A stretch of DNA of 54,256 nucleotides from Patescibacteria group bacterium (GTDB taxonomy: Bacteria; Patescibacteriota; Microgenomatia; UBA8517). Shown one piece after another: positions 1 through 54,256 of this stretch; the stretch's first letter is position 1, and every line of letters starts with the position of its first letter. The DNA lies in NCBI GenBank assembly GCA_018823885.1, contig JAHJHG010000007.1, positions 1-54,256 of the forward strand, in the 5' to 3' direction. The position numbers were made by a program, and so were the translations under genes. The notes beneath the pieces were generated by a model, which saw only the letters and a list, made by a program, of their open reading frames with translations, was not told the origin of the DNA and ran no database searches.

Positions 1-1256
1 GCAAGGCTGTTCTGAGCAGAAACCGAAACATCATCTGGTACGCACTTTAGTACTTCTAAATTGTCCGTCATCCAAGATTCATGTCGATAAAAAGCTCTTT
101 TGAACAAGCTATTTATCGGGGCATGCAAGAAGTAATCTTCTGCAACAATTAATCCTACTATTATTATTGCAATTAGAGACCCTGCAAAATAGGCTTTTTT
201 CTTAAATCTTTTCTGCAAATTATTAAAGCCATAGATACTTCCCCAAGCCATTATCGTTGCCATAGGCAAAGAATAGGCAAAATAAGGGGTCCAGCGAATT
301 GTTTTCGCATAATCAAGAAATCGGCTGGCAAATTGCTCAAAAACCAAGATCAAAGTAGAAGGCGCAAATATGGGCAAGAATCCCCATGGCCAAAAGGCAG
401 TGAACATTGTATTAATTTTTACGGGAGAATCAATAAAGGCTCTTACTAAAACCAGAGGGTTTTTAAGCACATTAAGTATTACTTCAAATGGTGTTTCACC
501 TAAAATTCCAAACCCAGAGTGCCTATAGGTCCCGTCGCCTATTGCCGGCATTATTAATCCAACCAGAAAAGCTGTTGCCCCTAGACCAAAAACAATAGAT
601 AGTATTGCTTGTTTCCATCTTTTTCTATCATTCAAAAGCGCCCACAGTCCAAAAGCGGCTAAAAGCAAGCCGATTTCCTCTTTAACTAGCAATGCCAATA
701 AAAATGATAGCCAGTAAAACTTTTGATTTTTTGTTTCCCAAAAATACATAACTGCCCCCAGTGTTAAGGGCAAAAAGGCAAGCTCGTGAAACCCGGAAAA
801 AGTGTGCCACTGTAAAGAGTAGAACAAAAGGTACCCAATAATTACGACCAAACTAAACAAGCGATGCTTGGTTATTTTTTTACTTAAATAATAAAGCGGA
901 GCAGCACCAAGAGCAGTAACAACAGCCTGTACAGAAACGAGTAATTTTACGCTAGGCCATATCCAATACAAAGGAACAATTGTAATCAAAATTATATGGA
1001 AATGATCGGCCAACCAAGGAAGATCATGGAAAGACGAATATGGAATCTTGAACAAGGACCATTGCCAAATACCATGATCGAAAACACCTAAATCCCAGCC
1101 ATAGGTCTCAAAAAGCCTGTGCTTATTAATGGACATAAAACAATAAATTCCGGCAAAAAGAAAGACAAGAAACCATGCAAAATAGTCTTCATATTTTAAT
1201 ATTTTCCCTTTTTCTTTACCCTGAAGAATCTTTTTGACTGTTGTAACTAAATGCAT
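1..1256 (-). CDS. DUF2079-family membrane protein (GT-C-like), 3' end beyond window
   Basis: Not in the ORF track (no stop found). I translated the two ends: ATG at 1256 shares 1 nt with the upstream TGA and gives MHLVTTVKK...FETYGWDLGVFDHGIWQW...LADHFHIIL...PLYWIWPSVKLLVSVQA; the window edge reads LKCVPDDVSVSAQNSL in the same frame. Motifs typical of DUF2079. Confidence 0.8.
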   Translation of the reverse strand, partial: MHLVTTVKKILQGKEKGKILKYEDYFAWFLVFLFAGIYCFMSINKHRLFETYGWDLGVFDHGIWQWSLFKIPYSSFHDLPWLADHFHIILITIVPLYWIWPSVKLLVSVQAVVTALGAAPLYYLSKKITKHRLFSLVVIIGYLLFYSLQWHTFSGFHELAFLPLTLGAVMYFWETKNQKFYWLSFLLALLVKEEIGLLLAAFGLWALLNDRKRWKQAILSIVFGLGATAFLVGLIMPAIGDGTYRHSGFGILGETPFEVILNVLKNPLVLVRAFIDSPVKINTMFTAFWPWGFLPIFAPSTLILVFEQFASRFLDYAKTIRWTPYFAYSLPMATIMAWGSIYGFNNLQKRFKKKAYFAGSLIAIIIVGLIVAEDYFLHAPINSLFKRAFYRHESWMTDNLEVLKCVPDDVSVSAQNSL

Positions 1257-2098
1257 CAATATCCAACCTTGCCCTGCCAAACCCTTCTTTTAAGCATTCT
1301 AAGTGGGGTTTGAATCAATGCTTTAACATAATAATCTCTATCCATATTGCCCCAAGTAGATAATATAACATTGGGCCTAGGTTTAAAGAACACTTCTGGA
1401 TAGTGGAAATCCAGAGGAAAGCTTTTTCCAATTTCTATCTTTTGCTTTATTTTCCTTTTAGGAACATCCAAATCTTTTTCGAGTGTCGATGATCGGATCA
1501 TATGAGTAAAATGCATAAAATGGGCATTAATAAACTTCCTAAATTTCTGGGGTCTTTTTTGAATGAGCCTCCCTTTTCCATCAAAAAATCCTTGTGTACC
1601 ATGAGGTTTGTCTAAATGAAGTCCGGAAATTTTCCTATTCATGGCTCTTATCGTATAGTGTCCTACTTTCCCATCAATTCCATATCTTCCGGCCCTTTTT
1701 TCTTGATAGTGATAGATATCTCCCACGATGTTGTAGTAGGGATTAACAATTGTTTCAAGCTTGTCTCCTTGTTTATGAATTGTATCTACTACTTTTCTGA
1801 TTGAATCACTCCACCACACCTCGTCCCCATCAAGAATCAGGACCCAATCTGATTTTGTTTCATCCAGCATTTGTTGTCTTACGAAAGTAAACTCATCAAT
1901 ATTAACTTCTCCTATTTCTTTAAATATAATTTTATGAGGATATTTATTTTGAAGTTTTTTTATAATCTCAACCGTTTTGTCCGTACTGCCCGTATCCCAA
2001 ATAAGTATTTTGTTTACATAATTAATAACACTCATGATCGCATACCAAAGATATCTTTCCTCATTTTTGACTAATGTGTGTGCCCAAATCTTTTTCAT
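1256..2098 (-). CDS. Glycosyltransferase family 2 (GT-A)
   Basis: HTLVKNEE, WDTGSTDKT, ILDGDE DxD motif; ATGA overlap with upstream gene. Confidence 0.9.
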   Translation of the reverse strand: MKKIWAHTLVKNEERYLWYAIMSVINYVNKILIWDTGSTDKTVEIIKKLQNKYPHKIIFKEIGEVNIDEFTFVRQQMLDETKSDWVLILDGDEVWWSDSIRKVVDTIHKQGDKLETIVNPYYNIVGDIYHYQEKRAGRYGIDGKVGHYTIRAMNRKISGLHLDKPHGTQGFFDGKGRLIQKRPQKFRKFINAHFMHFTHMIRSSTLEKDLDVPKRKIKQKIEIGKSFPLDFHYPEVFFKPRPNVILSTWGNMDRDYYVKALIQTPLRMLKRRVWQGKVGY

Positions 2099-2844
2099 AT
2101 CAATTTTCTGTGTTTATATCCTTTCCCTCGCCTTAGCATAAATTTTAAAATTGCTTTGTAAATATAGTAAGGATTGTCCAAAAACAGCAAAGCCTTTCCT
2201 CTTTTTATTAAATTTTTGTGTTTTTGCAAATAGCCTTCATATTCATCTATGAGTTCATGAATATTGAGGCTATTCTTTGCCATATAATCAATTTCTTCCT
2301 CCCAGTAATATCGCGTTTCATTCTCGCCTAGCCAGTCTACTATATGAAACTTAGGAGTATATAGAACTGGATAATTCTTTGGAATAATCTGTAACTTTTT
2401 TTTCTTTTTAGTAAAAAACCACTTATGATGCGCATTGCCCGGCACCCTTCTTGGCCCTGTAAGCCAGTTGGTAATATCAAAATGAGAAAACTCCATATCC
2501 TTTCCCATCGAAGGTGTCGCAATATAACCCCTTTTTGCCACCCTAGACATCTCATCTAATACTAAAAACGGCTGCGACAAATCTTCAAGGGTGTGAGTAC
2601 ATAGACAAAAATCGAACTCATTGTTCTTAAATGGAAGCCTCTCTCTTGTAATGTCAAGCCTGATAAAATTGTCTGCCTCTAGCTTGGAAGAGCCATAAGG
2701 TGCTTCTTCGGGATGAATAATGTCAACCAACGTATGTATTTTAATTTCTTCGTGTTGCTTCATACTCCCCCCAATGTCTAAAACTTTTTCTTTTGAAGAT
2801 ATTCTGAATTTTTTGATAATATGCTTATCTGACAAAGTATTCAT
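2095..2844 (-). CDS. Class I SAM-dependent methyltransferase
   Basis: VLDIGG motif I, LPFKNNEFDFCLCTHTLED, EMSRVAKRGYI. Confidence 0.8.
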   Translation of the reverse strand: MNTLSDKHIIKKFRISSKEKVLDIGGSMKQHEEIKIHTLVDIIHPEEAPYGSSKLEADNFIRLDITRERLPFKNNEFDFCLCTHTLEDLSQPFLVLDEMSRVAKRGYIATPSMGKDMEFSHFDITNWLTGPRRVPGNAHHKWFFTKKKKKLQIIPKNYPVLYTPKFHIVDWLGENETRYYWEEEIDYMAKNSLNIHELIDEYEGYLQKHKNLIKRGKALLFLDNPYYIYKAILKFMLRRGKGYKHRKLI

Positions 2845-4127
2845 GTTTTGGGGCTAGTCCGATAATACCTAATAACTATTGTCCACACATAAACTGCCAA
2901 TATTGTATTAACTAAACCAAACGCTACAGTTGGGGCATAAACGCCAATTTTGGGAATAAGAATCAGATTGATTATGAAAACTGTGAATATCTGGAAAAAC
3001 GAAAAAACTCCAATATAAATCGGTTTTTTCATTGCATAAATTATCGCGGGGACTGCAGGAGCGGTAAGAAGAAAAGGAATCATAGATGCAGCTAGTGCCC
3101 TAAATACTGGAACAGAGGGTAGATATTTTTGTCCGAAAAGTATTGCGATAAAAGGCTCTGCAATAGCAATCCAAAGAATCACGCCGAAAATTACAGGAAC
3201 TATTGCCAATGATGCTTTCTTAATATAAGTTTTTTCGCTCTCTTTGTTTCCGAAGGAGGCCAGTCTGGGAGCCAATACAGCTGAAAAACTTGATGTAAGC
3301 AGCACAATAAACATGGCTAGCCTAGAAGAAATAGAGTAAAAACCCGTCATTGTCGCCCCTGCCATGGCTGCGAGCATCTGAACATCTAGGCGTCCAGATA
3401 CTGAAGAAATCACCCTGTTTACACCCAGCCAACCAGAAAAACGAAGAAGCTTTGAGTAAACATCTTTTTCGACCCTAACAAGCAAAAAGCTCGTTCCCAA
3501 AAAAGCAAAACCCGCCAATATTACAAAAAAAGTACTTAGCGTAAATGCGACAAATGCTTTCGTTAATGTGAGTCCACCTAACATAAAAAAACCAAAAGCT
3601 AACAACAATCTTCCTCCTGCCAAAGACAAATCAACCACGACCGATTGCAAAAAGCGCTTTTGTGCTTGAAGTATCGAAGGGAAAAGAGCCCAAAATAGAA
3701 ATGCTAGAGATAGTCCGCCCACCCAATAGGCTACCGTCGCGTCTCTTGTAGCAAGAAAACTATTAGAAATAAATGGTGCAAAAAGGACAGTAATTAAAAC
3801 CAAAACAGAAAGTGCAATCAACCTCACAACAAGCGATGCTTTCATATACTTCTGGGCCTTTAAAACATCTCCTTTGCGCGAAGCTTTTGCTATAAAGCTA
3901 ATTAGTCCAGACGAAATACCGAGATCAGACAAAGAAGCAATGATCGTGACCAAGTTTACAGCTGCGGAGAATACCCCAAAGTCTGAAACTGATAGTCCTC
4001 TAGCGATTAGAAGAGTAAAAAGAAAACTAAAAAAAGCAGATACTAAATTTCCAATAAATAAAACGTATGTATCTCTCGCGGTCGCGGAAGTAGCCAGTGT
4101 TGCTATCCTCTTATATTGTCTTTTCAC
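2841..4127 (-). CDS. wzx: Wzx-like oligosaccharide flippase (MOP superfamily)
   Basis: Highly hydrophobic 428 aa; ARGLSVSDFGVFS, SDLGIS, RLDVQML, GFYSISSRL, VLAPRLA, ILFGQKY; GTG start. Confidence 0.85.
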   Translation of the reverse strand: MKRQYKRIATLATSATARDTYVLFIGNLVSAFFSFLFTLLIARGLSVSDFGVFSAAVNLVTIIASLSDLGISSGLISFIAKASRKGDVLKAQKYMKASLVVRLIALSVLVLITVLFAPFISNSFLATRDATVAYWVGGLSLAFLFWALFPSILQAQKRFLQSVVVDLSLAGGRLLLAFGFFMLGGLTLTKAFVAFTLSTFFVILAGFAFLGTSFLLVRVEKDVYSKLLRFSGWLGVNRVISSVSGRLDVQMLAAMAGATMTGFYSISSRLAMFIVLLTSSFSAVLAPRLASFGNKESEKTYIKKASLAIVPVIFGVILWIAIAEPFIAILFGQKYLPSVPVFRALAASMIPFLLTAPAVPAIIYAMKKPIYIGVFSFFQIFTVFIINLILIPKIGVYAPTVAFGLVNTILAVYVWTIVIRYYRTSPKT

Positions 4128-4135
4128 TAGCTAAA

Positions 4136-4141
4136 ATTGTA
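4136..4141 (-). promoter_or_regulatory. Putative -10 box (TACAAT) 8 nt upstream of the wzx GTG
   Basis: Minus strand reads GGC-TACAAT-TTTAGCTA-GTG in a 17-nt gap; no Shine-Dalgarno. Confidence 0.4.
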
Positions 4142-4144
4142 GCC

Positions 4145-5818
4145 TTAATGCTCCTTCCTCACAAGAAGGACTGCCCTTGCATCTTGTCTTTCATAAGTTT
4201 CTTCTGCTGATACTTGATAAACATCTTTTAGTTCAAAATTGTCAGCAATAAATTCATTTTCCAGATTTTCGGGATTATAAAATATCTGCCTCCATTCTTC
4301 TCCCATATAATAATTTTCATCATCTATAAGATAACTTGTGAGATATATTGCATCAAAAGGAATTTCTTTATCATCTTTAAGGTTTAACTGCTCTGGTTTT
4401 AATGGAAACCAAATCGTTTTTCTTTCTCCATACCAACTTCCCCAGGTATCAAGATTTGTAATAACCACATCATCTAAGCCTGTATTGTCTCGAAGTAGCC
4501 ACGACAATCGAACGTAAGCAGGAGGTTTTCCTTTATTTGTTCTTGCAACCTTAAACCTTGAATCTAGAAAAATCACCCCCAGAGTTTGCCCCACTACAAA
4601 GAAAAATATCAAGAAAGTAGATATCCCTGTAGTTAAGTGCCCTTTTTTTAACCCAGAATATGTTTTTTTTAGATAGCTGAAAATTGACACTTTTGAGTCA
4701 ATCATTTTTTCGACTATCCAAACCAGAGTTGCTACCGCAAAAATATAAACAAAAGGAACAGTTGGATGAAGATATCGGTAAAAAGGAATTGTAATTGCAT
4801 TAACAATAAAGACAATTGCAACCATAAATAAAACCGTTAGTTTTGAAGAATTAATAAGCCTGTTTTTATTGCTTTTGAAAAGACCAATGATAAATAATGC
4901 CCAAAGATATGGAGATGCGATTTCAGGAAGAAGTTTATAAAAATTATACATATTATAAAGAAATTTTTTGATCATGATTCCAATATTGGCCAAAAATAAG
5001 GCTCGTGGATCAATAAGTGTTTCTCTCAAGGCCACATTGGATGGAGCTATTGTTGAATAATGGAGAGATGAAATAAGTCCCCTGTTAAATATTGATACCA
5101 GAAACAATTTATCTCCAAATAATCTGGCAGCAATTTCGTAAATAAGAATAGTTGAAACAACAATAAAAACAATTTTCAAATAAATATAGCGATTGTCCTT
5201 TAGATTTAGATAAAGAAAAAATGCCAAGAGAACAATTAAATATATTGGAGCATGGGGCCTTGCAAGATAAATAGGTATGAAACTTAAAAAACCGAATAGG
5301 TTGGTCCATTTATTATTTAAAATAAAAAGATAAAAAACCAATAACAATCCAAATACAAAAAGCGTTTCGGTTGCTCCAGTTGTCGCATAGTCCAGAAAGT
5401 TAACATTAGCTGCAACTGCCACCGCACTCAAAAACCCGACAAGTCTTCCAAAAAGCTTATTTCCAATTAAATAAACCATTGTTACAATACCTAAATAAAA
5501 AATAGATGAAGTAGTAATTACCGATAAATCTGAGATTCCCAGTGCTTTAAACGACGCTAGAAAAGCAAAAGACATCAGAGGCGACATCCAATATGCAGAA
5601 AAAAGATTGTCTTTTGTTAAATTTAATAAGGCATTTGAAAATGTAGAATAACTAACTCCATAACCTCTACCAGTAGCAATGTTTCTTGCCAAATCTGCGT
5701 ACTTTGCACTGTCAGAAAATGTTAAATACGGAGTTTGAGTAAGTTTGTTGAAGAAACAAAGGAACAAAATACTAAGAAGTAGTAACATAATTACTGAAAA
5801 GTATTTTCTTAGTAGCAT
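4145..5818 (-). CDS. ArnT/PMT-like GT-C membrane glycosyltransferase
   Basis: TM1 then FSDSAKYADLARNIATGRG loop, TETLF, ARP, FYRY; polytopic with a C-terminal soluble domain. Confidence 0.8.
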   Translation of the reverse strand: MLLRKYFSVIMLLLLSILFLCFFNKLTQTPYLTFSDSAKYADLARNIATGRGYGVSYSTFSNALLNLTKDNLFSAYWMSPLMSFAFLASFKALGISDLSVITTSSIFYLGIVTMVYLIGNKLFGRLVGFLSAVAVAANVNFLDYATTGATETLFVFGLLLVFYLFILNNKWTNLFGFLSFIPIYLARPHAPIYLIVLLAFFLYLNLKDNRYIYLKIVFIVVSTILIYEIAARLFGDKLFLVSIFNRGLISSLHYSTIAPSNVALRETLIDPRALFLANIGIMIKKFLYNMYNFYKLLPEIASPYLWALFIIGLFKSNKNRLINSSKLTVLFMVAIVFIVNAITIPFYRYLHPTVPFVYIFAVATLVWIVEKMIDSKVSIFSYLKKTYSGLKKGHLTTGISTFLIFFFVVGQTLGVIFLDSRFKVARTNKGKPPAYVRLSWLLRDNTGLDDVVITNLDTWGSWYGERKTIWFPLKPEQLNLKDDKEIPFDAIYLTSYLIDDENYYMGEEWRQIFYNPENLENEFIADNFELKDVYQVSAEETYERQDARAVLLVRKEH

Positions 5819-5824
5819 GATCTG

Positions 5825-5833
5825 ATTATATCA
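5825..5833 (-). promoter_or_regulatory. Putative extended -10 promoter (TGaTATAAT), leaderless spacing
   Basis: Minus strand reads GC-TGA-TATAAT-CAGATC-ATG; 6 nt to the start at 5818. Confidence 0.6.
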
Positions 5834-5842
5834 GCATTGTAT

Positions 5843-6535
5843 TCATCCTTTATAATAAACAGCGAACAAATCAGGAGAAAACAGTGGCACCCACAAGTGC
5901 TTTAATAATCTAAGTCTTCCAGCACAATCAATTCTTTCTCGCTTAAAACCCGCTCTGGAAAAGACTAAGTCTAAAGAGTGCAGTGCAAAGAACCTTATGT
6001 GTTCATCACAGACACCAGGAATTACCCCATGTGTTGGTGCTGTTTCGGGGAAATTACCTAACATTAGATTAATTCTGTGAGGCAACCAGGCCACATTCGG
6101 CACTTCAACCACCACTCTTCCGCCTTTTCCAACAATTTTCGATAGTTTTGTTAATAATTCCAGCGGCCAAGAAATGTGCTCTAATATTGCCAACATGTAA
6201 ACTGTATCAAATTTTTGTTTTTTTAATATTGCTTTTTGTACAAAAGTATCTATGTCGCTGATAATATACTCTGTGTTGTCATTGGCTTTCTTCTTGGCTT
6301 TCTTAATCAAACCTGGAGCCAAATCAACACCAATAAGTTTTTTGTATTTTTTGTGTAAAAATCTATTTATCAACTCCCCATCACCGCAAGCAACGTCTAA
6401 ACAGGCTTGTCCAGACAATCCAAGCTCTACTGCAACTTCCTCTCTGGAATAATTTTTAACAAAGCGGTCTAAAAAAACACCCCACCATGGTTGCTTGACT
6501 TTCATGGGGTTAGAATAATACTCTTCAAGACACAT
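5843..6535 (-). CDS. Class I SAM-dependent methyltransferase (start may be ATG 6505)
   Basis: CLDVACGDG, GVDLA, FDTVYMLAILEHI, GGRVVVEVPN, EHIRFF. Confidence 0.9.
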   Translation of the reverse strand: MCLEEYYSNPMKVKQPWWGVFLDRFVKNYSREEVAVELGLSGQACLDVACGDGELINRFLHKKYKKLIGVDLAPGLIKKAKKKANDNTEYIISDIDTFVQKAILKKQKFDTVYMLAILEHISWPLELLTKLSKIVGKGGRVVVEVPNVAWLPHRINLMLGNFPETAPTHGVIPGVCDEHIRFFALHSLDLVFSRAGFKRERIDCAGRLRLLKHLWVPLFSPDLFAVYYKG

Positions 6536-6556
6536 ATAATTAAGCTTATAATTTAA

Positions 6557-7141
6557 CTAAAGATCTTTCAGCATCCAGATAGAATGCTCTACTGCTCTGT
6601 CTATCTGGCTTAAGCTCTTAATGACCTTAATAATTGAACCTTTCAAGCCATCATTTCTTAACACTTCTCTAAAAGCAATAAGGTAGCGATCATAAAAAGC
6701 TACTTCGATTTTTTTAAAACCCACCACCTCATATAATTTAATAGCTCTTGAGTTACTTTCATACACATTCAGTAAAATCTTATTAATTCCTTCTTTTTTG
6801 CACTGGTCAAAAAGTTGATTTGTAAATCCTTTTGCCAGCCCTTTTCCTCGAAACTCTTCTGAAATTACTATTCCGAAATATCCTTTCATTGGAAATAGTG
6901 GAAATCTACTAACAAAAGCGTACCCGGCTATTTTTCTTTTTTTTCTGCTCGACAAGAATATTCTTACATCTTTCTTGTCTGCAAATAATTTTTTCAGAAA
7001 TTCCTCGCTGAAAGGATGAGGATGAAATAGCTTTATGGTTTGAGGAATAAGAGATTTAAAAAAATTTGCCAAAATTTTAGCATGAGAAGCTTTAATTCTT
7101 ACTATCAAATATTCCTTCGGTTTCTTATCGCTAATATGCAT
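6557..7141 (-). CDS. GNAT-family N-acetyltransferase
   Basis: FRGKGLAK acetyl-CoA motif A and NSRAIKLYEVVGF motif B. Confidence 0.85.
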   Translation of the reverse strand: MHISDKKPKEYLIVRIKASHAKILANFFKSLIPQTIKLFHPHPFSEEFLKKLFADKKDVRIFLSSRKKRKIAGYAFVSRFPLFPMKGYFGIVISEEFRGKGLAKGFTNQLFDQCKKEGINKILLNVYESNSRAIKLYEVVGFKKIEVAFYDRYLIAFREVLRNDGLKGSIIKVIKSLSQIDRAVEHSIWMLKDL

Positions 7142-7145
7142 TTTC

Positions 7146-8249
7146 TTAACTAAGTATGTTCATAACAGTTCTAGCTACGTACAAAGCCTCTTTTTCAGTA
7201 AGAGTAACACCAGAAGGTAAATTCAAACCATTGGAGGCCAAATAATCAACTACTGGGAGTCTAATTTTATGATTTATGTATGGCAATTTGTATATTGGAT
7301 AGAAAAATGGGCGAGTTTCTATGTTTGCTTCCGAAAGTCTATGTATTAATCTATCTCTTGAGGCCTTACTTTTATCAGTTAAAACGATTGAAGACATCCA
7401 ATAGGTGCTTCTAGCCCATTTCTCTTCGGGGGAGAATTCAATTTTATCAAAACCCTTAAAGGTTTTCTTGTAAATTTCAGCGATCTTTCTTTTTCTCGAA
7501 ATAAATTTATTTATTCTTTCAAGTTGAGCCAACCCTACCGCTGCTTGAAGATTTGTTAGGGCATAATTGTAGCCAAGTTGGGCATGATAATATAAGCTCA
7601 CCGCTCTATCTCTCGCACCATCTCTTAAATATTTCACTTTTTCTGCAAGCTTCTTGTCGTTGGTTACAACCATTCCACCTTCACCAGTTGTTATAGTTTT
7701 ATTCCCAAAGAAACTAAAACAAGACATCTCTCCAAAACTTCCCACTTTTTTTCCATTAACTAATGCTCCGTGCGCTTCTGCTGCATCTTCGATCACAAAA
7801 ATTTTATATTTCCTGGCTATTTTCATAATTGCTGGCATGTTTACAGGATGTCCATATAAATGCACAGGGATAATTGCTTTGGTTCTTTTGCTAATCTTTT
7901 TTTCAATACCCTTGGGATCTAAACACCAATTGAACCTGTCCACTTCAAGAAAAACAGGTTTCGCACCTACATAAAGCACTGCGTTTGCTGTAGCAGCAAA
8001 AGTTAAACCAGGAATCAAAACTTCATCACCAGGGCCTATGTCAAACGCCAACAGCGCTAAGTGCAATGCTACTGTTCCATTTGAAACGGGAATGCCATGT
8101 TTCACTCCACAATACTTAGCAAATTTTTCACCAAATTCAGGAACATATGAACCGTTTGAAGAAATCCAATTTGTCCTTATACATTTGGTAACGTATTTCA
8201 GTTCGTTACCTTTTAAGTCTGGTTCAGCAATAGGTATTTTCTTTCGCAT
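7146..8249 (-). CDS. per: DegT/DnrJ/EryC1/StrS aminotransferase, GDP-perosamine synthase-like
   Basis: WISSNG, SNGTVALHLAL, VHLYGHP, IEDAAEAHG, SFFGNKTITTGEGGM (PLP lysine motif of the perosamine synthase type). Confidence 0.8.
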   Translation of the reverse strand: MRKKIPIAEPDLKGNELKYVTKCIRTNWISSNGSYVPEFGEKFAKYCGVKHGIPVSNGTVALHLALLAFDIGPGDEVLIPGLTFAATANAVLYVGAKPVFLEVDRFNWCLDPKGIEKKISKRTKAIIPVHLYGHPVNMPAIMKIARKYKIFVIEDAAEAHGALVNGKKVGSFGEMSCFSFFGNKTITTGEGGMVVTNDKKLAEKVKYLRDGARDRAVSLYYHAQLGYNYALTNLQAAVGLAQLERINKFISRKRKIAEIYKKTFKGFDKIEFSPEEKWARSTYWMSSIVLTDKSKASRDRLIHRLSEANIETRPFFYPIYKLPYINHKIRLPVVDYLASNGLNLPSGVTLTEKEALYVARTVMNILS

Positions 8250-8317
8250 ATTTAATCCTTCACCTCTTTTGTAGTTTTATCTATCCGTCTGTAAGCAGAA
8301 TTCCAAATAGATATATT

Positions 8318-9508
8318 TTATTCATTTGCTACTTTTCTAATATTCGTATAAAACCTTTCGGCAACCGATTCCCAAGAAAACTTGTCAATTACTATCTTTC
8401 TTCCTCTTTTGCCCATGTCCATTCTTAGGGATTTATTGCTAAGCAATTCTATCACCTTTTCTGCCAATTTCGTTTCATTCTTCGGATCTACAAGAAAACC
8501 CGCTTCACCATCCTTAAACTGTTCTTTTCCTTCCGGGCTCGTAATTACTGGCGTTTCACAAGCCATGGCCTCTTTTACAGACATGCTCATACTCTGCATA
8601 ATACTAGGCTGAACAGCAATTTCCGCTAAACCAGCATATAAAGGCAAGTCGTCATATTTCACAAAACCCAGATATTTTATATTTTTGGTCACTCTCAATT
8701 CTTTCGCCAATAGCTCCATTCTCTCTTTCTCTTCTTTATTATCTATCGTGTATGAAATTAGAAGTAGCAATTTGGGAATTTCTTTTACTATATAGGGCAG
8801 GGCTTTGATAAGGAATGAAGTACCTTTAATCCCAGTAAAATCCGTACTATGGAATACTATTTTTCTATCTTTGTATTTGCTTTTTAGAAAATTTACCTTT
8901 ACTGGTTTAAAAAAATCTGTATTTACCCCTTCGTAAACAACGTTTACATCTTTTCTTCCATAAACTTTCGCTATCCACTTTTTATTAAAGTTGCTTAAAG
9001 TCAAAACTTTTGTTGACTTAATTGTTTGGTTCTTGTCTAAATTATTGTAAAAGGGTTTTATAATTTTTACAAACAATTTTCTTAAAGAAGATAATCCTGC
9101 AATAAAATTCGGATCGTGGAAAAAGGCAAATGGTTCATAACACAGCTGTATCGTTTTGTCTGATAAGCGATTTGCTAAGACATTCAGGGGAAACATGCTT
9201 GAAATAACAACGTCTGAATTTGTTGCTTCCTGTCTGAGATACCATTTCTCTATACGAAGAAAAAACGGAATCAACAGCCAATAAAAAGGATTGTTTGTTG
9301 AAAATCCGAGAAATGTTTTAAATTTTATTCCAGCTTCTGTAAACTCATTCCTAGCAAAACTAGACATCGCCCCTGAGTACAAAACCGTATCGCAATTATA
9401 TTTACTTCCCAGCCTTCTTATTACCTCATAAATATATCTATGGCCACCCATCCAATTTAAAAAATGGGGATGCAACCATAATACTTTATACTTTTTCCTT
9501 TTTTCCAT
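8318..9508 (-). CDS. Glycosyltransferase family 4 (GT-B)
   Basis: HPHF..GGHRY, YEGVNTDFFKP, YLGFV, EAMACETPVI, FSWESVA. Confidence 0.85.
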   Translation of the reverse strand: MEKRKKYKVLWLHPHFLNWMGGHRYIYEVIRRLGSKYNCDTVLYSGAMSSFARNEFTEAGIKFKTFLGFSTNNPFYWLLIPFFLRIEKWYLRQEATNSDVVISSMFPLNVLANRLSDKTIQLCYEPFAFFHDPNFIAGLSSLRKLFVKIIKPFYNNLDKNQTIKSTKVLTLSNFNKKWIAKVYGRKDVNVVYEGVNTDFFKPVKVNFLKSKYKDRKIVFHSTDFTGIKGTSFLIKALPYIVKEIPKLLLLISYTIDNKEEKERMELLAKELRVTKNIKYLGFVKYDDLPLYAGLAEIAVQPSIMQSMSMSVKEAMACETPVITSPEGKEQFKDGEAGFLVDPKNETKLAEKVIELLSNKSLRMDMGKRGRKIVIDKFSWESVAERFYTNIRKVANE

Positions 9509-9518
9509 TTTTATTACT

Positions 9519-10865
9519 TCAATAAAATTCCGTTTGTTCGCGTTTAAATATAGTGTTTCCTAAAACTAAACCAATATAATAAATCATCAATGGAAGAAAA
9601 AATATAGACATTCTTCTGGCAGAACCCGGTATTTTCTTCCATTCTACGTTAGTAATACTAAATGCATATGTACCCACAAACAATAGCAACAGATTTACAA
9701 TAATAATTAATAAAAGCACCAAATGCCCCTTTTTGTGTCGATTCTTGATGTCAATAAAGGCAGCGATTAAAAAGAAAAAAAACATTGGGCCCCACGTTAA
9801 AATGATGTTCTGATAAATATATCCTACGACTTCGATAACTCTGTTTAAACTAGCTCCGCTTAATAAAATCTTACTAGCCGAAGATATCTGTCCAGAAGTC
9901 GACATTGTATCTCCAAAAAAGCGACTTAGATGCACTTTCCAAGGCTGCTGAATAATTAAAAATCCTGGAAGATATGTCAATATTGGAAAGATGCTTTTCT
10001 TGTAAATCGAATAAAGCAAAACAACCACGATTCCAGTCAACCAAAATGGTTCTGTGGCCCTAGTCCAAGTACTTAGTCCAATCAGAAGGGAAGATAATAA
10101 TAGATAGTTGTTACTTTTATTAATCACTGCCAAATAAAGGTACAAAGTGCCAGTAACATAAAATACAGTATATGGAAGATTTGTGTAGGCTATTACCGAC
10201 TGCTCAAACAATGTGGGGGTACTTACTAAAACAAACGTGAAAAATATAGCAACGGATATATTTGTATGCCTTCTAAGCACACCATAAAAAATTAAACCAA
10301 AAGACAAATAAAATAGAAAATAGGTGAATTTAGGATTTGAACCTCCGGCCACATATACAATTGTATGAGTCAGGGATGTTAATAGCGGGTAATGAGCAAA
10401 GTAATCAAATTGCTTGGCTACTTGAACGAAATAACCAGTCTGGGCAATAATTTTTGCTCGAAAATCATATAAGGCCAATGCATCCCATACATATACTGGG
10501 TAATATGCATTTATCAATAAACTTATGAAAAATATAAGGCATATCCCAACGCAAATAATTTTTTCATACCTTTTGAGAAATTTAAACTCCTTTAACATGT
10601 TCGGAATTTTAATTTCAATTTTTCTTTTTAGGAAATGGCAAATATATCGAACAAGAACAATGAGTGTTAAAAGTAATATCACTATGCTTCCTAGTGTAAT
10701 TTTGACACCAATCCAGGAATAGAAAAACATCATTAGCGTTGTAAGGCCAAGCCCTAAAATATAGGATAAGCCCAATTTTTCCAAGAAAGGCAAGCCTTCT
10801 TTGATCAAGGATGAAAATATTAAACCGAAATATATAATTAGTATAAAAGTCAATAAGACGAACAT
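9519..10865 (-). CDS. Polytopic membrane protein, putative GT-C (module gene B, copy 2)
   Basis: WDALALYDFRAK, HYPLL, YTNLPY, TRATEPFW; paralog of 11904-13241. Confidence 0.7.
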   Translation of the reverse strand: MFVLLTFILIIYFGLIFSSLIKEGLPFLEKLGLSYILGLGLTTLMMFFYSWIGVKITLGSIVILLLTLIVLVRYICHFLKRKIEIKIPNMLKEFKFLKRYEKIICVGICLIFFISLLINAYYPVYVWDALALYDFRAKIIAQTGYFVQVAKQFDYFAHYPLLTSLTHTIVYVAGGSNPKFTYFLFYLSFGLIFYGVLRRHTNISVAIFFTFVLVSTPTLFEQSVIAYTNLPYTVFYVTGTLYLYLAVINKSNNYLLLSSLLIGLSTWTRATEPFWLTGIVVVLLYSIYKKSIFPILTYLPGFLIIQQPWKVHLSRFFGDTMSTSGQISSASKILLSGASLNRVIEVVGYIYQNIILTWGPMFFFFLIAAFIDIKNRHKKGHLVLLLIIIVNLLLLFVGTYAFSITNVEWKKIPGSARRMSIFFLPLMIYYIGLVLGNTIFKREQTEFY

Positions 10866-10867
10866 AG

Positions 10868-11878
10868 TTATTTTGTAATTTTAATAACTCCCCATAACTC
10901 TTTGTCTTTTACTGCTTCGTAAACATAATTTCCCATTACTTTATCTTTGTCTTTCTCATTTGTTATATAAATTATTTCTTCGGCGGCGACATCAAACTTG
11001 GGCCAACCATGAGTATAGTCGTATTCTGTCCCAATGGTCTCCCCCCAAGCTATTAACACATAATCTATGTCATTCTTTGTGTAATTAGCTCCAGGTAAAT
11101 ATTCTTCGCCATTCAACACTTTTCTTGGATAAAGAAAATAGCGTAAATATGCAGAATTCCCTGTTTGTGGCCAAGGATATCCTTGTGGGGGTATAAGTAT
11201 TGTAGATTCTTCAGGTACGTTTGTTTTTATAAAGCTTGTATATTCATAAAACAAAGGAGTCACCTTCTCGCTCATTTTTAAATCATAAGAAGCAAGGGGA
11301 TTACTCAACATAAAGGAAATATCTTTTTCAATCATCGAGCTTATTCCGATCAAATTATCAGCCGACACCATTAATGCCAATGTGATAATAATCATTTCCG
11401 GTCTAATTTTCTTAATTATATTTTTATTATTCACTATCGTATGAAATCCACGGCGGCTTAGGGCATAACTTATTAGTACAACAAAAAGTGGCCACTTAAG
11501 CTCTGCTGGATGAACATGTAATTTTGAAAAAACAAAGTTTGAATAGTTTAACTTCTCTAGATTCATCAGTGATAAATACAGTAGCCCAAATAAGAAAGCT
11601 AAGCTTAAATTTATCTTGTTCAATTTTTCACTCAAAACACTTTTTTTATACTTTGGATCATATTTTGAAAACAGGCAAGCTGCAATTAATATAAAATAAA
11701 CCCATAGAGGATTTATCAATAGATATTTCTTTGTCACACCTGGATACAACAATGCCTCTCCGATACTGACCAATAATGCAGATGCCCAAATTAGAGGAAA
11801 AATTGAGTAACACAAACTTCTCACTTGTTTTAACAAAACTAGCAGATTTGTTTTATTGTATTTCTGTATATTTTGCAT
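10868..11878 (-). CDS. Membrane protein with C-terminal soluble domain (module gene A, copy 2)
   Basis: N-terminal TM helices, then VPEESTILIPPQGYPWPQTGN..YLRYFLYPR; paralog of 13238-14197. Confidence 0.7.
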   Translation of the reverse strand: MQNIQKYNKTNLLVLLKQVRSLCYSIFPLIWASALLVSIGEALLYPGVTKKYLLINPLWVYFILIAACLFSKYDPKYKKSVLSEKLNKINLSLAFLFGLLYLSLMNLEKLNYSNFVFSKLHVHPAELKWPLFVVLISYALSRRGFHTIVNNKNIIKKIRPEMIIITLALMVSADNLIGISSMIEKDISFMLSNPLASYDLKMSEKVTPLFYEYTSFIKTNVPEESTILIPPQGYPWPQTGNSAYLRYFLYPRKVLNGEEYLPGANYTKNDIDYVLIAWGETIGTEYDYTHGWPKFDVAAEEIIYITNEKDKDKVMGNYVYEAVKDKELWGVIKITK

Positions 11879-11903
11879 GTTATTTGTTTATTAACCAAAA
11901 AAC

Positions 11904-13241
11904 TTAGGATCGGACAAACGCGCGCTTAATAATCTCTGAAAAACCAATCTTTCTTTTACCAAGGCCTGTTCTGGTTTCACCAAGGATAATCTTGACATTT
12001 TTAAGAAGCAAATAAGCACTAATAGGCAACAGATAGGTCGAAGATCTCATCAACGATTCCCCCATCTCTACCCACCAATCATACTCTAGAGAAATTAAAT
12101 ATAAACTACCCCAATAGAAAAGTATGCTAAATATTATTACCCATCCAGCGAATATGTCTGCCAACTTCTTTCTTCTGCCAATATTTATGAGGGAAACTAA
12201 ATAGACCAACAAAGTTAAACCCCATGATCGGATTAGGTATAAGGTAACTTTAAATAAGCCTCCTGTAAATATCCCCAAAATTCCCTCAATTATCGTTATG
12301 TGTGAGAAATCAAATATTTGAGGGTTGTCAGCAATGGAACCGACAAAGAATTGCCAAGAATAATATTGCAGAGCACAAAATACAAACAATACTACTATCG
12401 ACAAGGAAATGGTTTTATTTTTTCGCTTAACTAGTGCCGTGAGAAAAAAAGCTATGACTACAGCGATCCATATGGGCTCTAGAAACCTAATAAATTGAGA
12501 CGTTCCAATAAGAACCGTTCCAAAAAACAAAGACCACTTCTCTTTAGACTCAATAAAATGAAGGATTAAGAAAAAACCAAAAATTATATAAAGGGTAAAT
12601 GGCAAGTTCGTATACTCTATTATTGAAGTATAAAAAATATTGGTATTTGCAATCGATAAAAACATTAATAAAGCAGCAAAAAGCACGCCTAAACGTTCTT
12701 TTGTTAGTAAAAATATTCCTAAGCCAAGCAGAATCAGATTAAGTGAATAATAAAAACTTATTGGCGCAATTGAGACGTGTTCATGCCAAAAGCGATGGAC
12801 TATTGATGTGTATGGCGGATAAAGTAGATAGTAATATTGATTCTTGTCATCAAATTTAGAAAGGGATACCATCTCCGAGAAATTCATCCCCTGACTTAAA
12901 AATTTTGCACGAGCATCATAAAGAGCAATAGCATCCCATTCAATAGCACCTTTAGATAGATTCACATAGCTTGAAATAATAATTACTACTAACGAAATTG
13001 CAAATAGGAAAATAGTAATTTTTGCATCTCTCTTGCCTTTTTTATTTGGCACCACAATCCTCCGTTTTTTTTCAAACATGAAAAATATAATCCCACCCAT
13101 AAATAACAGTGAATATGAAATTATATCAATAGTCCCCACAACACTTGTTGCATATGCGGGCTCAAGCTTAAAAAAGTAAAGCTTTACCAAAAACATCAAA
13201 GAAATAAAAATAATGGCAATAGTAAATTTAGTAATCCTCAT
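11904..13241 (-). CDS. Polytopic membrane protein, putative GT-C (module gene B, copy 1)
   Basis: WDAIALYDARAK, LYPP, YTNLPF, IRFLEPIW. Confidence 0.7.
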   Translation of the reverse strand: MRITKFTIAIIFISLMFLVKLYFFKLEPAYATSVVGTIDIISYSLLFMGGIIFFMFEKKRRIVVPNKKGKRDAKITIFLFAISLVVIIISSYVNLSKGAIEWDAIALYDARAKFLSQGMNFSEMVSLSKFDDKNQYYYLLYPPYTSIVHRFWHEHVSIAPISFYYSLNLILLGLGIFLLTKERLGVLFAALLMFLSIANTNIFYTSIIEYTNLPFTLYIIFGFFLILHFIESKEKWSLFFGTVLIGTSQFIRFLEPIWIAVVIAFFLTALVKRKNKTISLSIVVLFVFCALQYYSWQFFVGSIADNPQIFDFSHITIIEGILGIFTGGLFKVTLYLIRSWGLTLLVYLVSLINIGRRKKLADIFAGWVIIFSILFYWGSLYLISLEYDWWVEMGESLMRSSTYLLPISAYLLLKNVKIILGETRTGLGKRKIGFSEIIKRAFVRS

Positions 13242-14197
13242 TTAAATATAATTTTGTATATTACTATATCGACTTTGTCAGAGATCGTCTCAAGTTCTTC
13301 ATATGTAACTTTATCTTCTTCATTAAAAATAATTGTTTTTTTTGCTCTATTAATCTCGGGCCAGGGCGGTTCTGTAACATATGGAAAATAGGCTTCACCA
13401 ATTTCTTCTACAAAAGCTTGATCATTAATAAGAGCACCACTAATTAAAATTCGCGGAAAAAGAAAATATCTTATAATCGGTTGGTTCCCCACTTCCGGCC
13501 ATTTTGAACCCTGAGGAGGATGAATAATTTTTGCATCCTCGGGAACAATATTCGATAAACTTTCTATATATACATAGCGCCACCCTATTTTGGTTTCATA
13601 ATCTCCTTTGGGAATCCGCAATAATGTTCGTATATTCGAAAAGGGATACAAAGATAGAAGTAACAAAATTACTATACCCAAAGTCGTTAAAACAATGTTT
13701 ATATCTGTTATCCATACACCAGCAATTCCCTTTTTTAAAGTTCTGCTAACCACTACAAATATCAACCCCGCAATTAATCCAAAAACAATGTAATTTGCGG
13801 TGCTTATAAATCTGAGGTCTTCCGGCCGCACACCATAAGTCGAGTACAGGTAATTCGGATAGTAATAAATATCAAAATCCAGAAGCCATCCTGCAATAAA
13901 ATTAACAATAGCCGAGGTTAAAGCTACGACAATTAGGGCTACCGTATGTTCCCGCGACACTTTTTCATCAATAAATCTTTTTATCCACGCCACTATAATG
14001 ACTAGAGAAAACAAAAGAAAAATCGGTTTATAAACTTTATAAGAAAAGGACAATAACAACGCCACAGGGTTATAGATACTAGAAACGTGGGTCATATAAT
14101 TATATTTAAGAACACCTACAAGGGGGTACAACAAAAACATCATCCATGGCACGATAAACGCGAAGGGATTGTAAATATAATTTTTTAATTTTTTCAT
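13238..14197 (-). CDS. Membrane protein with C-terminal soluble domain (module gene A, copy 1)
   Basis: TM helices, then VPEDAKIIHPPQGSKWPEVGN..IIRYFLFPR. Confidence 0.7.
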   Translation of the reverse strand: MKKLKNYIYNPFAFIVPWMMFLLYPLVGVLKYNYMTHVSSIYNPVALLLSFSYKVYKPIFLLFSLVIIVAWIKRFIDEKVSREHTVALIVVALTSAIVNFIAGWLLDFDIYYYPNYLYSTYGVRPEDLRFISTANYIVFGLIAGLIFVVVSRTLKKGIAGVWITDINIVLTTLGIVILLLLSLYPFSNIRTLLRIPKGDYETKIGWRYVYIESLSNIVPEDAKIIHPPQGSKWPEVGNQPIIRYFLFPRILISGALINDQAFVEEIGEAYFPYVTEPPWPEINRAKKTIIFNEEDKVTYEELETISDKVDIVIYKIIFK

Positions 14198-15804
14198 TCC
14201 AGTTGCCTAATTTCCCAGTAGTAGTTAAAGCTGTCTTCCTTTAGTGGTGGTTCAGAAAGTGTTTTGATGGGCCTTAGGGGAAATTTTTCTCTAAATACAA
14301 GAGGGTCAATTTGTTTAATTTCATAACTCTTACTTTTTATAATTTTGTAGTTTAATTTAATCAACTCCGGTTCTTCGATTGCCAATTCAAACGGTATTCG
14401 GGTAAAAAGATAGCCCGTATTGGGCAAATCACCTTTAAGCCTTTGAGTCCTTACGTCTTTGTTATATAAATATTTTAAGTGTAGTGGAATCTCATAAAGA
14501 ACTTCCCACGTGCCTAGACTGTCCGTCGCATTTATATATAATGTCTCGTTCTCAAGGGCTGAGATTGCCATTACCTGATCTGCCCCAAACTCCAAACATT
14601 GACTATACCAATTTTTATAGTTTATAGTTTTTGCAAGGTTTACGGGGAAACCAACGAAAAATAAATTCGTAAAGATAATTACCAATACTAAAGTGATTAT
14701 TATTTTATACATCGCGGTTTTCCCCCATCTGAAAATTGAAGCCATCAAGTAATCAGCAATTTTTGAAAATAGCACTCCAGTGATAATAGAAAAACAAAAA
14801 ATCGGAACTAAGATATATCTGTCGAGCACAAATCGCCAGGGCAACAATATCGCCGTACTTAGAAAAAAAGCTAGAACCCAGAATAAAAATTGTTCATTTA
14901 TTATCTCTTTTCTCAATTTTTTTGAAAAAAACACTACGGGAAACGTTAGTCCAACAAGTTTTAAAAAGGGTGAAGTCATGTTGCTAATATGTAGCGTGTA
15001 AGCCAAACCATTGCCAAAAAACCTTTCAAAATTAATCTGAAAATTTTCAGCGTAAGCCAGAGTCTCGTTTTGTGGCCTAGCTAGCAATTTCCCTGCAACT
15101 ACAAATAAAACAACAAAGATTGCCAATTTCACAGAAAGCTTCTTGTCACTTTCCTTTTTTATATATAAAAAGCTTATAAACAAAGGGGCAAACACAATAA
15201 CAAACGAGGGTTCTTTAACCGTAATTGCTGCTAGCAACATAAAGACTAAAAGAGAAGTAAAAGCCCGTGGATAAGACTTAATCCTTTTTACACCAGATCT
15301 AGACAAATATATCAGTGAAAAAAACCCAATGAGTAAAATCTGGTACGGCTCTTGAGGACCCAACCTTATTATGTTTTCAGAAAAAGAAAACGAGGAAACA
15401 AATATACCAGACGACAGAATAACCGATAAAGGACCGCCTCCTGCTTGAATAGCTGAAGCCATCAAAAGAAGCAAGAGTAGGTAGCCGACAATATATACCC
15501 TAAATTGATGGTGCAGGATGGGATTTATCCCTAACACTTTGTACAAAATATGTTGTATGCCCCAATATCCAGGCCTGAACCTACCGGATTGCTTTTCAAT
15601 TAAAATCTCCTTAAGGGGAGCACATTCACCGGAATTAAAACATTCATCAAACAAATATGAATTGTGGACAGATTGGCCATCATCTATAAGGGAAAAGTGT
15701 TTGTATGAATGCGGAGAAAGAACAAAAAATGCATAAAGAAAATAAAGCAAAGAAACTATAAATACAACTAACCAATACTTTCTAATTACTTCTTTAATTC
15801 TCAT
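14194..15804 (-). CDS. Putative GT-C membrane glycosyltransferase
   Basis: TM1 followed by LIDDG diacidic motif, GRFRP, QEP, VKEP, DRY; C-terminal soluble domain. Confidence 0.7.
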   Translation of the reverse strand: MRIKEVIRKYWLVVFIVSLLYFLYAFFVLSPHSYKHFSLIDDGQSVHNSYLFDECFNSGECAPLKEILIEKQSGRFRPGYWGIQHILYKVLGINPILHHQFRVYIVGYLLLLLLMASAIQAGGGPLSVILSSGIFVSSFSFSENIIRLGPQEPYQILLIGFFSLIYLSRSGVKRIKSYPRAFTSLLVFMLLAAITVKEPSFVIVFAPLFISFLYIKKESDKKLSVKLAIFVVLFVVAGKLLARPQNETLAYAENFQINFERFFGNGLAYTLHISNMTSPFLKLVGLTFPVVFFSKKLRKEIINEQFLFWVLAFFLSTAILLPWRFVLDRYILVPIFCFSIITGVLFSKIADYLMASIFRWGKTAMYKIIITLVLVIIFTNLFFVGFPVNLAKTINYKNWYSQCLEFGADQVMAISALENETLYINATDSLGTWEVLYEIPLHLKYLYNKDVRTQRLKGDLPNTGYLFTRIPFELAIEEPELIKLNYKIIKSKSYEIKQIDPLVFREKFPLRPIKTLSEPPLKEDSFNYYWEIRQLE

Positions 15805-16571
15805 TGTTTCTTCATTCGTATTTGCACTGAGCCCCCAAGGTATTTCACAATAGGCAGTTTACCAAATAGTGAAAATACTTTGTCAATTCTTATTAACAAG
15901 GGTAAGCTGAACACCTTAAGGGGCCAAATAAACTCAGTCATTGAAACATTAACTTCAAAGGGGGCAAAATAGCCACCAAGCGTTAAGGGATTAATTGCCC
16001 ATTCATCTTTTGAATCTCCTGCCTTTTTCTTTAAATACGGGGTTGATTTAATAAGATAGACCACAGGATTTAAAATATTTGGTTCATAAAAAAAAGCAAT
16101 GCCTCCTGGCTTTAATACCCTCGCAATTTCTATATTTATCTTAGTCAGATAGAGATGGTGTAATACGTAATACCCACAAACCACATCAAAGGTTCCCTTC
16201 TTAAAACCAGTAGAATAAGCGTTTTTTGTGATAAATGATACGTTATCAAGTTCTGCACATTTCCTTCGAGCCACCTTAATAATTTTTTCAGAAATGTCTA
16301 ATGCGACAACGCTTGACTGTGGCAAACGTGATGCTATTGCTTTTGTATACTCACCCGTACCGCATCCAATTTCCAATATTCTTAAACTCTTTTTTCCATA
16401 CTTCGCTGTAACAAAATTAACAAATTCTGTGCATTTTTTATTTATTTTATATTCTGTAAATTTATCTTTATATCCATAATTCTTGTCATAAGTCAAAGCA
16501 ATCCTATTAAAATACTTTCTTTCTTCTACCTCTCTTTTTGTCGATCTTTTTTTGTATATATCTTTTTTCAC
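15801..16571 (-). CDS. Class I SAM-dependent methyltransferase
   Basis: ILEIGCGTG, ALDIS, FDVV, VLHH, RVLKPGG..FYEPN; GTG start. Confidence 0.9.
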   Translation of the reverse strand: MKKDIYKKRSTKREVEERKYFNRIALTYDKNYGYKDKFTEYKINKKCTEFVNFVTAKYGKKSLRILEIGCGTGEYTKAIASRLPQSSVVALDISEKIIKVARRKCAELDNVSFITKNAYSTGFKKGTFDVVCGYYVLHHLYLTKINIEIARVLKPGGIAFFYEPNILNPVVYLIKSTPYLKKKAGDSKDEWAINPLTLGGYFAPFEVNVSMTEFIWPLKVFSLPLLIRIDKVFSLFGKLPIVKYLGGSVQIRMKKQ

Positions 16572-16573
16572 AA

Positions 16574-17257
16574 TTATCTTTTTAATGCCGCATATAATTT
16601 TATTAGATCGGCAGGTGTTTGAAATATTCTATTTGAAAATCTCGGGGACCTTCTCTCAATAATCTCAACAGGAAGCTCTAAAATATCCAGGCCCGCCCTC
16701 TGTGATCGAATTACTAACTCCGAATCAAAAATTCCCGTTTCGGTTCTACATCTATTTATAATCGGTAGAAGGATGTTTCTTCTAAAAGCTTTAATCCCGT
16801 GAGTATCTGTTCCTTTAAATCCAAAGAAAATCTTTAAAAATAGATTAAAAAAGAATGTGATTAGTTTTCTGTTTAGAGACCTATTGTCCTTAGATGAAGA
16901 AAGTAACTTTGAACCCGTAACTAAATCGTATCCCAATAAGTCAGCGTTTATCAAATCAATAAATTTCTTATCCCAAAAATCAACATTAAATATTACAATA
17001 TATCGCCCCCTTGCTTTTTTAATTCCGCGGATTAGTGCTTTCCCATATGCAGGTTCGAGCAAGCATTCAACCTTAATTCTAAAATTTTTTCGAGCACATG
17101 CTTTTGCGATTTCTAATGTATTATCGCTACTTCCATTTTCAACAACTACAACTTCATAAGTTAATCTGGCTACGTCCAGATAGCTAGTAATATCTTTTAG
17201 AACTGTTGATAACAACCCCTCCTCGTCCTTTGCTGGTAAAATAACGCTTAATTTCAT
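16574..17257 (-). CDS. GT2, DPM1-like polyprenol-phosphate glycosyltransferase
   Basis: LSVILPAKDEE, VENGSSDNT, YGKAL..G, DLVTGSK, DTHGIKAFRR, FDSELVIR, ELPV. Confidence 0.8.
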   Translation of the reverse strand: MKLSVILPAKDEEGLLSTVLKDITSYLDVARLTYEVVVVENGSSDNTLEIAKACARKNFRIKVECLLEPAYGKALIRGIKKARGRYIVIFNVDFWDKKFIDLINADLLGYDLVTGSKLLSSSKDNRSLNRKLITFFFNLFLKIFFGFKGTDTHGIKAFRRNILLPIINRCRTETGIFDSELVIRSQRAGLDILELPVEIIERRSPRFSNRIFQTPADLIKLYAALKR

Positions 17258-17274
17258 ATTTTTAACGATAACAT

Positions 17275-17280
17275 ATTATA
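17275..17280 (-). promoter_or_regulatory. Putative -10 box (TATAAT) for the leftward genes
   Basis: Perfect TATAAT 17 nt upstream of ATG 17257 in the divergent intergenic region. Confidence 0.45.
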
Positions 17281-17361
17281 CTTAAACACTACGGCAATTA
17301 CTCGTCAAATTTGCTAATTATTATATAGTTGATACATGCGCTACTTGGCGATTATCAAAAT

Positions 17362-17370
17362 TGATATAAT
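17362..17370 (+). promoter_or_regulatory. Putative extended -10 promoter (TGaTATAAT) for the plus-strand gene
   Basis: TTGATATAAT ends 18 nt upstream of ATG 17389. Confidence 0.55.
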
Positions 17371-17388
17371 CTGAATATTTCTAAAGAG

Positions 17389-19035
17389 ATGAAAAATTCA
17401 CTCAACTTAGTTGAAAACAACTTAAGAAAAATAATTAAACTTTATTTTAACGGTTTGAGAAAGGCAGGAAAAGTTTGGGGTTCACACATAGAAACATTTC
17501 TAAAAAACTCATATATTCACCCCATTCTTTTCTCTGCTTATCCAATATTGTTTTTTTACTCTTACAACATTACGGAACTTTTTCCTAGGGTGCTCTTGTT
17601 CCCGATTACTGTTTCTGTCCTTATGACAGTATTCTTGTGGGGCCTATTATATTTCATTTTTAAAAATATTTACAAATCTGCCTTAATAACGTCGGTATTT
17701 ATTTTATTATTCTTTTCCTTTACTCACCTTTATCAACTATTTATAAATCGTTTTCAAATTGGGGTCACCACACACCACGCGCTTGTCTTTTGTCTCGCTC
17801 TTTTAATACTAGTGGCGGTACTTCTTAAAAGAACGAAAAATGAACCCAAGACACTTACTCAGTTATTTAATATCATTTCACTCGCTTTATTCATCTCTGC
17901 TTCAATCAACATTGTATCGTACGAAGTTGGAATCAGAAATCAATTAGAGTCGGAAAGTATCTCGCAGGGAGATGCAGTAACTCAAGGAAATCAGGAACCT
18001 GTCGAAAACAGAGATATATACTATATTATTCTTGATGCTTATGGACGACAAGATATTCTTAACAAAAGTTATAATTATGACAATACAACATTTATCCAAT
18101 ATCTAGAAAAAAGGGGCTTCTACGTTGCCTCAGAAAGTAACAGTAATTACGCCTATACACATCTATCTCTCCCTTCAACTTTCAATTTTAAATATCTAAA
18201 TTATTTAACTGATCAATTTGGAAAAGAAAGGCGGACGATGGATCCGGTACTTGCCAAAATGCTTCATGAAAATGAGGTAAGTCGGCTTCTAAAATCCCAT
18301 GGGTACCAATTTATAAACTTTGGCTCAGGCTGGTTAACAACTGAAAATATATCTACGGCCGATGTCAACATTCGTGAAGGAAAATTCTTTTCTCTCTTTG
18401 GAAAAACCCTCATTATAAATGATTTTTACTCTGTATTATTGAATACAACAGCCTTGTCTCCATTTGTTAAAGAAAAACTGTCCAATGCAGCAAGGGAAAA
18501 AATGTTATATAACTTTTCTGAACTTGCAGAGATGCCTTATTTGAGAGAAACAAAGTTTATTTTGGCTCATTTTCTACTCCCTCACCCCCCTTATCTTTTC
18601 GACAAAAATGGAGAACCAGTACCTGAGGATAAAGCAGGTGGGTATGATAAAAAACTGGACATTGAGCAATTACAGTTCACCAATAAAAAAATTATAGAAA
18701 CAGTTGACAAAATATTATCTAGATCCAATCCGAAACCTATTATAATTATTGCTTCGGATCACGGACCTCTCTTTCCAGGACTCGAAGATTGGCCAAAAAC
18801 GCCATCTGAGGAGGTGGTAAAAAAGCGAATGAGTATCTTCAATGCCTACTATTTCCCTGAAGGTGGAAGCGATTTATTATACGATTCGATTACTCCGGTG
18901 AATACTTTCAGAATATTATTCAACTATTATTTTGGAACCAAATACGAACTATTAGAGGACAAAAGTTACTTTTCGTGGGCTAATGCCTATTACGAATTTT
19001 ATGATGTAACCGACCAAATAAAAATCAACGAATAA
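17389..19035 (+). CDS. Membrane-anchored alkaline-phosphatase/sulfatase-superfamily enzyme (LtaS/EptA-like architecture)
   Basis: About 5 N-terminal TMs; DIYYIILDAY, SNYAYTHLSLPS, HFLLPHPPY, IIIASDHG metal-ligand motifs. Confidence 0.85.
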   Translation: MKNSLNLVENNLRKIIKLYFNGLRKAGKVWGSHIETFLKNSYIHPILFSAYPILFFYSYNITELFPRVLLFPITVSVLMTVFLWGLLYFIFKNIYKSALITSVFILLFFSFTHLYQLFINRFQIGVTTHHALVFCLALLILVAVLLKRTKNEPKTLTQLFNIISLALFISASINIVSYEVGIRNQLESESISQGDAVTQGNQEPVENRDIYYIILDAYGRQDILNKSYNYDNTTFIQYLEKRGFYVASESNSNYAYTHLSLPSTFNFKYLNYLTDQFGKERRTMDPVLAKMLHENEVSRLLKSHGYQFINFGSGWLTTENISTADVNIREGKFFSLFGKTLIINDFYSVLLNTTALSPFVKEKLSNAAREKMLYNFSELAEMPYLRETKFILAHFLLPHPPYLFDKNGEPVPEDKAGGYDKKLDIEQLQFTNKKIIETVDKILSRSNPKPIIIIASDHGPLFPGLEDWPKTPSEEVVKKRMSIFNAYYFPEGGSDLLYDSITPVNTFRILFNYYFGTKYELLEDKSYFSWANAYYEFYDVTDQIKINE

Positions 19036-19099
19036 TGCAAAAGGTCTTCTTTTCTTTATAGAAAACTTACATTATATTTATAATCGTAGCTAGGGTTTT

Positions 19100-20488
19100 T
19101 TATAAAGCTTTCATCAGATAGCAAGTGCGCAAGGATCCAGCAACGGGGGCTTTTTTGAGTATTTTAAATTTTTTTGAAAATGATTTTTCAAAATCTTTTT
19201 GGGTATAGTTATTAAAAATATCTTCACGAGTCATCAGGAGCTTTTTTACTTGAGAATCTTTTTTTGGCACAAACTCAATAATTAAGAATGTGCCAATTTT
19301 GTGACAAAAGTCCGCAATATTATTAAAGGGAAGATTATTAGAAATGGCCAGATGGTGGATAAGTGCTAAGGCCATCACGAGATCAACAGGACCCCGTTCA
19401 ATTAACGATTGACGCTCAGTATTTGCCCAACCAATTGCTGAGCTGGGATTGATAATGTCGATAATGAGAGGTAAAATATTTTTTTCTTGATTATTTTTAA
19501 CATGCAAATAGTTTTTTTCAACGGCAATAGGATCGAGATCTGCAGCAACAGTGAAAATTTTTTGCTGACTAGCAATACGACTAAACTCACCGGTGTTGGC
19601 GCCAATATCCCAAATTGTTTTTGGTTTAGCAATCTGTATATATTTTTCAACTAGTTTTTTCTTCTGCGTAAACGCCTTGTCTGAATAGTTAGTAAAAGTA
19701 TAGTATTCACCCCACTCTGTACTTTTCTTTCGATATAATAGTTTTGAAATAGTAGTTTTTAAGTTATCGACAATCCCCAGCAAAGCTACTTTGCTAAGTG
19801 AACGCGTCATTCGGTTTATACCCTGACTATTGGCAAACCGTTGCTGCTTATTGGCATGGAAATGAATATGCGAAGCAATAGAAAACGAAAGGCGTGTCCG
19901 TTTTGGGAGCAACTTACTGACTAAATCCAAGGGAATTCCGTCAAGGTGAATTCTCAATAATTGATTTAGTCGAATATCAACAAGGCTCATTAATAACAAC
20001 GGCCCCAGGAAGTGTTGACAAAATTGTTTGTATGCCACCCAAGGTTTACCTGCTTTGTACTGTTGGAATGATAGTAAATCAATTAAGATGGGTTTCCCAT
20101 CCAAAAATTGGATATTATAGCAACTAGCATCCTTAAGAGACATTCCATGTTGTAGGGCTATTTCCTGAATTCGGAGAGTTAACAAGGCTGCATCCTTAAG
20201 TTGACTGAAGGTCCATTCGTAGGGATACGAAACAAAAGGAATCATGTCAGTACTTAAAGTGGCATAGACACTTTGAGAAGTAGAATGATTTTTTGCTAAT
20301 CGAGTATGAGGAAGTAAATGGCATTGTTGCACCAAAGCTTTATATAACCCAGAATCAAATAAGAGATCAAAGTCCTTTTTATACGAACGGTTAACTTGAC
20401 GAAAAACTGTTTTACCGCGGTAATACACACATCCACTAGGGTCACGAAAAGAGCTGGGTTCGCACTTAATTTTTTGGCTCCTGATCAT
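19100..20488 (-). CDS. NoeA-like protein: kinase-like N-terminal domain plus class I SAM methyltransferase
   Basis: SFRDPSG, IPFVSYPYEW, LKDASCYNIQF..GKPILIDLLSF; C-terminal WDIGANTGEFS, AADLD, LALIHHL, LIIEFVP. Confidence 0.8.
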   Translation of the reverse strand: MIRSQKIKCEPSSFRDPSGCVYYRGKTVFRQVNRSYKKDFDLLFDSGLYKALVQQCHLLPHTRLAKNHSTSQSVYATLSTDMIPFVSYPYEWTFSQLKDAALLTLRIQEIALQHGMSLKDASCYNIQFLDGKPILIDLLSFQQYKAGKPWVAYKQFCQHFLGPLLLMSLVDIRLNQLLRIHLDGIPLDLVSKLLPKRTRLSFSIASHIHFHANKQQRFANSQGINRMTRSLSKVALLGIVDNLKTTISKLLYRKKSTEWGEYYTFTNYSDKAFTQKKKLVEKYIQIAKPKTIWDIGANTGEFSRIASQQKIFTVAADLDPIAVEKNYLHVKNNQEKNILPLIIDIINPSSAIGWANTERQSLIERGPVDLVMALALIHHLAISNNLPFNNIADFCHKIGTFLIIEFVPKKDSQVKKLLMTREDIFNNYTQKDFEKSFSKKFKILKKAPVAGSLRTCYLMKAL

Positions 20489-20687
20489 CTCTGTTCTTTC
20501 GTTGAAAAAGGGCGCTGAAGAAAGATATGAGTTGTCGTAAGTACCTTTTCCCTATATAAACTCCTCCTACCAAGAAGCCAATTGCTATTTGGGTAAGGTA
20601 ACTACCAGTACCTGGATCAAGATACGCTTCAATATTCGTTGGCAAAACTATTAAGTAAAAAGTTAGCAAGAAAATGACTTCAATCAC
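20466..20687 (-). CDS. Small membrane protein with YLDPGTGS motif
   Basis: 73 aa: signal-peptide-like N-terminus ending IEA, then YLDPGTGSYLTQ, a TM helix and a basic tail; GTG start with a candidate promoter; overlaps the next gene by 23 nt. Confidence 0.8.
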   Translation of the reverse strand: MIEVIFLLTFYLIVLPTNIEAYLDPGTGSYLTQIAIGFLVGGVYIGKRYLRQLISFFSALFQRKNRDDQEPKN

Positions 20688-20693
20688 GTAGAT

Positions 20694-20702
20694 AGTGTAT
20701 CA
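20694..20702 (-). promoter_or_regulatory. Putative extended -10 promoter (TGaTACACT), leaderless spacing
   Basis: Minus strand reads TT-TGA-TACACT-ATCTAC-GTG; 6 nt to the start at 20687. Confidence 0.5.
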
Positions 20703-20818
20703 AACTTTGTCTAAATATACATCTGCTTTATCCAGATAGACTGATCATATTAAACTACTATGCATTTGAGTTAATATACTCTTGTTAGCCAAAGAAAACG
20801 AGAATGGCTCATAAATTT

Positions 20819-21607
20819 TTACACTAACTTTGCAATTCGTACCGTCAATACCCTTCCCAAATTATGAAGCCTGTGTAAAAAAAGTAAAATCTGGTTGGCC
20901 GTATGCTTCTTGGCAATCTCTAAATCTCTTCTTAAAACACTCATATATTGTGTTGATGAAATGTTGCTTGCCATTAACCTAAAATCTGAAATGTGGTCGT
21001 TCAGAACTTTTGGCATCTCTGTCTTCCCCAACTTTAACCACAAATCATATTCCATTACCACCCCACCAATTCCACTAAATACTCCATTCTTTTCGTAAGC
21101 AGACCTGCTCACGAAAACCGAGGGCTGCATGAGGTAGTTCACAATAAGTAACAAGGGATAATAGTTAATTGTTAAAAGGATATTTTTGTAAAAAGTTACT
21201 ATTCGTGAAATTTCTTTACCTTCCGAATCAATTACCTTCCCTCTTCCTGCAATCCAAAAAGTTTCTGGATTCTCTTGAAAATATTTACCAACTATTAGTA
21301 ACGCCCCTCTTTTATAAACGTCATCTGCGTTAATATATGTAATTATTTCACCCGTTGCTTTTTCCAAACCTCTGTTAATTGCGTCTACTTGTCCTCTGTC
21401 TTTCTTTGAAATCCAATTAATTATTTTAGGATATTTCTTTGCAAACCCCTTAACAATTCCAACCGTTTCATCTGTAGAGGCTCCATCTTGAATAATTACT
21501 TCCAAGTTAGGATACCTCTGGGAAACAATTGATTCTAAGGTTTCTTGGATATATTCCCCCTTGTTATACGAAGGTATAACAATGGAGATTTTTGGAAGAG
21601 ATTTCAT
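20819..21607 (-). CDS. Glycosyltransferase family 2 (WcaE/WfgS-like)
   Basis: ISIVIPSYN, QDGASTDET, DRGQVDAINRG, YINADD, QPSVF, MEYDLWL. Confidence 0.9.
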   Translation of the reverse strand: MKSLPKISIVIPSYNKGEYIQETLESIVSQRYPNLEVIIQDGASTDETVGIVKGFAKKYPKIINWISKKDRGQVDAINRGLEKATGEIITYINADDVYKRGALLIVGKYFQENPETFWIAGRGKVIDSEGKEISRIVTFYKNILLTINYYPLLLIVNYLMQPSVFVSRSAYEKNGVFSGIGGVVMEYDLWLKLGKTEMPKVLNDHISDFRLMASNISSTQYMSVLRRDLEIAKKHTANQILLFLHRLHNLGRVLTVRIAKLV

Positions 21608-21948
21608 TTTTTACTTTTCTTTTCAACATCCTTCAGTGATTCTCGCCTTACATAATCTTCAAGTTTTTTTTCCATCCGTTTTGTGCTTACATAAGTTCTT
21701 GTGACCATCCCAATTACTAATACAAAACCGCCTACAATCATTAAGTCAAAAAGTCTTGTGATAAAGAAGGTTTTCGCAAAAGTTCGTAATATTTCTGGAA
21801 ATATTACGATAAATATCGTCACTGCCCATATGGTTACCCAAGAAATGATTTCTGTTCTATCAAGCTCCCCTCTTCTGCGATGTAAAATAGCAAAATAAAT
21901 CATCAAAAAGGCAAAAATAATAGCTATAATTTGTAATCCTAAGATCAT
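21604..21948 (-). CDS. DUF2304-family small membrane protein (GacJ/Rv3632-like)
   Basis: 114 aa, 3 TMs, W...W..IFPE...A....I.R..D pattern and helical tail; ATGA-coupled to a DPM1-like GT2. Confidence 0.8.
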   Translation of the reverse strand: MILGLQIIAIIFAFLMIYFAILHRRRGELDRTEIISWVTIWAVTIFIVIFPEILRTFAKTFFITRLFDLMIVGGFVLVIGMVTRTYVSTKRMEKKLEDYVRRESLKDVEKKSKK

Positions 21949-22604
21949 AGTCGTATTCTCCAGCGCAAAACATCAAAGAGGATGCTGATGGCATCCAAAA
22001 TGGTCACGCCTTTTACTTCATCATAGTATACGGTCTCAACTGGTGCCTCGCAATATTTTAGTCCTGACTTTGCCGTTCTTGCTGCCATTTCCGTTTCAAC
22101 TCCATATCCTTTTGATTCCCAATATATTTTCTCAAAACCTTTCTTGCTTAAACCTCTATAGCCACAAAGTAAATCTGATACATAAATCCCAAACAACAAT
22201 GACACCAACAACGAAGCAAATTTGTTCCCCATATATCTCACAAATGGAACGCCATGATTTAAATTCCTTGAACCAAAAATAACATCAAATTTATCTTTTT
22301 CTAATGCGTCTGTAAAATGAGGCAAATCCTTTACTTTATGTTGTCCATCGGAATCCATAAAAACAACAGCATCGGCTCCCATCCGAAAAGCTGCTTCTGC
22401 GCCTGTTTTCATGGCCGCCCCTTTTCCTAAATTTACTTTGTGGCGGAGTACTGTAATCTTGTATTTACTTGCAACATTAAAGGTCTCGTCTTTTGATCCA
22501 TCATCAACAACAATAATTGGAAAATTTGTTTTTATTACGTCCTTAATAACGTTTCCAATTCTTTCTTCTTCTTGATGTGCTGGAATAACAATAAATATAT
22601 TCAT
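21945..22604 (-). CDS. GT2, DPM1-like polyprenol-phosphate sugar synthase (GacI/PpgS-like)
   Basis: VVDDGSKDET, HKVNLGKGAA, MDSDGQH, IFGSR, SDLLCGYR, YGVETEM. Confidence 0.9.
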   Translation of the reverse strand: MNIFIVIPAHQEEERIGNVIKDVIKTNFPIIVVDDGSKDETFNVASKYKITVLRHKVNLGKGAAMKTGAEAAFRMGADAVVFMDSDGQHKVKDLPHFTDALEKDKFDVIFGSRNLNHGVPFVRYMGNKFASLLVSLLFGIYVSDLLCGYRGLSKKGFEKIYWESKGYGVETEMAARTAKSGLKYCEAPVETVYYDEVKGVTILDAISILFDVLRWRIRL

Positions 22605-22636
22605 AGTTCATGCCAATTGTATGGGCTTTATGCTTC

Positions 22637-23788
22637 CTACGCAACCCAAAAGCCTCGAGTAAACAAAGAGGTCGCAACCAAAAGCCCGAGGATAAGAATC
22701 GAGAAAATAATTACCTTAACCCATTTCTTGCGCTTAGAAAGCCAAATAGCCGATAAAATGAAGGCAGGAAAAAGAATAAGAACGTAGCGGTGAAAAGAAG
22801 AAAAGCTTCCAGAGAGAGTGGGAATAATATAACCAACGGCTAAATAAAATGCATAACTCAACCTAAGCCTGAAAAAACTTGCTATCGTCAAGACCAAAAA
22901 CATAAGAGCTGTAACAATTTCCAAATAAGTCACAAAAACAATTGGGAAATATGAATAACTAATGTTTGGCAATATTTTAAAGAAATAGCGATAAAAAACC
23001 TGCGGCAATAACACCAGACTCGATGACCGTTGCTGTCCAAAAATACTAACATTGTGAAAAAACTCTAAAGGATCTCCGGTTACCTTGTTTAAGTAGATCA
23101 TATAAGCAAAAATCCCAAAAACTGAAAGCAATATTCCTAATGCCACAAGATAAAGATTTGATTTTTTCTTTTCTTTTCTCTGTAAATATGCCTCTACGAG
23201 CAAAACTGGTACTATGGCAAGACCAACCACCCTCGTTGCTGTCAATAAAACGCCCAATGTGCCTGCAGCAATCCACTTCCTTTTTCTTGCACAATAAAAA
23301 CTCCAAACCGCAAGAGCTAAAAACAAACTCTCTGTATATATGCTCCCAAAATAAAAAGATGTTGGAAAAACAAGAAGTAAAAGAATTGTCAAGCGAGCGA
23401 TATCTTTTTTGTAATCAAGTTCTATGAGCTTCCATAATCCAACTAAGGCAACAAAAAAGCTAATATTTGATATCAGTAGGCCAGAAACGGCCAAAGACGC
23501 AAAGCTTTCACCTAAAAATTTAGCAATGAAAGCAATTGTTAGTGGATAAACAGGAAAAAAGAAGTAAGTTAGGGGCTGATATCCTTGATAAGCAATTGAA
23601 AGATAGTGCTCTCCATCAAAATTGCCCCAGGCCCACAAAAAGGGTTGCTTTAAGTAACTAAACAATCCTCCCCCCAAAAAATTTTGTTGCAATGGCACTG
23701 ACCCTAATGCAAGAAACAGAAAGAGGAAAAGGATTATTCTCCAGAAAATAAATGATTTTAATATAAATTTTTTGTTTTCAAGTTTCAT
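22637..23788 (-). CDS. PIG-V-like mannosyltransferase-family GT-C
   Basis: WGNFDGEHYLSIAYQGY, FFPVYP, YTESLFL, ATRVVG, SFHRY. Confidence 0.8.
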   Translation of the reverse strand: MKLENKKFILKSFIFWRIILFLFLFLALGSVPLQQNFLGGGLFSYLKQPFLWAWGNFDGEHYLSIAYQGYQPLTYFFFPVYPLTIAFIAKFLGESFASLAVSGLLISNISFFVALVGLWKLIELDYKKDIARLTILLLLVFPTSFYFGSIYTESLFLALAVWSFYCARKRKWIAAGTLGVLLTATRVVGLAIVPVLLVEAYLQRKEKKKSNLYLVALGILLSVFGIFAYMIYLNKVTGDPLEFFHNVSIFGQQRSSSLVLLPQVFYRYFFKILPNISYSYFPIVFVTYLEIVTALMFLVLTIASFFRLRLSYAFYLAVGYIIPTLSGSFSSFHRYVLILFPAFILSAIWLSKRKKWVKVIIFSILILGLLVATSLFTRGFWVA

Positions 23789-23792
23789 GCTA

Positions 23793-25253
23793 TTAATAGT
23801 TTAATAAATCTCTTGCCTTAACTCTAATAATATCTTCCTCTGATTGACCAACTCCCTCTTGCAATAATTCGAACTTATCTTCAAAAAAGACCTGAAAGAA
23901 ATTGTTTTGTGATAGAACTACTTTTACTAACTCGCTTGGACTCCAAGGTAATTCTTCATCTTCATTTGTATCATAAAAATCAACAAACATCTTTTTTTCT
24001 CCTGCCTCATATTCATTGAAATATGTGTGTGCATTTTTAGCCACTTCAGCACCTTGGCTAATCCAGTGAGTCTCTTTCGTATGATGCAACGTATATATGG
24101 ACAAAATTACCCACACCGATACAAAAACTAGTTTAAAAATATCAGTTACATTCGCCTTCTCTACTAAATACGAAATAGCAAGCATTACACCGATAAGGGG
24201 TAGGGTTAAATAATAAGTAAACTTGTGGAGAGGAAGAAACAATACTGGTAATAAAGTCAAAACAAACCAAATCAAAGAAAATATTATTATCTGAAAATCC
24301 TTTTTCTTTAGTTTTTTCCTAACTTTTAATGCCAAATACAGAATGGATGTCATTATTCCCCCAAAGAATAGAAATATCGGTATTATTTCTTTGGACCAAA
24401 ATCTGAAAAGATTTGGATTAAATTTCAACCCAGGTCCCATAAAATCCACAAGCATCTCAGGCAAGTTAAATGACCAGAGCCCATACCAGAAAAGCGTATT
24501 AACAAATCTTGGCGAAAAATCCCAAATGTAACTCTCTCCCTGGGCCAAACCGTAAAGGAAGAAATGGAAATACAGATAAATTAAAAGAATAATTACAAAA
24601 CCAGACAATGCCAATATAAATTTCCTAACCGGAATCACCCTATCTTTTCTTAGTTTCAAATAACCATAAACTAAAATCAATATACCTGGAATTACTATTG
24701 CAGTTTCCTTTGAAAGTAGTGCTAAAATATAAGTAATAACGGACAGGAAGTAATATTTCAAATCTCCTTTCCTGGCAAATTTAATAAAAAGCATAACCGC
24801 CAGTAAACAAAAAACAGCCAGTCCTAATTCTTGATAAGTTGCCAGATAATAAAGATGTCCATAATGAGTTGCGGAAGTCGCGTACAAAAACGCGGCGAAT
24901 AAGGCTATTGAATCATTTTTTGTTATCATGTTTACCAATTTATAAACAAGGTATATAACCAAAAAGAAAGTAATGAATGAGATTACATGAAGAGCAAAAG
25001 GATTAAGATTAAAAACTGAATTGCTCAAAAAATAGAATGCCTGAGTGGTTAATGGACGATACACACCTAGCCCTTCTGGTCCTTGAGTGAAATTGAAAAA
25101 ATTATAAAATTCTGCCAAAGAATTTGCCTTTGATATTTTTAAAAGAAAAAAATCATCATGGGTATAAAAAGTAAAAAGCGAAGGGAAATATATGATAAAG
25201 GAAATGAGAAAAACGAAAAGAAGTTTTGTGTTTAAGAACAATTTTCGTATCAT
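23793..25253 (-). CDS. Putative GT-C membrane glycosyltransferase
   Basis: FYTHDDF, YRPL, LLSKETAI; polytopic. Confidence 0.75.
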   Translation of the reverse strand: MIRKLFLNTKLLFVFLISFIIYFPSLFTFYTHDDFFLLKISKANSLAEFYNFFNFTQGPEGLGVYRPLTTQAFYFLSNSVFNLNPFALHVISFITFFLVIYLVYKLVNMITKNDSIALFAAFLYATSATHYGHLYYLATYQELGLAVFCLLAVMLFIKFARKGDLKYYFLSVITYILALLSKETAIVIPGILILVYGYLKLRKDRVIPVRKFILALSGFVIILLIYLYFHFFLYGLAQGESYIWDFSPRFVNTLFWYGLWSFNLPEMLVDFMGPGLKFNPNLFRFWSKEIIPIFLFFGGIMTSILYLALKVRKKLKKKDFQIIIFSLIWFVLTLLPVLFLPLHKFTYYLTLPLIGVMLAISYLVEKANVTDIFKLVFVSVWVILSIYTLHHTKETHWISQGAEVAKNAHTYFNEYEAGEKKMFVDFYDTNEDEELPWSPSELVKVVLSQNNFFQVFFEDKFELLQEGVGQSEEDIIRVKARDLLNY

Positions 25254-26302
25254 TTTCCTAAAACCCCAGAATATAACTTCGCAGTTTGTTTTGCGGCTTT
25301 ATCCCAAGAAAACTTATCTACTCTCTCTTTGCCCTTCTTTGACAACAAAGCCCTTATTTCAGAACTATTAGCTAACTTCAAAATCTTCTCTGCAATATCT
25401 TTAGTATCTTTGGGATTAACTGTAACAGCAGCGTCCTCTGCAACCTCAACCAAAGCTTGTGTTTTTGATATTAAAACAGGAGTTCCGCAAGCAAATGCTT
25501 CTAACACGGGAAGACCAAATCCTTCGTAAAGGGAGGGTTGACAGTAAAGAGTAGCTAAATTATATATAGCTTTCAATTCTTCATCAGGAACATATCCTAA
25601 TCGCAATATTTCCGAGTCTTCAGCATATTTCTCAAAAAATTTTGCAAATTCCCTATTTTCTGGATGCTCTTTGTCAAAATCTTCACTTGCCACTTGTTTC
25701 CCTACCATGACTAATGAAATTTTAGCCAGCTTACAAGCATCGGCCAATCTCAATATATTTTTATTGTAATTAACATCTCCAACATATAGTACAAATTTAT
25801 CTGGTAGTTTATATTTCTTAGCAATTTCCTTTAATTCTTCCGCCTCTTTCGGGATAGGACTATATATTTTCTTAGAACCCTCATAAATGACTCTGATCTT
25901 TTCTTGAGGAATGTTTAAAAACCTCACAATGTCTTTTTTAGATGTTTCTGACACGGCAATAATGACGTCGACTTTTTTAATAAGCCACTTTTGGATAATA
26001 AATCTTAATTTCCCTTTAATTCCTGAAGGGTACTGCTTGGGATAAATTAGCGGAATGAGATCGTGAATTGTAACAAAGGTTGTTATTTTTTTAAAAAAGG
26101 GAAGAGTAATAAAAAATGGGTGAAAATATGGATAGTGAACAATATCGTATTTGGAAAGATTTGTTTTTTTAAAATCCACCGTCTCCACGCTCAAGCCCTT
26201 TATCTTTCTTAAATACTTAACTAAAAAGGCAGTGTAAGTTCCCACTCCCCTTATCGCGTGACCTCCAGTTAATGGACCTGAATCTATGGCTACCTTAATC
26301 AT
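25250..26302 (-). CDS. Glycosyltransferase family 4 (MtfB-like)
   Basis: RGVGTY, TIHDLIP, AVSETSKKD, PSLYEGFGLPVLEA; start moved to ATG 26302 (ATGA overlap). Confidence 0.9.
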   Translation of the reverse strand: MIKVAIDSGPLTGGHAIRGVGTYTAFLVKYLRKIKGLSVETVDFKKTNLSKYDIVHYPYFHPFFITLPFFKKITTFVTIHDLIPLIYPKQYPSGIKGKLRFIIQKWLIKKVDVIIAVSETSKKDIVRFLNIPQEKIRVIYEGSKKIYSPIPKEAEELKEIAKKYKLPDKFVLYVGDVNYNKNILRLADACKLAKISLVMVGKQVASEDFDKEHPENREFAKFFEKYAEDSEILRLGYVPDEELKAIYNLATLYCQPSLYEGFGLPVLEAFACGTPVLISKTQALVEVAEDAAVTVNPKDTKDIAEKILKLANSSEIRALLSKKGKERVDKFSWDKAAKQTAKLYSGVLGK

Positions 26303-27177
26303 CTTTTTACTAAATATCGCCAATATGCTCTAGGAAACCTCAAGGCTGAGAAAAAAGAAAAAACAATTCCCTGAAAACCATCCAGTATTCCTTTGTGTCT
26401 TATCTGTGTCACGAAAAACCACCCAATAGACTTAATAAAATAATATTCGATAAATTTAATAGGGTTTTTCCCCACTTTATCTCTCTTTAACCCATCCGCT
26501 ATCAAATCAATATATTTACTATTTCGCTTTAAATATCTTTCAAAGGTTGGGTCAGCCATATGAATTAGATCATTTTGCAACCAACCCACCTTACCGTTCA
26601 CAACCATTAGTTCATGAACATCTTTGGCTGGGAAATACGCCTTACCATTCTTTACCAACCTGATTACCCCATCGGGATAAACTCCACCATACTTTAAATA
26701 TTTTCCAAGAAAATAATTCAATCTGGGAACAAAAAAGCCAGCATACGGTTCATTATCTTTACCAATTGTTCCATCCCTTTCGTCCAGTAATCTTTTGTGC
26801 TTATTAAATAATTTTTGTTTCTTTTCTGAAAATGATTTTTGGTACATGCCTATTTCCTCATCAGACATCTCAATTACTTTTATTATTTCTTTCGCTAAAG
26901 ATTTACTTAATCTTTCATCAGCATCAATCTGCAATATCCAATCATACTTAGCAGCAACTAATACTTTTTGCTTATTGATATGAAATATTCTTGGATTAGT
27001 GGTTTTTATCACTCTCGCCCCAAATTCTTTGGCTATTTCTCTGGTTCTATCGGTCGAACTACCATCAACAACAACTATTTCATCAGCAATATCTTTCACC
27101 GATTCCAGACAATCACCGACATTCTTTTCCTCATTGTAGGTTGATAAAACTACCGATAATTTGTTTTGTTTCGTCAT
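26299..27177 (-). CDS. GT2, WaaE/LgtF-like beta-glycosyltransferase
   Basis: TYNEE, VDGSSTDRT, IDADE, GGVYPDGVIRL, VHE, GILDG; start moved to ATG 27177. Confidence 0.9.
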   Translation of the reverse strand: MTKQNKLSVVLSTYNEEKNVGDCLESVKDIADEIVVVDGSSTDRTREIAKEFGARVIKTTNPRIFHINKQKVLVAAKYDWILQIDADERLSKSLAKEIIKVIEMSDEEIGMYQKSFSEKKQKLFNKHKRLLDERDGTIGKDNEPYAGFFVPRLNYFLGKYLKYGGVYPDGVIRLVKNGKAYFPAKDVHELMVVNGKVGWLQNDLIHMADPTFERYLKRNSKYIDLIADGLKRDKVGKNPIKFIEYYFIKSIGWFFVTQIRHKGILDGFQGIVFSFFSALRFPRAYWRYLVKR

Positions 27178-27178
27178 A

Positions 27179-28831
27179 TTAATTAGCCACAATTTCAAAT
27201 GCAGGCTCTCCATTCGGAGAGTATATCGTTTTGACTATATTTGCGTGCTCTGGTATCTCGTCATCCGTTCCTATAATTAAACTTCTCGGACTATTTGGTG
27301 CTTCTTGGTCGTAGTCTATTGGTCTGAAGTAATATTTGTCAAAATTATCAACTGTCGAAAACCCATATTTGTCCCTCCCAGATAAAACATGATTCTCCTG
27401 AAACTGTGCTGGAGGATACTTCAAGTAAAAAAGCAGCAACATATATGGCTGATCATACCTAGTTGTAATTATCACCTCATCATATTTGCTTTCCTCTTCT
27501 TTTATATACGCTGTAAGTTCTTTTAGTCCATATTGAGACGAATATGGATATTCTTTGGCCATGTGGACCCAATACATATGTAGATATCTTGCAAACTGCC
27601 AGGAAATAATCAAAAAGAATAATACAAAAATTGAATTAAGTAATGCTTTTTTATGGACAATCTTGCGCAACCATTTCGAAAGAGATATCAATCCATAAGC
27701 CGATATGACCACCAAAGGAATTACCATACTCTGGGCTCGAAGCGCATGAGGTGATTGAAAAGTTAGGGCCGCCGCAAAAGGAGCAATAACAAGCCAAAGT
27801 ATAATTGGCGACCAACCTTTCGGTTTCTTAGCAATAAAAACCAAACCAGCCACAACAAACAAAATATCAAAAAGATACATCAATCCTGTTTCGGGCACCC
27901 TATTTCTTTGAATCTCATCACTGGACAAAAATAAAAACTCTCCCCAAAAGTGCCTTGCCCAGTTATCGGCAAACGCTAGGCTATAATTTACCGCTTTATT
28001 GTGAAGTATCCTTGTCGGTAGTGATTGAAAATCAGCATGTTCACCCCTAAGTTCATTTATTCTGGCAAGCGGCCCCGGATCAGCGAAAAGGCCTACTCCT
28101 GCCACCCTAGATGTAACCGCAGGTCCGGCGAAATCTATCATTAGCGGCGTAAGCACAACTAAACCGATAATTCCGGCGATTACGGCTCCCTTAATATTCC
28201 CAATTATTTTCTTTCTATATATTATTGCCAACCCAATGACAAGAAGTGGGACAACAATACGTGCTGCGTGGTATGTGTAAAGAGAAAAAACAAAAAACAA
28301 TGAAGAAAGAATCAGCAGTTTTGGTTTTTTAAAAGATCTTATAAATAACCAAACACCAATAGTCATAAAAAAGGTAGCCGCGTTTACTTCCCACCCGCCG
28401 CGGGAAAAATGAATGTGCCAGGAAGAAATAGCTAGAAAAAAACTCGATACTAGAGCCAGTGTATCGTCTTTAAACAGCTCTTTAACCAACAAATATAGTA
28501 TCAATACTGTGGCCACCCCCAGAAGTGCCCCAGGGATTCTTACTGCCCACTCTGTTAGTCCCAAGAGTTTAACAAATGGCAAAACGAGATAGAAATAACC
28601 TCCTGGCTTAAAATCATTGAAAGATTGAAAATGGACTGGCCAGGGATTGCTATGTTCGTCCAATCCAGTTTCGATTAGGGAATAGGCGTTATATGCAATG
28701 GCGGCCTCATCGGCATTCAGAGCTGGATAATCGGCCAAACGATAAAACCTTAAGAGAAATGCCAAGGCAATAATTGATATCAAGACTATCTTCTTGTACT
28801 TATATATATTTATCTTTTTAAATCTTTTCAT
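27179..28831 (-). CDS. ArnT/PMT-like GT-C, array copy
   Basis: NADEAAIAYNAYSL, FNDFKPG, WHIHFSR, ILHNK, PHALRA, SQYGLKE. Confidence 0.85.
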   Translation of the reverse strand: MKRFKKINIYKYKKIVLISIIALAFLLRFYRLADYPALNADEAAIAYNAYSLIETGLDEHSNPWPVHFQSFNDFKPGGYFYLVLPFVKLLGLTEWAVRIPGALLGVATVLILYLLVKELFKDDTLALVSSFFLAISSWHIHFSRGGWEVNAATFFMTIGVWLFIRSFKKPKLLILSSLFFVFSLYTYHAARIVVPLLVIGLAIIYRKKIIGNIKGAVIAGIIGLVVLTPLMIDFAGPAVTSRVAGVGLFADPGPLARINELRGEHADFQSLPTRILHNKAVNYSLAFADNWARHFWGEFLFLSSDEIQRNRVPETGLMYLFDILFVVAGLVFIAKKPKGWSPIILWLVIAPFAAALTFQSPHALRAQSMVIPLVVISAYGLISLSKWLRKIVHKKALLNSIFVLFFLIISWQFARYLHMYWVHMAKEYPYSSQYGLKELTAYIKEEESKYDEVIITTRYDQPYMLLLFYLKYPPAQFQENHVLSGRDKYGFSTVDNFDKYYFRPIDYDQEAPNSPRSLIIGTDDEIPEHANIVKTIYSPNGEPAFEIVAN

Positions 28832-30477
28832 AATGGCTCTATTATTCTAAAAGCCGGGTTAGTATTCAAATAGTTAATTTCCTTAATTAATTTAAACTGC
28901 TCCGGATCACTGGAATCTTCAACCGGAATCCTTATTGTGTCGGCAACAAATAAACTTCCTTTTTCACCCCGATTAACTGACCAGTCAATCGGCGCAAAAT
29001 ATATATTATCTAATCTTTCTACTTGCCCCACATCTCCTACCGCACTTTCTTTGAGTTTTGCTTGAGCCTGATACTTTGCTGGACTGTATTTTTGATAAAA
29101 CAGGAAATAAATATATGGTTGAGCATAGGATTGCTGCACCTTAATAGTTTCATAATTAGATTGAATAGGAGTAACTGTTCCTACAATTTGTTTGTAACCA
29201 TACTCCCAACATTTTGAATCATGTTTTGACAGATGGACAAAATATGCGTCTAGATAATAAACATAATTGAGCAAATATATTACCGCCAATCCTCCCAAAA
29301 TAATTTTTTTGTGTTTCACAATTTTGTTAAATAGAAAAAGTAATCCAAACGAAGACATTAGCACCAAGGGAATTACCATGTTGTAACTTCTTACTGCATG
29401 TACCTGATCTCTAGATAAAGCGGCAGGAAGAGGAGCAAGCAACAACCATAGAAAGATAAATATCGATTCTTTTGACCTGGAACGAACCAGAACAATAAAC
29501 CCAGAAATAATCAAAAGCAAATCTGTGAATATAAACATGCCTGTATAGGGAGCCGAATGTCTTGGATTTTGCCAATCGCCCTCAAAGAATAAGAATCTAC
29601 CAGTAAAGTGATTAAACCATCGACCCAAAACTCCCCTTGTAAAATTTACTCCTTCGGAATGAAACAAGTAATAGCTTAAGCCCCCTATTTTTTCCTCACC
29701 CTGATCAAGAAACTGTTGAATATAATCAGTGGGCCTTGGATATGAGAAAACACTGAAAACCTCAAGTCTTCCTGTTTTGCCTTGGAAAAAACCAAGCAAT
29801 ATTGGAAGTGATACCAACAATCCTATTAAAAAAGCAGTTGCTAGCGTTTTCTTCTCGAATTTAATCACGTCTTTAAAATATATTATTCCCAAAACAACCA
29901 ACACTATTGCCGTTGAAAGCTTCGCCCCCTGATATGTAATAAGTGTTAGAGCAAAGAAAAAGGCCGAATAAAATAAATGTTTTTGTTTTTCAATTGCTTT
30001 TACAAAAAAGTAGATACCAAGAAGGGTGAGGGTTAGAGAAACATTAATTTCCCATGCGCCCCTAGAAAAGTGGATATGCCAGGGATTAATTGCAAGCAAA
30101 AAACTTGAGACAAGGGCTATTTTTTTGTCTTTAAAAAACTGCAAACCAATCATATACATCAAAAATACAGCCAATATTCCAAATGCAGCACTAGGCAGTC
30201 TTACAGCAAATTCTGTCAGTCCTAAAACAGCCACAGCGGGTACGGTCAAATAGACATAAAGACCGGGCTTAAAATCACCAAAGGATTTAAAGATAATCGG
30301 CATAATCTTTCCGTATTCATCTTTACCCGTTTTTAAAATAGAGTAGGCGTTATAACCCAAAGAAGCCTCATCGGGTGCAAGATGAGGAGGAGTACTCCCC
30401 AAATTCCACAATCTCAACACCGACGCCAAAAGCAAAATAACAAAAATTATGTTCTTCTTATTTAATAGTTTTTTCAT
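28828..30477 (-). CDS. ArnT/PMT-like GT-C, array copy
   Basis: APDEASLGYNAYSILKTGKDEYG, FGDFKPG, WHIHFSR, VHAVRS, WEYGYKQ; likely start ATG 30477. Confidence 0.85.
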   Translation of the reverse strand: MKKLLNKKNIIFVILLLASVLRLWNLGSTPPHLAPDEASLGYNAYSILKTGKDEYGKIMPIIFKSFGDFKPGLYVYLTVPAVAVLGLTEFAVRLPSAAFGILAVFLMYMIGLQFFKDKKIALVSSFLLAINPWHIHFSRGAWEINVSLTLTLLGIYFFVKAIEKQKHLFYSAFFFALTLITYQGAKLSTAIVLVVLGIIYFKDVIKFEKKTLATAFLIGLLVSLPILLGFFQGKTGRLEVFSVFSYPRPTDYIQQFLDQGEEKIGGLSYYLFHSEGVNFTRGVLGRWFNHFTGRFLFFEGDWQNPRHSAPYTGMFIFTDLLLIISGFIVLVRSRSKESIFIFLWLLLAPLPAALSRDQVHAVRSYNMVIPLVLMSSFGLLFLFNKIVKHKKIILGGLAVIYLLNYVYYLDAYFVHLSKHDSKCWEYGYKQIVGTVTPIQSNYETIKVQQSYAQPYIYFLFYQKYSPAKYQAQAKLKESAVGDVGQVERLDNIYFAPIDWSVNRGEKGSLFVADTIRIPVEDSSDPEQFKLIKEINYLNTNPAFRIIEPL

Positions 30478-32137
30478 ATATTTCAAAGGCTGGTACATCA
30501 TTTAAGAACTTTATAGTATCAAGCTTATCCCATCCATAAGGATAATTCCCAGGACTGGTAATTAATAAGCAACTAGAATCATTACAATCAATTTCCTTCT
30601 TACTTTCCAATACAAAAGTTGCGCCTTCGCTTGGCATCTCCCAATCGTTTACAAAATATAACTTATCAAATGCATCAACCCAGTACCAATCCGTTTGATG
30701 AAACCGAATAAGATTTTCATCATTTCGATAATCACTTGGATTCCATGGCCAAAAATATAAGAAAAATTCGTGTGGCTCTCCGTATTTTTTAGTTACAATA
30801 ACTTTATCGTACTGATCATAATTCTGCTTAACATAGGAAACAGCTTGTTCATATCCATACTGCCATGACCACGAATAATCCTTTCTATAATCTCCGAAAT
30901 ATTCAAAAAGATAATTCCTTGCGAAAGCGGCAAGAATAATGATGTAGGCAACAATCAATAAGCTTCTATATTTCTTATCAAACCACTCAATAAGAGCAAT
31001 AAATCCCGATGCGCTAATTATCATAGGAATTGGGAGCATTGTTATCGCTCTCAATACATGAGGCGCTTCCCTTGTTAAACTTGATGGAATTGGTGCCAAG
31101 AAAAGCCAAGTTAATAACAAAAGAGAACCTTTGTTTGGTTTTTTGATAAGCACAACCAGTCCTATCAGGAAAAAGAGTAGATTGACAATGTATATTAGCC
31201 CATGACGAGGAACGCTAAATTGATAATGACTTCCTCCTTCATAAAACAAAAATTCTGGAGAAAAATGAGAAAACCAATTCGAGGTAAATTGAGTTACAAA
31301 GTAAGTGCCTTTGTTATAAACCGCTCTTGCCAACAAAGGAGATAGTTCAGAAAGGTTCCTTCCCTCATTTATTTTCGTAATCGCACCTTCATCGATAATA
31401 GCCACCCAGCCATACCTTGCTTGGCCCGTGGGGTTTAGCAATTGAGAGAACATCGGCACAAAAATGATCAAGGCAAGAATAGTACTGAGAACAACAAACT
31501 TGCTCTTCTTTTTCCAAACCGCCAACAATTCTTTCTTATATATAAATTTCAAAGCTACAAGAAGAAGTGGGACGAAAACACGCGCAGAATTATATGTCCA
31601 CACCGACAATCCCAAAAGAATTACTGAAATCGGTAGCCATTTTGTTTTTTTAATTCCAATAATAAAAAGGTAAATTCCAGAGACGATGAAAAAAAGCGAC
31701 AGGTTTGCCTCAAAGGCTCCCCTAGACAAAAACAAGCTCCATGGTTCAATAGCGACAAGAAAAGCTGAAATAAGAGCTACTTTTTTATTGATTAACTCTT
31801 TAGCAAGAAGGTAGGTAAAGATAACCACTCCAATGCCCGCAAGAATTGAAGGAAGTCTCACCGCTAATACACTTAGGCCCAAGAAAAACTCGGAAACACT
31901 TGTTAAGTAAATGTACACAGGAAGCTTGTAGTCTCCATATGCCCTAAAAATCGCAGGAAAACTTACCCCCCACTCATCTTTTCCCGTTTTTAATATCGAA
32001 TAGGCATTATATCCATGAGAAATTTCATCCCAGTTCAAAGAAGGGGGCACTTTTGAAATAGCCATAAACCTGAGAACAACGGCCACAAGAAGAATAAGGA
32101 AAAACAAACCATACTTTTTTACTAACTTATTTAGCAT
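30458..32137 (-). CDS. ArnT/PMT-like GT-C, array copy
   Basis: NWDEISHGYNAYSILKTGKDEWG, YGDYKLP, PHVLRA, WQYGYEQ. Confidence 0.85.
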   Translation of the reverse strand: MLNKLVKKYGLFFLILLVAVVLRFMAISKVPPSLNWDEISHGYNAYSILKTGKDEWGVSFPAIFRAYGDYKLPVYIYLTSVSEFFLGLSVLAVRLPSILAGIGVVIFTYLLAKELINKKVALISAFLVAIEPWSLFLSRGAFEANLSLFFIVSGIYLFIIGIKKTKWLPISVILLGLSVWTYNSARVFVPLLLVALKFIYKKELLAVWKKKSKFVVLSTILALIIFVPMFSQLLNPTGQARYGWVAIIDEGAITKINEGRNLSELSPLLARAVYNKGTYFVTQFTSNWFSHFSPEFLFYEGGSHYQFSVPRHGLIYIVNLLFFLIGLVVLIKKPNKGSLLLLTWLFLAPIPSSLTREAPHVLRAITMLPIPMIISASGFIALIEWFDKKYRSLLIVAYIIILAAFARNYLFEYFGDYRKDYSWSWQYGYEQAVSYVKQNYDQYDKVIVTKKYGEPHEFFLYFWPWNPSDYRNDENLIRFHQTDWYWVDAFDKLYFVNDWEMPSEGATFVLESKKEIDCNDSSCLLITSPGNYPYGWDKLDTIKFLNDVPAFEIYEKTIK

Positions 32138-33776
32138 TTCCTTTACTTGTATCTACAAAAATGAATCCCAGTTCCCCACTCTTAAAATATATCTTTTTAA
32201 CAATCATTTCCTCTGGAACCTCCTCGATAGGGAAATCCCAGGGAGCGGCAATAAATAGCGAATTTGGATATTCATATCTATCTTGCTTCCAATACGGTCT
32301 TTTAATCCGAATATTCTCTGTTGTTCTTGTATCAAGATACTCCACAGGATCATATTTACAATAAAAAAGGACATATAGATGAGGGAGTCCAGTGATATCA
32401 GACTTAACCCCAAAAGACTCTGAAATAAATACGTTGTCATATTTATCCTTGTTCTCACATGCGTGAATGGCAATATCTTTATATCCATACTGCCAATATT
32501 CAGAAAAGAAGCGAGGTGAATGATTGGTATATATGTCAAAGAAATAAACAAAATTAATAAACAAAACCACTACATATAAGGCTAGCATTTTTGGCCTTTT
32601 TAGTTTCGCTGCAATAAATTCAAATCCACTTGCCATCAAAAGAGCAAAAAACGGAAACCACACTAAGGCCCTCAAAGGATGCTGTTCGTTCATCGTCAAG
32701 GAGGCCGGCAAAGGTCCAGCAAAAAACCAGAAGAGTGCAAGCTTCCTTATTTCTTTGTTTCTAGATCGAATTAAAGAATAGATACCCATTAATATAATCG
32801 GAAGATCCACAAGGAAAAGAAAACCTAGTCCAGAATATCCCGGAGGAGTAAATTGCATCCCCTTCCAAAACCAAAGCCGTAAATCAAAATAATTAAAATA
32901 TTTGCCCAACCAGTGTCTAAATATTAAATAAGCATTGTTATCAAAAATCAACTCTTTAACATTTTCGTATCCTTCGATGTGTAAAATCCCCGTCAAAGAT
33001 TGTTCTCTGATTATCGAGGTTGATATCGCTCTTTCTTTTATTGCAGGGGTGAAAAATGTTAAATTCAAAAACGGTATGGCGAAAACCAAAACCACTAAGG
33101 CAAAATATACAATATGTTTTTTCGTTTCAGGCTTTGTGAATTTTATTCGGTCTTTATAAATATAAAATAATACCAAAACCAATAATGGGACAAATACCCG
33201 CTCTGCATGATAACCCCATACCGCTACGCTAAAAGCTATTGCGCTACCAATTAATTGAAGTTTATTTTTATCCTTCGTCCATTTAATAAATAGCCAAACC
33301 CCAAGTGTTGTTAATATCATGGCTGTCAAGCCAGCAAAACTTCCTCTTGAAAAATGAACCCCCCATGATACTAAGGCAACCCACAAGCCCGTCATTATTG
33401 CCGATAACCAAGATAATCGCATAGAGCGGATAAAGAAAATAAACAAAATACTCGAAAGCGCAGCAATAAGGGCAACATGGAAGCGCACAGCAAATTCATT
33501 CAGACCAAATAAAGCAATTGAAGGAACAGTCAAGTAAATATCAACAGGAGGTTTGTAATCCCCAACTGATTTAAATGCGAGAGGCAACAATTCTCCAAAC
33601 TCATCACGTCCTGTTTTTAGAATTGAGTAGGCATTATATCCCACAGAAACCTCGTCCATAGAAAGACTGACTGGATACTGTGACAGTTTCCAAAATCTCA
33701 CAATAAGAGCAATAACAAAAACGACAATTATTGCTCCCAGTATTTTTATATTTTTCTTTTTTAACAAGTTAGCCAT
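32127..33776 (-). CDS. ArnT/PMT-like GT-C, array copy
   Basis: SMDEVSVGYNAYSILKTGRDEFG, VGDYKPP, QHPLRA, WQYGYKD. Confidence 0.85.
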   Translation of the reverse strand: MANLLKKKNIKILGAIIVVFVIALIVRFWKLSQYPVSLSMDEVSVGYNAYSILKTGRDEFGELLPLAFKSVGDYKPPVDIYLTVPSIALFGLNEFAVRFHVALIAALSSILFIFFIRSMRLSWLSAIMTGLWVALVSWGVHFSRGSFAGLTAMILTTLGVWLFIKWTKDKNKLQLIGSAIAFSVAVWGYHAERVFVPLLVLVLFYIYKDRIKFTKPETKKHIVYFALVVLVFAIPFLNLTFFTPAIKERAISTSIIREQSLTGILHIEGYENVKELIFDNNAYLIFRHWLGKYFNYFDLRLWFWKGMQFTPPGYSGLGFLFLVDLPIILMGIYSLIRSRNKEIRKLALFWFFAGPLPASLTMNEQHPLRALVWFPFFALLMASGFEFIAAKLKRPKMLALYVVVLFINFVYFFDIYTNHSPRFFSEYWQYGYKDIAIHACENKDKYDNVFISESFGVKSDITGLPHLYVLFYCKYDPVEYLDTRTTENIRIKRPYWKQDRYEYPNSLFIAAPWDFPIEEVPEEMIVKKIYFKSGELGFIFVDTSKGNAK

Positions 33777-34408
33777 AATGCCCTACTTATGATAAACACA
33801 CCATATATGATTAGTAATCCGATTATTAAATTCCTTTTCTTGCATTCATTAATAAGAAGCTCTATCCCCTGCGAAGCAATATAAATATAAAGCAATAGGA
33901 CTGGAAAAAGAAAAACAAGATTCCTTGCCCCAGCCAAAAACCCAAAAAGAGGAAAAGCTAATAATAAGAAAAGTGGCTTAAATTCTTTTTGTTTCGCCAG
34001 TTTAATCAATCCAAAAACCCAAAAAACAAACGCAAAAAAGGGTACTGGTTCAACTCCTGGAGGTGAAAATTCTGTACCATCACCAGCTTGAAAATATATC
34101 CTTGGCGACAAGAGAGAAAGGTATTCAAAAGAGTTGTCAACCAAAACCATTGCTTTGTTGTAATATAGTCGGGAAATTAATTCTTCCTTTTCTTCGCTAA
34201 AAGCATTCCATCTCATCTCCTCAACGTATCTCAGCTTCTCATCTGAAAATATCGAAGTAACTTTGCGTTTGACATTAATAGGAAAATTTACCAGCTCTAT
34301 CGAAGCGTTAATTGGTTGAAAAATTACCCACCAAAACCCTGGAGACAAAAGTAATAAAAGAAAAAAATATATTCTCTTGTGAAGGATTTCACTTATTTTT
34401 ATGTGCAT
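33761..34408 (-). CDS. Miniature membrane protein resembling the central loop/TM region of the array GT-Cs
   Basis: RLYYNK...EYLSLLSPRIYFQAGD matches R.hNK...Y...F.P.FLF..G of neighbours; lacks the DE motif and C-terminal domain; overlaps both neighbours. Confidence 0.65.
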   Translation of the reverse strand: MHIKISEILHKRIYFFLLLLLSPGFWWVIFQPINASIELVNFPINVKRKVTSIFSDEKLRYVEEMRWNAFSEEKEELISRLYYNKAMVLVDNSFEYLSLLSPRIYFQAGDGTEFSPPGVEPVPFFAFVFWVFGLIKLAKQKEFKPLFLLLAFPLFGFLAGARNLVFLFPVLLLYIYIASQGIELLINECKKRNLIIGLLIIYGVFIISRALWLTC

Positions 34409-36110
34409 AAAGCTTTGTAACCGTATCTACTATATATATTGATGGTTCGTCATCTGGATAATAAAATACCATCAACGGATCTGTTACGCCGGGGAAATCC
34501 TCTGGTTTTCCAACAAAAACAGCTACCTCCTCCCTATCGGTTTCCCAATAGAAATTTTTGAAAGTGTAATTCCCCAAACTATATTCAGGAAGCTGATCGA
34601 CCCAAAGCAAATTATTTTCCTTATATAACCAACCTTTCGTTGCCTCTTGATAATCAAGAGGGTCCCACTTGTTGGCATAAGCAACAAATATTTGCGGCTC
34701 TGACAATTTCTTACTTACAATTATTTTTCTATCAGGAGCAACATTTTCTGCCAGCCACTGGGTCGCCTCAAAATGGCCATATAACATTGCCTGGGCCGTC
34801 TTTTTCGGAGATTGGACAACCCAGTCTTCAATAAACATGGCAAAGAAGATTAAAACTATTGCTACATACCCTATCGTCAATTTCTTTAGTATTTCTTTGC
34901 CATACTTTTGTCTAACGGCATCATATAAGCTGATTGCTCCAAAAGCTAAAATAATCTGTATGGCTGGCAGCATAATCACCGCCCGATTACCTGCATAGCC
35001 TGGGCCTGTAGCCAAAGCTGCCGGGATTGGAGCGAGAAACAACCAAATAAGGATTATTGATAGAAACTTTTTCTCCTTAAATTTAGAAAGTGAATAGACA
35101 AACCAAGCCAGAAATGGTAATTCAAACCAATAAAGCATGCCTCGTCCGGGAATCATTCCATACGTTGCCTCGGCTGGCCCATGAGTAAATAAAAACTGCG
35201 GGGAAAAATACAGTAAATAATTACTCATAAAGCGCCTGGCTACAAACAAAACCTTGTTGTGCATAAGCCTAGCAAGGATCGGGTTCATGCCAGATAAAAC
35301 GGCTGTCACTCTTTCTATTCCTGCCGCTTCCATAGCTCCCTTAAAAAGGCTAATATCTTTTACTCTCTCGCCTGCTCCTTGCAAAAAGGTATAAGACATT
35401 AAACCAAGAAAAATTCCCATTATTCCCAGTGGAATTAATAATTCTTTTTTCTTTAACTTCAATAATTCTTTTCTGAAGAAATACACCAACACCACAATCA
35501 TTATTGGCGTAACAAGCTTGGCGGAATGATAAGAGAAAAGATTTAGACCTAAAATAATAGCTGACCAAATTAATTTTTTCGGTTGTTTTATCCCTTTAAT
35601 GAAAAGGTATATCCCCAGTGGCATTAGTAATGTTGTTAAACTTGCTTGAAAGGCTCCTCTACTCATAAAAATATGCCAAGGAGAAATCGCCAAAAGAAAA
35701 CTTGCTACAAGCGCTAATCTTTTGTCTTTTGATTTTGTTCTTTTCTTGTTTAATTTTTTAAGCTCTTTAATTAACAAATAGACAACATAGACCGCAGCCG
35801 TACCAGCAAGAGCATTGGGAAGTCGAATGGCTACTTTAGTAAGGCCCAAAGTCGCAATGAAGGGAGTGGCTATGTAGGCATACAGAGGAGGCTTATAATC
35901 ACCAAAGGATTCAAGAACGAGGGGGAGAGTATGTCCCCACTGATCTTTTCCTGTTTGAATCAATGAATAAGCATCATAACCGTCAGAAGCTTCGTCCGGC
36001 GTAAAACCATAGGGGTATGTAGACAAAGAAACTACCCTCAAGAAAAACGCCAGGGCAAGAATTATAAAAATATAATACTTTTTATTCAGTAATCGGCCAA
36101 TAACTTTCAT
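34389..36110 (-). CDS. ArnT/PMT-like GT-C, array copy
   Basis: TPDEASDGYDAYSLIQTGKDQWG, FGDYKPP, WHIFMSR, RLMHNK. Confidence 0.85.
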   Translation of the reverse strand: MKVIGRLLNKKYYIFIILALAFFLRVVSLSTYPYGFTPDEASDGYDAYSLIQTGKDQWGHTLPLVLESFGDYKPPLYAYIATPFIATLGLTKVAIRLPNALAGTAAVYVVYLLIKELKKLNKKRTKSKDKRLALVASFLLAISPWHIFMSRGAFQASLTTLLMPLGIYLFIKGIKQPKKLIWSAIILGLNLFSYHSAKLVTPIMIVVLVYFFRKELLKLKKKELLIPLGIMGIFLGLMSYTFLQGAGERVKDISLFKGAMEAAGIERVTAVLSGMNPILARLMHNKVLFVARRFMSNYLLYFSPQFLFTHGPAEATYGMIPGRGMLYWFELPFLAWFVYSLSKFKEKKFLSIILIWLFLAPIPAALATGPGYAGNRAVIMLPAIQIILAFGAISLYDAVRQKYGKEILKKLTIGYVAIVLIFFAMFIEDWVVQSPKKTAQAMLYGHFEATQWLAENVAPDRKIIVSKKLSEPQIFVAYANKWDPLDYQEATKGWLYKENNLLWVDQLPEYSLGNYTFKNFYWETDREEVAVFVGKPEDFPGVTDPLMVFYYPDDEPSIYIVDTVTKLYAHKNK

Positions 36111-37806
36111 ATGTATTTGGTAGCAATCCTTCCTTAAATCTTAAATCTACATCCTTATTGTATTCTAATCTTTCTGGCAAGGCCATTAATATATCTCTTT
36201 CAATTAAAGGGAGAAACTCTACAAGGATGATGGCTGGCTGTTCATCCCTAAACCTAATCACTTCCACAACATTGGCATTCTTAGGCACCTGGTAACCAAA
36301 ACAAACATAAAGGGTGTCTTCCTTTCCTGCAGGGGGGCACTCATAAGGCATATTAAAAATAATCTTGTCGAATTTCGTCACTCTTACCCCATTCGCAAGA
36401 GCCTGAGGAGCAAAATCTGATTTCTCTATAAACTCTTCTGGATGAACTTTGTTGTAAAAAAGGTAGGGAATATAATGACCGCCAGACATCACTATATTTG
36501 AGTAATCATCATAATTATTGTTCACTACCTCAACCATTTCTTTTAATCCCACGTCGCTATACCATGGGTGGTGATATTTCTTATGCACCAAATATTGATG
36601 AGAGAAATATAGAAAATTGAAAAAGTAGGCAACCAAAACTAGGGGTAACGCATACTTTCCCCATTTCTTTATATTGGAAATGGAATATATCCCTAAAGCA
36701 ATAATAAGTGCGTATGCATAAACAAGAATAATCGCCCTTGTTGTACTTCTAGATTCAATCACCAAAGAAGCAGCAACTGGCCCAGTCAAAAGCAAAACTA
36801 AAGGAATAAGTTTCTTTTCTTTTTTAAGTAATAGAAATATAGAAAGTAATCCCAAAAGAAACAGGGGTGCTTCTATTAAATACAACAGTCCTACATCCGG
36901 AATCGAATGCCTTTCCGTTCCCGAAGTCGTTTGGACAAAAAGAAACTCGGGATCAAAATATGAGGTATATCTAGAAAAAAAACCAAGTCCAGCTGAAACA
37001 ATTTTATTATGAAACGCTCTAGTTACAATCAGAGGGGTACCAGCCCTATTGTCCTCTGTAAATTGCTCTATCAACTTTGGTTTATTAAATAAAAGAGAAA
37101 AGTCTTGGGATCTTGCTCTGCTTTTGGGAGACACCAGAGACAGGGCCACCACTACTATTGATAAAACTACCAATAACAGGGCCCTAAAGCGTTGTTTCTC
37201 GGGAATCTTTTTGTACAAGACCAGAGACAAAAGAATATATACAATTGGCATATATACCCTGTATGCCTGGTATGAAAGAATCGCTAAGACATAAAATACT
37301 AAGGTTAAAATAGTGTTTTTCCTGCCTCCTTTTCTTAACCACCGCATTAGATAAATAATTGAAGTAATGGCAAAAAGCGCCCCTAAGACGTTGTTGTAGG
37401 CCACTCTTGAAAAATGAATATGTGTTGGAGCTACTGCCAAAACAAAAGCACAAAGAAGAGCAAATTTTTTCTTCTTTAAGATTTCCAAAGCCAAAAAGTA
37501 AATAGCAATAACCGACAACGCACCTGCTAGCGCCGCTACAATTCTTGTTGAAAAAGGATTTAAACCTAAAATACCAACTGGTATTGCCGCAAAATAAGAA
37601 TAAAGACCGTATTTAAAGTCCCCTGCTGACTCAAAATATAAAGGGAATTTATTCCCATATTCATCGGATTGATTAACGAGAAGAGAATATCCGTAGTAAC
37701 CAAGCGCCATTTCATCCTCATCAATAGCTTCCGGAACTTGTGCCAAATTCCAAACACGAAGAAAGAGTGCTAAAACGAAGATTAAACCCAAAATCCAGCG
37801 CTTCAT
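36082..37806 (-). CDS. ArnT/PMT-like GT-C, array copy
   Basis: DEDEMALGYYGYSL, AGDFKYG, HIHFSR, RAFHNK. Confidence 0.85.
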   Translation of the reverse strand: MKRWILGLIFVLALFLRVWNLAQVPEAIDEDEMALGYYGYSLLVNQSDEYGNKFPLYFESAGDFKYGLYSYFAAIPVGILGLNPFSTRIVAALAGALSVIAIYFLALEILKKKKFALLCAFVLAVAPTHIHFSRVAYNNVLGALFAITSIIYLMRWLRKGGRKNTILTLVFYVLAILSYQAYRVYMPIVYILLSLVLYKKIPEKQRFRALLLVVLSIVVVALSLVSPKSRARSQDFSLLFNKPKLIEQFTEDNRAGTPLIVTRAFHNKIVSAGLGFFSRYTSYFDPEFLFVQTTSGTERHSIPDVGLLYLIEAPLFLLGLLSIFLLLKKEKKLIPLVLLLTGPVAASLVIESRSTTRAIILVYAYALIIALGIYSISNIKKWGKYALPLVLVAYFFNFLYFSHQYLVHKKYHHPWYSDVGLKEMVEVVNNNYDDYSNIVMSGGHYIPYLFYNKVHPEEFIEKSDFAPQALANGVRVTKFDKIIFNMPYECPPAGKEDTLYVCFGYQVPKNANVVEVIRFRDEQPAIILVEFLPLIERDILMALPERLEYNKDVDLRFKEGLLPNTYESYWPITE

Positions 37807-37813
37807 TCTCTTG

Positions 37814-37819
37814 ATTATA
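37814..37819 (-). promoter_or_regulatory. Putative -10 box (TATAAT) overlapping the upstream stop codon, 7 nt before the first gene of the GT-C array
   Basis: Minus strand reads AAGC-TATAAT-CAAGAGA-ATG(37806). Confidence 0.45.
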
Positions 37820-39083
37820 GCTTTGCGGGCTTAAAAAGTCGAAGAAACCGAGCATAGAAGTTTACGAATAAACCAAAGTTTACAAAACCCAATATTCTTG
37901 GCAATAGCCTGTCGTTGGCGGAAAGCAAATTGATTAACCACTTTATATTTGGTATCCACCAGAAATGATATAGATTAACCAAACTTAACCCTGAAACAGC
38001 CCAATACAGAGGTAGTAATTTTTTATCCATTACTACCAGTATTGTAAAAACAGGGAAAAGTGGATAAAGATATCGTTCGTGCATGTTTGTCAGTAACATA
38101 AAAGAAGAGAATGAAATAATTGCTAAAGCCCAAAAAACAGACTTATGATCTTGTTTCTTGAAAACTAGATAAATAGGATAAATTAGTGAAATACCAAATA
38201 TTATTAGTCCCCACACTTGGTATGTGAGGGGTCCCCACATCAATGTGTGCGGCTGTTCATGAATTCCAGTTATAGCCGCCCAAATATTAAACGCATTAGC
38301 AGTGATTACTTGTAATTGTTCTATAAAAACCTTTTTATTATAAATCCCAATAAGCCACCCAAAAGGTTCTCCCCTGGAAAAAGGTAGGGTTAATGTCCCA
38401 ATTATCAAAAGTGGTATTGCCAAAGATTTAGCAATTTCTGTCAGTTTATATTTTTGCCGCAAGGCAATAATGGCAAAAACCGGCGCAAAAATGAGAAGCG
38501 AGGCTTTTATATAAAATGACATAAGCAATGCCAATACTGCCCACATTAGTTTTTTCTCAAGAAGCAGGACGAATGCTAGTAGGGCGAAAAAATTAATAAT
38601 TGCATCTGTCTGGCCCCAAACAGCTGAGTTATACCAAATAATAGGATTAAAAAGAAAAAGAGTTGCTCCAAAAATTCCAAGCTTTACTTTCTTCTTTTTT
38701 TTGAACATCCAGTAAATTAAATATGCTATTCCTAAATCTGCCAAAATTGCTGGGAGTTGAAGTAATGCTTGATATCCCCGTTCTTCAAGAAAAGTAACAA
38801 TGTTTGAAGGAAATAGTGGAATACTTATATTGATTTTCCAGAAAAATGCAAAGATAGCTTGATACAACTTATATATGCCGGCAAAAATATATGCGGTTCC
38901 AGGGGGCTGATTGGGCCAAGTGAAACTCCAAACATTGGCTGTATAAAACTTCGCAGGGCCATAATCCCAAAAACGAATTCCCCAATCAACGTGATTATTA
39001 AGATCAGGATGCCAAGTTATAAACGCCAAAACAAATCTGAAAATAAATGCTAAAAGTAAAATCTTGATAATTTTTTTCTTCAT
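37815..39083 (-). CDS. GT-C membrane glycosyltransferase, ALG6/ALG8- or GT87-like
   Basis: WHPDLNNHVDWG, NQPP, WGQTD, NAFNIW, MHERY. Confidence 0.75.
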   Translation of the reverse strand: MKKKIIKILLLAFIFRFVLAFITWHPDLNNHVDWGIRFWDYGPAKFYTANVWSFTWPNQPPGTAYIFAGIYKLYQAIFAFFWKINISIPLFPSNIVTFLEERGYQALLQLPAILADLGIAYLIYWMFKKKKKVKLGIFGATLFLFNPIIWYNSAVWGQTDAIINFFALLAFVLLLEKKLMWAVLALLMSFYIKASLLIFAPVFAIIALRQKYKLTEIAKSLAIPLLIIGTLTLPFSRGEPFGWLIGIYNKKVFIEQLQVITANAFNIWAAITGIHEQPHTLMWGPLTYQVWGLIIFGISLIYPIYLVFKKQDHKSVFWALAIISFSSFMLLTNMHERYLYPLFPVFTILVVMDKKLLPLYWAVSGLSLVNLYHFWWIPNIKWLINLLSANDRLLPRILGFVNFGLFVNFYARFLRLFKPAKL

Positions 39084-41521
39084 TTATTCTTCTTTCTCTC
39101 TGTAGTAATTTGCGAAACTACTAACAAGGATACCATTATTATGAATGAAGTCGCACCAATTATTAAGCCGTATTTAAATGAATTCGGCTCATACCTTATC
39201 TCCAAATGATGTTCTCCGGCACCAATTGGAACAGCCATAAAGGCATAGTTCGCTCGATAAAGGGTTACTTTTTTGCCATCAACATAAGCCTTCCATCCCG
39301 GAAAGTGAGTCTGGGAAATAACAAGCAAGCTGTTTTCTTCACTTACAACGTCTGCTTTTGTTATTAGCGGGCTAAAGCTGATGCTATTAATATCAACCTC
39401 CGTAGTTAAAGGAACAATGTCGGGAACAGTTTCAAGAATCACTGTTTTCGATAAATCAGTGGAAAGTAATAAGTTTTCAAATTCTTCATCTGTTTTTGCT
39501 AAAACAAAATTCTCTACGGGGTACATCCGAGGAAAAGCTTCGGGGTTTTTTAATACCATTGTTCTTTCAAATTCAAAGAGTTTTTCCAAGTTAGACTCTT
39601 CAAATCTCCAGCTTAGATCACCATCATATTCGGGAGAAGCATTTTTCCATTTAATAACCACAATGTTTTCTATTCCGAGAAAGTCATATAAAGAAGAACT
39701 TATGTTTTCAATTTCTACATATCGACTAAAAGGGACCAGCCCTCGCCCATTCAGGAGGCTCATAAACTTGTTGTATCTTATTGGATGAATTGCATCCTGG
39801 CCAGTTGCCGAATAGACTTGATAAGGCATCCACATATTAGGAGGCAATATCGGTCCCCTCTCACGATCAAATTTCACTGAGTCTTGTTTTTGCAAATATT
39901 CAGTTAGAGGAGTGTCCGGATACAAAAGCTCAGGAGAAGAGAAAGAATTATATTTGGAGGAAAATCGGTAAAGATCAAAGAGGGTTAAGGAAAATATACC
40001 TATCAATATTAAGGTTTTCATTTCCTTGTGTTTTTTAAAAACCGTAACCAAAACAACAACACCGACAATTGAAGCAATCACCATAAATGCAGGCAGAACC
40101 AAATTTCGTAAGCTCACTTGATAACCAATGGCGGTTTGAAAAGCATATAAAGAATCTTCATTAAAAAGAGTAAGTTTTGACAGAAAATCTTTCAATGGTG
40201 TTAAAAATAAGCTGGAAATAAGAATAGGGACAATGATCAGACCAATGAGAATAATAACAGGATACTTAAGTGACTTTTTTTGTACCCTGCCTTTAATTAT
40301 TCTTTCAAGAGAAATACTTGCACCCACAGCGATTGAAAAAGTTGTTATTAAAGCCAATCGCCCCATAACCGACGAAGATATTAAAACAATATTGCTATCC
40401 CCTATAAATTTAGCGATCGGATTTTTAAAGGAAAGCAGTAGGGAAATAAAAAATCCAACCCAGGAAAAAATAAGAAGCTTGTCTTTCTTTTTTCCTTTCA
40501 GCCAAAAACTTATCAAAAAAAGAAAAAGACTTGTCGCTCCTACAAAAATAACGAAATTATCATAAGAGCCAACTGTGGGCCAATAATTACGAGTAGAAGG
40601 ATTGCCAAAATAATCAGGGGCAATGAAAGTAATTAAATTCTGAAGGGGTATGTATTTTACATTCGCTGCGGCTGCCACCTGGTCAACCTGTCGTATCGAC
40701 AATCTTGATGCTTCAGCACCTGGCAAAAGAAGGGGTGACGCCAAGGTAACACCTAAAATAATTGAGCCAACCATATATTTAAAATCACTCGTTTTTAAAA
40801 TTCTTGTTATCCAAACATATATCAGCGAGAATCCTAAAATATAAGTAGTTATTTGCGGATAGCCTGCATAAAAAGACAAAGCCAAACAAAGTGAATAAAG
40901 CAAATAATATATTCTATTCTTTGATGCTTTTTTGAGTGCAAAAAGCATTAAAGGAAAATATAATGCCGAATGAATAAGAGTATTATATTCAACCCAAGTC
41001 ATCATAAATCCAGAAAATCCCCACACCAAGCTTCCATACATCGATGCTTGGCGAGACAGTTTGTGTTCCCGCAAGAAAAGAAACATGAATATTGCCGCTA
41101 ATAAAGGCTGTGCAATGACCTGTAAAGACCAGCCTATATAAAAATCGTTAACCAGCCAATAAATTATATTCAAAGGATATAGGGCGGCTGATTGAAAGTT
41201 TGCCAACAAAGATGTCCCAGAAAGAATATATGGATTCCATAAAGGCCACTCTCCACTCTTCATCAAGTTAACTGCCAACTCCCTCCAAGGATAAATGATC
41301 GAGACAATATCGGAGAAGATAGGATTTTTCACCGGAACACCAGCTGGGAACGAAGTAAGATTTAAATCCAACCATGGATAATATGTTCCAGAGATAATGT
41401 CTGCGGGGATTGGCAGCAACCCCTTAACAAAGAACTTCCAGAAAAATATAAAGGTGATGAATAAAAAAATAGCAAAAGGATAAATTTGGCCTATTTTCAA
41501 TCTTCGCCAATTATTTTTCAT
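39080..41521 (-). CDS. YfhO-family membrane protein (GT-C)
   Basis: 813 aa; WPLWNPYILSG..LLANFQSAALYPLN; C-terminal FPGWKAYVDG..RANYAFMAV..G.H.LEIRYEP. Confidence 0.9.
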   Translation of the reverse strand: MKNNWRRLKIGQIYPFAIFLFITFIFFWKFFVKGLLPIPADIISGTYYPWLDLNLTSFPAGVPVKNPIFSDIVSIIYPWRELAVNLMKSGEWPLWNPYILSGTSLLANFQSAALYPLNIIYWLVNDFYIGWSLQVIAQPLLAAIFMFLFLREHKLSRQASMYGSLVWGFSGFMMTWVEYNTLIHSALYFPLMLFALKKASKNRIYYLLYSLCLALSFYAGYPQITTYILGFSLIYVWITRILKTSDFKYMVGSIILGVTLASPLLLPGAEASRLSIRQVDQVAAAANVKYIPLQNLITFIAPDYFGNPSTRNYWPTVGSYDNFVIFVGATSLFLFLISFWLKGKKKDKLLIFSWVGFFISLLLSFKNPIAKFIGDSNIVLISSSVMGRLALITTFSIAVGASISLERIIKGRVQKKSLKYPVIILIGLIIVPILISSLFLTPLKDFLSKLTLFNEDSLYAFQTAIGYQVSLRNLVLPAFMVIASIVGVVVLVTVFKKHKEMKTLILIGIFSLTLFDLYRFSSKYNSFSSPELLYPDTPLTEYLQKQDSVKFDRERGPILPPNMWMPYQVYSATGQDAIHPIRYNKFMSLLNGRGLVPFSRYVEIENISSSLYDFLGIENIVVIKWKNASPEYDGDLSWRFEESNLEKLFEFERTMVLKNPEAFPRMYPVENFVLAKTDEEFENLLLSTDLSKTVILETVPDIVPLTTEVDINSISFSPLITKADVVSEENSLLVISQTHFPGWKAYVDGKKVTLYRANYAFMAVPIGAGEHHLEIRYEPNSFKYGLIIGATSFIIMVSLLVVSQITTERKKNK

Positions 41522-43251
41522 TCTTTTGCAAACAAGTAGAATGCAGGTTCCCCAGAAGGATAAGGAATTGCCTTGATTAATTTTAATCCTGCAGGGCCCT
41601 TGCCCGGCTCTATAATTAAATTCTCTCCTATCTCAGATGCGACTGCCAAATATAGAGTTTTATCATCAATATACTGCGGCAGAGCAAATATTCCCCCGTC
41701 TTCTTCTCTAACACCAGCAAAATAATACTTATCAATAAAAGAAAGACCACCAAATCCATCTAAGTATGACTCCTCAAAAGGAAAACCTTCATGCCACTGG
41801 CTAGGAGGATATTCGTACCATCCAGCAAAAAATATCCAAACCGGTTCATTGGCCATTGATAAAATCACTTTATCGTAATCTTTATCTATTTCTTTAATGA
41901 CTCCAATCGATTCCTCAAATCCCGAATGCCACCATCTTTCAGAATCCCAAGGATTATGGACCCAATATTCATGCTGATATGCTGCAAAACCAAGCACTAA
42001 TAGTCCAAAGTAGCCAAGAAGGAAAAGTTTCTTAATATTTCCTTTCAACATCCTTGCTGCTTCAGCAAGTCCATAGGAAATCATAAGAACCAGAGGGGGC
42101 AATATTAATATTAAGCGAGTGGCATGCTTTCCACCGTCACGAGTAATAGCAGCCGGCAATACTCCTAGTAATAGCCAAAGGGCCACGAAGGTCTTAACTC
42201 TCTTGTCTTTGTATCTTGAAAAGAAAAACAAAAGACCAAGAAGCATCGTAATAAATTCTATACGGTAAAACTGTCCCACACCGTCGATTGAATGACGAAG
42301 ATTTAGGTCACCTTTAATAAAAAGGAAATCTGTTGAAAATGACTGCAATATATTTCTAGATATATTCTCGCTCCAAAAAGTAACCTTGTTGTGGAAAAGA
42401 CGATCGAAAATATTGGGACTCAGTCCATATCCAGTCTCGCCTCTCATCCGAACATCTCTTAACCGAGCTGTCCCCACTTCGGTCGGTATTGTTGGGTCAG
42501 AAAAAACGCTAATATAACCAAACCTCTGACCGCCTCCGCTAAATAGAGTAGCATAAGCTGTTATACCACCCAGCACAGCCAATGTTAGTAGTGCCTTGGT
42601 TAGCGTCTCTTTAGGGAGTTTGAAAATGTCCTTTCTCCAAAGAATCAACAAAACCAGTAAAATCGCTGGTGTAAATAATTTGGCAGTACTATATATAAGA
42701 GGCGTTGTTACTAATAAGGCTGAGGCTGCCCAAAGCCATTTACCATCTTTTGGTCCTTCCTCGCCAATAGACAATGACTTAAAGAAGAAGTAGAGCCCAA
42801 AAAGCAAAAATGTCAATAGCATAGTCACTTCAAAAGCTGCCCGACTATATTGAATGTGCCATGGTGATATGGTCAATACAAAAGCGGATAATAATGCTAA
42901 TCGTTTATTTTTTGTAAGTTGTTTTACCAAAAGGTATAAGCCCAATACACCCAATATGCCGAAAAATGCAGCCGGAAGACGAACTCCCAACGGACTAATT
43001 CCATAGATTGCCACTGTCGGAACAACAGAATACAGATAAAGAGGGGTTCTCCATTCTGCCAAAGACTGGAAATGTAAAGGTAAAAAATTTCCAGAGTAGT
43101 CTTTACCTGTCTTTAAAATAGAGTAAGCATGATAACCAACATCAAGTTCGTCGCCAAAAAGCGAAACGGGAACTTCAGCGAGTTTCCATAAACGAAGAAA
43201 AGAGGCCACAAGCAAAATCGCAATTAGCAAGATTTTAAACTTGTTTTTCAT
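41518..43251 (-). CDS. ArnT/PMT-like GT-C, same family as the array
   Basis: FGDELDVGYHAYSILKTGKD, LAEWRTP, WHIQYSR, RLFHNK, KHATRL. Confidence 0.85.
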   Translation of the reverse strand: MKNKFKILLIAILLVASFLRLWKLAEVPVSLFGDELDVGYHAYSILKTGKDYSGNFLPLHFQSLAEWRTPLYLYSVVPTVAIYGISPLGVRLPAAFFGILGVLGLYLLVKQLTKNKRLALLSAFVLTISPWHIQYSRAAFEVTMLLTFLLFGLYFFFKSLSIGEEGPKDGKWLWAASALLVTTPLIYSTAKLFTPAILLVLLILWRKDIFKLPKETLTKALLTLAVLGGITAYATLFSGGGQRFGYISVFSDPTIPTEVGTARLRDVRMRGETGYGLSPNIFDRLFHNKVTFWSENISRNILQSFSTDFLFIKGDLNLRHSIDGVGQFYRIEFITMLLGLLFFFSRYKDKRVKTFVALWLLLGVLPAAITRDGGKHATRLILILPPLVLMISYGLAEAARMLKGNIKKLFLLGYFGLLVLGFAAYQHEYWVHNPWDSERWWHSGFEESIGVIKEIDKDYDKVILSMANEPVWIFFAGWYEYPPSQWHEGFPFEESYLDGFGGLSFIDKYYFAGVREEDGGIFALPQYIDDKTLYLAVASEIGENLIIEPGKGPAGLKLIKAIPYPSGEPAFYLFAKE

Positions 43252-43255
43252 GTTC

Positions 43256-44068
43256 TTATTTTACTAGCTTTTGCCATTTTTGTCCCAACCAGAGAATAGC
43301 TGTTAAAACATAGTGCTTCAATGTTCCGTGATAAATCTTGCTTGAGGGAATTAATCTTCGCCATTGATTGGCGCTATCGGCAAGCTTTTTACCGCTTACC
43401 CCATGATAATGCAGCACCCTTACTTCCGGTAAATAGTAAACTTTAAGTCCCTTTGCCCAGACTCTGCGACAATAATCAACATCCTCAAAGTACATAAAAT
43501 ATCTCTCATCCAACAAACCCACCTCTCGTAATGCCTTAGGGGTTATTAGAAATGCTGCCCCGACAAGAGCCTCAACTTCAATTGGATCTTTTCCCTTTGG
43601 GGCATATTTATCAAAAAGACCCTTCTGGCCTAGCCAGTACTCTCTTATTGCATTTTTAATAGTCGGAAAATGAAAACACGAATCTTGTAAGCTTCCATCA
43701 GGATTTAACAATCTTGCACCAACAACACCCGCATCTTCTTTTTTCTCAGCAAAAGCAATAAGTTTTTTAAACGAGAATCTCTTAATTACTGTGTCTGAAT
43801 TGAGAAGAAGTATATATTCGCCGCTTGCTTCCCTCGCACCTTGGTTATTTGCTCTGGAAAAACCTGAGTTTTCTTTATTCTCAATAAGTTTTAGGTTCTT
43901 ATATCTTCTCCAAAGCTTCTTAAGCTCAACGACCGAACCATCTTTTGAGTTATTATCAACAACGATTACTTCAAGATCAAGACTCGAACCCTCATTTATA
44001 ACCGACTCAATACAAGTCTTGGTTAAATTTTTCGTATTAAAATTTACGATAATGACAGATAACTTCAT
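43256..44068 (-). CDS. GT2, WbbL/rhamnosyltransferase-like
   Basis: VIIVNFN, VDNNSKDGS, GFSRANNQG, LLNSD, DERYFMYFEDVD. Confidence 0.9.
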   Translation of the reverse strand: MKLSVIIVNFNTKNLTKTCIESVINEGSSLDLEVIVVDNNSKDGSVVELKKLWRRYKNLKLIENKENSGFSRANNQGAREASGEYILLLNSDTVIKRFSFKKLIAFAEKKEDAGVVGARLLNPDGSLQDSCFHFPTIKNAIREYWLGQKGLFDKYAPKGKDPIEVEALVGAAFLITPKALREVGLLDERYFMYFEDVDYCRRVWAKGLKVYYLPEVRVLHYHGVSGKKLADSANQWRRLIPSSKIYHGTLKHYVLTAILWLGQKWQKLVK

Positions 44069-45339
44069 GTCTTCCTAAGATAAATATTAAACAAATATCC
44101 AAAAATTGCCAAATTCATAAAACACAGACCTCTTTCAACTATTTCAAAATCAAATAAAATAGCCAGAAACTCAATCCGCGGCATCCACCACCAATGATAA
44201 AGATTTATAAAAAAGATAACACTCAAAATAATAAATATTTTTATCAACCTAGGAAATTTAATTAGTATTAATGGGAAAAATACAAATATCGGATATAGAT
44301 ATCTCTCGTGCACTCTAGGTAAAAACATAAAAGCTGCAAAATAGGTCATAAGGAGTGAAAAAAATATTCCTCTACCTTTCCAAAACTTATAAAAAATTAT
44401 TACAAAAAAGGGCGTTGTTATAAACCATGCCCACATAGATAATGGAATCCTCCAGTAAATAGTTGTATCCCCAAGTCGCTCTAGTCCAAAAATTAATCCC
44501 CAGAAATTAAAAGCATTTAGGTTTATATAAGGCAAGGTGACTGCACCTGGAACAAATTTTTTCCAATATGTCACTACTGTCCAGACAATCGGCTCCTTGT
44601 CTATATATAGTTGGCCAATAACAAACAAATATGTCACAAATATCACTGAAAGAATAAATATCTTTTTAACAGATATTTTGTTTTTTATGCTTTGGATAAC
44701 AAGAATAGGAGTGGCAGCTGCCATTGTCACTTTTATCATCAACGAAACAAAGAAGTTGGTTAATCCGGAAAAATACTTCTTATTCAACAAAGCTATCGCT
44801 GCCATAAGTCCAAAAAATGTGACCACCGAATCCAGTTGACCCCAGGAAGCAGAAAGATATATCACCGGTATGTTAAACAAAAACAGCGAAGAGGCTATCT
44901 TTGCCTTAATTTGCCCATGCTTCTCTTTGATAAAAACATATATCAGATAGCCTATGCCTATGTCGGCGAAGATACCTGGAAGTTTAAGCAGTAACAAGTA
45001 CCCTGAGGTTTCAAGCCAGGGAATAAATTTAGAGGGGAACAAACCAATTGTTATATTTATTTTCCAAAATATGCTGAAAAGAAGTTCCCACACCCATCTT
45101 ACTGCTGAAAATAATATCATCGCCAACGGAGGATAATCCGGTCTTGCATAATTTCCAAAATTCAGCCAATCATAGAAACCCCTTAAGCCGAATTCTCTTG
45201 CATATATTCCCCATATCGCGTTGTTATTAAGATCACTATGAAAAGAAAGCGGAGACAAAATAAGCCTTAATAAAAGCGCGAACATCAAAATCTTAACTAT
45301 GCTTATTTTTTTGAATTTACTGTTTAGGTGTGCGAGCAT
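44065..45339 (-). CDS. GT-C membrane glycosyltransferase, ALG6/ALG8- or GT87-like; paralog of 37815-39083
   Basis: FHSDLNNNAIWG, PDYPPL, WGQLD, NAFNFW, RVHERY. Confidence 0.75.
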   Translation of the reverse strand: MLAHLNSKFKKISIVKILMFALLLRLILSPLSFHSDLNNNAIWGIYAREFGLRGFYDWLNFGNYARPDYPPLAMILFSAVRWVWELLFSIFWKINITIGLFPSKFIPWLETSGYLLLLKLPGIFADIGIGYLIYVFIKEKHGQIKAKIASSLFLFNIPVIYLSASWGQLDSVVTFFGLMAAIALLNKKYFSGLTNFFVSLMIKVTMAAATPILVIQSIKNKISVKKIFILSVIFVTYLFVIGQLYIDKEPIVWTVVTYWKKFVPGAVTLPYINLNAFNFWGLIFGLERLGDTTIYWRIPLSMWAWFITTPFFVIIFYKFWKGRGIFFSLLMTYFAAFMFLPRVHERYLYPIFVFFPLILIKFPRLIKIFIILSVIFFINLYHWWWMPRIEFLAILFDFEIVERGLCFMNLAIFGYLFNIYLRKT

Positions 45340-45356
45340 TCAATAAATAGTGGCGG

Positions 45357-46250
45357 TCAAAACCTTGCAAAAATTGCCTCATCCGAAACCTTGCAATCCT
45401 TTTTTTCCTTCTTTCTTGCTCTTAAAATCCATCTAATCTTAGAAAGCGCCATCATAACTATCCTTACATACCCTGGGTGCCTTAAAGTTCTCTTCGAAAG
45501 TCCAATAATGTGTTTTCTTATTAGTGTTGGACTTGTTATATTCTTCCAAATGAATATAAGCTGATTTCTTTCCCTTATCCTCCCTACGTATTTTTTAGGC
45601 AACAATCCTATTGTTGACTCATGTTTATGCAATACTCTCGCATCGGGATCCCAAAGCAGCTTATAACCACGCTTAAGCGCTCTATAAGATAAATCTAAGT
45701 CCTCCCAATAGAAAGGAGAAAGTAATTTTTCATCCATTCCTCCCAAGCTCATCCAATAGTTTCTTCGAAATACCCCACTACCTCCACTGACCCAAAAAGT
45801 ATCGTGAACTTTCTTTGTCTTAATACCTGCCCCATGTTCAACAAACCCGTTTTTAAATTCTCCTTTCGCCCAACTATAATCTTTCTCGCTAAGTGATATG
45901 GCAAATACGTTATTGTCTTTAAAAAGCGGAAGAGTAGAAACTAAAAAATCTCTTTCGGGTATAACGTCTGTATTTAGCAACACCAGCAAATCTCCTTTTG
46001 AAGTTCTCGCACCGGTGTTCACTGAGGAGGAAAATCCTCTATTTATTTTGTGTTGTACTACCTTCACTTCGGGGAACTTCTTTTTTAGCAAACCAACGCT
46101 TCCATCGGGCGAAGCATCATCAACAACAATAATCTCTATAATATTATTTTTCTCGTTTTTCTGAGCACTCAAAACATGGGGTATATTTTTTTCTAATAAC
46201 CATTCTGTATTGTAGCTAGGAATTATTATTGATACTTTCGTTTTTGTCAT
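45357..46250 (-). CDS. Glycosyltransferase family 2
   Basis: VDDASPDGS, NRGFSSSVNTG, LLNTD, PFYWEDLDL. Confidence 0.9.
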   Translation of the reverse strand: MTKTKVSIIIPSYNTEWLLEKNIPHVLSAQKNEKNNIIEIIVVDDASPDGSVGLLKKKFPEVKVVQHKINRGFSSSVNTGARTSKGDLLVLLNTDVIPERDFLVSTLPLFKDNNVFAISLSEKDYSWAKGEFKNGFVEHGAGIKTKKVHDTFWVSGGSGVFRRNYWMSLGGMDEKLLSPFYWEDLDLSYRALKRGYKLLWDPDARVLHKHESTIGLLPKKYVGRIRERNQLIFIWKNITSPTLIRKHIIGLSKRTLRHPGYVRIVMMALSKIRWILRARKKEKKDCKVSDEAIFARF

Positions 46251-46252
46251 GT

Positions 46253-46909
46253 TTATTTCTTTCTCACCTTAACAGCATGCAACATACCCAAAATAAACTT
46301 CTTATCCTTCATTATCTCAAACCCCGCCTCTTTACACATCTTTGGTAAAGCGTTATCTCTGTATGTTTGAATGTGTGTACCATCCCAAACCCAACCCCGA
46401 GGATAAAAATGAAGCCAGAGAAACCAAATAATCCTAAATAAAAGATTATCTGATGGAACAAGAAAAACACCATATCCGCCTTTTTTCATAACTCTTCTAA
46501 ATTCTTTCAACACTTTTTCAGGTTGATAAACGTGTTCCAACACCTCAAGACAAAAAACAGCATCAAATGTATTCGTCTCATACTTAAGATCTTCTGCATC
46601 TCCAACCATAAATTTCATTCTCTTGTTTCTCTTCCAGTGTTTTTTTGCCCAATCAACAGAAGTTTTTACAACATCTATACCAATAAGCTTGCTCGCTTTC
46701 GATTTATCAAGAATTACTTTGGAAAACATACCATCTGCACTACCCACATCTAAAACAATTCCTTTAACCGGGTCTATTAATTTCCCAATTTCCTTAAATC
46801 TTTTTTTATGCCAATAGCGCTGAAGAGGGTCAACTTTTAACGATTCGTAGTACCAATTAGGCGGAACATTTTCGTGCAAATCGGTGGCTTTTTTTAGATT
46901 TTTGTTCAT
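46253..46909 (-). CDS. Class I SAM-dependent methyltransferase
   Basis: VLDVGSADG, GDAEDL, FDAVFCLEVLEHV, RVMKKGG. Confidence 0.9.
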   Translation of the reverse strand: MNKNLKKATDLHENVPPNWYYESLKVDPLQRYWHKKRFKEIGKLIDPVKGIVLDVGSADGMFSKVILDKSKASKLIGIDVVKTSVDWAKKHWKRNKRMKFMVGDAEDLKYETNTFDAVFCLEVLEHVYQPEKVLKEFRRVMKKGGYGVFLVPSDNLLFRIIWFLWLHFYPRGWVWDGTHIQTYRDNALPKMCKEAGFEIMKDKKFILGMLHAVKVRKK

Positions 46910-46918
46910 CGTACCTAG

Positions 46919-47944
46919 TTAAACTAAATTCTGAATCTCCTTTTCAAATCTTTCATATTCGTATATTCGACTGTCCTCTTTTGCTTTCTTAGAAACTTTA
47001 CTAAATATTCCTTTACCCTCAATAATATTCCTGGTATTTTTCAACAATTGCCTTGTATTTTCCCACAAAAATCCATTCTCGCCATTGGCGATAATTTCTT
47101 TGTGTCCTCCAGCCGAAAAAACAATTGGAACAGTACCCGAAGCCATGGCCTCGACAGTTACAATCCCAAAATGTTCTACTTTTTCTGGCTCTTTACTCTC
47201 ATCAGCCCCAAAACCAGCTGCGGACCAAAATATTTTTGCCTTACCATATAATTCTTTTATTTGACTAAAGCTTGGGCTTTCCAAAATTCTAATAGAATAT
47301 CCTTTTGCTAATTTTCTTAACTTTTTTACATAATCATCAACGCCGACTTCTGTTCCCCCCGCCAATACAAACTCCCAATCATCAAATCCAGAATCAGAAA
47401 ACCTTTTAAAAGCTTTTATTAAAACGTCTTGTCTCTTTGCCTGCTTTAATTGAGAAAATCGACCTACGGAAACAATTAGATTTTCTTTTCTTTTTGGTTT
47501 AAAGTCACCAACGTCGACTGGTGGATAGACAACAATGCTTTCCACTCCATACTCTTTATCTATTACTTTCTTTGTAAAATATGAGTTACATATAATTTTC
47601 TCGATTCTGAAAAATTTCATTCTATTCAGTAATGTTTTACCACTTCCATCATGAAAAGGGACTTGAAAGTGTAAAAAGTTTTTGCGTGCCCGAAGTATCG
47701 GAATGGAGCCATCGGAAACCCAAAAACAAACATCATACCCATCCCCTCGACCAACATCCTCAATAAAATCAACACCTTCAAGATCAATATTAAATCGCTT
47801 TTCTAATTTTTCCTTTATTAGCGGATCCTTCCACTCAACATCTACGCTGTATTCCTTACTAACTAATGCTCGCGCGACGCCCATCGTGTAGCGTTCACCG
47901 CCACCTAGTGTATCTAAATATGGATTTACAATTGCTGCCTTCAT
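46919..47944 (-). CDS. Glycosyltransferase family 4 (ALG11/ALG2-like motifs)
   Basis: NPYLDTLGGGERY, NSYFTK, VVYPPVD, SVGRF, EHFGIVTVEAMASG. Confidence 0.85.
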   Translation of the reverse strand: MKAAIVNPYLDTLGGGERYTMGVARALVSKEYSVDVEWKDPLIKEKLEKRFNIDLEGVDFIEDVGRGDGYDVCFWVSDGSIPILRARKNFLHFQVPFHDGSGKTLLNRMKFFRIEKIICNSYFTKKVIDKEYGVESIVVYPPVDVGDFKPKRKENLIVSVGRFSQLKQAKRQDVLIKAFKRFSDSGFDDWEFVLAGGTEVGVDDYVKKLRKLAKGYSIRILESPSFSQIKELYGKAKIFWSAAGFGADESKEPEKVEHFGIVTVEAMASGTVPIVFSAGGHKEIIANGENGFLWENTRQLLKNTRNIIEGKGIFSKVSKKAKEDSRIYEYERFEKEIQNLV

Positions 47945-48705
47945 TTTTTCTTCCTATTTAGTTGCATTTCCCAAAGTTTGCCATAGGTAACAAATTTACT
48001 CCACATCTGATAAATTGCATATACCACACCTTCTGTGCCATCCAAGAAACCCTTAAGCTTAATTAATCTATACCATAATTCTGTTGCCATTATTCTAAAA
48101 AATCTCCACCCAGCCATTTTGGGATGGCCTGATTTAAGTAAAAGCTTTGCTTCAATCTCAGACCATTTATTTGTTTTTTCAACCATTTCTGATAATTTCG
48201 TGTGTTTTAAATGAACAAGTGGGTTTACAAGGTGTCCAAGTTCGCCTTTAACAACGGGGTTCTCATGCAAATCTCCTTCCCACTTAACAAGGGCTTCTTT
48301 CTTCATCAGCCTTTTGACATGATCCGGCCACCAACCTCCATGCTTCATCTCTTTCCCTAAAATAATATTCCTTCTGGGAATTGCATAAAGAACAATATCT
48401 GTAGGACTATTTATTACCTTTAATATTTCTTTACGAAGAAGGGGAGTTACTCGTTCGTCTGCATCAACATATAAAAGCCAATCACTCTTTGCCTCTATCG
48501 CTCCCTGGTTTCTCCAATCGCTAAATCCCCCTTTCGCAAAAGAGATTACTATTGCCTTTCTTTTCGTGGCAATCTGGATAGTTTTATCGTCTGATCCTGT
48601 ATCAATAACCAATACTTCATCCGCCCAAGAGAGAGAATCCAAACATTCGCCGATTTTTTCCTCTTCATTCTTCGTAATAACTATTGCTGATATATTATTT
48701 TTCAT
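47941..48705 (-). CDS. GT2, WaaE/LgtF-like
   Basis: ITKNEE, IDTGSDDKT, VDADERVT, GGWWPD, LHE, GFLDG; start moved to ATG 48705 (ATGA overlap). Confidence 0.9.
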   Translation of the reverse strand: MKNNISAIVITKNEEEKIGECLDSLSWADEVLVIDTGSDDKTIQIATKRKAIVISFAKGGFSDWRNQGAIEAKSDWLLYVDADERVTPLLRKEILKVINSPTDIVLYAIPRRNIILGKEMKHGGWWPDHVKRLMKKEALVKWEGDLHENPVVKGELGHLVNPLVHLKHTKLSEMVEKTNKWSEIEAKLLLKSGHPKMAGWRFFRIMATELWYRLIKLKGFLDGTEGVVYAIYQMWSKFVTYGKLWEMQLNRKKK

Positions 48706-49631
48706 TTCCAAGAACCTTTCCCGAATCGACCTAAATAAAAATCTCTGGCCCCAATCTTTTGCCACTTCCTCCCGATTAAAAGGTGTTTGAGGCTTTCCCT
48801 AATTAATGCAAATTTAGTTCTTAAAGACACATAGCGAATACCGAAAAGCAGTCTGTTGCGAGTTGTAAAATAATCATTCAGACCACTTCCAATTCCAGAG
48901 CTTTGAGCCACTTTATGCCAAAGATGTGCAAAAGGATAATACACAACCTTCCAACCGGCCTTCCTCGCCCTTTGTGATAAGTCAGAGTCCTCGTAATAAG
49001 CAAAATATCTCTTGTCGAGTAACCCTATCTTGTCTAAAACTTCTCTTCTAATTAAAATACAGCACCCTGTTGCAAAATCAGTTTCCTTCGTTTTGTCATA
49101 TTGTCCTTCATCTACTTCATCAACACCATGATTCGAGCCGTAAACATTGTTCCAATCTATGTCCCCTCCTGCATACCAAAATACTTTTCCCAAATCCTTA
49201 TCTTTATATCTAGCTTTATGAAACTCAAATCCTTTTGCGAAATATATTTTTGGCGATATTAGCCCAATATCTTTATGCTTGTTCGCATACCCAACAAGAT
49301 TAGATATACAATCTTGTTCCACTATCGTATCGTTATTAAGAAGAATGATGTAGTCTGCCCCAGTATCAAGCGCGTATTTAATCCCAACATTATTGCCCTT
49401 AACGAAGCCTGTATTTTCTTCTAGTTCAATTAATTTCCATCTTCTGTTACCTACCTTCTTTGCTTCTTTTATGTATCTGGCTACGGTCTGTTGTGACCCA
49501 TCAGTTGATCCATTGTCCACAACAATAATCTCTAACTCAAAATCTTTAATCCTCGATTCTTTCAAGGATTTCATGCATGATAAAGTGTCTTCTTTCCTGT
49601 TCCAATTTAAAATGATAATGGAAACCTTCAT
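48702..49631 (-). CDS. Glycosyltransferase family 2 (rhamnosyltransferase-like)
   Basis: IILNWN, VDNGSTDGS, GNNVG, LLNND, FAYYEDSD, RNRLLF. Confidence 0.9.
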   Translation of the reverse strand: MKVSIIILNWNRKEDTLSCMKSLKESRIKDFELEIIVVDNGSTDGSQQTVARYIKEAKKVGNRRWKLIELEENTGFVKGNNVGIKYALDTGADYIILLNNDTIVEQDCISNLVGYANKHKDIGLISPKIYFAKGFEFHKARYKDKDLGKVFWYAGGDIDWNNVYGSNHGVDEVDEGQYDKTKETDFATGCCILIRREVLDKIGLLDKRYFAYYEDSDLSQRARKAGWKVVYYPFAHLWHKVAQSSGIGSGLNDYFTTRNRLLFGIRYVSLRTKFALIRESLKHLLIGRKWQKIGARDFYLGRFGKGSWK

Positions 49632-49641
49632 ATATATTTAA

Positions 49642-50541
49642 TCAAGAAATCTTAAGCTTCCTTTTTATTTTTTGAAGAACTCCTCCACCACCTTTAAGAA
49701 GAGTGTCCGCCTGCCAATAGTGAAGGTCGGACTCTTGCTTTTTCATTGTCTTAATAACCCTCTCTACACTAATTTCTTTCTCTTCAAATTTTTCACTTTG
49801 CCAAACCTTAAGATAAAGAGTTAGTTCTGAGAATGCCTGAAGCAGAGCCAAAGCAAGACCATGAATACCGTCTTTGTACCCTTCTCCTGCAAAGTATCGG
49901 CTCAAAAATTCAGAAGTGGGCTTTACTATCACATCTTTCCAAGAAAACTTATAACCATCATCAACTAACCCTTTCGCTTGAAGTGTGGTATATCTATTCA
50001 TTCTCTCAATGTACTGCTCAATGGATTCGTAATTATTGTGAATAATTGCCAAATCCTCTCTCGCTGGAAGATCTAATCCTTTTCCTTGAGTCATGGGAAC
50101 CGAATGAATTATTTCACTCCAAGAAACAAATTCTTTTTGAAAAAAACGAATATTGTGATCCGGCCACCAACGTGAATGCTTCACCCATTTCCCAAAAATT
50201 AAATTCTTTCTAGGAAGTCTGTAATAATTGGCACTTGGGTTTTTGACGATTTCTTTTAACTTCTTTGCCAGGTTTTTGGGAAGCTGTTCATCTGCATCTA
50301 TAATAAGTATCCATTTCCCCGTCGCCTTTCCTATCGCAAAATTTCTAGCCGGTTCTACATATCCCATCCTTTTGTATTCATATACCTTTGCCCCTGCTTT
50401 TTTTGCAATATCAACAGTACTGTCGTCCGATTTCATATCAACCACTATTATTTCATCGGCGAACTTTTTTACTGAAGCAAGCGCTCGAGGCAGATTATTC
50501 TCTTCATTAAGCGTATTTATGACTACTGATATCTTTGTCAC
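49642..50541 (-). CDS. GT2, WaaE/LgtF-like
   Basis: NTLNEE, VDMKSDDST, IDADE, WWPDHNIRFF, GYKDG; GTG start. Confidence 0.9.
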   Translation of the reverse strand: MTKISVVINTLNEENNLPRALASVKKFADEIIVVDMKSDDSTVDIAKKAGAKVYEYKRMGYVEPARNFAIGKATGKWILIIDADEQLPKNLAKKLKEIVKNPSANYYRLPRKNLIFGKWVKHSRWWPDHNIRFFQKEFVSWSEIIHSVPMTQGKGLDLPAREDLAIIHNNYESIEQYIERMNRYTTLQAKGLVDDGYKFSWKDVIVKPTSEFLSRYFAGEGYKDGIHGLALALLQAFSELTLYLKVWQSEKFEEKEISVERVIKTMKKQESDLHYWQADTLLKGGGGVLQKIKRKLKIS

Positions 50542-50547
50542 GCCTAA

Positions 50548-50556
50548 ATTTTACCA
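50548..50556 (-). promoter_or_regulatory. Putative extended -10 promoter (TGgTAAAAT), leaderless spacing
   Basis: Minus strand reads AA-TGG-TAAAAT-TTAGGC-GTG(50541). Confidence 0.55.
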
Positions 50557-50593
50557 TTTAATTGGGAGTTATTCACACGAAGACCTAATACTA

Positions 50594-52312
50594 TTAATTA
50601 TTGACTGCAAAAATGTCGACTTCGCTATTTTCAAAAATTTTCGTTATCCCAAGCTGACTTTCTCCTAATATTGCCCGTTGGCCTATGATCCAATAAATAT
50701 ATGAAATGTTGTTTTCCTCCAAAAAGCTTCTTGCCTCTTCCTGATTGGGTATCTTTAAGAATAACTCAACTTTTTCGCGTCGTCCTCTCCAATCATATCC
50801 CGTTATATCCAAATTTACCTCATCCTCTAAATAAACGATTTTTTCGCTAAAAGCTGAAACATATGCTGTCGATTCATATAAATATAGTGGCCTAGGAGGA
50901 TTAGCTAAAGCTTGCTTCGCAGCTTCTCTATCAAAAGGATAGGTCAAAACAATGCCGTCTGACTGCTTTGATAGAAAACTAAGCGCTTCAAGCTCTTCGT
51001 TAGAAATTTTAGCGGGCGGGCGAGAGGGTAAATAATGTTTAAGTGTCGCAACCGTGGTTGGAATACTCAAAATAATAATGATGATTCCTAAAATATTTAT
51101 TGATCTTTGCCCCTTCCTTTCGAGCCACTCTCCAAAAACGACTCCCGCGAAAATACCCGAGAACGTAAGGGAATAGTAGAAAAATTGAATTGTATTCCAT
51201 GGGGTTCCTTTCTGAAGAAAAAACATTGGAAATATAATTCCAAAAAATATCACCACGGCGAAAAATATTTCAATGAAAGATAGTTTTTTGTATTTTCTAA
51301 ACCATTGAACCATTAGAGGAGCTTTAATAATCCTTATCCCCATATTCCCAACTACGAAAATTAGAAAAGCGATAAAATATGCTGGAATTGCCTTGTACCA
51401 AATATTTCCTAAGCGATAATTTACCATTGCTTCAGCAAATCTCGGCCAATAAAACCTATCTGATAGACCCATCATTGTTTCCAAAAACCAAAAAGGGCGA
51501 AATACAATTAGACCAACAGCGTTCTGATTTAAGGGAAAAAAGAAAAGTGCGGCAAAGATACTTGATATAACAAACACTTTAATTAATGTTGTTTTCTTTC
51601 TTTTAATGAATTCGTAAAGGCCGGCAATAAAAAGTCCACCTAAAGATAAAATTCCTGCATATACTTTTATTTGAGCGAGAATTCCGAAAATCAATGATAT
51701 CGCCAAAAGACACCAAATTGTTGAAGATTTCTTTAGCTTAAGTAGGCCTATTAAACCTAAAAGTATTAAAACCACAGAGAGTGCGAAAGGTGGGTTTATA
51801 AGGGTTGAGATAGCTTGTTGTGACCAAAACAGAGATTCGCCACCAATTTGACCCTCTCTTGCCAATGAGATCACCCAACCAAAGCTTCCTGCAAAATATA
51901 TAAAAAATGTTGCCCAGAAGGCTTGAATTTTTGATTTCTTCCAGAGATAAACAAATTTATAAGTAAGAAAACCTGTTAAAAATGCAATTATTGGAGGAAT
52001 TATCTGAAAATATAATGTCTCGGCAGGAATTGTCGTAATTCTGTGGAGAATGGCTAGCAACAAGTCATAGCCAACATGATAATTTCTGAGTGTTTCGCCA
52101 GCAAAAACCGGCATTTGCCAGTTACCATTTGCAAGATGATTAATTAAAGCAATATGCCATACCCCATCATGCCCATTTGGCCCCCAAAACCCCTTTCCAA
52201 AAGAGTAAATCAAACCACTTTTAATCATAACCAAAGACCAGGTAACAGTTCCAATAATTATTAGCAATTTTATTGCACTATTATTTATCTTTAGTTTGGC
52301 TTTTGTCCCCAT
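50594..52312 (-). CDS. Polytopic membrane protein, putative GT-C
   Basis: TM1 then NGHDGVWH loop, NYHVGYD, NPP, many TMs and a C-terminal soluble domain (FLEENNISYIY...IFENSEVDIF). Confidence 0.65.
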   Translation of the reverse strand: MGTKAKLKINNSAIKLLIIIGTVTWSLVMIKSGLIYSFGKGFWGPNGHDGVWHIALINHLANGNWQMPVFAGETLRNYHVGYDLLLAILHRITTIPAETLYFQIIPPIIAFLTGFLTYKFVYLWKKSKIQAFWATFFIYFAGSFGWVISLAREGQIGGESLFWSQQAISTLINPPFALSVVLILLGLIGLLKLKKSSTIWCLLAISLIFGILAQIKVYAGILSLGGLFIAGLYEFIKRKKTTLIKVFVISSIFAALFFFPLNQNAVGLIVFRPFWFLETMMGLSDRFYWPRFAEAMVNYRLGNIWYKAIPAYFIAFLIFVVGNMGIRIIKAPLMVQWFRKYKKLSFIEIFFAVVIFFGIIFPMFFLQKGTPWNTIQFFYYSLTFSGIFAGVVFGEWLERKGQRSINILGIIIIILSIPTTVATLKHYLPSRPPAKISNEELEALSFLSKQSDGIVLTYPFDREAAKQALANPPRPLYLYESTAYVSAFSEKIVYLEDEVNLDITGYDWRGRREKVELFLKIPNQEEARSFLEENNISYIYWIIGQRAILGESQLGITKIFENSEVDIFAVNN

Positions 52313-53157
52313 GCTTCAAGTTCTCCTGTAAATGCCTTAAAAGAAATATTTCTAAAAGGCGTATTTTTAAGAATTTTCAACATAAAGTCAAAGAAAGTAG
52401 GAGCATAGTACCTTAGTCTGTTCATTATATATTCAAGGCTTAATATGTGATATGTTTTTGCTGTTTTAATATCAGTAAATCCCGCATTTTTCAGTGCGCG
52501 CCTCATTGTTTCCTGAGAGAAATACATAACATGCTCAACTGGTTTATAGTGATACCAAAAAGGACCCAATAGTTTTGACCATAATCCTCCCACATCTGGA
52601 GTTACAAGATAAACTATACCTCCCGGCTTTAATATTCCCTTTACTCTCTTAAGTTCCTGAACAGGATCTGTGACATGCTCAATAACATCTTGATATAAAA
52701 CAATATCAAAACTATCTTTGGCGTATGTATTGTTCCCTAGGACACCTTCCTTAACTTTCAATCCTCGTTTTTTCGCAAATTTATATGCATAGGCAGAAAT
52801 CTCCAAACCTTCCGCCTCTTTCCATCCAAGTCTTTTTGCTTCTACTAAACAATCGCCCAGCGCACAACCAACGTCAAGAAGTTTGCCTTTTCCAAATCTC
52901 TTTTCAATCTTCTTAAGACGATTCGAAAAGGTCTTTTTATTGACGGCCATCCCATCAAAATAATTTGCGTACCCTCCTTTAGGATTTTCATTTATAAAAT
53001 ACCTTTTATCATATTGAGCTAAAAGATTATCGGGGGGAAAGAAATCCCAAACCATTTTGCAATTTTTGCATCGAGCTAATCTGTATCCAGACATGGCCCA
53101 GAATTTTTCCTCCTTGCTTTTTTTGCAAACAGGGCAAAATAATTTTTTAGATTTCAT
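52291..53157 (-). CDS. Class I SAM methyltransferase with N-terminal Zn-ribbon-like motif
   Basis: CPVC...CKNC, LLDVGCALG, DVIEHV, LKPGG..LVTPD, EHVMYFS. Confidence 0.9.
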   Translation of the reverse strand: MKSKKLFCPVCKKSKEEKFWAMSGYRLARCKNCKMVWDFFPPDNLLAQYDKRYFINENPKGGYANYFDGMAVNKKTFSNRLKKIEKRFGKGKLLDVGCALGDCLVEAKRLGWKEAEGLEISAYAYKFAKKRGLKVKEGVLGNNTYAKDSFDIVLYQDVIEHVTDPVQELKRVKGILKPGGIVYLVTPDVGGLWSKLLGPFWYHYKPVEHVMYFSQETMRRALKNAGFTDIKTAKTYHILSLEYIMNRLRYYAPTFFDFMLKILKNTPFRNISFKAFTGELEAWGQKPN

Positions 53158-54256
53158 ACTTATATATCCACCTATTACAAAAGGTTTCTGTATCCATTTT
53201 TTCTAACATATAATCTGAAACAACATGCTCTCTGCGCCAAGGAGAAAGAGCCATATTTCTGCAAAGATTATCATTTAATATACTAAATTGAAATCCTGCA
53301 TCTTTTTGATCTTGTATTACCAATACTTCACCCTTTTCTGGCAGGTCGCAATTAAGCCTTGAGTCGAATATTACAATCTCCCCCTCTTTGTAATTATCAC
53401 ACCCGCTCCTAAAGATAATGTTGTCGATTGTGTGTTCCTTGCTCCTTAGTTGCGGTGTGTCAACCTGCTGGCCATTGAAATATATAAGATATTGGTGATA
53501 CATAGCATAAGGAGATGTTGTAATAACTATTATGTTTTCATCGGTATTTTCTCTTGCTCTAGATATATAATTTGACACAACACGACCACTTAAAAAATGA
53601 TTCTCTTGTTGTTTTATTGGATATCTGAAAAAGAAAAATACCAGAAAGTTTACAAATAGTGTCAAATATAAAACTGCTGTGACACCAATGGCAACCTTTT
53701 TGTGTTTCTTGCTCAACTCCTGATAAAGAAAGGTTACACCACAAGCAATCAGAACAATTAAGGCAGGAATGAGCAAAAATCCCCTAAAAAAATATGAATC
53801 ACCTATTTTACTTACAGCTGAAGGTAAGGGGGCCACAATAAATAGTGCGGCAAGTAAAAATATAAAGCCATTTTTGTTTTTGTGGACTTTTAACCTGGCC
53901 AATCCGAACACCCCCAATAGAATGAAAAATATGTCTAGAAGATATATAACACCGTGTTCTCCAAACCTATAGATAGAGGGACTATCGCCACCAAAAAGCA
54001 GGTGGTCTGGCGATAGCCAGCCAATATATTTAGCAAACACCTCCTTCGCGAGAGATGTGCCTTTATTATAAAAAAGATTTGTTGCGGGAAAAGTTATTGA
54101 TGCCCTTCTTTGTTCGTTTATCTGAGTTGAAAACCTATCAAGATTCATAAAAACAAGCTCTCTGTCACTTCGCAAGGAAAGCGTATTTTCACCTGACAAA
54201 AGGCTTAAAGAAATAAAGTAACTTCCAATAAGTGCTAAAAATGTAAATAAATATAA
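53147..54256 (-). CDS. ArnT/PMT-like GT-C, 5' end beyond window
   Basis: Frame is open to the window edge (LYLFTFLALIGSYFISLSL precedes the tracked MSGEN); LFYNK, LSPDHLLFGGD, APLPSA, YFFRG match the array family. Confidence 0.75.
   Translation of the reverse strand, partial: LYLFTFLALIGSYFISLSLLSGENTLSLRSDRELVFMNLDRFSTQINEQRRASITFPATNLFYNKGTSLAKEVFAKYIGWLSPDHLLFGGDSPSIYRFGEHGVIYLLDIFFILLGVFGLARLKVHKNKNGFIFLLAALFIVAPLPSAVSKIGDSYFFRGFLLIPALIVLIACGVTFLYQELSKKHKKVAIGVTAVLYLTLFVNFLVFFFFRYPIKQQENHFLSGRVVSNYISRARENTDENIIVITTSPYAMYHQYLIYFNGQQVDTPQLRSKEHTIDNIIFRSGCDNYKEGEIVIFDSRLNCDLPEKGEVLVIQDQKDAGFQFSILNDNLCRNMALSPWRREHVVSDYMLEKMDTETFCNRWIYKYEI

Follow-up and report, generated by a model that had tools for sequence, protein, structure and literature searches.

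The window, a complete contig (C7) of 54,256 bases, comes from the 756-kb genome of a groundwater CPR bacterium (Woesebacteria). Its homologues carry the names Woesebacteria or Microgenomates, as expected from the CPR origin proposed in the initial annotation. ORFs are named here by their first coordinate and lie on the minus strand, with one exception. The contig opens within a DUF2079-family GT-C gene (3..1280; Pfam DUF2079, 168.5 bits) whose C-terminus lies on contig C3, where the continuing ORF carries DUF2079 model positions 355-423. It is followed by a GT2 (1256..2098; Pfam Glycos_transf_2) that groups by clustering with 26299, 47941, and 49642, a SAM methyltransferase (2095..2844; Methyltransf_11), and a Wzx-like MOP flippase with about 11 transmembrane segments (2841..4127; Polysacc_synt, 78.9 bits, and Polysacc_synt_3). 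A PMT_2-like GT-C (4145..5818) precedes a SAM methyltransferase (5843..6535; Methyltransf_23), a GNAT acetyltransferase (6557..7141; Acetyltransf_1), a DegT/DnrJ/EryC1 sugar aminotransferase (7146..8249; Pfam, 406.7 bits), and a GT4 (8318..9508; Glycos_transf_1). Two related modules come next, each a GT-C-like gene with a membrane protein: 9519..10865 with 10868..11878, and 11904..13241 with 13238..14197. The two membrane proteins are paralogues (phmmer 2.5e-13); 10868 has no Pfam match, and the family of 13238 (alignment A4, 199 representatives) showed a Pfam family in 0 of 35 homologues and no match in a PDB search.

The adjoining genes encode a GT-C-fold enzyme from a family without a Pfam model (14194..15804; alignment A2), a SAM methyltransferase (15801..16571; Methyltransf_25 and Methyltransf_11), and a DPM1/GtrB-like polyprenyl-phosphate sugar synthase of the GT2 type (16574..17257). 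The sole plus-strand gene of the window (17389..19035) encodes a 548-aa protein with about four transmembrane segments, for which Pfam and NCBIfam scans gave no match. Beyond it lie a 462-aa protein (19100..20488) with a weak C-terminal Methyltransf_23 match (E 0.0011, below cut-off), a TuaG-like GT2 (20819..21607; Pfam, 106 bits; NCBIfam TuaG, 80 bits, below cut-off), and a DUF2304 small membrane protein (21604..21948; Pfam, 63.5 bits), which adjoins a second GT2 synthase, DPM1/PpgS-like (21945..22604). A PIG-V/PMT_2-like GT-C (22637..23788), a PMT_2 GT-C (23793..25253; Pfam, 37.7 bits), a GT4 (25250..26323; Pfam), and a GT2 (26299..27213; Pfam) lead to four tandem PMT_2 paralogues (27179, 28828, 30458, and 32127, spanning 27179..33776), which match Pfam and one another (phmmer 1e-50 to 1e-108) and retain the DE loop. 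Behind a short ORF (33761..34408) stand two more tandem PMT_2 paralogues (34389 and 36082, spanning 34389..37806; Pfam and tree). An ALG6/PIG-M-like GT-C (37815..39083), an 813-aa YfhO-family GT-C (39080..41521; Pfam YfhO, 70.3 bits), a further PMT_2 paralogue (41518..43251; Pfam; orthologue G018:346871, support 100), and a GT2 of a rhamnosyltransferase-like group (43256..44068; Pfam, NCBIfam, and clustering) precede a second ALG6/PIG-M-like GT-C (44065..45339). The remainder comprises a GT2 (45357..46250), a SAM methyltransferase (46253..46909), and a GT4 (46919..47944), all assigned by Pfam; three GT2s (47941, 48702, and 49642, spanning 47941..50541; Pfam), which are syntenic with two complete relatives (G018 and G019); an STT3-like-fold GT-C from a family without a Pfam model (50594..52312; alignment A3); a SAM methyltransferase (52291..53157; Pfam); and a PMT_2 paralogue of which the contig end leaves only the C-terminal part (53147..54256; paralogy and synteny), the N-terminus probably being at the end of contig C9. 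Eight GT2s, three GT4s, the flippase, DegT, GNAT, and DUF2304 genes, five clear SAM methyltransferases, and one weak candidate had been missing from the initial annotation.

That annotation had counted about 19-20 GT-C-type membrane enzymes. The 19 polytopic coordinates all correspond to real minus-strand ORFs, and Pfam, paralogy, profiles, and AF2 models examined with Foldseek and VIA confirmed all 19 as GT-C-type enzymes; together they occupy 29,418 of the 54,256 bases (54%). A hydropathy heuristic gave 7-10 transmembrane segments per complete gene, with fewer in the two cut by contig ends, and an acidic motif lies after the first transmembrane helix in 18 of the 18 ORFs having an N-terminus. 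Support is strong for 15, defined as Pfam cut-offs, paralogy, an ALG6 profile match, or AlphaFold models matching STT3/PMT/ArnT (Z 19-22). Ten exceed a curated Pfam cut-off, eight of them with PMT_2/PMT models (23793, 27179, 28828, 30458, 32127, 34389, 36082, and 41518), while seven have no Pfam match. Relatives within PMT_2 include true protein O-mannosyltransferases, and the family also spans ArnT-type lipid and glycan transferases. The paralogues 37815 and 44065 (4.6e-65) belong to a family (alignment A1, D36 invariant) whose profile matches yeast ALG6 (6snh; E 1.7e-10, residues 12-380) and also PIG-M. The model of 14194 (pLDDT 90.6; D41 and D42 invariant in its family) had GT-C enzymes in all of its best 36 Foldseek rows and a VIA Z of 22.5 against Pmt4 and STT3, with scores falling from 10.5 to 5.5 once the last GT-C was passed. 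The model of 50594 (pLDDT 82.9) matched STT3, AglB, and PglB in Foldseek at about E 2e-8 and STT3A in VIA (Z 19.0, 449 residues aligned). The top VIA rows of the two models (47 and 50) are all GT-C-fold proteins, nearly all glycosyltransferases with a few GPI transamidase PIG-U chains. The truncated ORF 53147 joins the PMT_2 paralogues by phmmer (1.4e-20) and hhalign (98.8%).

Support is moderate for four. Against PMT_2, ORF 4145 reached 23 bits when ORFs were scanned and a summed 31.4 bits when all six frames were; it has an acidic loop following TM1, and its orthologues in G009 and G019 exceed the PMT_2 cut-off. ORF 9519 scored 24.0 and 27.1 bits in the same two scans; its paralogue 11904 (phmmer 5e-22; BLASTP, 26% identity over 400 aa) has the WDAxALYD loop motif in common with it. 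For 22637, PMT_2 scores were 18.4-21.6 bits, and about half of the members of its nearest Atlas clusters carry PIG-V/Mannosyl_trans2 (score 0.99). The 215-aa ORF 33761 had been read as a miniature GT-C, but its alignment with the PMT_2 paralogues covers just their middle part (hhalign 95%, profile columns 282-453 only), and it has no orthologue in G018 or G019. It lacks the DE loop and is a truncated remnant of a PMT_2 gene that has lost the catalytic N-terminal module, not a miniature enzyme.

The proposal that the window holds only two DPM1-like donor synthases was upheld by PDB matches and GT2 clustering. Among the GT2s of the window, only ORFs 16574 and 21945 have Dol-P-Man synthase, GtrB, and ArnC as best PDB sequence matches: GtrB (1.2e-8), DPMS (1.5e-8), and ArnC for 16574, and DPMS 5mlz (1.6e-10, residues 1-216) for 21945. 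NCBIfam matches lie below cut-off for both (Dol-P-hexose transferase, 45 bits, for 16574; PpgS, 121.8 bits over the full length against a cut-off of 370, for 21945). In the clustering, the two separate from the remaining eight window GT2s and join three synthases of C9, of which one is fused to the only GtrA-type domain found. An excess of GT-Cs over lipid donors had been noted and holds at both scales, 19:2 in the window and about 28:5 in the full locus.

The best explanation places the 54 kb of the window in the middle of a locus for a cell-envelope glycan that extends over about 99 kb, or 13% of the genome. This placement follows from 141-bp contig-end overlaps that join rc(C7) with C3 and C3 with rc(C5), and from collinearity of the order C9, rc(C7), C3, rc(C5) with G018 and G019; no sequence overlap was found between the C9 and C7 ends, whose junction is placed by synteny. 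Only two genes, the plus-strand gene of the window and one on C9, run against the direction shared by all others in the locus. The locus encodes about 28 GT-Cs (PMT_2/ArnT-like, ALG6-like, PIG-V-like, YfhO, DUF2079, PTPS-related, and two families without a Pfam model), five donor synthases, and 20 cytoplasmic glycosyltransferases. Pfam found no WecA/WbaP-type transferase, rml, or ManC gene in the window, as had been noted, but these functions are not missing from the locus: C9 carries rmlABCD, a second flippase, and the three further synthases, while C5 carries an initiating phosphoglycosyltransferase (Bac_transf), ManC-like and Wzy_C genes, and GT4/GT2s. Among the RNA runs, the locus was present in none.

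GT-C richness is normal for this order, across which the locus is shared, with a median of 25.5 PMT_2 matches per genome in 40 relatives versus 3 in 115 other Patescibacteria. The 50594 family occurs in 38 of 41 relatives, mostly as a single copy, and in 4 of 121 of the phylum sample. Another genus has 1:1 orthologues of the tandem PMT_2 paralogues, arranged in the same order: in a quick tree search, six of seven had such a partner in other genera (SH-aLRT 96-100), namely a G019 gene for 32127 and, with gene order conserved, G018 genes for the other five. The duplications are therefore old. Mutual identity among the paralogues is just 24-36%; their C-terminal domains average 23% between paralogues and 34-59% between orthologues, a pattern that fits non-redundant enzymes specific for acceptor or linkage, acceptor specificity having been suggested in the initial annotation.

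Enzyme families and folds, ancient orthologous paralogues, and conserved gene order are consistent with an envelope-glycan factory of two stages that follows a mycobacterial or ALG-like logic, a reading to which a probability of about 60% may be given. Judging from gene content, the small Bac_transf phosphoglycosyltransferase would prime polyprenyl phosphate at the cytoplasmic face, and GT4 and GT2 enzymes would lengthen the chain from nucleotide sugars, probably dTDP-rhamnose (rmlABCD), the mannose-1-phosphate nucleotidyltransferase product, and the amino sugar that DegT and GNAT would produce. The product would be modified by methyltransferases and exported by the Wzx-type flippases. At the outer face, about five DPM1/GtrB-like GT2s would supply polyprenyl-monophosphate sugars, to be shared and spent by about 28 GT-Cs on specific residues or branches. 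The extracytoplasmic assembly line first proposed is an incomplete picture: with 11 other nucleotide-sugar-type glycosyltransferases and the flippase in the window, the locus is not purely extracytoplasmic. Candidate acceptors are a wall-linked polysaccharide, a lipoglycan, and glycoproteins, with a wall or membrane glycopolymer favoured; two LCP ligases encoded elsewhere in the genome could link the polymer to peptidoglycan.

A less probable, though still credible, explanation is that the locus serves mainly protein O-glycosylation, each PMT_2/PMT-like enzyme transferring sugars from polyprenyl-phosphate donors to its own secreted targets (pilins, S-layer, or large Ig-domain surface proteins), much as the initial annotation had it. 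In S. mutans, PgfM1 and PgfM2 have a role in protein glycosylation, and the C-terminus of the YfhO protein resembles them. The eight ORFs passing PMT_2 or PMT models, the Pmt4- and STT3-like folds of 14194 and 50594, the paralogue-specific C-terminal domains, and, about 6 kb upstream of rmlA, a gene for a 1313-aa Ig-like-domain protein point the same way. However, Pfam places no MIR or TPR acceptor-binding domain on any PMT_2 ORF, neither an STT3 match above cut-off nor a WWDYG-type motif occurs among 1219 ORFs, and PMT_2 also covers ArnT-type enzymes. Furthermore, the rml genes, two flippases, Wzy_C, initiating transferase, and 20 cytoplasmic glycosyltransferases point to a polymer whose assembly takes place on a lipid carrier.

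It is unlikely that the GT-C array arose by recent expansion and is diversifying fast, giving strains different surface glycans (for phage escape or host switching), instead of being a fixed assembly line. The stretch at 5.8-20.5 kb, which holds 14194, the 13238/11904 and 10868/9519 modules, and the GT4, DegT, and GNAT genes, has no orthologues in G018 and some in G019; orthologues of 4145 occur in only 6 of 40 relatives, the 14194 family has only 38 matches, 33761 is truncated, and G019 has split PMT_2 ORFs. Against this, the tandem paralogues are orthologous across genera and of low mutual identity, and in two further groundwater runs the contigs show differences of 0-3 letters per piece, so diversification is confined to one cassette and does not extend to the whole array. 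Very improbable, and already largely refuted, is that many polytopic ORFs are transporters or inactive scaffolds with a helical-bundle look: seven lack a Pfam match and helical membrane proteins can reach middling structural scores by chance, but for the two modelled proteins every top structural row is a GT-C-fold protein, the rows of 14194 drop sharply to unrelated folds, the A1 profile matches ALG6 by sequence, loop-1 acidic residues are invariant in all three GT-C family alignments, and 33761 alone looks inactive.

The two-stage logic of the envelope-glycan factory, proposed here from gene content, may be likened to mycobacterial lipoglycan and arabinogalactan synthesis or to the eukaryotic ALG pathway. 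In the eukaryotic ER, one or two lipid-sugar donors serve many GT-Cs. Mycobacteria likewise have many GT-Cs sharing one or two such donors, as outlined in PMC2157549, and the low ratio of synthases to GT-Cs is thus not anomalous in itself. Every donor synthase in the locus adjoins GT-C genes, an arrangement like the SccN/SccM pairing described for S. mutans (PMC11754754). For lipomannan and lipoarabinomannan, the model presented in PMC2157549 is a switch from GT-A/B to GT-C enzymes.

The window is a complete contig (C7) of a genome of 756,347 bases in nine contigs, rated 98% complete, and its GC content lies between 33% and 39%. All ORFs of at least 100 aa that were treated as genes lie on the minus strand, with the sole exception of 17389-19035 (plus strand); this ORF encodes a 548-aa protein that matches neither Pfam nor NCBIfam and has about four transmembrane segments near its N-terminus, and it lies between the 16574 synthase (ORFs are named by their start coordinate) and a 462-aa protein whose methyltransferase signal is weak. 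GC skew is below zero in every 2-kb bin and cumulative skew runs steadily down, in agreement with a single coding direction. Homologues are named Woesebacteria, Blackburnbacteria, Shapirobacteria or Microgenomates. Seven groundwater-metagenome runs, belonging to four studies, contain the window DNA; for two of them, which were not flagged as possible sources, the matching contig pieces are each 0-3 letters different, and the window is therefore not an assembly artefact. Joints with short sides (22-38 letters) in the matching contigs look like cross-matches between paralogues and were not used. The matching runs compared were DNA contigs only, and no RNA run containing window positions 44000-53000 was listed.

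GT-C-type ORFs make up 54% of the window. The initial annotation had counted 19 such polytopic ORFs, a claim that Pfam matches, paralogy, profiles and models confirm and extend, with moderate support for four (4145, 9519, 11904 and 22637). Ten ORFs pass the curated Pfam cut-off for a GT-C-type family: 3-1280 through DUF2079 (with 86% in an hhalign comparison with the PMT_2 paralogue profile), 39080 through YfhO, 32127 through PMT (PF02366), and 23793, 27179, 28828, 30458, 34389, 36082 and 41518 through PMT_2 (PF13231) or PMT at or above the gathering cut-off. DUF2079, YfhO and PTPS_related are members of Pfam's GT-C clan. ORF 53147 is a further PMT_2 paralogue, the N-terminus of which lies beyond the contig end. 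ORFs 37815 and 44065 have no Pfam match and are paralogues of each other (E 4.6e-65); the profile of their family (34 sequences) matches yeast ALG6 over nearly its whole length (E 1.7e-10) as well as PIG-M, and scattered family members touch Alg6_Alg8, GT87, PIG-U, PMT_2 and DUF2079. Among the four moderate cases, 4145 is borderline to the PMT_2 cut-off (23 bits in the ORF scan, 31.4 bits summed in the six-frame scan), with orthologues at 34.4 bits in G009 and 28.8 bits in G019, two genomes of relatives; 9519 is likewise borderline (24.0 and 27.1 bits in two scans), and 11904 is its paralogue. PMT_2 and DUF2079 matches of 22637 are both sub-threshold, the former falling short of the gathering cut-off, and about half of the members of its nearest Atlas clusters carry PIG-V. 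No NCBIfam family was above cut-off on any ORF. Members of the GT-C superfamily have about 8-13 transmembrane helices; by the Kyte-Doolittle heuristic, the 17 complete ORFs have 7-10 transmembrane segments and the two truncated ORFs 5 each.

Conserved acidic residues in the first extracytoplasmic loop are a mark of the GT-C superfamily, and every listed GT-C ORF having an N-terminus carries an acidic motif after its first transmembrane helix. The loop-1 DE motif is conserved in all seven tandem PMT_2 paralogues, and invariant loop-1 acidic residues are found in the families of 37815/44065 (D36), 14194 (D41 and D42) and 50594 (D49, beside an invariant H48). ORFs 9519 and 11904 carry a WDAxALYD motif, while 3-1280, 4145, 22637, 23793 and 39080 have acidic residues past the first helix; in 53147 this region is cut off by the contig end. 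The ORF at 33761, initially read as a miniature GT-C enzyme, is a remnant instead, since its similarity to the PMT_2 paralogues is confined to their middle part and it has neither the catalytic module nor the loop-1 motif.

For two ORFs, 14194 and 50594, there was no sequence evidence of any kind, and structure prediction settled both; the GT-C fold was checked by model on these two of the 19, and the remainder are assigned by sequence-family membership. Single-sequence hhalign against the PMT_2 paralogue profile gave no support for 14194, 37815, 44065 or 50594, PDB profile searches with the 14194 and 50594 family alignments returned nothing useful, and comparison with the 37815/44065 alignment was negative for 50594 (2.5%) and ambiguous for 14194 (50%). 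AlphaFold2 models were built from 34 homologues for 14194 (pLDDT 90.6) and 37 homologues for 50594 (pLDDT 82.9). Both are multi-helix bundles, and their top matches by Foldseek and VIA-align are solely GT-C-fold proteins, so that the fold check proposed in the initial annotation came out in favour of GT-C for each. VIA-align placed 14194 at Z 22.5 to Pmt4 and STT3 (rmsd 4.5-4.7, 369-428 residues aligned), with scores dropping from 10.5 (ALG6) to 5.5 (a GPCR). Identity of the models to the solved enzymes is 7-16%. Three or more GT-C families of the locus have no Pfam model, among them 14194, 50594 and 37815/44065.

The 50594 family is near-universal in the order, being present in 38 of 41 relatives, mostly once each, with 56-87% identity. 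In a sample of 121 genomes from across the phylum it was found in only 4, and these belong to the same family as the window. Its homologues number more than 1,500; the 120 matches listed are 56-100% identical, none of them carries a Pfam GT-C family, and 119 carry no Pfam family at all. Its orthologue lies within the GT-C region in G019 and in G009, G011, G018 and G026, complete or near-complete genomes whose PMT_2 clusters were mapped. Elsewhere among the relatives, the gene lies inside a 1158-aa open frame in G039, which may be a fusion, and contains in-frame stops in G017 and G071. The 50594 model aligns to human STT3A at Z 19.0 (rmsd 6.4, 449 residues), residues 1-572 covering STT3A residues 10-696 with the C-terminal globular domain included. 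Its fold is nearest to STT3, AglB and PglB, with Pmt4, AglB and ArnT within 2-4 Z units, a ranking that is not decisive. A WWDYG-type motif in the C-terminal domain is the hallmark of STT3/PglB/AglB oligosaccharyltransferases. Membership of 50594 in the STT3 family was rejected: neither 50594 nor 14194 has an STT3 Pfam match, the best in this genome being 15.9 bits on contig C9 (cut-off 24.5), and no match to W[WYF]D[YWF][GS] was found among the 1219 genome ORFs of at least 80 aa. The model suggests, rather, a GT-C enzyme of the STT3/PMT/ArnT class.

The initial annotation set these enzymes against two DPM1-like donor synthases, 16574 and 21945, and for the window this number is right, as phmmer grouping, structure matches and NCBIfam matches all indicate. 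Among the ten GT2s of the window, these two alone find their best solved-structure matches in Dol-P-Man synthase, GtrB and ArnC: 21945 matches DPMS 5mlz over its full length (1.6e-10) as well as GtrB, and 16574 matches GtrB (1.2e-8), DPMS (1.5e-8) and ArnC. They are also the only two whose top NCBIfam rows are polyprenyl-phosphate transferases, at 121.8 bits to PpgS for 21945 (equivalog cut-off 370) and 45 bits to a Dol-P-hexose transferase for 16574 (cut-off 375). In an all-against-all phmmer comparison they group with three GT2s of contig C9, apart from the other eight window GT2s. Their sequences would place them in the DPM1/GtrB/ArnC type at family level only. A DUF2304 membrane protein comes after 21945. 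From the fold and these neighbouring DPM1/GtrB-like synthases, we infer that the window GT-Cs use polyprenyl-phosphate-linked donors on the outer membrane face. The extracytoplasmic assembly line that the initial annotation proposed is supported in part, but eight other GT2s, three GT4s and a Wzx-like flippase (Polysacc_synt, 2841-4127) lie in the window as well.

Further window genes encode a DegT aminotransferase, a GNAT protein and five SAM methyltransferases, with a weak sixth candidate. Window 9519-14197 is a tandem-duplicated two-gene module (13238 then 11904, 10868 then 9519) in which the GT-C-type ORFs are accompanied by paralogous membrane proteins of about 320-336 aa, 10868 and 13238. 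This membrane family has 199 representative matches and invariant residues N115, P227, F245, L246, P248, R249, W279 and P280; its profile has no PDB match, and a Pfam scan of 35 homologues found no family on any of them.

The window is one part of a larger locus. Contig ends share 141 bases in the order reverse complement of C7, C3, reverse complement of C5, and the truncated DUF2079 gene of the window is finished on C3. Exact end overlaps of 141 or 138 bases link C7-C3-C5-C2, C6-C9 and C8-C1, making the nine contigs partly orderable; the assembly was probably broken by paralogous PMT_2 genes. C3 and C5 (39-57 kb) contribute two PMT_2 genes, one weak PMT_2-like ORF and a further PMT_2 gene, together with six GT4s, three GT2s, a hexapeptide acetyltransferase, a ManC-like nucleotidyltransferase, a Wzy_C protein (47.5 bits) and a 212-aa Bac_transf phosphoglycosyltransferase (198 bits), both of the latter on C5, and a DUF4012 protein, beyond which the border is marked by RecO and a tRNA synthetase. 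At its end, C9 has the four genes rmlABCD, a HlyD/ABC/MacB transporter set, a GT2-GtrA fusion and two 246-aa DPM1-like GT2s, each directly 5' of a PMT_2 gene, followed by a third PMT_2 gene, a PTPS_related protein, an ALG6-like protein and a Polysacc_synt_3 flippase (176.7 bits); last of all, the contig end cuts through a PMT_2 paralogue, of which the N-terminal 239 aa remain. No sequence overlap was found between the end of C9 and the window end, so this join is based on synteny. By best-hit mapping, the order C9, reverse complement of C7, C3, reverse complement of C5 is collinear with complete G018 (320-420 kb) and G019 (355-485 kb), in both of which the 50594 orthologue directly follows the flippase orthologue.

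From rmlA to DUF4012 the locus measures about 99.1 kb, or 13% of the genome, and holds 20 of the 24 PMT_2 matches of the genome. It encodes about 28 GT-Cs (27 and one weak), 5 DPM1-like synthases, 11 other GT2s and 9 GT4s, about 50 glycosyltransferases overall, with 2 flippases and 1 initiating transferase. The initial annotation recognised no initiating transferase, rml genes or manC; this holds for the window, but the joined locus has the Bac_transf enzyme and the ManC-like gene on C5 and rmlABCD on C9. No Wzz family appeared in general Pfam scans of the ORFs examined. Two PF00953 genes and two LCP ligase genes lie elsewhere in the genome, outside the locus in the case of the latter.

Other genes on C9 were observed in passing. 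About 6 kb upstream of rmlA (6774-10715 of the extracted locus L025), a 1313-aa protein with several bacterial Ig-like domains, Golvesin_C and Y_Y_Y domains could be a surface glycoprotein; near it are a lamin-tail-domain protein, a CAP-domain protein and an FdtA-like gene. A DHH/DHHA1 phosphoesterase gene (9912-10901 of the extracted locus L004) lies between two PMT_2 genes and is syntenic in G018. Outside the locus, at C9 69151-71583 and 67265-67777, an 810-aa protein gene adjoins one of the two LCP ligase genes; its product matches the ALG6-like profile of the 37815/44065 family and PMT_2 profiles, and counts as two PMT_2 matches.

The seven tandem PMT_2 paralogues are 24-36% identical to each other. 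A quick IQ-TREE search was run without the partial 53147, the fragment 33761, two G019 fragments (417386 and 429091) and the lower-scoring PMT_2 genes, all of them, from G018 and G019. In its tree, five paralogues pair one to one with G018 genes (SH-aLRT 99-100), and a sixth pairs with a G019 gene (96); the five G018 pairs also agree in gene order. Among the paralogues, conservation is highest in the N-terminal catalytic module (mean 36%) and lowest in the C-terminal extracytoplasmic domain (23%); orthologues are 34-61% identical in all parts. This is the pattern expected of old, non-redundant enzymes with a common chemistry and differing acceptor or linkage. Two PMT_2 paralogues of G019 (L014-L015, 417386-419024 and 429091-430735) are each split into two overlapping ORFs, which may be frameshifts or pseudogenes. 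The stretch at 5.8-20.5 kb of the window has no G018 orthologues and partial G019 ones, and its flanks are collinear with both genomes; the stretch resembles a variable cassette set between conserved flanks, an arrangement known from many surface-glycan loci.

High GT-C density is not unusual within this lineage. PF13231 has a match in all 41 genomes, and 40 relatives, sharing its genus, family, order or class, have 6-40 matches each (median 25.5); these are not gene counts, as a long ORF can match twice. Numbers are far lower in the remainder of the phylum (115 genomes, with at most 27 candidates scored per genome), where the median is 3 and the maximum 21, and 12 genomes have none. The matches cluster in all five complete or near-complete relatives, G018, G019, G009, G011 and G026: 19 of 25 among the matches listed lie within 103 kb of the 811-kb genome of G018, and 25 of 31 within 128 kb of the 786-kb genome of G019. 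A search for related loci based on the 37815/44065 alignment found solely Microgenomates-type records, some otherwise labelled.

In the literature searched, there was no analysis of GT-C expansion in CPR bacteria, of this locus, of its scale in Microgenomatia or of the unmodelled GT-C families. A paper on a complete Microgenomates genome mentions "29 genes of glycosyl transferases" (PMC7143001). The stem "glycos" is absent from the main text of a protein-family survey (Meheust et al., 2019; PMC6744442), and rows of its supplement, available without column headings, include a PMT_2 family (5,188 proteins) and a second PMT_2 family marked "enriched", with the same mark on PIG-V-like and GT2+GtrA families; as far as those rows go, family-level enrichment is thus already on record. 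What is found here is a scale-up and clustering of known enzyme kinds, not a new kind of system. CPR bacteria have lost most biosynthetic pathways, yet this lineage retains about 50 glycosyltransferases in a single locus, which implies a central place for a complex surface glycan in the life of these cells, perhaps in host contact, wall integrity or phage defence. The unmodelled GT-C families and the 10868/13238 membrane family are targets for structural and enzymatic work.

The gene content, in families and folds, fits a two-stage scheme whose flow we infer. In the first stage, a lipid-linked glycan would be primed, extended in the cytoplasm and exported; in the second, the GT-Cs would elaborate it on the outer face from a handful of polyprenyl-phosphate sugars, and the LCP ligases encoded elsewhere could attach the polymer to the wall. 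Two papers describe the same logic for lipomannan and lipoarabinomannan (PMC2157549) and the decoration of streptococcal rhamnose polysaccharides by systems of synthase, flippase and GT-C (PMC11754754). A bolder version, which we consider unlikely, would make the locus a bacterial ALG/OST counterpart in Woesebacteria-type Microgenomatia, in which a glycan built inside is flipped, elaborated by about 28 GT-Cs and transferred en bloc to envelope proteins or wall by the 50594-family enzyme; if true, complex surface glycosylation would be a core, possibly essential, trait of these episymbionts.

Several known systems resemble the two-stage scheme in part. The joined locus shares an initiating Bac_transf enzyme, Polysacc_synt and Polysacc_synt_3 flippases and Wzy_C with the Wzx/Wzy pathway. 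As in ArnT/PMT_2 enzymes (GT83/GT39), eight window ORFs pass PMT_2 or PMT and loop-1 DE is conserved; typical bacteria have one or a few such enzymes, whereas seven or eight stand in tandem here, and unlike in eukaryotic PMTs (GT39), which carry luminal MIR domains between transmembrane helices, no MIR domain was detected on any window ORF (Pfam scan, E up to 0.01). The ALG/OST pathway (ALG3/9/12, ALG6/8/10, PIG-M/V, STT3/AglB) likewise combines many GT-Cs with few lipid donors, and ALG6/PIG-M-like, PIG-V-like and STT3-like-fold enzymes, DPM1-like synthases and flippases all occur in the locus; however, the likeness is at family level and need not mean orthology, and with no STT3 Pfam match above cut-off and no WWDYG motif, no oligosaccharyltransferase is demonstrated. 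Three-component Gtr-type systems of synthase, flippase and GT-C (for example SccN/SccM and SccP/SccQ of S. mutans, on the rhamnose polysaccharide) also have GT-A Und-P-sugar synthases adjoining GT-C genes, with rmlABCD in the same locus and the GT-C working on the outer face (PMC11754754). There, each GT-C has one synthase and adds side chains only, whereas here about 5 synthases stand against about 28 GT-Cs, with a single GtrA domain in the locus.

The synthesis of lipomannan, lipoarabinomannan and arabinogalactan in mycobacteria and corynebacteria is similar in that GT-A/B enzymes are followed by many GT-Cs with few shared donors: the GT-A/B steps are cytoplasmic, and the GT-Cs then share one or two polyprenyl-phosphate sugars (PMC2157549). 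Several structural matches of the 14194 and 50594 models are to EmbB, AftA, AftB, AftD and PimE. The Emb, Aft, Mpt and PimE GT-Cs are fed by polyprenyl-P-mannose and decaprenyl-P-arabinose. PpgS is paired with a small membrane partner protein, which the pairing of 21945 with DUF2304 resembles. The likeness is one of fold and logic, which need not mean orthology to Emb, Aft or Mpt, and the arrangement differs: the mycobacterial counterparts are scattered over a 4.4-Mb genome, whereas here the genes sit in one locus of about 99 kb in a 0.76-Mb genome, with at least as many GT-Cs as Mycobacterium tuberculosis in a genome about one sixth as large.

Follow-up and report, generated by a model that had tools for sequence, protein, structure and literature searches.

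A NoeA-family gene with a predicted atypical kinase-like domain ahead of a class I methyltransferase, and its two conserved neighbours, in the glycan gene island of a small-genome bacterium

The window analysed in this study, a stretch of DNA of 54,256 bases, was one entire contig from the genome of an uncultured bacterium (756,347 bases, or 0.76 Mb, in 9 contigs; estimated to be about 98% complete). So small a genome suggests a member of the candidate phyla radiation. Its genes lay nearly all on the minus strand, and their database matches marked the window as a surface-glycan gene island. The genes matched by Pfam encoded mainly glycosyltransferases (GT2, GT4 and GT-C, the last as PMT_2) and Wzx-type flippase (Polysacc_synt), and also DegT aminotransferase, GNAT acetyltransferase, several methyltransferases, and YfhO, DUF2079 and DUF2304 proteins. 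No tRNA genes were found within the window. The locus described here comprised three genes of this island (Table 1): a NoeA-family gene, a short gene overlapping its start, and a gene for a NoeB-like membrane enzyme that was convergent with the NoeA-like gene. The short gene was unannotated and sat in what appeared to be a 330-bp gap upstream of the NoeA-like gene. A scan of positions 17000-21200 counted 23 promoter-like sites (15.2 +/- 3.7 expected) and 4 terminator-like sites (2.5 +/- 1.7 expected), and none of either kind in that region was convincingly placed.

Table 1. Genes, domains and motifs of the locus, with positions counted from the first base of the window
Feature	Position	Strand	Description
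NoeB-like membrane enzyme, alkaline-phosphatase/sulfatase superfamily	17389..19035	plus	548 aa, N-terminal TM region
NoeA-family gene	19100..20488	minus	462 aa, predicted kinase-like domain and class I SAM methyltransferase
Class I SAM methyltransferase domain (predicted)	19103..19696	minus	about residues 265-462
H378-H379	19352..19357	minus	aligned with WbdD H132-H133
SAM-binding motif I DIGANTG	19589..19609	minus	residues 294-300
Kinase-like domain (predicted)	19739..20488	minus	residues 1-250
D137 (ILIDLLSF)	20078..20080	minus	position of the DFG metal-binding Asp, directly after strand 132-135
DASCYN (D120...N125)	20114..20131	minus	catalytic-loop-like, between strands 116-118 and 126-129
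R30	20399..20401	minus	on strand 27-33, proposed counterpart of the ATP-binding Lys (PKA K72)
SFRDPSG	20432..20452	minus	residues 13-19, loop preceding strand 19-24, Gly-rich loop position
73-aa membrane protein, YLDPGTGS motif	20466..20687	minus	GTG start, overlaps the NoeA-like start by 23 nt

The NoeA-like gene was an intact reading frame with an ATG start and zero internal stops, and it was present as a single copy within the genome. No hydrophobic 19-mer in its product reached the threshold for a TM-like segment, and the protein is thus predicted to be soluble. The AF2 model of the full-length protein, built from an alignment of 111 sequences, had a pLDDT of 96.1 and a pTM of 0.95. In the genome's public gene calls both enzymes were truncated at the N-terminus and the small ORF was missing; call P0002 began at V21 of the NoeA-like protein, so that SFRDPSG was lost, and call P0273 began at V142 of the NoeB-like protein, so that its conserved TM region was dropped.

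BLASTP against the annotated NoeA of S. meliloti (pSymA) gave 33% identity (158/473) over query residues 1-460 at E 8e-82, which bore out the NoeA-like label given in the original prediction, and on sequence grounds the window protein is a new member of the NoeA / Lani_1194 family. That family was very large. At E <=0.001 a word-indexed search returned at least 8000 candidates, under names that included ‘SAM-dependent methyltransferase’, ‘ribosomal protein L11 methylase PrmA’ and ‘Nodulation protein NoeA-related protein’. An exhaustive search of 50%-identity representatives returned 6059 at E <=0.001, 4266 at <=1e-10 and 1812 at <=1e-30; nearly all of the best 150 of these 6059 were 440-490 aa long and matched end to end. 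Matches occurred at no fewer than 600 places in species-representative genomes, spread over a wide range of bacterial phyla and a single archaeal MAG, and tblastn against plasmids found 65 records, 57 of them from Sinorhizobium.

The N-terminal half held the stretches on which the original prediction had been founded, and the minus strand is added here. The sequence HGMSLKDASCYNIQF was confirmed by translation as residues 114-128, with D120 and N125 giving the D-x4-N spacing, and PILIDLLS, which contains D137, as residues 133-140. A D-x4-N...D pattern is common by itself, so conservation was the real test. It was assessed in an alignment that joined the query to 110 sequences, 38-52% identical to it, from among the 150 listed representatives at 50% identity; the other 40 were excluded by eye because their length was unusual or their match was partial or split. 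R30, N125 and D137 were found in all 111 sequences and D120 in 110, the exception having E, and K119 was found in 102. In S. meliloti NoeA the four corresponding positions likewise hold R, D, N and D. SFRDPSG, put forward earlier as a possible Gly loop, lay at the right position for one, and its S13, D16 and G19 were conserved in 110, 110 and 106 of the 111 sequences, respectively.

The kinase core follows the order alphaE-beta6-loop-beta7-beta8-DFG. The modelled N-terminal domain fits this order, running from helix 94-113 through strand 116-118, D120-x4-N125, strand 126-129 and strand 132-135 to D137, which would place D120 and N125 in the catalytic loop and D137 at the DFG position. Helix 34-45, after the strand bearing R30, occupied the alpha-C position in the model, and a conserved alpha-C Glu was not identified in the alignment. 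We propose the equivalence of D120, N125 and D137 to the PKA residues from this secondary-structure order together with the accessible text of Krysinska et al. (Sci Rep 2022; PMC9758233), in which the equivalents of D166, N171 and D184 are described as conserved in the Lani_1194 family, within atypical motifs. The pairing of R30 with PKA K72 likewise follows what is stated there for Lani_1194, whose R38 is the likely K72 equivalent. The same text reports that the ion-pair Glu was not identifiable in the Lani_1194 family and that one region remotely resembles a Gly-rich loop.

When the full-length model was compared with known structures by Foldseek, the rows listed were WbdD entries and methyltransferases only, and residues 1-252 were therefore folded alone (pLDDT 95.2, pTM 0.92). 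All 47 rows listed for this domain in a Foldseek search of the PDB were either protein kinases or the pseudokinase domain of RNase L, with E values of 1.9e-5 to 1.6e-4 and TM-scores by query of 0.33-0.47. Across three structure comparisons, kinase domains filled all 47, 50 and 50 of the listed rows and covered residues 3-252. Two outcomes had been named beforehand as refuting the original prediction, an N-terminal domain that does not model as a kinase and a lack of conservation at the D/N/D residues, and neither was observed. Pseudokinase domains were included among the top neighbours (RNase L, IRAK3, NFR5, VRK3 and PAN3), and the WbdD kinase domain, APH, choline kinase and other small-molecule kinases were absent among the top matches listed. 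These comparisons of models supported a protein-kinase-like fold of an atypical kind for the N-terminal half.

The resemblance to kinases was one of fold only, and the domain was hidden to HMMER-level methods. Pfam and NCBIfam searches at E values up to 10 matched no kinase family, with nothing in Pfam for the first 250 residues, and in the PDB neither the single sequence nor the family profile found a kinase match by sequence search. In the ESM Atlas, residues 1-252 retrieved only clusters of the same family, in which the aligned part had no Pfam family. One of these clusters, with 57 members, was a stand-alone 245-aa form, and the search offered no clue to function.

The C-terminal half of the model clearly had a class I methyltransferase fold, as the original prediction had proposed. 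In the full-model Foldseek comparison, WbdD entries took the top three rows (E 1.7e-7 to 4.1e-7, the best over 234 columns), the other listed rows were all class I methyltransferases, and at least 500 matches fell at E <=0.001. Motif I was well conserved, with D294 in 110, G296 in 109 and G300 in 108 of the 111 aligned sequences. Sequence methods saw this half faintly: Pfam gave only sub-threshold methyltransferase matches, within residues 277-418, among them Methyltransf_23 (E 0.0011, 19.2 bits against a cut-off of 27), NCBIfam gave weak methyltransferase matches only, and a single-sequence search of the PDB with the NoeA-like protein gave nothing useful. The family profile placed four WbdD sequences first in the PDB (E 0.002-0.0029; 0.069-0.093 for the best stretch), with profile positions 284-405 aligned to WbdD residues 53-164. 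Profile and fold comparisons agree in making WbdD's phosphate-methylating domain the closest solved relative of this half.

The alignment to WbdD also bore on the methylated group. H378 and H379, found in 109 and 111 of the 111 sequences, fell on WbdD H132 and H133, with the family's ‘ihHL’ opposite WbdD ‘FHHI’ in the HMM alignment; R203 and Y16 lay outside the aligned stretch. According to the accessible text of PMC3482155, H132 and H133 form a phosphate-binding pair beside the methyl group of SAM, and the substitutions H132A, H133A, R203A and Y16F abolished methylation while phosphorylation was kept. The same source notes two His or two Tyr at this site in NodS and RebM, so the His-His pair of the NoeA family is suggestive and not diagnostic.

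The 73-aa protein had a counterpart at the rhizobial locus. It matched, at E 4e-9 by BLASTP, an ORF of 71 aa whose overlap with S. meliloti noeA is likewise 23 nt, and AYLDPGTGS was common to both. A survey in which 80 loci were kept from the matches in species-representative genomes (at least 600) found a homologue of the small protein, by HMM, in 76. The homologues were directly upstream same-strand short ORFs in 62 cases, short ORFs elsewhere in 5, and parts of longer ‘longest-start’ ORFs in 9, of which 8 ended at the NoeA start. Three of the four loci with no match had the NoeA gene at a contig edge, with no upstream DNA. Across an alignment of 64 small proteins, Y22, S29 and Q33 were invariant and D24, P25, G26 and G28 nearly so, and the motif led into a membrane helix, a basic stretch and finally an acidic tail. 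Many copies had a signal-peptide-like segment ending in A-x-A right before the motif. We take the small protein to be of the Lani_1193 family, an assignment made without direct comparison to Lani_1193.

Structure prediction of the NoeA-like protein in complex with the small protein scored 0.59, with the best control at 0.01, a result that the tool graded as ‘weak support’; in its calibration, 116 of 157 solved complexes and 2 of 215 mismatched pairs had come up to its mark, and scores of 0.60 or less took in just 18 of the 157 solved complexes but both of the passing mismatches. Contact agreement between runs was at least 77%, the pLDDT of the partner was at least 67, and the prediction gave no interface. 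We give this result no weight for or against an interaction.

The convergent neighbour carried TM-like segments within residues 61-180. Its family had the invariant residues D209, H394, H399, D457 and H458, and 32 of 41 sampled members matched PF00884 (Sulfatase), the Pfam family that S. meliloti NoeB matched at E 2e-10. When the neighbour was compared directly with NoeB by BLASTP, the matches were all short (best E 8e-4), and a profile comparison was therefore needed; hhalign of the neighbour's family against S. meliloti NoeB returned a probability of 95.3% and E 2.3e-8 over 88 columns, among which were the motifs HxxxPHxP and DHG. For the Legionella anisa NoeB homologue, the supplement to PMC9758233 lists an HHpred match to EptA at E 3.2e-27.

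A NoeB-like gene was present in at least 38 of the 80 loci, directly downstream in 29 and directly upstream in 4, and because many loci were short this count is a lower bound. No conserved neighbour beyond the trio was found among the 80 loci: the next cluster, GT2, occurred at 12, and minor clusters were a GDP-mannose-type nucleotidyltransferase (8), Capsule_synth (7), a cytidylyltransferase (7) and NeuB (5), with some housekeeping genes, for example topA (7) and rimM (5). Four proteins of at least 810 aa were fused forms, joined to a NoeB-like part, a radical-SAM/B12 part, an RmlD/epimerase-type part and one unannotated part. The first of these, of 983 aa, combined the NoeA-like part with a complete NoeB-like part that was 31% identical to the window neighbour (E 2e-72). 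Four fusions are too few to generalise from, and single gene calls of this kind may be artefacts. The NoeA-like gene, the small membrane protein gene and the NoeB-like gene are a three-gene module, which the window holds whole.

The original prediction had offered its reading as a new suggestion of function for the NoeA family. The idea is not new, since the same prediction was published in 2022 (PMC9758233): the accessible text describes the Lani_1194 family, NoeA included, as having a novel kinase-like domain with a class I methyltransferase after it, and a figure of domain arrangements sets the family beside WbdD. The methyltransferase was reported to be present in 94% of about two thousand homologues of the kinase domain. 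A full-text literature search, with subscription journals largely outside its coverage, found no experimental follow-up of the Lani_1194/NoeA prediction. Our study confirmed the earlier observation at this locus, and its interpretation was partly supported.

We place the probability of the two-part architecture and of the assignment to the NoeA family at roughly 0.85-0.9. What the protein does was approached through its relatives and models. In the mechanism that we prefer, it would be a cytoplasmic bifunctional enzyme with a kinase-like site formed by R30, D120, N125 and D137 in residues 1-250. At the membrane's inner face, the kinase-like domain would use ATP to phosphorylate a hydroxyl on the precursor of an envelope glycan or glycolipid, and methylation of the added phosphate or a neighbouring group by the methyltransferase would come next, in the fashion of WbdD. 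The small membrane protein may anchor the enzyme to the membrane, and the NoeB-like enzyme, of the EptA/LtaS type, would act on the outer face, where its relatives are active, in a later step or as a user of the product. We lean towards an active phosphotransferase, if by no wide measure. A methyl-phosphate product of the WbdD type, argued by analogy, is distinctly more doubtful, and the order of phosphorylation then methylation is one that we infer for a protein in which the usual Lys is Arg and a conserved alpha-C Glu is missing.

Those two features keep a pseudokinase or otherwise non-canonical role in consideration. Certain atypical enzymes with a kinase fold carry out different reactions, AMPylation for instance, and the N-terminal half may likewise be a kinase fold without phosphoryl transfer, either a pseudokinase that binds nucleotide or substrate on behalf of the methyltransferase or a domain that uses ATP for AMPylation or another ligation. 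The replacement of the ATP-binding Lys is uniform in the alignment, the alpha-C Glu was identified neither here nor in the accessible text of PMC9758233, and five pseudokinase domains stood among the top structural neighbours, all of which would suit such a role. However, D120, at the position of the catalytic base, and the two metal ligands, N125 and D137, are under strong selection across phyla, and pseudokinases often lose these residues; we consider phosphoryl transfer the better explanation and a fold that has given it up unlikely, though worth keeping in mind.

The composition of the module raised a different question, that of the substrate. EptA/LtaS-type enzymes draw phospho-head groups from lipid donors. 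If the NoeA-like enzyme acted on a membrane lipid in place of the glycan, phosphorylating a lipid alcohol and methylating the phosphate or the head group, the product could be a dedicated phosphodiester donor with which the NoeB-like enzyme would decorate envelope polymers outside the membrane. The adjacency of the NoeB-like gene in 38 of the 80 loci, its one fusion to a NoeA-like part and the nearly universal small membrane partner are in keeping with this, and so is the lack of other conserved neighbours, which fits a self-contained module. The proposal is a purely inferential one, however; we know of no such phosphodiester donor lipid, about half of the loci had no nearby NoeB-like gene, and the NoeA-like protein itself lacks a membrane segment; we regard a lipid substrate as improbable.

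The small protein could itself be the substrate of a protein kinase, as its motif (Y-L/I-D-P-G-S/T-G-S) offers an invariant Ser and nearby Ser/Thr. The invariance of Y22, S29 and Q33, the nearly universal pairing of genes with overlapping reading frames, and the fact that the listed structural neighbours were all protein kinases and not small-molecule kinases could be read in this way. Against it, the positive-inside rule, as inferred from the alignment, puts the motif, which precedes the membrane helix on the opposite side from the basic residues, probably outside the cell and so beyond the reach of a cytoplasmic enzyme; many copies carry the signal-peptide-like segment before the motif, and the methyltransferase would be left without a role. 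We judge this to be very improbable. That the N-terminal half is an unrelated substrate-binding domain of the methyltransferase, with coincidental motifs, we set aside almost entirely, since kinase domains made up every listed row of the three comparisons over residues 3-252, D120, N125 and D137 fall exactly at the catalytic-loop and DFG positions, and FFAS against the PDB puts OspG kinase top for the L. anisa member (Z -9.59; supplement to PMC9758233).

A phosphotransferase and methyltransferase acting on an envelope precursor was the reading that we retained. A more speculative extension, which we rate as improbable, is that the trio is an undescribed decoration pathway in two compartments, in which the enzyme, tethered to the membrane by the small protein, would build a head group of the methyl-phosphate type, or one phospho-methylated in another way, on a lipid carrier, and the NoeB-like enzyme would transfer it to envelope glycans. 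If this were true, the group would be accepted in rhizobia by a molecule of the surface or of signalling on which host range depends. The family is very large and has a host-range phenotype in rhizobia. The complete module has been kept in the glycan island of a reduced 0.76-Mb genome, which argues for a basic role in the envelope and against one specific to symbiosis. The window adds no new concept to what was published; it shows retention of the module, including a small membrane protein usually missed by annotation, and it provides a small, predicted-soluble and confidently modelled protein as a target for assays.

Among known systems, the Lcin_0519 family, as described in the accessible text of PMC9758233, is also a bacterial fusion of a kinase-like domain with a methyltransferase for which an envelope role is predicted; by that description the window protein stands apart from it, with its helix 34-45 in the alpha-C position and its other neighbours. 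The NoeB-like protein resembles enzymes of the EptA/LtaS/YejM type in having an N-terminal membrane region and then a PF00884-type domain. Unlike those enzymes, the window copy itself reached no Pfam family at E <=0.01.

The likeness to WbdD of E. coli O9a (PDB 4AZS, 4AZW, 4UW0; Hagelueken et al. 2012, PMC3482155) lies in the joining of a kinase fold and a class I methyltransferase in one polypeptide. The part of the original prediction that invoked WbdD stood for the methyltransferase half and its His-His pair and for the reversed order of domains, with kinase-like residues 1-250 ahead of methyltransferase residues 265-462, whereas WbdD has methyltransferase, kinase and coiled coil. It did not extend to family membership, and the NoeA-like protein is not a WbdD family member. 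It has no C-terminal coiled coil and ends with the methyltransferase sheet at residue 462; its kinase half has Arg for Lys, and the WbdD kinase was absent among the top fold matches listed. WbdD is associated with the Wzm/Wzt ABC transporter and a polymerising glycosyltransferase, whereas Pfam scans of 45 window ORFs of at least 100 aa found no ABC transporter.

The closest comparison was with S. meliloti NoeA and Lani_1194, which share with the window protein its length, its architecture, the Arg in place of Lys and the D/N/D set. The gene order on pSymA is nodL, the 71-aa hypothetical ORF, noeA and noeB. In the window, by contrast, the NoeB-like gene is convergent and not downstream on the same strand, no nodL-type acetyltransferase gene is adjacent, and the setting is a glycan island of a small-genome, uncultured bacterium in place of a nod operon. 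The accessible text of PMC9758233 reports homologues of two flanking genes in 65% and 38% of 816 neighbourhoods; the small partner was found more often in our survey (76/80 loci) than the Lani_1193 homologues were there (65%). In S. meliloti as in the window, the NoeA-type gene is accompanied by an ORF of about 70 aa, with a 23-nt overlap at its start, and by a NoeB-type membrane protein with an alkaline-phosphatase fold.

The public gene calls for the NoeA-like and NoeB-like genes were found to be truncated at the N-terminus. P0002, the call for the NoeA-like gene, begins at V21 and lacks the conserved SFRDPSG loop, and P0273, the call for the NoeB-like gene, begins at V142 and lacks the conserved membrane region. 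Among public NoeA-like proteins of at least 810 aa, a single one, P0392 (983 aa), carried a complete NoeB-like region fused to its NoeA-like region; the fusion may be genuine or may stem from faulty gene calling. A second protein, the NoeA-like P0393 (1150 aa), carried precomputed Pfam matches to radical SAM (PF04055) and B12-binding (PF02310) domains; on these domain assignments, a link to radical methylation chemistry is possible.

Also encoded in the glycan island, within 27179-37806 and 41518-43251 on the reverse strand, was a series of membrane glycosyltransferases of the GT-C (PMT_2/PMT) type, paralogous to one another and each approximately 550-575 aa long. The GT2 and DUF2304 genes looked like a polyprenol-phosphate-sugar synthase with its small membrane partner. 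Several large ORFs of the island (336-572 aa) matched no Pfam family at E-value cut-offs of 0.001 or 1e-5.

Features of the glycan island
Feature	Coordinates	Strand	Remark
NoeB-like gene	17389-19035	+	
NoeA-like gene	19100-20488	-	
73-aa ORF	20466-20687	-	YLDPGTGS motif and membrane helix; 23-nt overlap with NoeA-like start
GT2, DUF2304, GT2	21604-22604	-	GT2 (219 aa), directly followed by DUF2304 membrane protein (114 aa), then second GT2
GT-C (PMT_2/PMT) paralogues	27179-33776	-	four in tandem
GT-C (PMT_2/PMT) paralogues	34389-37806	-	two
GT-C (PMT_2/PMT) paralogue	41518-43251	-	one
Additional PMT_2-type gene	9519-10865		
Additional PMT_2-type gene	23793-25253		
Large ORFs without Pfam family	10868-15804	-	
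Large ORF without Pfam family	4145-5818	-	
Large ORF without Pfam family	37815-39083	-	
Large ORF without Pfam family	44065-45339	-	
Large ORF without Pfam family	50594-52312	-	

The overlap of the small membrane ORF with the start of the NoeA-like gene was identical in length (23 nt) to that between S. meliloti noeA and a 71-aa ORF upstream of it, which we take to be a putative member of the Lani_1193 family, the small flanking-gene family described by Krysinska et al. 2022 (PMC9758233). Homologues of the small ORF were present in 76 of 80 related loci, making it more common here than Lani_1193, for which that paper gives a frequency of 65%, probably because short genes of this kind often go uncalled.

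Follow-up and report, generated by a model that had tools for sequence, protein, structure and literature searches.

A conserved array of tandem GT-C glycosyltransferase paralogs in Microgenomatia, a candidate system for stepwise glycan assembly outside the membrane

A contig (JAHJHG010000007.1) of a Patescibacteria group bacterium (GCA_018823885.1; GTDB lineage Bacteria; Patescibacteriota; Microgenomatia; UBA8517) carries an array of tandem paralogous glycosyltransferase genes, for which the present analysis establishes the fold, the catalytic motif, gene orthology, conserved synteny and selective constraint. The window, the whole stretch of DNA that was analysed, is 54,256 nt long. The explanation that we favour with moderate confidence is that the array encodes an ancient sub-functionalised set of GT-C enzymes, characteristic of the Microgenomates class, that serves the stepwise extracytoplasmic assembly of a glycan from polyprenyl-phosphate sugars. 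Cytoplasmic GT2 enzymes would put sugars onto polyprenyl phosphate, the lipid-linked sugars would be flipped across the membrane, and at its outer face the GT-C enzymes would extend a cell-surface glycoconjugate sugar by sugar. P7, the ALG6-like protein A, P5, P3, P2 and P1 would be the core enzymes, and P4, P6, P8 and YfhO lineage-specific additions (Table 1).

The host genome comprises 756 kb, is 97.95% complete and holds about 800 genes. It contains 22 PMT_2 matches, of which 19 are located in the array contig and in contig parts placed beside it (three via end overlaps, one by inference). Six full-length GT-C (PMT/ArnT-like) genes lie on the minus strand between positions 27179 and 37806 and a seventh at 41518-43251. 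The first-pass annotation had described six tandem full-length ArnT/PMT-like paralogs with further copies at 41518 and 53147, and the open reading frames bear this out: P1 to P6 have Pfam PMT_2 or PMT matches, and the two further copies are P7 and P8, the latter with a frame that is open at its 5' end. All frames had also been said to overlap their neighbours. As computed from longest-ORF starts, P1/P2 overlap by 4 bp, P2/P3 by 44 bp, P3/P4 by 11 bp and P5/P6 by 29 bp; P4 and P5 are not neighbours, as the overlooked t215 ORF sits between them and overlaps both.

Table 1. Genes of the array and its surroundings in the window
Feature	Position	Strand	Description
DUF2304 protein	21604-21948	-	small membrane protein, follows the PpgS-like gene; Pfam 63.5 bits (cut-off 25.5)
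PpgS-like	21945-22604	-	candidate donor-making polyprenyl-phosphate sugar synthase; NCBIfam PpgS 121.8 bits
PMT_2 GT-C	23793-25253	-	other subfamily, 486 aa; PMT_2 37.7 bits, array HMM 35 bits
GT4	25250-26323	-	Glycos_transf_1 101.9 bits; conserved flank, 13/20 loci
GT2	26299-27213	-	directly downstream of P1; Glycos_transf_2 77.2 bits; conserved flank, 16/20 loci, best hits 65-71% identity
P1	27179-28831	-	GT-C glycosyltransferase, 550 aa; Pfam PMT_2 43.6 bits, PMT 36.1 bits
P2	28828-30501	-	GT-C glycosyltransferase, 557 aa; Pfam match
P3	30458-32137	-	GT-C glycosyltransferase, 559 aa; Pfam PMT_2 43.4 bits
P4	32127-33776	-	GT-C glycosyltransferase, 549 aa, accessory; Pfam PMT 28.9 bits (cut-off 22.7)
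t215	33761-34408	-	paralog fragment, 215 aa; family HMM 222-406, E 5.7e-12
P5	34389-36110	-	GT-C glycosyltransferase, 573 aa; Pfam match
P6	36082-37806	-	GT-C glycosyltransferase, 574 aa, divergent accessory; Pfam PMT 37.6 bits
A	37815-39083	-	ALG6/ALG3/PIG-M-like GT-C, 422 aa, different family, within conserved block
YfhO-family GT-C	39080-41521	-	813 aa; Pfam YfhO 70.3 bits
P7	41518-43251	-	GT-C glycosyltransferase, 577 aa; Pfam match
GT2	43256-44068	-	upstream of P7; Pfam 101.5 bits; conserved flank, 13/20 loci, best 62%
Paralog of A	44065-45339	-	multi-pass membrane protein, 424 aa; 31-36% identical to A orthologs
P8	53147-54256	-	C-terminal half, divergent member; family HMM 253-519, 97 bits

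At the sequence level P1, P2, P3, P5, P6 and P7 pass the Pfam PMT_2 model with 34.8-43.6 bits (cut-off 26.1), and P4 stays below it with 22.8 bits and passes PMT. A family HMM built from P1-P7 scores these seven copies at 671-773 bits and the rest of the genome at no more than 97 bits, a gap at which chance is not an issue. No curated NCBIfam model is above its cut-off for any copy, and in a search of solved-structure sequences ArnT (5ezm) is the sole match (E 1.1e-4, residues 69-229), which leaves the copies without a characterised close relative; public annotations of P1 relatives read 'ArnT family' or 'GT39'. The AF2 model of P1, the one copy modelled (pLDDT 95.8), has a GT-C fold with a multi-pass membrane domain, a long first outer loop and an alpha/beta C-terminal outer domain of about 115 residues. 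It superimposes on STT3, PglB, ArnT and Pmt4 with Z scores of 21-28, far above unrelated entries (STT3, Z 28.3; ArnT 5f15, Z 26.6 and rmsd 4.5 with 418 residues aligned over the full length). The catalytic acidic pair of the first outer loop, D41 and E42 in P1, is unchanged across all 112 aligned family members, the seven window copies among them, and so are D58, Y81 and R365. In the alignment of the copies a K/R-rich N-terminus precedes TM1 and the DE loop, and by the positive-inside rule the DE loop would lie outside the membrane.

The copies share with ArnT (5ezm/5f15) a length of about 550 residues, the GT-C membrane domain and the small C-terminal outer domain, but the identity between ArnT and P1 is 11-12% in the structural alignment, and ArnT is a single gene inside the arn operon whereas the array is multi-copy. 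A search for LpxC that was positive in four Gram-negative control genomes gave no match in this 97.95%-complete genome, which implies that the lipid A acceptor of ArnT is lacking. This result, the E-value of the ArnT match and the lack of an NCBIfam pass speak against ArnT proper, the lipid A L-Ara4N transferase.

The comparison set consisted of 20 related loci from genomes of three families of the order. The first-pass annotation had suggested a phylogeny as a check on each array position, and this recovers orthologous clades for P1, P2, P3, P5 and P7. In a FastTree analysis of 118 rows the clades of P1 (19 rows), P2 (20 rows), P3 (19 rows) and P5 (20 rows) each have a support of 100 and that of P7 (19-22 rows) a support of 99, and each has a single representative in almost all of the 20 genomes across the three families; IQ-TREE (58 rows) likewise supports the P1, P2 and P3 clades at 100. 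Fifteen of the 20 loci preserve the complete order P7-A-P5-P3-P2-P1, and four others are colinear apart from one element that is absent or unclassified; P3, P2 and P1 are direct neighbours in 17 loci. Within the order 28 of 30 relatives carry 4-14 copies; no copy was found in two, one of the same genus (G001, 91% complete, 40 contigs) and G028 (89% complete, 60 contigs), and G009 holds divergent copies only. In a sample of the phylum the subfamily occurs in 8 of 10 genomes of the same class versus 2 of 190 others. The P3 ortholog of one relative, G026, is fused with another multi-pass membrane protein in a single frame of 1118 aa.

The motifs that had been quoted as varying between the copies were all found in their alignment. 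The residues before DE are NA, AP, NW, SM, TP and DE in P1 to P6, and P7 has FG there. P1-P6 carry the D(F/Y)K motif, for which P7 has EWRTP. From P1 to P6 the H..R loop reads PHALR, VHAVR, PHVLR, QHPLR, YAGNR and RSTTR, and the domain junction SQYG, WEYG, WQYG, WQYG, MLYG and SDVG. Each orthogroup has its own signature, which is NADE/PHALR/SQYG for P1 (SQYG in 19 and PHALR in 16 of 19 clade members), (T/A)PDE/(V/I)HA(V/I)R/W.YG for P2, NWDE(I/V)SHG/WQYG for P3 (WQYG in 19/19), TPDEASFGYD/(Y/F)A(A/G)NR/M.YG for P5 and FGDELDVGYH/EWRTP/.HATR/WH.G for P7 (EWRTP in 17/19). Twelve positions are constant inside each orthogroup yet different between orthogroups, and six of these fall in the 48-residue first outer loop; another four of the twelve are the pairs 309/310 and 359/364, the latter beside the invariant R365. 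Motifs that are fixed per orthogroup are a signature of sub-functionalisation, so the earlier proposal of a sub-functionalised family finds support in the sequence conservation. Since each copy has its own conserved residues around the catalytic loop, it probably differs from the others in the linkage that it forms or in the acceptor state that it recognises.

P4, which retains the DE motif, has an ortholog in only one of the 20 loci, that of G005 from another genus (54% identity). Beside this ortholog lies an ORF that is 48% identical to t215, which itself lacks both the N-terminal loop with the catalytic residues and the C-terminal domain, and matched no Pfam family. P6 bears a C-terminal extension and has orthologs in 2-3 of the 20 loci, in other genera (G011 and G002 copies, 33-37% identity, support 99). 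P8 is the C-terminal part only, interrupted by the contig end, and its matching N-terminal half is found on contig C9 (237474-238190, HMM 7-207), where it keeps DE and runs off the end. The YfhO-family GT-C has no counterpart among the 20 loci and is an insertion in this genome. Protein A, which has a counterpart in 17 of the 20 loci, matches no Pfam family above cut-off; its profile finds GPI mannosyltransferase 1 (E 7.6e-8) and ALG6 (E 7.7e-7) among PDB sequences, and its AF2 model (pLDDT 90.2) is highly reminiscent of ALG6 (Z 29.0, rmsd 3.6, 394 aligned) and ALG3 (Z 28.1).

The donor of the GT-C copies would be a polyprenyl-phosphate-linked sugar. PMC8035078 describes a general scheme of GT-A, flippase and GT-C, in which Gram-positive systems (CsbB/GtcA/YfhO, GtlA/GtlB, GacI/J/K/L) combine a GT-A making C55-P-sugar and an optional small membrane partner with a GtrA- or Wzx-type flippase and a PMT_2/YfhO-type GT-C. 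Candidates for every part are present in this genome. Among the many GT2 genes in the window at least two resemble polyprenyl-phosphate hexose synthases, namely the PpgS-like gene and 16574-17257. The PpgS match spans the full length of the former with a score below the equivalog cut-off of 370; the gene lies outside the conserved block, with a counterpart of low identity in 5 of the 20 loci. Candidate flippases, as judged by family match only, are a Wzx-type protein (Polysacc_synt, 78.9 bits, window 2841-4127) and a protein on C9 (GtrA_DPMS_TM, 54.9 bits, 222658-223020), and LCP ligases and initiating phosphoglycosyltransferases are encoded elsewhere in the genome. The described Gram-positive systems differ in having one GT-C each and decorating a preformed polymer, whereas many GT-C genes are chained here in a block conserved across a class.

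It is possible, and we entertain it tentatively, that the paralogs are obligate hetero-oligomers comparable to fungal Pmt1-Pmt2 and mycobacterial EmbA-EmbB and form one or a few composite enzymes, a reading that is compatible with the favoured explanation and an alternative to independent sequential enzymes. A complex prediction for one of the 21 possible pairs, using the membrane domains of P1 (1-430) and P2 (1-431) with the C-terminal domains removed, scores 0.82, and the best of three controls scores 0.00. Among solved complexes this mark is attained by 116 out of 157, and among mismatched pairs by 2 out of 215; the calibration holds only roughly because custom alignments were used. At least 97% of contacts are reproduced between runs, and the partner pLDDT is 84 or higher. 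The predicted interface is pseudo-symmetric, with 26 of 32 alignment columns common to both chains, and carries some residues that are fixed differently in the two orthogroups, e.g. R415 and H418 in P1 and Y415 and D418 in P2; the 4 bp overlap of P1 and P2, the adjacency of P3-P2-P1 and the fused P3 ortholog of G026 are also in line with association. However, interface conservation is 0.67 versus 0.66 for the rest of residues 235-430, close cousins of true partners reach the same mark according to the notes of the prediction tool, and since related GT-C dimers have been solved (Pmt1-Pmt2 6p25, Pmt4 9i5k, EmbA-EmbB 7bvc) the pass may reflect likeness to them. The hetero-oligomer put forward in the first-pass annotation is consistent with the predicted association of P1 and P2. 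The prediction does not separate a heterodimer from a family-wide tendency to homodimerise.

It is unlikely that the copies are PMT-like protein O-glycosyltransferases, each dedicated to its own group of proteins, either secreted or located at the surface (pilins or S-layer proteins, for instance). PMT (PF02366) is above cut-off in six of the seven copies with matches that begin at profile positions 2-3, and the DE pair stands in the first outer loop immediately after TM1, which we take to be the PMT-type motif. Pmt4 (Z 25.6) gives the lowest rmsd among the top matches of the P1 model, 3.3 over 340 residues. The membrane domain aligns with PMTs at rmsd 3.3-4.3, and the predicted dimerisation of array paralogs recalls the Pmt1-Pmt2 heterodimer and the Pmt4 homodimer. 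However, a Pfam search at E up to 0.01 found no MIR domain in any copy (a genome-wide search, whose controls were uninformative, gave no match either); the copies have the C-terminal alpha/beta domain where PMT has MIR, and in length and in this small domain they match ArnT end to end, not PMT. This rules out a eukaryotic-type PMT; bacterial PMTs may lack MIR, so its absence excludes the eukaryotic type only. The array also differs from PMT in its five to eight tandem paralogs in a bacterium with a 0.76-Mb genome, and we know of no genome with about 800 genes that encodes as many as five to eight protein O-transferases. The ALG6/ALG3-like enzyme in the conserved block, whose solved relatives modify lipid-linked glycans, argues in the same direction.

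Equally improbable is that every copy belongs, as the GT-C component, to a separate multi-component decoration system, and that the copies add different side-chain sugars to one or more wall polymers in no fixed order. The abundance of GT2 genes, with at least two synthase-like members, would fit such systems, as would the variable array slots, which hold extra GT-C genes (P4, P6, YfhO, unclassified) in different genomes; one GT-A, one flippase and one GT-C is the norm described in PMC8035078. Against this, five orthogroups keep a strictly colinear arrangement in three families and their genes overlap, which suggests a single co-regulated pathway and not independent modules, and fewer candidate lipid-sugar synthases were seen than GT-C genes. 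It is from co-linearity and co-conservation only that we infer sequential action on one glycan, and it is just as conceivable that the copies act on separate polymers or proteins.

Recent amplification, or decaying duplicates under relaxed selection, is refuted by the orthologous clades in FastTree and IQ-TREE together with an AU test (22 rows) that rejects a tree grouping the copies by genome (log-likelihood difference 1742, p-AU 3.7e-58), and we give it virtually no credence; nothing speaks for it except t215, the sole degraded-looking piece, and even that has its counterpart in another genus. The protein sequences of the copies are 24-36% identical, and blastn gives a longest match of 87 bp at 74% between any two of them, the two hits at 100% being gene overlaps only, which agrees with the earlier statement that there is no long DNA identity. 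The dN/dS check points to purifying selection where measurable, with 0.07-0.19 for G026 versus G019, the one genus pair short of full saturation; for the window versus G015 pN is 0.22-0.31 and pS 0.76-0.83. The catalytic residues are invariant throughout the family, and with clades supported at 99-100 across three families the duplications are indeed old and retained, as had been supposed.

Mycobacterial embCAB are tandem paralogous GT-C genes whose products carry out distinct steps in building a polysaccharide of the wall; they use polyprenyl-phosphate sugars, act outside the membrane and form dimers. The array resembles embCAB and Aft/Mpt/PimE in being composed of tandem paralogous GT-C genes, and protein A has PimE among its structural neighbours (Z 22.0). 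However, Emb chains have 1034-1063 residues with large carbohydrate-binding outer domains whereas the array copies have 549-577 aa, the structural match to P1 is weaker (Z 14-17), and three tandem copies compare with a conserved block of six GT-C genes plus extras. The ER-lumenal enzymes ALG3/9/12 and ALG6/8/10 are a series of GT-C enzymes that act at the far face of the membrane, where each lengthens a lipid-linked glycan by one defined sugar taken from a polyprenol-phosphate donor (PMC13503287). Protein A is the ALG-like member of the block; the P copies fall into the PMT/ArnT/STT3-type branch, not the ALG branch, the ALG enzymes are eukaryotic with dispersed genes, and the lipid-linked glycan acceptor that is known for ALG is putative for the array. 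The proposed stepwise extension of a surface glycoconjugate by the array would follow a logic akin to that by which ALG enzymes work in the ER lumen and mycobacteria assemble arabinan and mannan.

The six open reading frames (ORFs) for glycosyltransferases claimed in the first-pass annotation (P1 to P6 in the table below) are real, intact and of full length, and each of them, like a seventh full-length copy (P7), scores above the Pfam cut-off for PMT_2 or PMT. Every sequence motif that had been listed for them was reproduced in an alignment of the copies and, as had also been stated, they share no long DNA identity, the longest match being 87 bp at 74%. The protein identity among the copies is 24-36%, and a profile of the seven copies scores them at 671-773 bits against at most 97 bits for all other ORFs of the genome. 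The proposed run of six tandem copies requires amendment, as the six intact ORFs are present but P4 and P5 are not neighbours and have a 215-aa ORF (t215) between them. Likewise, of two further copies announced at 41518 and 53147, the former is P7, whereas the latter is only the C-terminal half of a divergent member of the family, P8.

Features of the glycosyltransferase array and its surroundings
Feature	Coordinates	Strand	Length (aa)	Remarks
Wzx-type protein	2841-4127
DUF2304 small membrane protein	21604-21948	-		directly after PpgS-like GT2
PpgS-like GT2	21945-22604	-
GT2 flank	26299-27213	-		in 16/20 loci
P1	27179-28831	-	550
P2	28828-30501	-	557
P3	30458-32137	-	559
P4	32127-33776	-	549
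t215	33761-34408	-	215	truncated paralog; family-profile positions 222-406, E 5.7e-12
P5	34389-36110	-	573
P6	36082-37806	-	574
A	37815-39083	-	422	in 17/20 loci
YfhO-family GT-C	39080-41521	-	813	inserted between P7 and A
P7	41518-43251	-		seventh copy
GT2 flank	43256-44068	-		in 13/20 loci
Paralog of A	44065-45339	-
P8, C-terminal half	53147-54256	-		frame open at 5' end; family-profile positions 253-519
P8, N-terminal half	C9:237474-238190	+		profile positions 7-207; DE kept; runs off C9 end

The enzyme family itself is already known and is GT39/ArnT-like in databases, where relatives of P1 are named 'glycosyltransferase family 39 protein' or 'ArnT family glycosyltransferase' and are labelled as Patescibacteria group bacterium, Microgenomates group bacterium or Candidatus Curtissbacteria. 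The only solved relative by sequence is ArnT (E 1.1e-4). The structural model of P1 (pLDDT 95.8, pTM 0.94, from a 112-row alignment) falls among GT-C enzymes in Foldseek and VIA-align comparisons, with STT3 at Z 28.3, ArnT (5f15) at Z 26.6 (rmsd 4.5, 418 aligned, end to end), Pmt4 at Z 25.6 (rmsd 3.3, 340 aligned, membrane domain only) and Emb/Aft at Z 14-18, where Z values less than 1 unit apart count as ties. NCBIfam holds no curated family above cut-off for any of the P copies, t215 or A, a further GT-C inside the block, and gives weak matches to Agl23 and the LA_3751/LA_3752 family, far under cut-off. A genome-wide MIR search was blank, which is uninformative since control genomes were blank too.

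The duplications had been taken to be old and retained, and this is borne out by the relatives. Searching 30 genomes of the same order with the seven-copy profile (threshold E 1e-20) gave family matches in 28, with 4 to 14 in each and mostly in tandem. The two genomes with no match (G001, 91% complete in 40 contigs, and G028, 89% complete in 60 contigs) may either have truly lost the locus or lack it because the bins are fragmented; G001 is the only relative of the same genus. The main arrays of 20 of the 28 genomes, picked for arrays on long contigs, provided 111 rows of at least 250 bits and 450-700 aa, to the exclusion of end-truncated ORFs, one 1118-aa fusion and weak matches of 150-190 bits. 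In a FastTree phylogeny of 118 rows P1, P2, P3, P5 and P7 each form a clade of 19-20 rows with support of 99-100, each of which spans all three sampled families, and in an IQ-TREE analysis of 58 rows under a mixture model those of P1, P2 and P3, among the clades listed, have support of 100. P4 has an ortholog in G005 only (54% identity) and P6 clusters with copies of G011 and G002 at 33-37% identity. That copies cluster by genome, as recent amplification would have them do, had been set as the refuting outcome and is rejected: the best tree that holds the seven window copies together falls short by 1742 log-likelihood units, with p-AU 3.7e-58 (22 rows, LG+G4).

The gene order is conserved as well, and the core block of six GT-C genes keeps it across three families of the order. 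The full series P7-A-P5-P3-P2-P1, in the direction of transcription, is found in 15 of the 20 loci, and in a further four, also colinear, a single element is missing, fused or unclassified; the last, in G009, has divergent copies only. Extra genes occupy two slots, A/P5 and P5/P3, and the window has the fullest version of the array with the YfhO-family GT-C, P6, t215 and P4. Position-by-position orthology is established within the order only. In a phylum sample of 200 other genomes, in which at most seven candidates per genome were scored and copy numbers are thus lower bounds, a match at E 1e-60 or better occurs in 8 of 10 genomes of the same class and in 2 of 190 of other classes, and the nearest clusters in a protein atlas are from several Microgenomates candidate phyla.

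The copies are also under constraint, although this can be quantified only outside the window's own genome. The nearest relative of the set, G015, is 54-67% identical, and since synonymous sites are saturated in this comparison (pS 0.76-0.83, pN 0.22-0.31) the genes of the window itself yield no dN/dS value. In a metagenome scan with P3, from which records very close to this genome may have been missing, no match was closer than 62%. The sole pair that is not fully saturated, G026 and G019 of one genus, is the only source of finite values, and here dN/dS is 0.07-0.19 for P1, P2, P5 and P7 with dS of 0.9-1.6.

Residues D41, E42, D58, Y81 and R365 (P1 numbering) occur without exception in an alignment of 112 sequences, the 118 rows minus six that are long-branched or truncated. 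The secondary motifs that had been noticed to vary between the copies are signatures of the orthogroups, that is of the clades of each array copy across relatives. P1 orthologs carry SQYG (19/19) and PHALR (16/19), P3 orthologs WQYG (19/19) and NWDE(I/V)SHG (17/19), P5 orthologs TPDEASFGYD (15/20 exact; TPDEASFGYDAYS) and (Y/F)A(A/G)NR (17/20), and P7 orthologs EWRTP (17/19) and FGDELDVGYH (14/19 exact; FGDELDVGYHAYS). Twelve positions are orthogroup-specific, being at least 80% conserved inside each of the five core orthogroups with three or more states among them, and the first outer loop, which spans 48 of the 550 residues (30-77), holds six of these. The others are 309/310, 359/364 next to the invariant R365, and 432 and 461 in the C-terminal domain.

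The block also contains a second kind of GT-C, as indicated by profile and model matches of A. This protein has no Pfam family, but its profile matches the solved sequences of GPI mannosyltransferase 1 (E 7.6e-8) and ALG6 (E 7.7e-7), and its model (pLDDT 90.2) matches ALG6 (Z 29.0, rmsd 3.6, 394 aligned), ALG3 (Z 28.1), GPI mannosyltransferase I (Z 24.2) and PimE (Z 22.0). The YfhO-family GT-C has a counterpart in none of the 20 related loci; it is weakly similar, far under cut-off, to the streptococcal PgfM1/PgfM2 models. Candidate donor machinery lies further along the contig, where a GT2 protein aligns over its full length to the model of the polyprenyl-phospho-GalNAc synthase PpgS at 121.8 bits, below the cut-off of 370 bits, and is followed by a DUF2304 protein (63.5 bits). 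Judged from sequence, this arrangement fits a two-part polyprenyl-phosphate sugar synthase. Elsewhere the genome encodes two LCP ligases, two MraY/WecA-type and three Bac_transf-type initiating transferases and a GtrA domain; LpxC was not found in the genome.

The genome (756,347 bases in 9 contigs, rated 97.95% complete) has 22 PMT_2 matches, of which 11 are in C7, the contig that the whole window represents, two in C3, two in the last 9 kb of C5 and four at 226-234 kb of C9. Nineteen of the 22 fall within one region of about 80 kb, about a tenth of the genome, in which C3 and C5 are placed next to the window by end overlaps of 138-141 bases in the order C2, C5, C3 (reversed), C7, and the end of C9 by the split P8 gene only. 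The position of the two P8 halves at two contig ends suggests that C9 and the high end of C7 are contiguous, and a search for an overlap of these ends found none. The related contig parts around the window are C3, C5:47-57 kb and C9:222-238 kb, the last two with some of their genes annotated. Nearly the whole window is glycan-related, including GT2, GT4, GT-C, methyltransferases, a DegT aminotransferase, a GNAT acetyltransferase, Wzx and DUF2079. The listed window ORFs of at least 120 aa are all on the minus strand except one (17389-19035, +). This is one of several large ORFs at 10868-15804 (-), 17389-19035 (+) and 50594-52312 (-), of 336, 445, 319, 536, 548 and 572 aa, for which no Pfam family is above cut-off in searches at E up to 1; the 572-aa ORF has several hydrophobic stretches in a simple hydropathy scan. 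Promoter-like sites (70 against a shuffled mean of 62.7) and terminator-like sites (20 against 16.3) between 25000 and 44500 are uninformative on operon structure. The best promoter-like match of the array, at 37814-37842 (-) (10/12, TCGACT-17-TATAAT), covers the final bases of A and reaches into the short gap that precedes P6; such sites are overall not above shuffled expectation.

It had been proposed that the paralogs form hetero-oligomers, which was examined by complex prediction for one pair, P1-P2. The membrane domains of P1 (1-430) and P2 (1-431) were folded together, each with a 19-row ortholog alignment and with both C-terminal domains cut so that one could not dock in the other's place. 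The predicted complex scores 0.82 while the best of three controls scores 0.00, against a mark that 116 of 157 solved complexes reach, as do 2 of 215 mismatched pairs, these counts being rough as own alignments were used. At least 97% of contacts recur between the runs, with partner pLDDT of at least 84, and the predicted interface consists of residues 257-335 and 411-427 of both chains, with 26 of 32 columns shared. Conservation of the interface is not above that of the rest of residues 235-430 (0.67 vs 0.66) and lends no independent support. As dimers of related enzymes are already solved, the result may reflect likeness to them, and because close cousins of a true partner pass too, a homodimer habit of the family may account for it as well. 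A P1-P2 pair is thus predicted, but a heterodimer is not separable from this habit.

Two further observations touch on association. t215 is without the catalytic N-terminal loop and the C-terminal domain, and what it keeps is homologous to the greater part of the interface predicted for P1 and P2, about the first two thirds of it without the last helix. That t215 is a fresh pseudogene fragment was rejected in view of a 48% identical counterpart beside the P4 ortholog in G005 (L003:10107-10703). In G026 a full P3 ortholog, 48% identical to P3, shares a frame of 1118 aa (L007:5521-8877, -) with an unrelated multi-pass membrane protein of about 560 aa, a frame that reflects either a genuine gene fusion or a stop codon that was overlooked. 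Both the region kept by t215 and the fused frame are consistent with, and no proof of, physical association. A bolder proposal, which we regard as speculative and rather unlikely, is that P7-A-P5-P3-P2-P1 encodes a glycan assembly line that sits in the membrane; as a physical complex it would be the bacterial equivalent of the ER-lumenal ALG pathway, and a trait of the Microgenomates envelope. Neighbouring paralogs would dock via a pseudo-symmetric interface made of the outer loop (about 257-335) and the last membrane helix, the growing glycan would be handed from one active site to the next along the docked paralogs, and the non-catalytic t215 could act as scaffold to P4, the partner with which it is co-inherited.

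The window thus contains seven to eight intact, anciently diverged and constrained GT-C genes. They lie in a syntenic block that is typical of the class, have conserved catalytic residues and differ by orthogroup in residues close to the catalytic loop. We infer that these enzymes use polyprenyl-phosphate sugar donors, act at the outer face of the membrane and assemble one surface glycoconjugate stepwise. Neighbouring copies may also pair, and candidates for the acceptor are a lipid-linked glycan, a wall polymer and proteins. No description of the conserved multi-GT-C block and its orthogroup structure was found in full-text searches of the literature outside subscription journals and supplements. 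One report on the genome of a Microgenomates member does no more than give the number of its glycosyl transferase genes as 29 (PMC7143001), and the words glycosyl, glycan and polysaccharide are absent from the main text of another (PMC11665869).

With fixed residues around the catalytic loop that differ from one to the next, the five orthogroups represent a natural experiment in the change of GT-C specificity, and they offer expression work and glycan analysis defined targets. Patescibacteria combine minimal genomes with a presumed life in attachment to other cells, yet to our knowledge almost nothing is known about their surface chemistry. The retention of the array at such cost in a streamlined genome suggests that its product is important, probably for envelope integrity or host contact. 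If true, the assembly line would be one of the traits that define the cell envelope of Microgenomates, with about a tenth of a 0.76-Mb genome given over to it.
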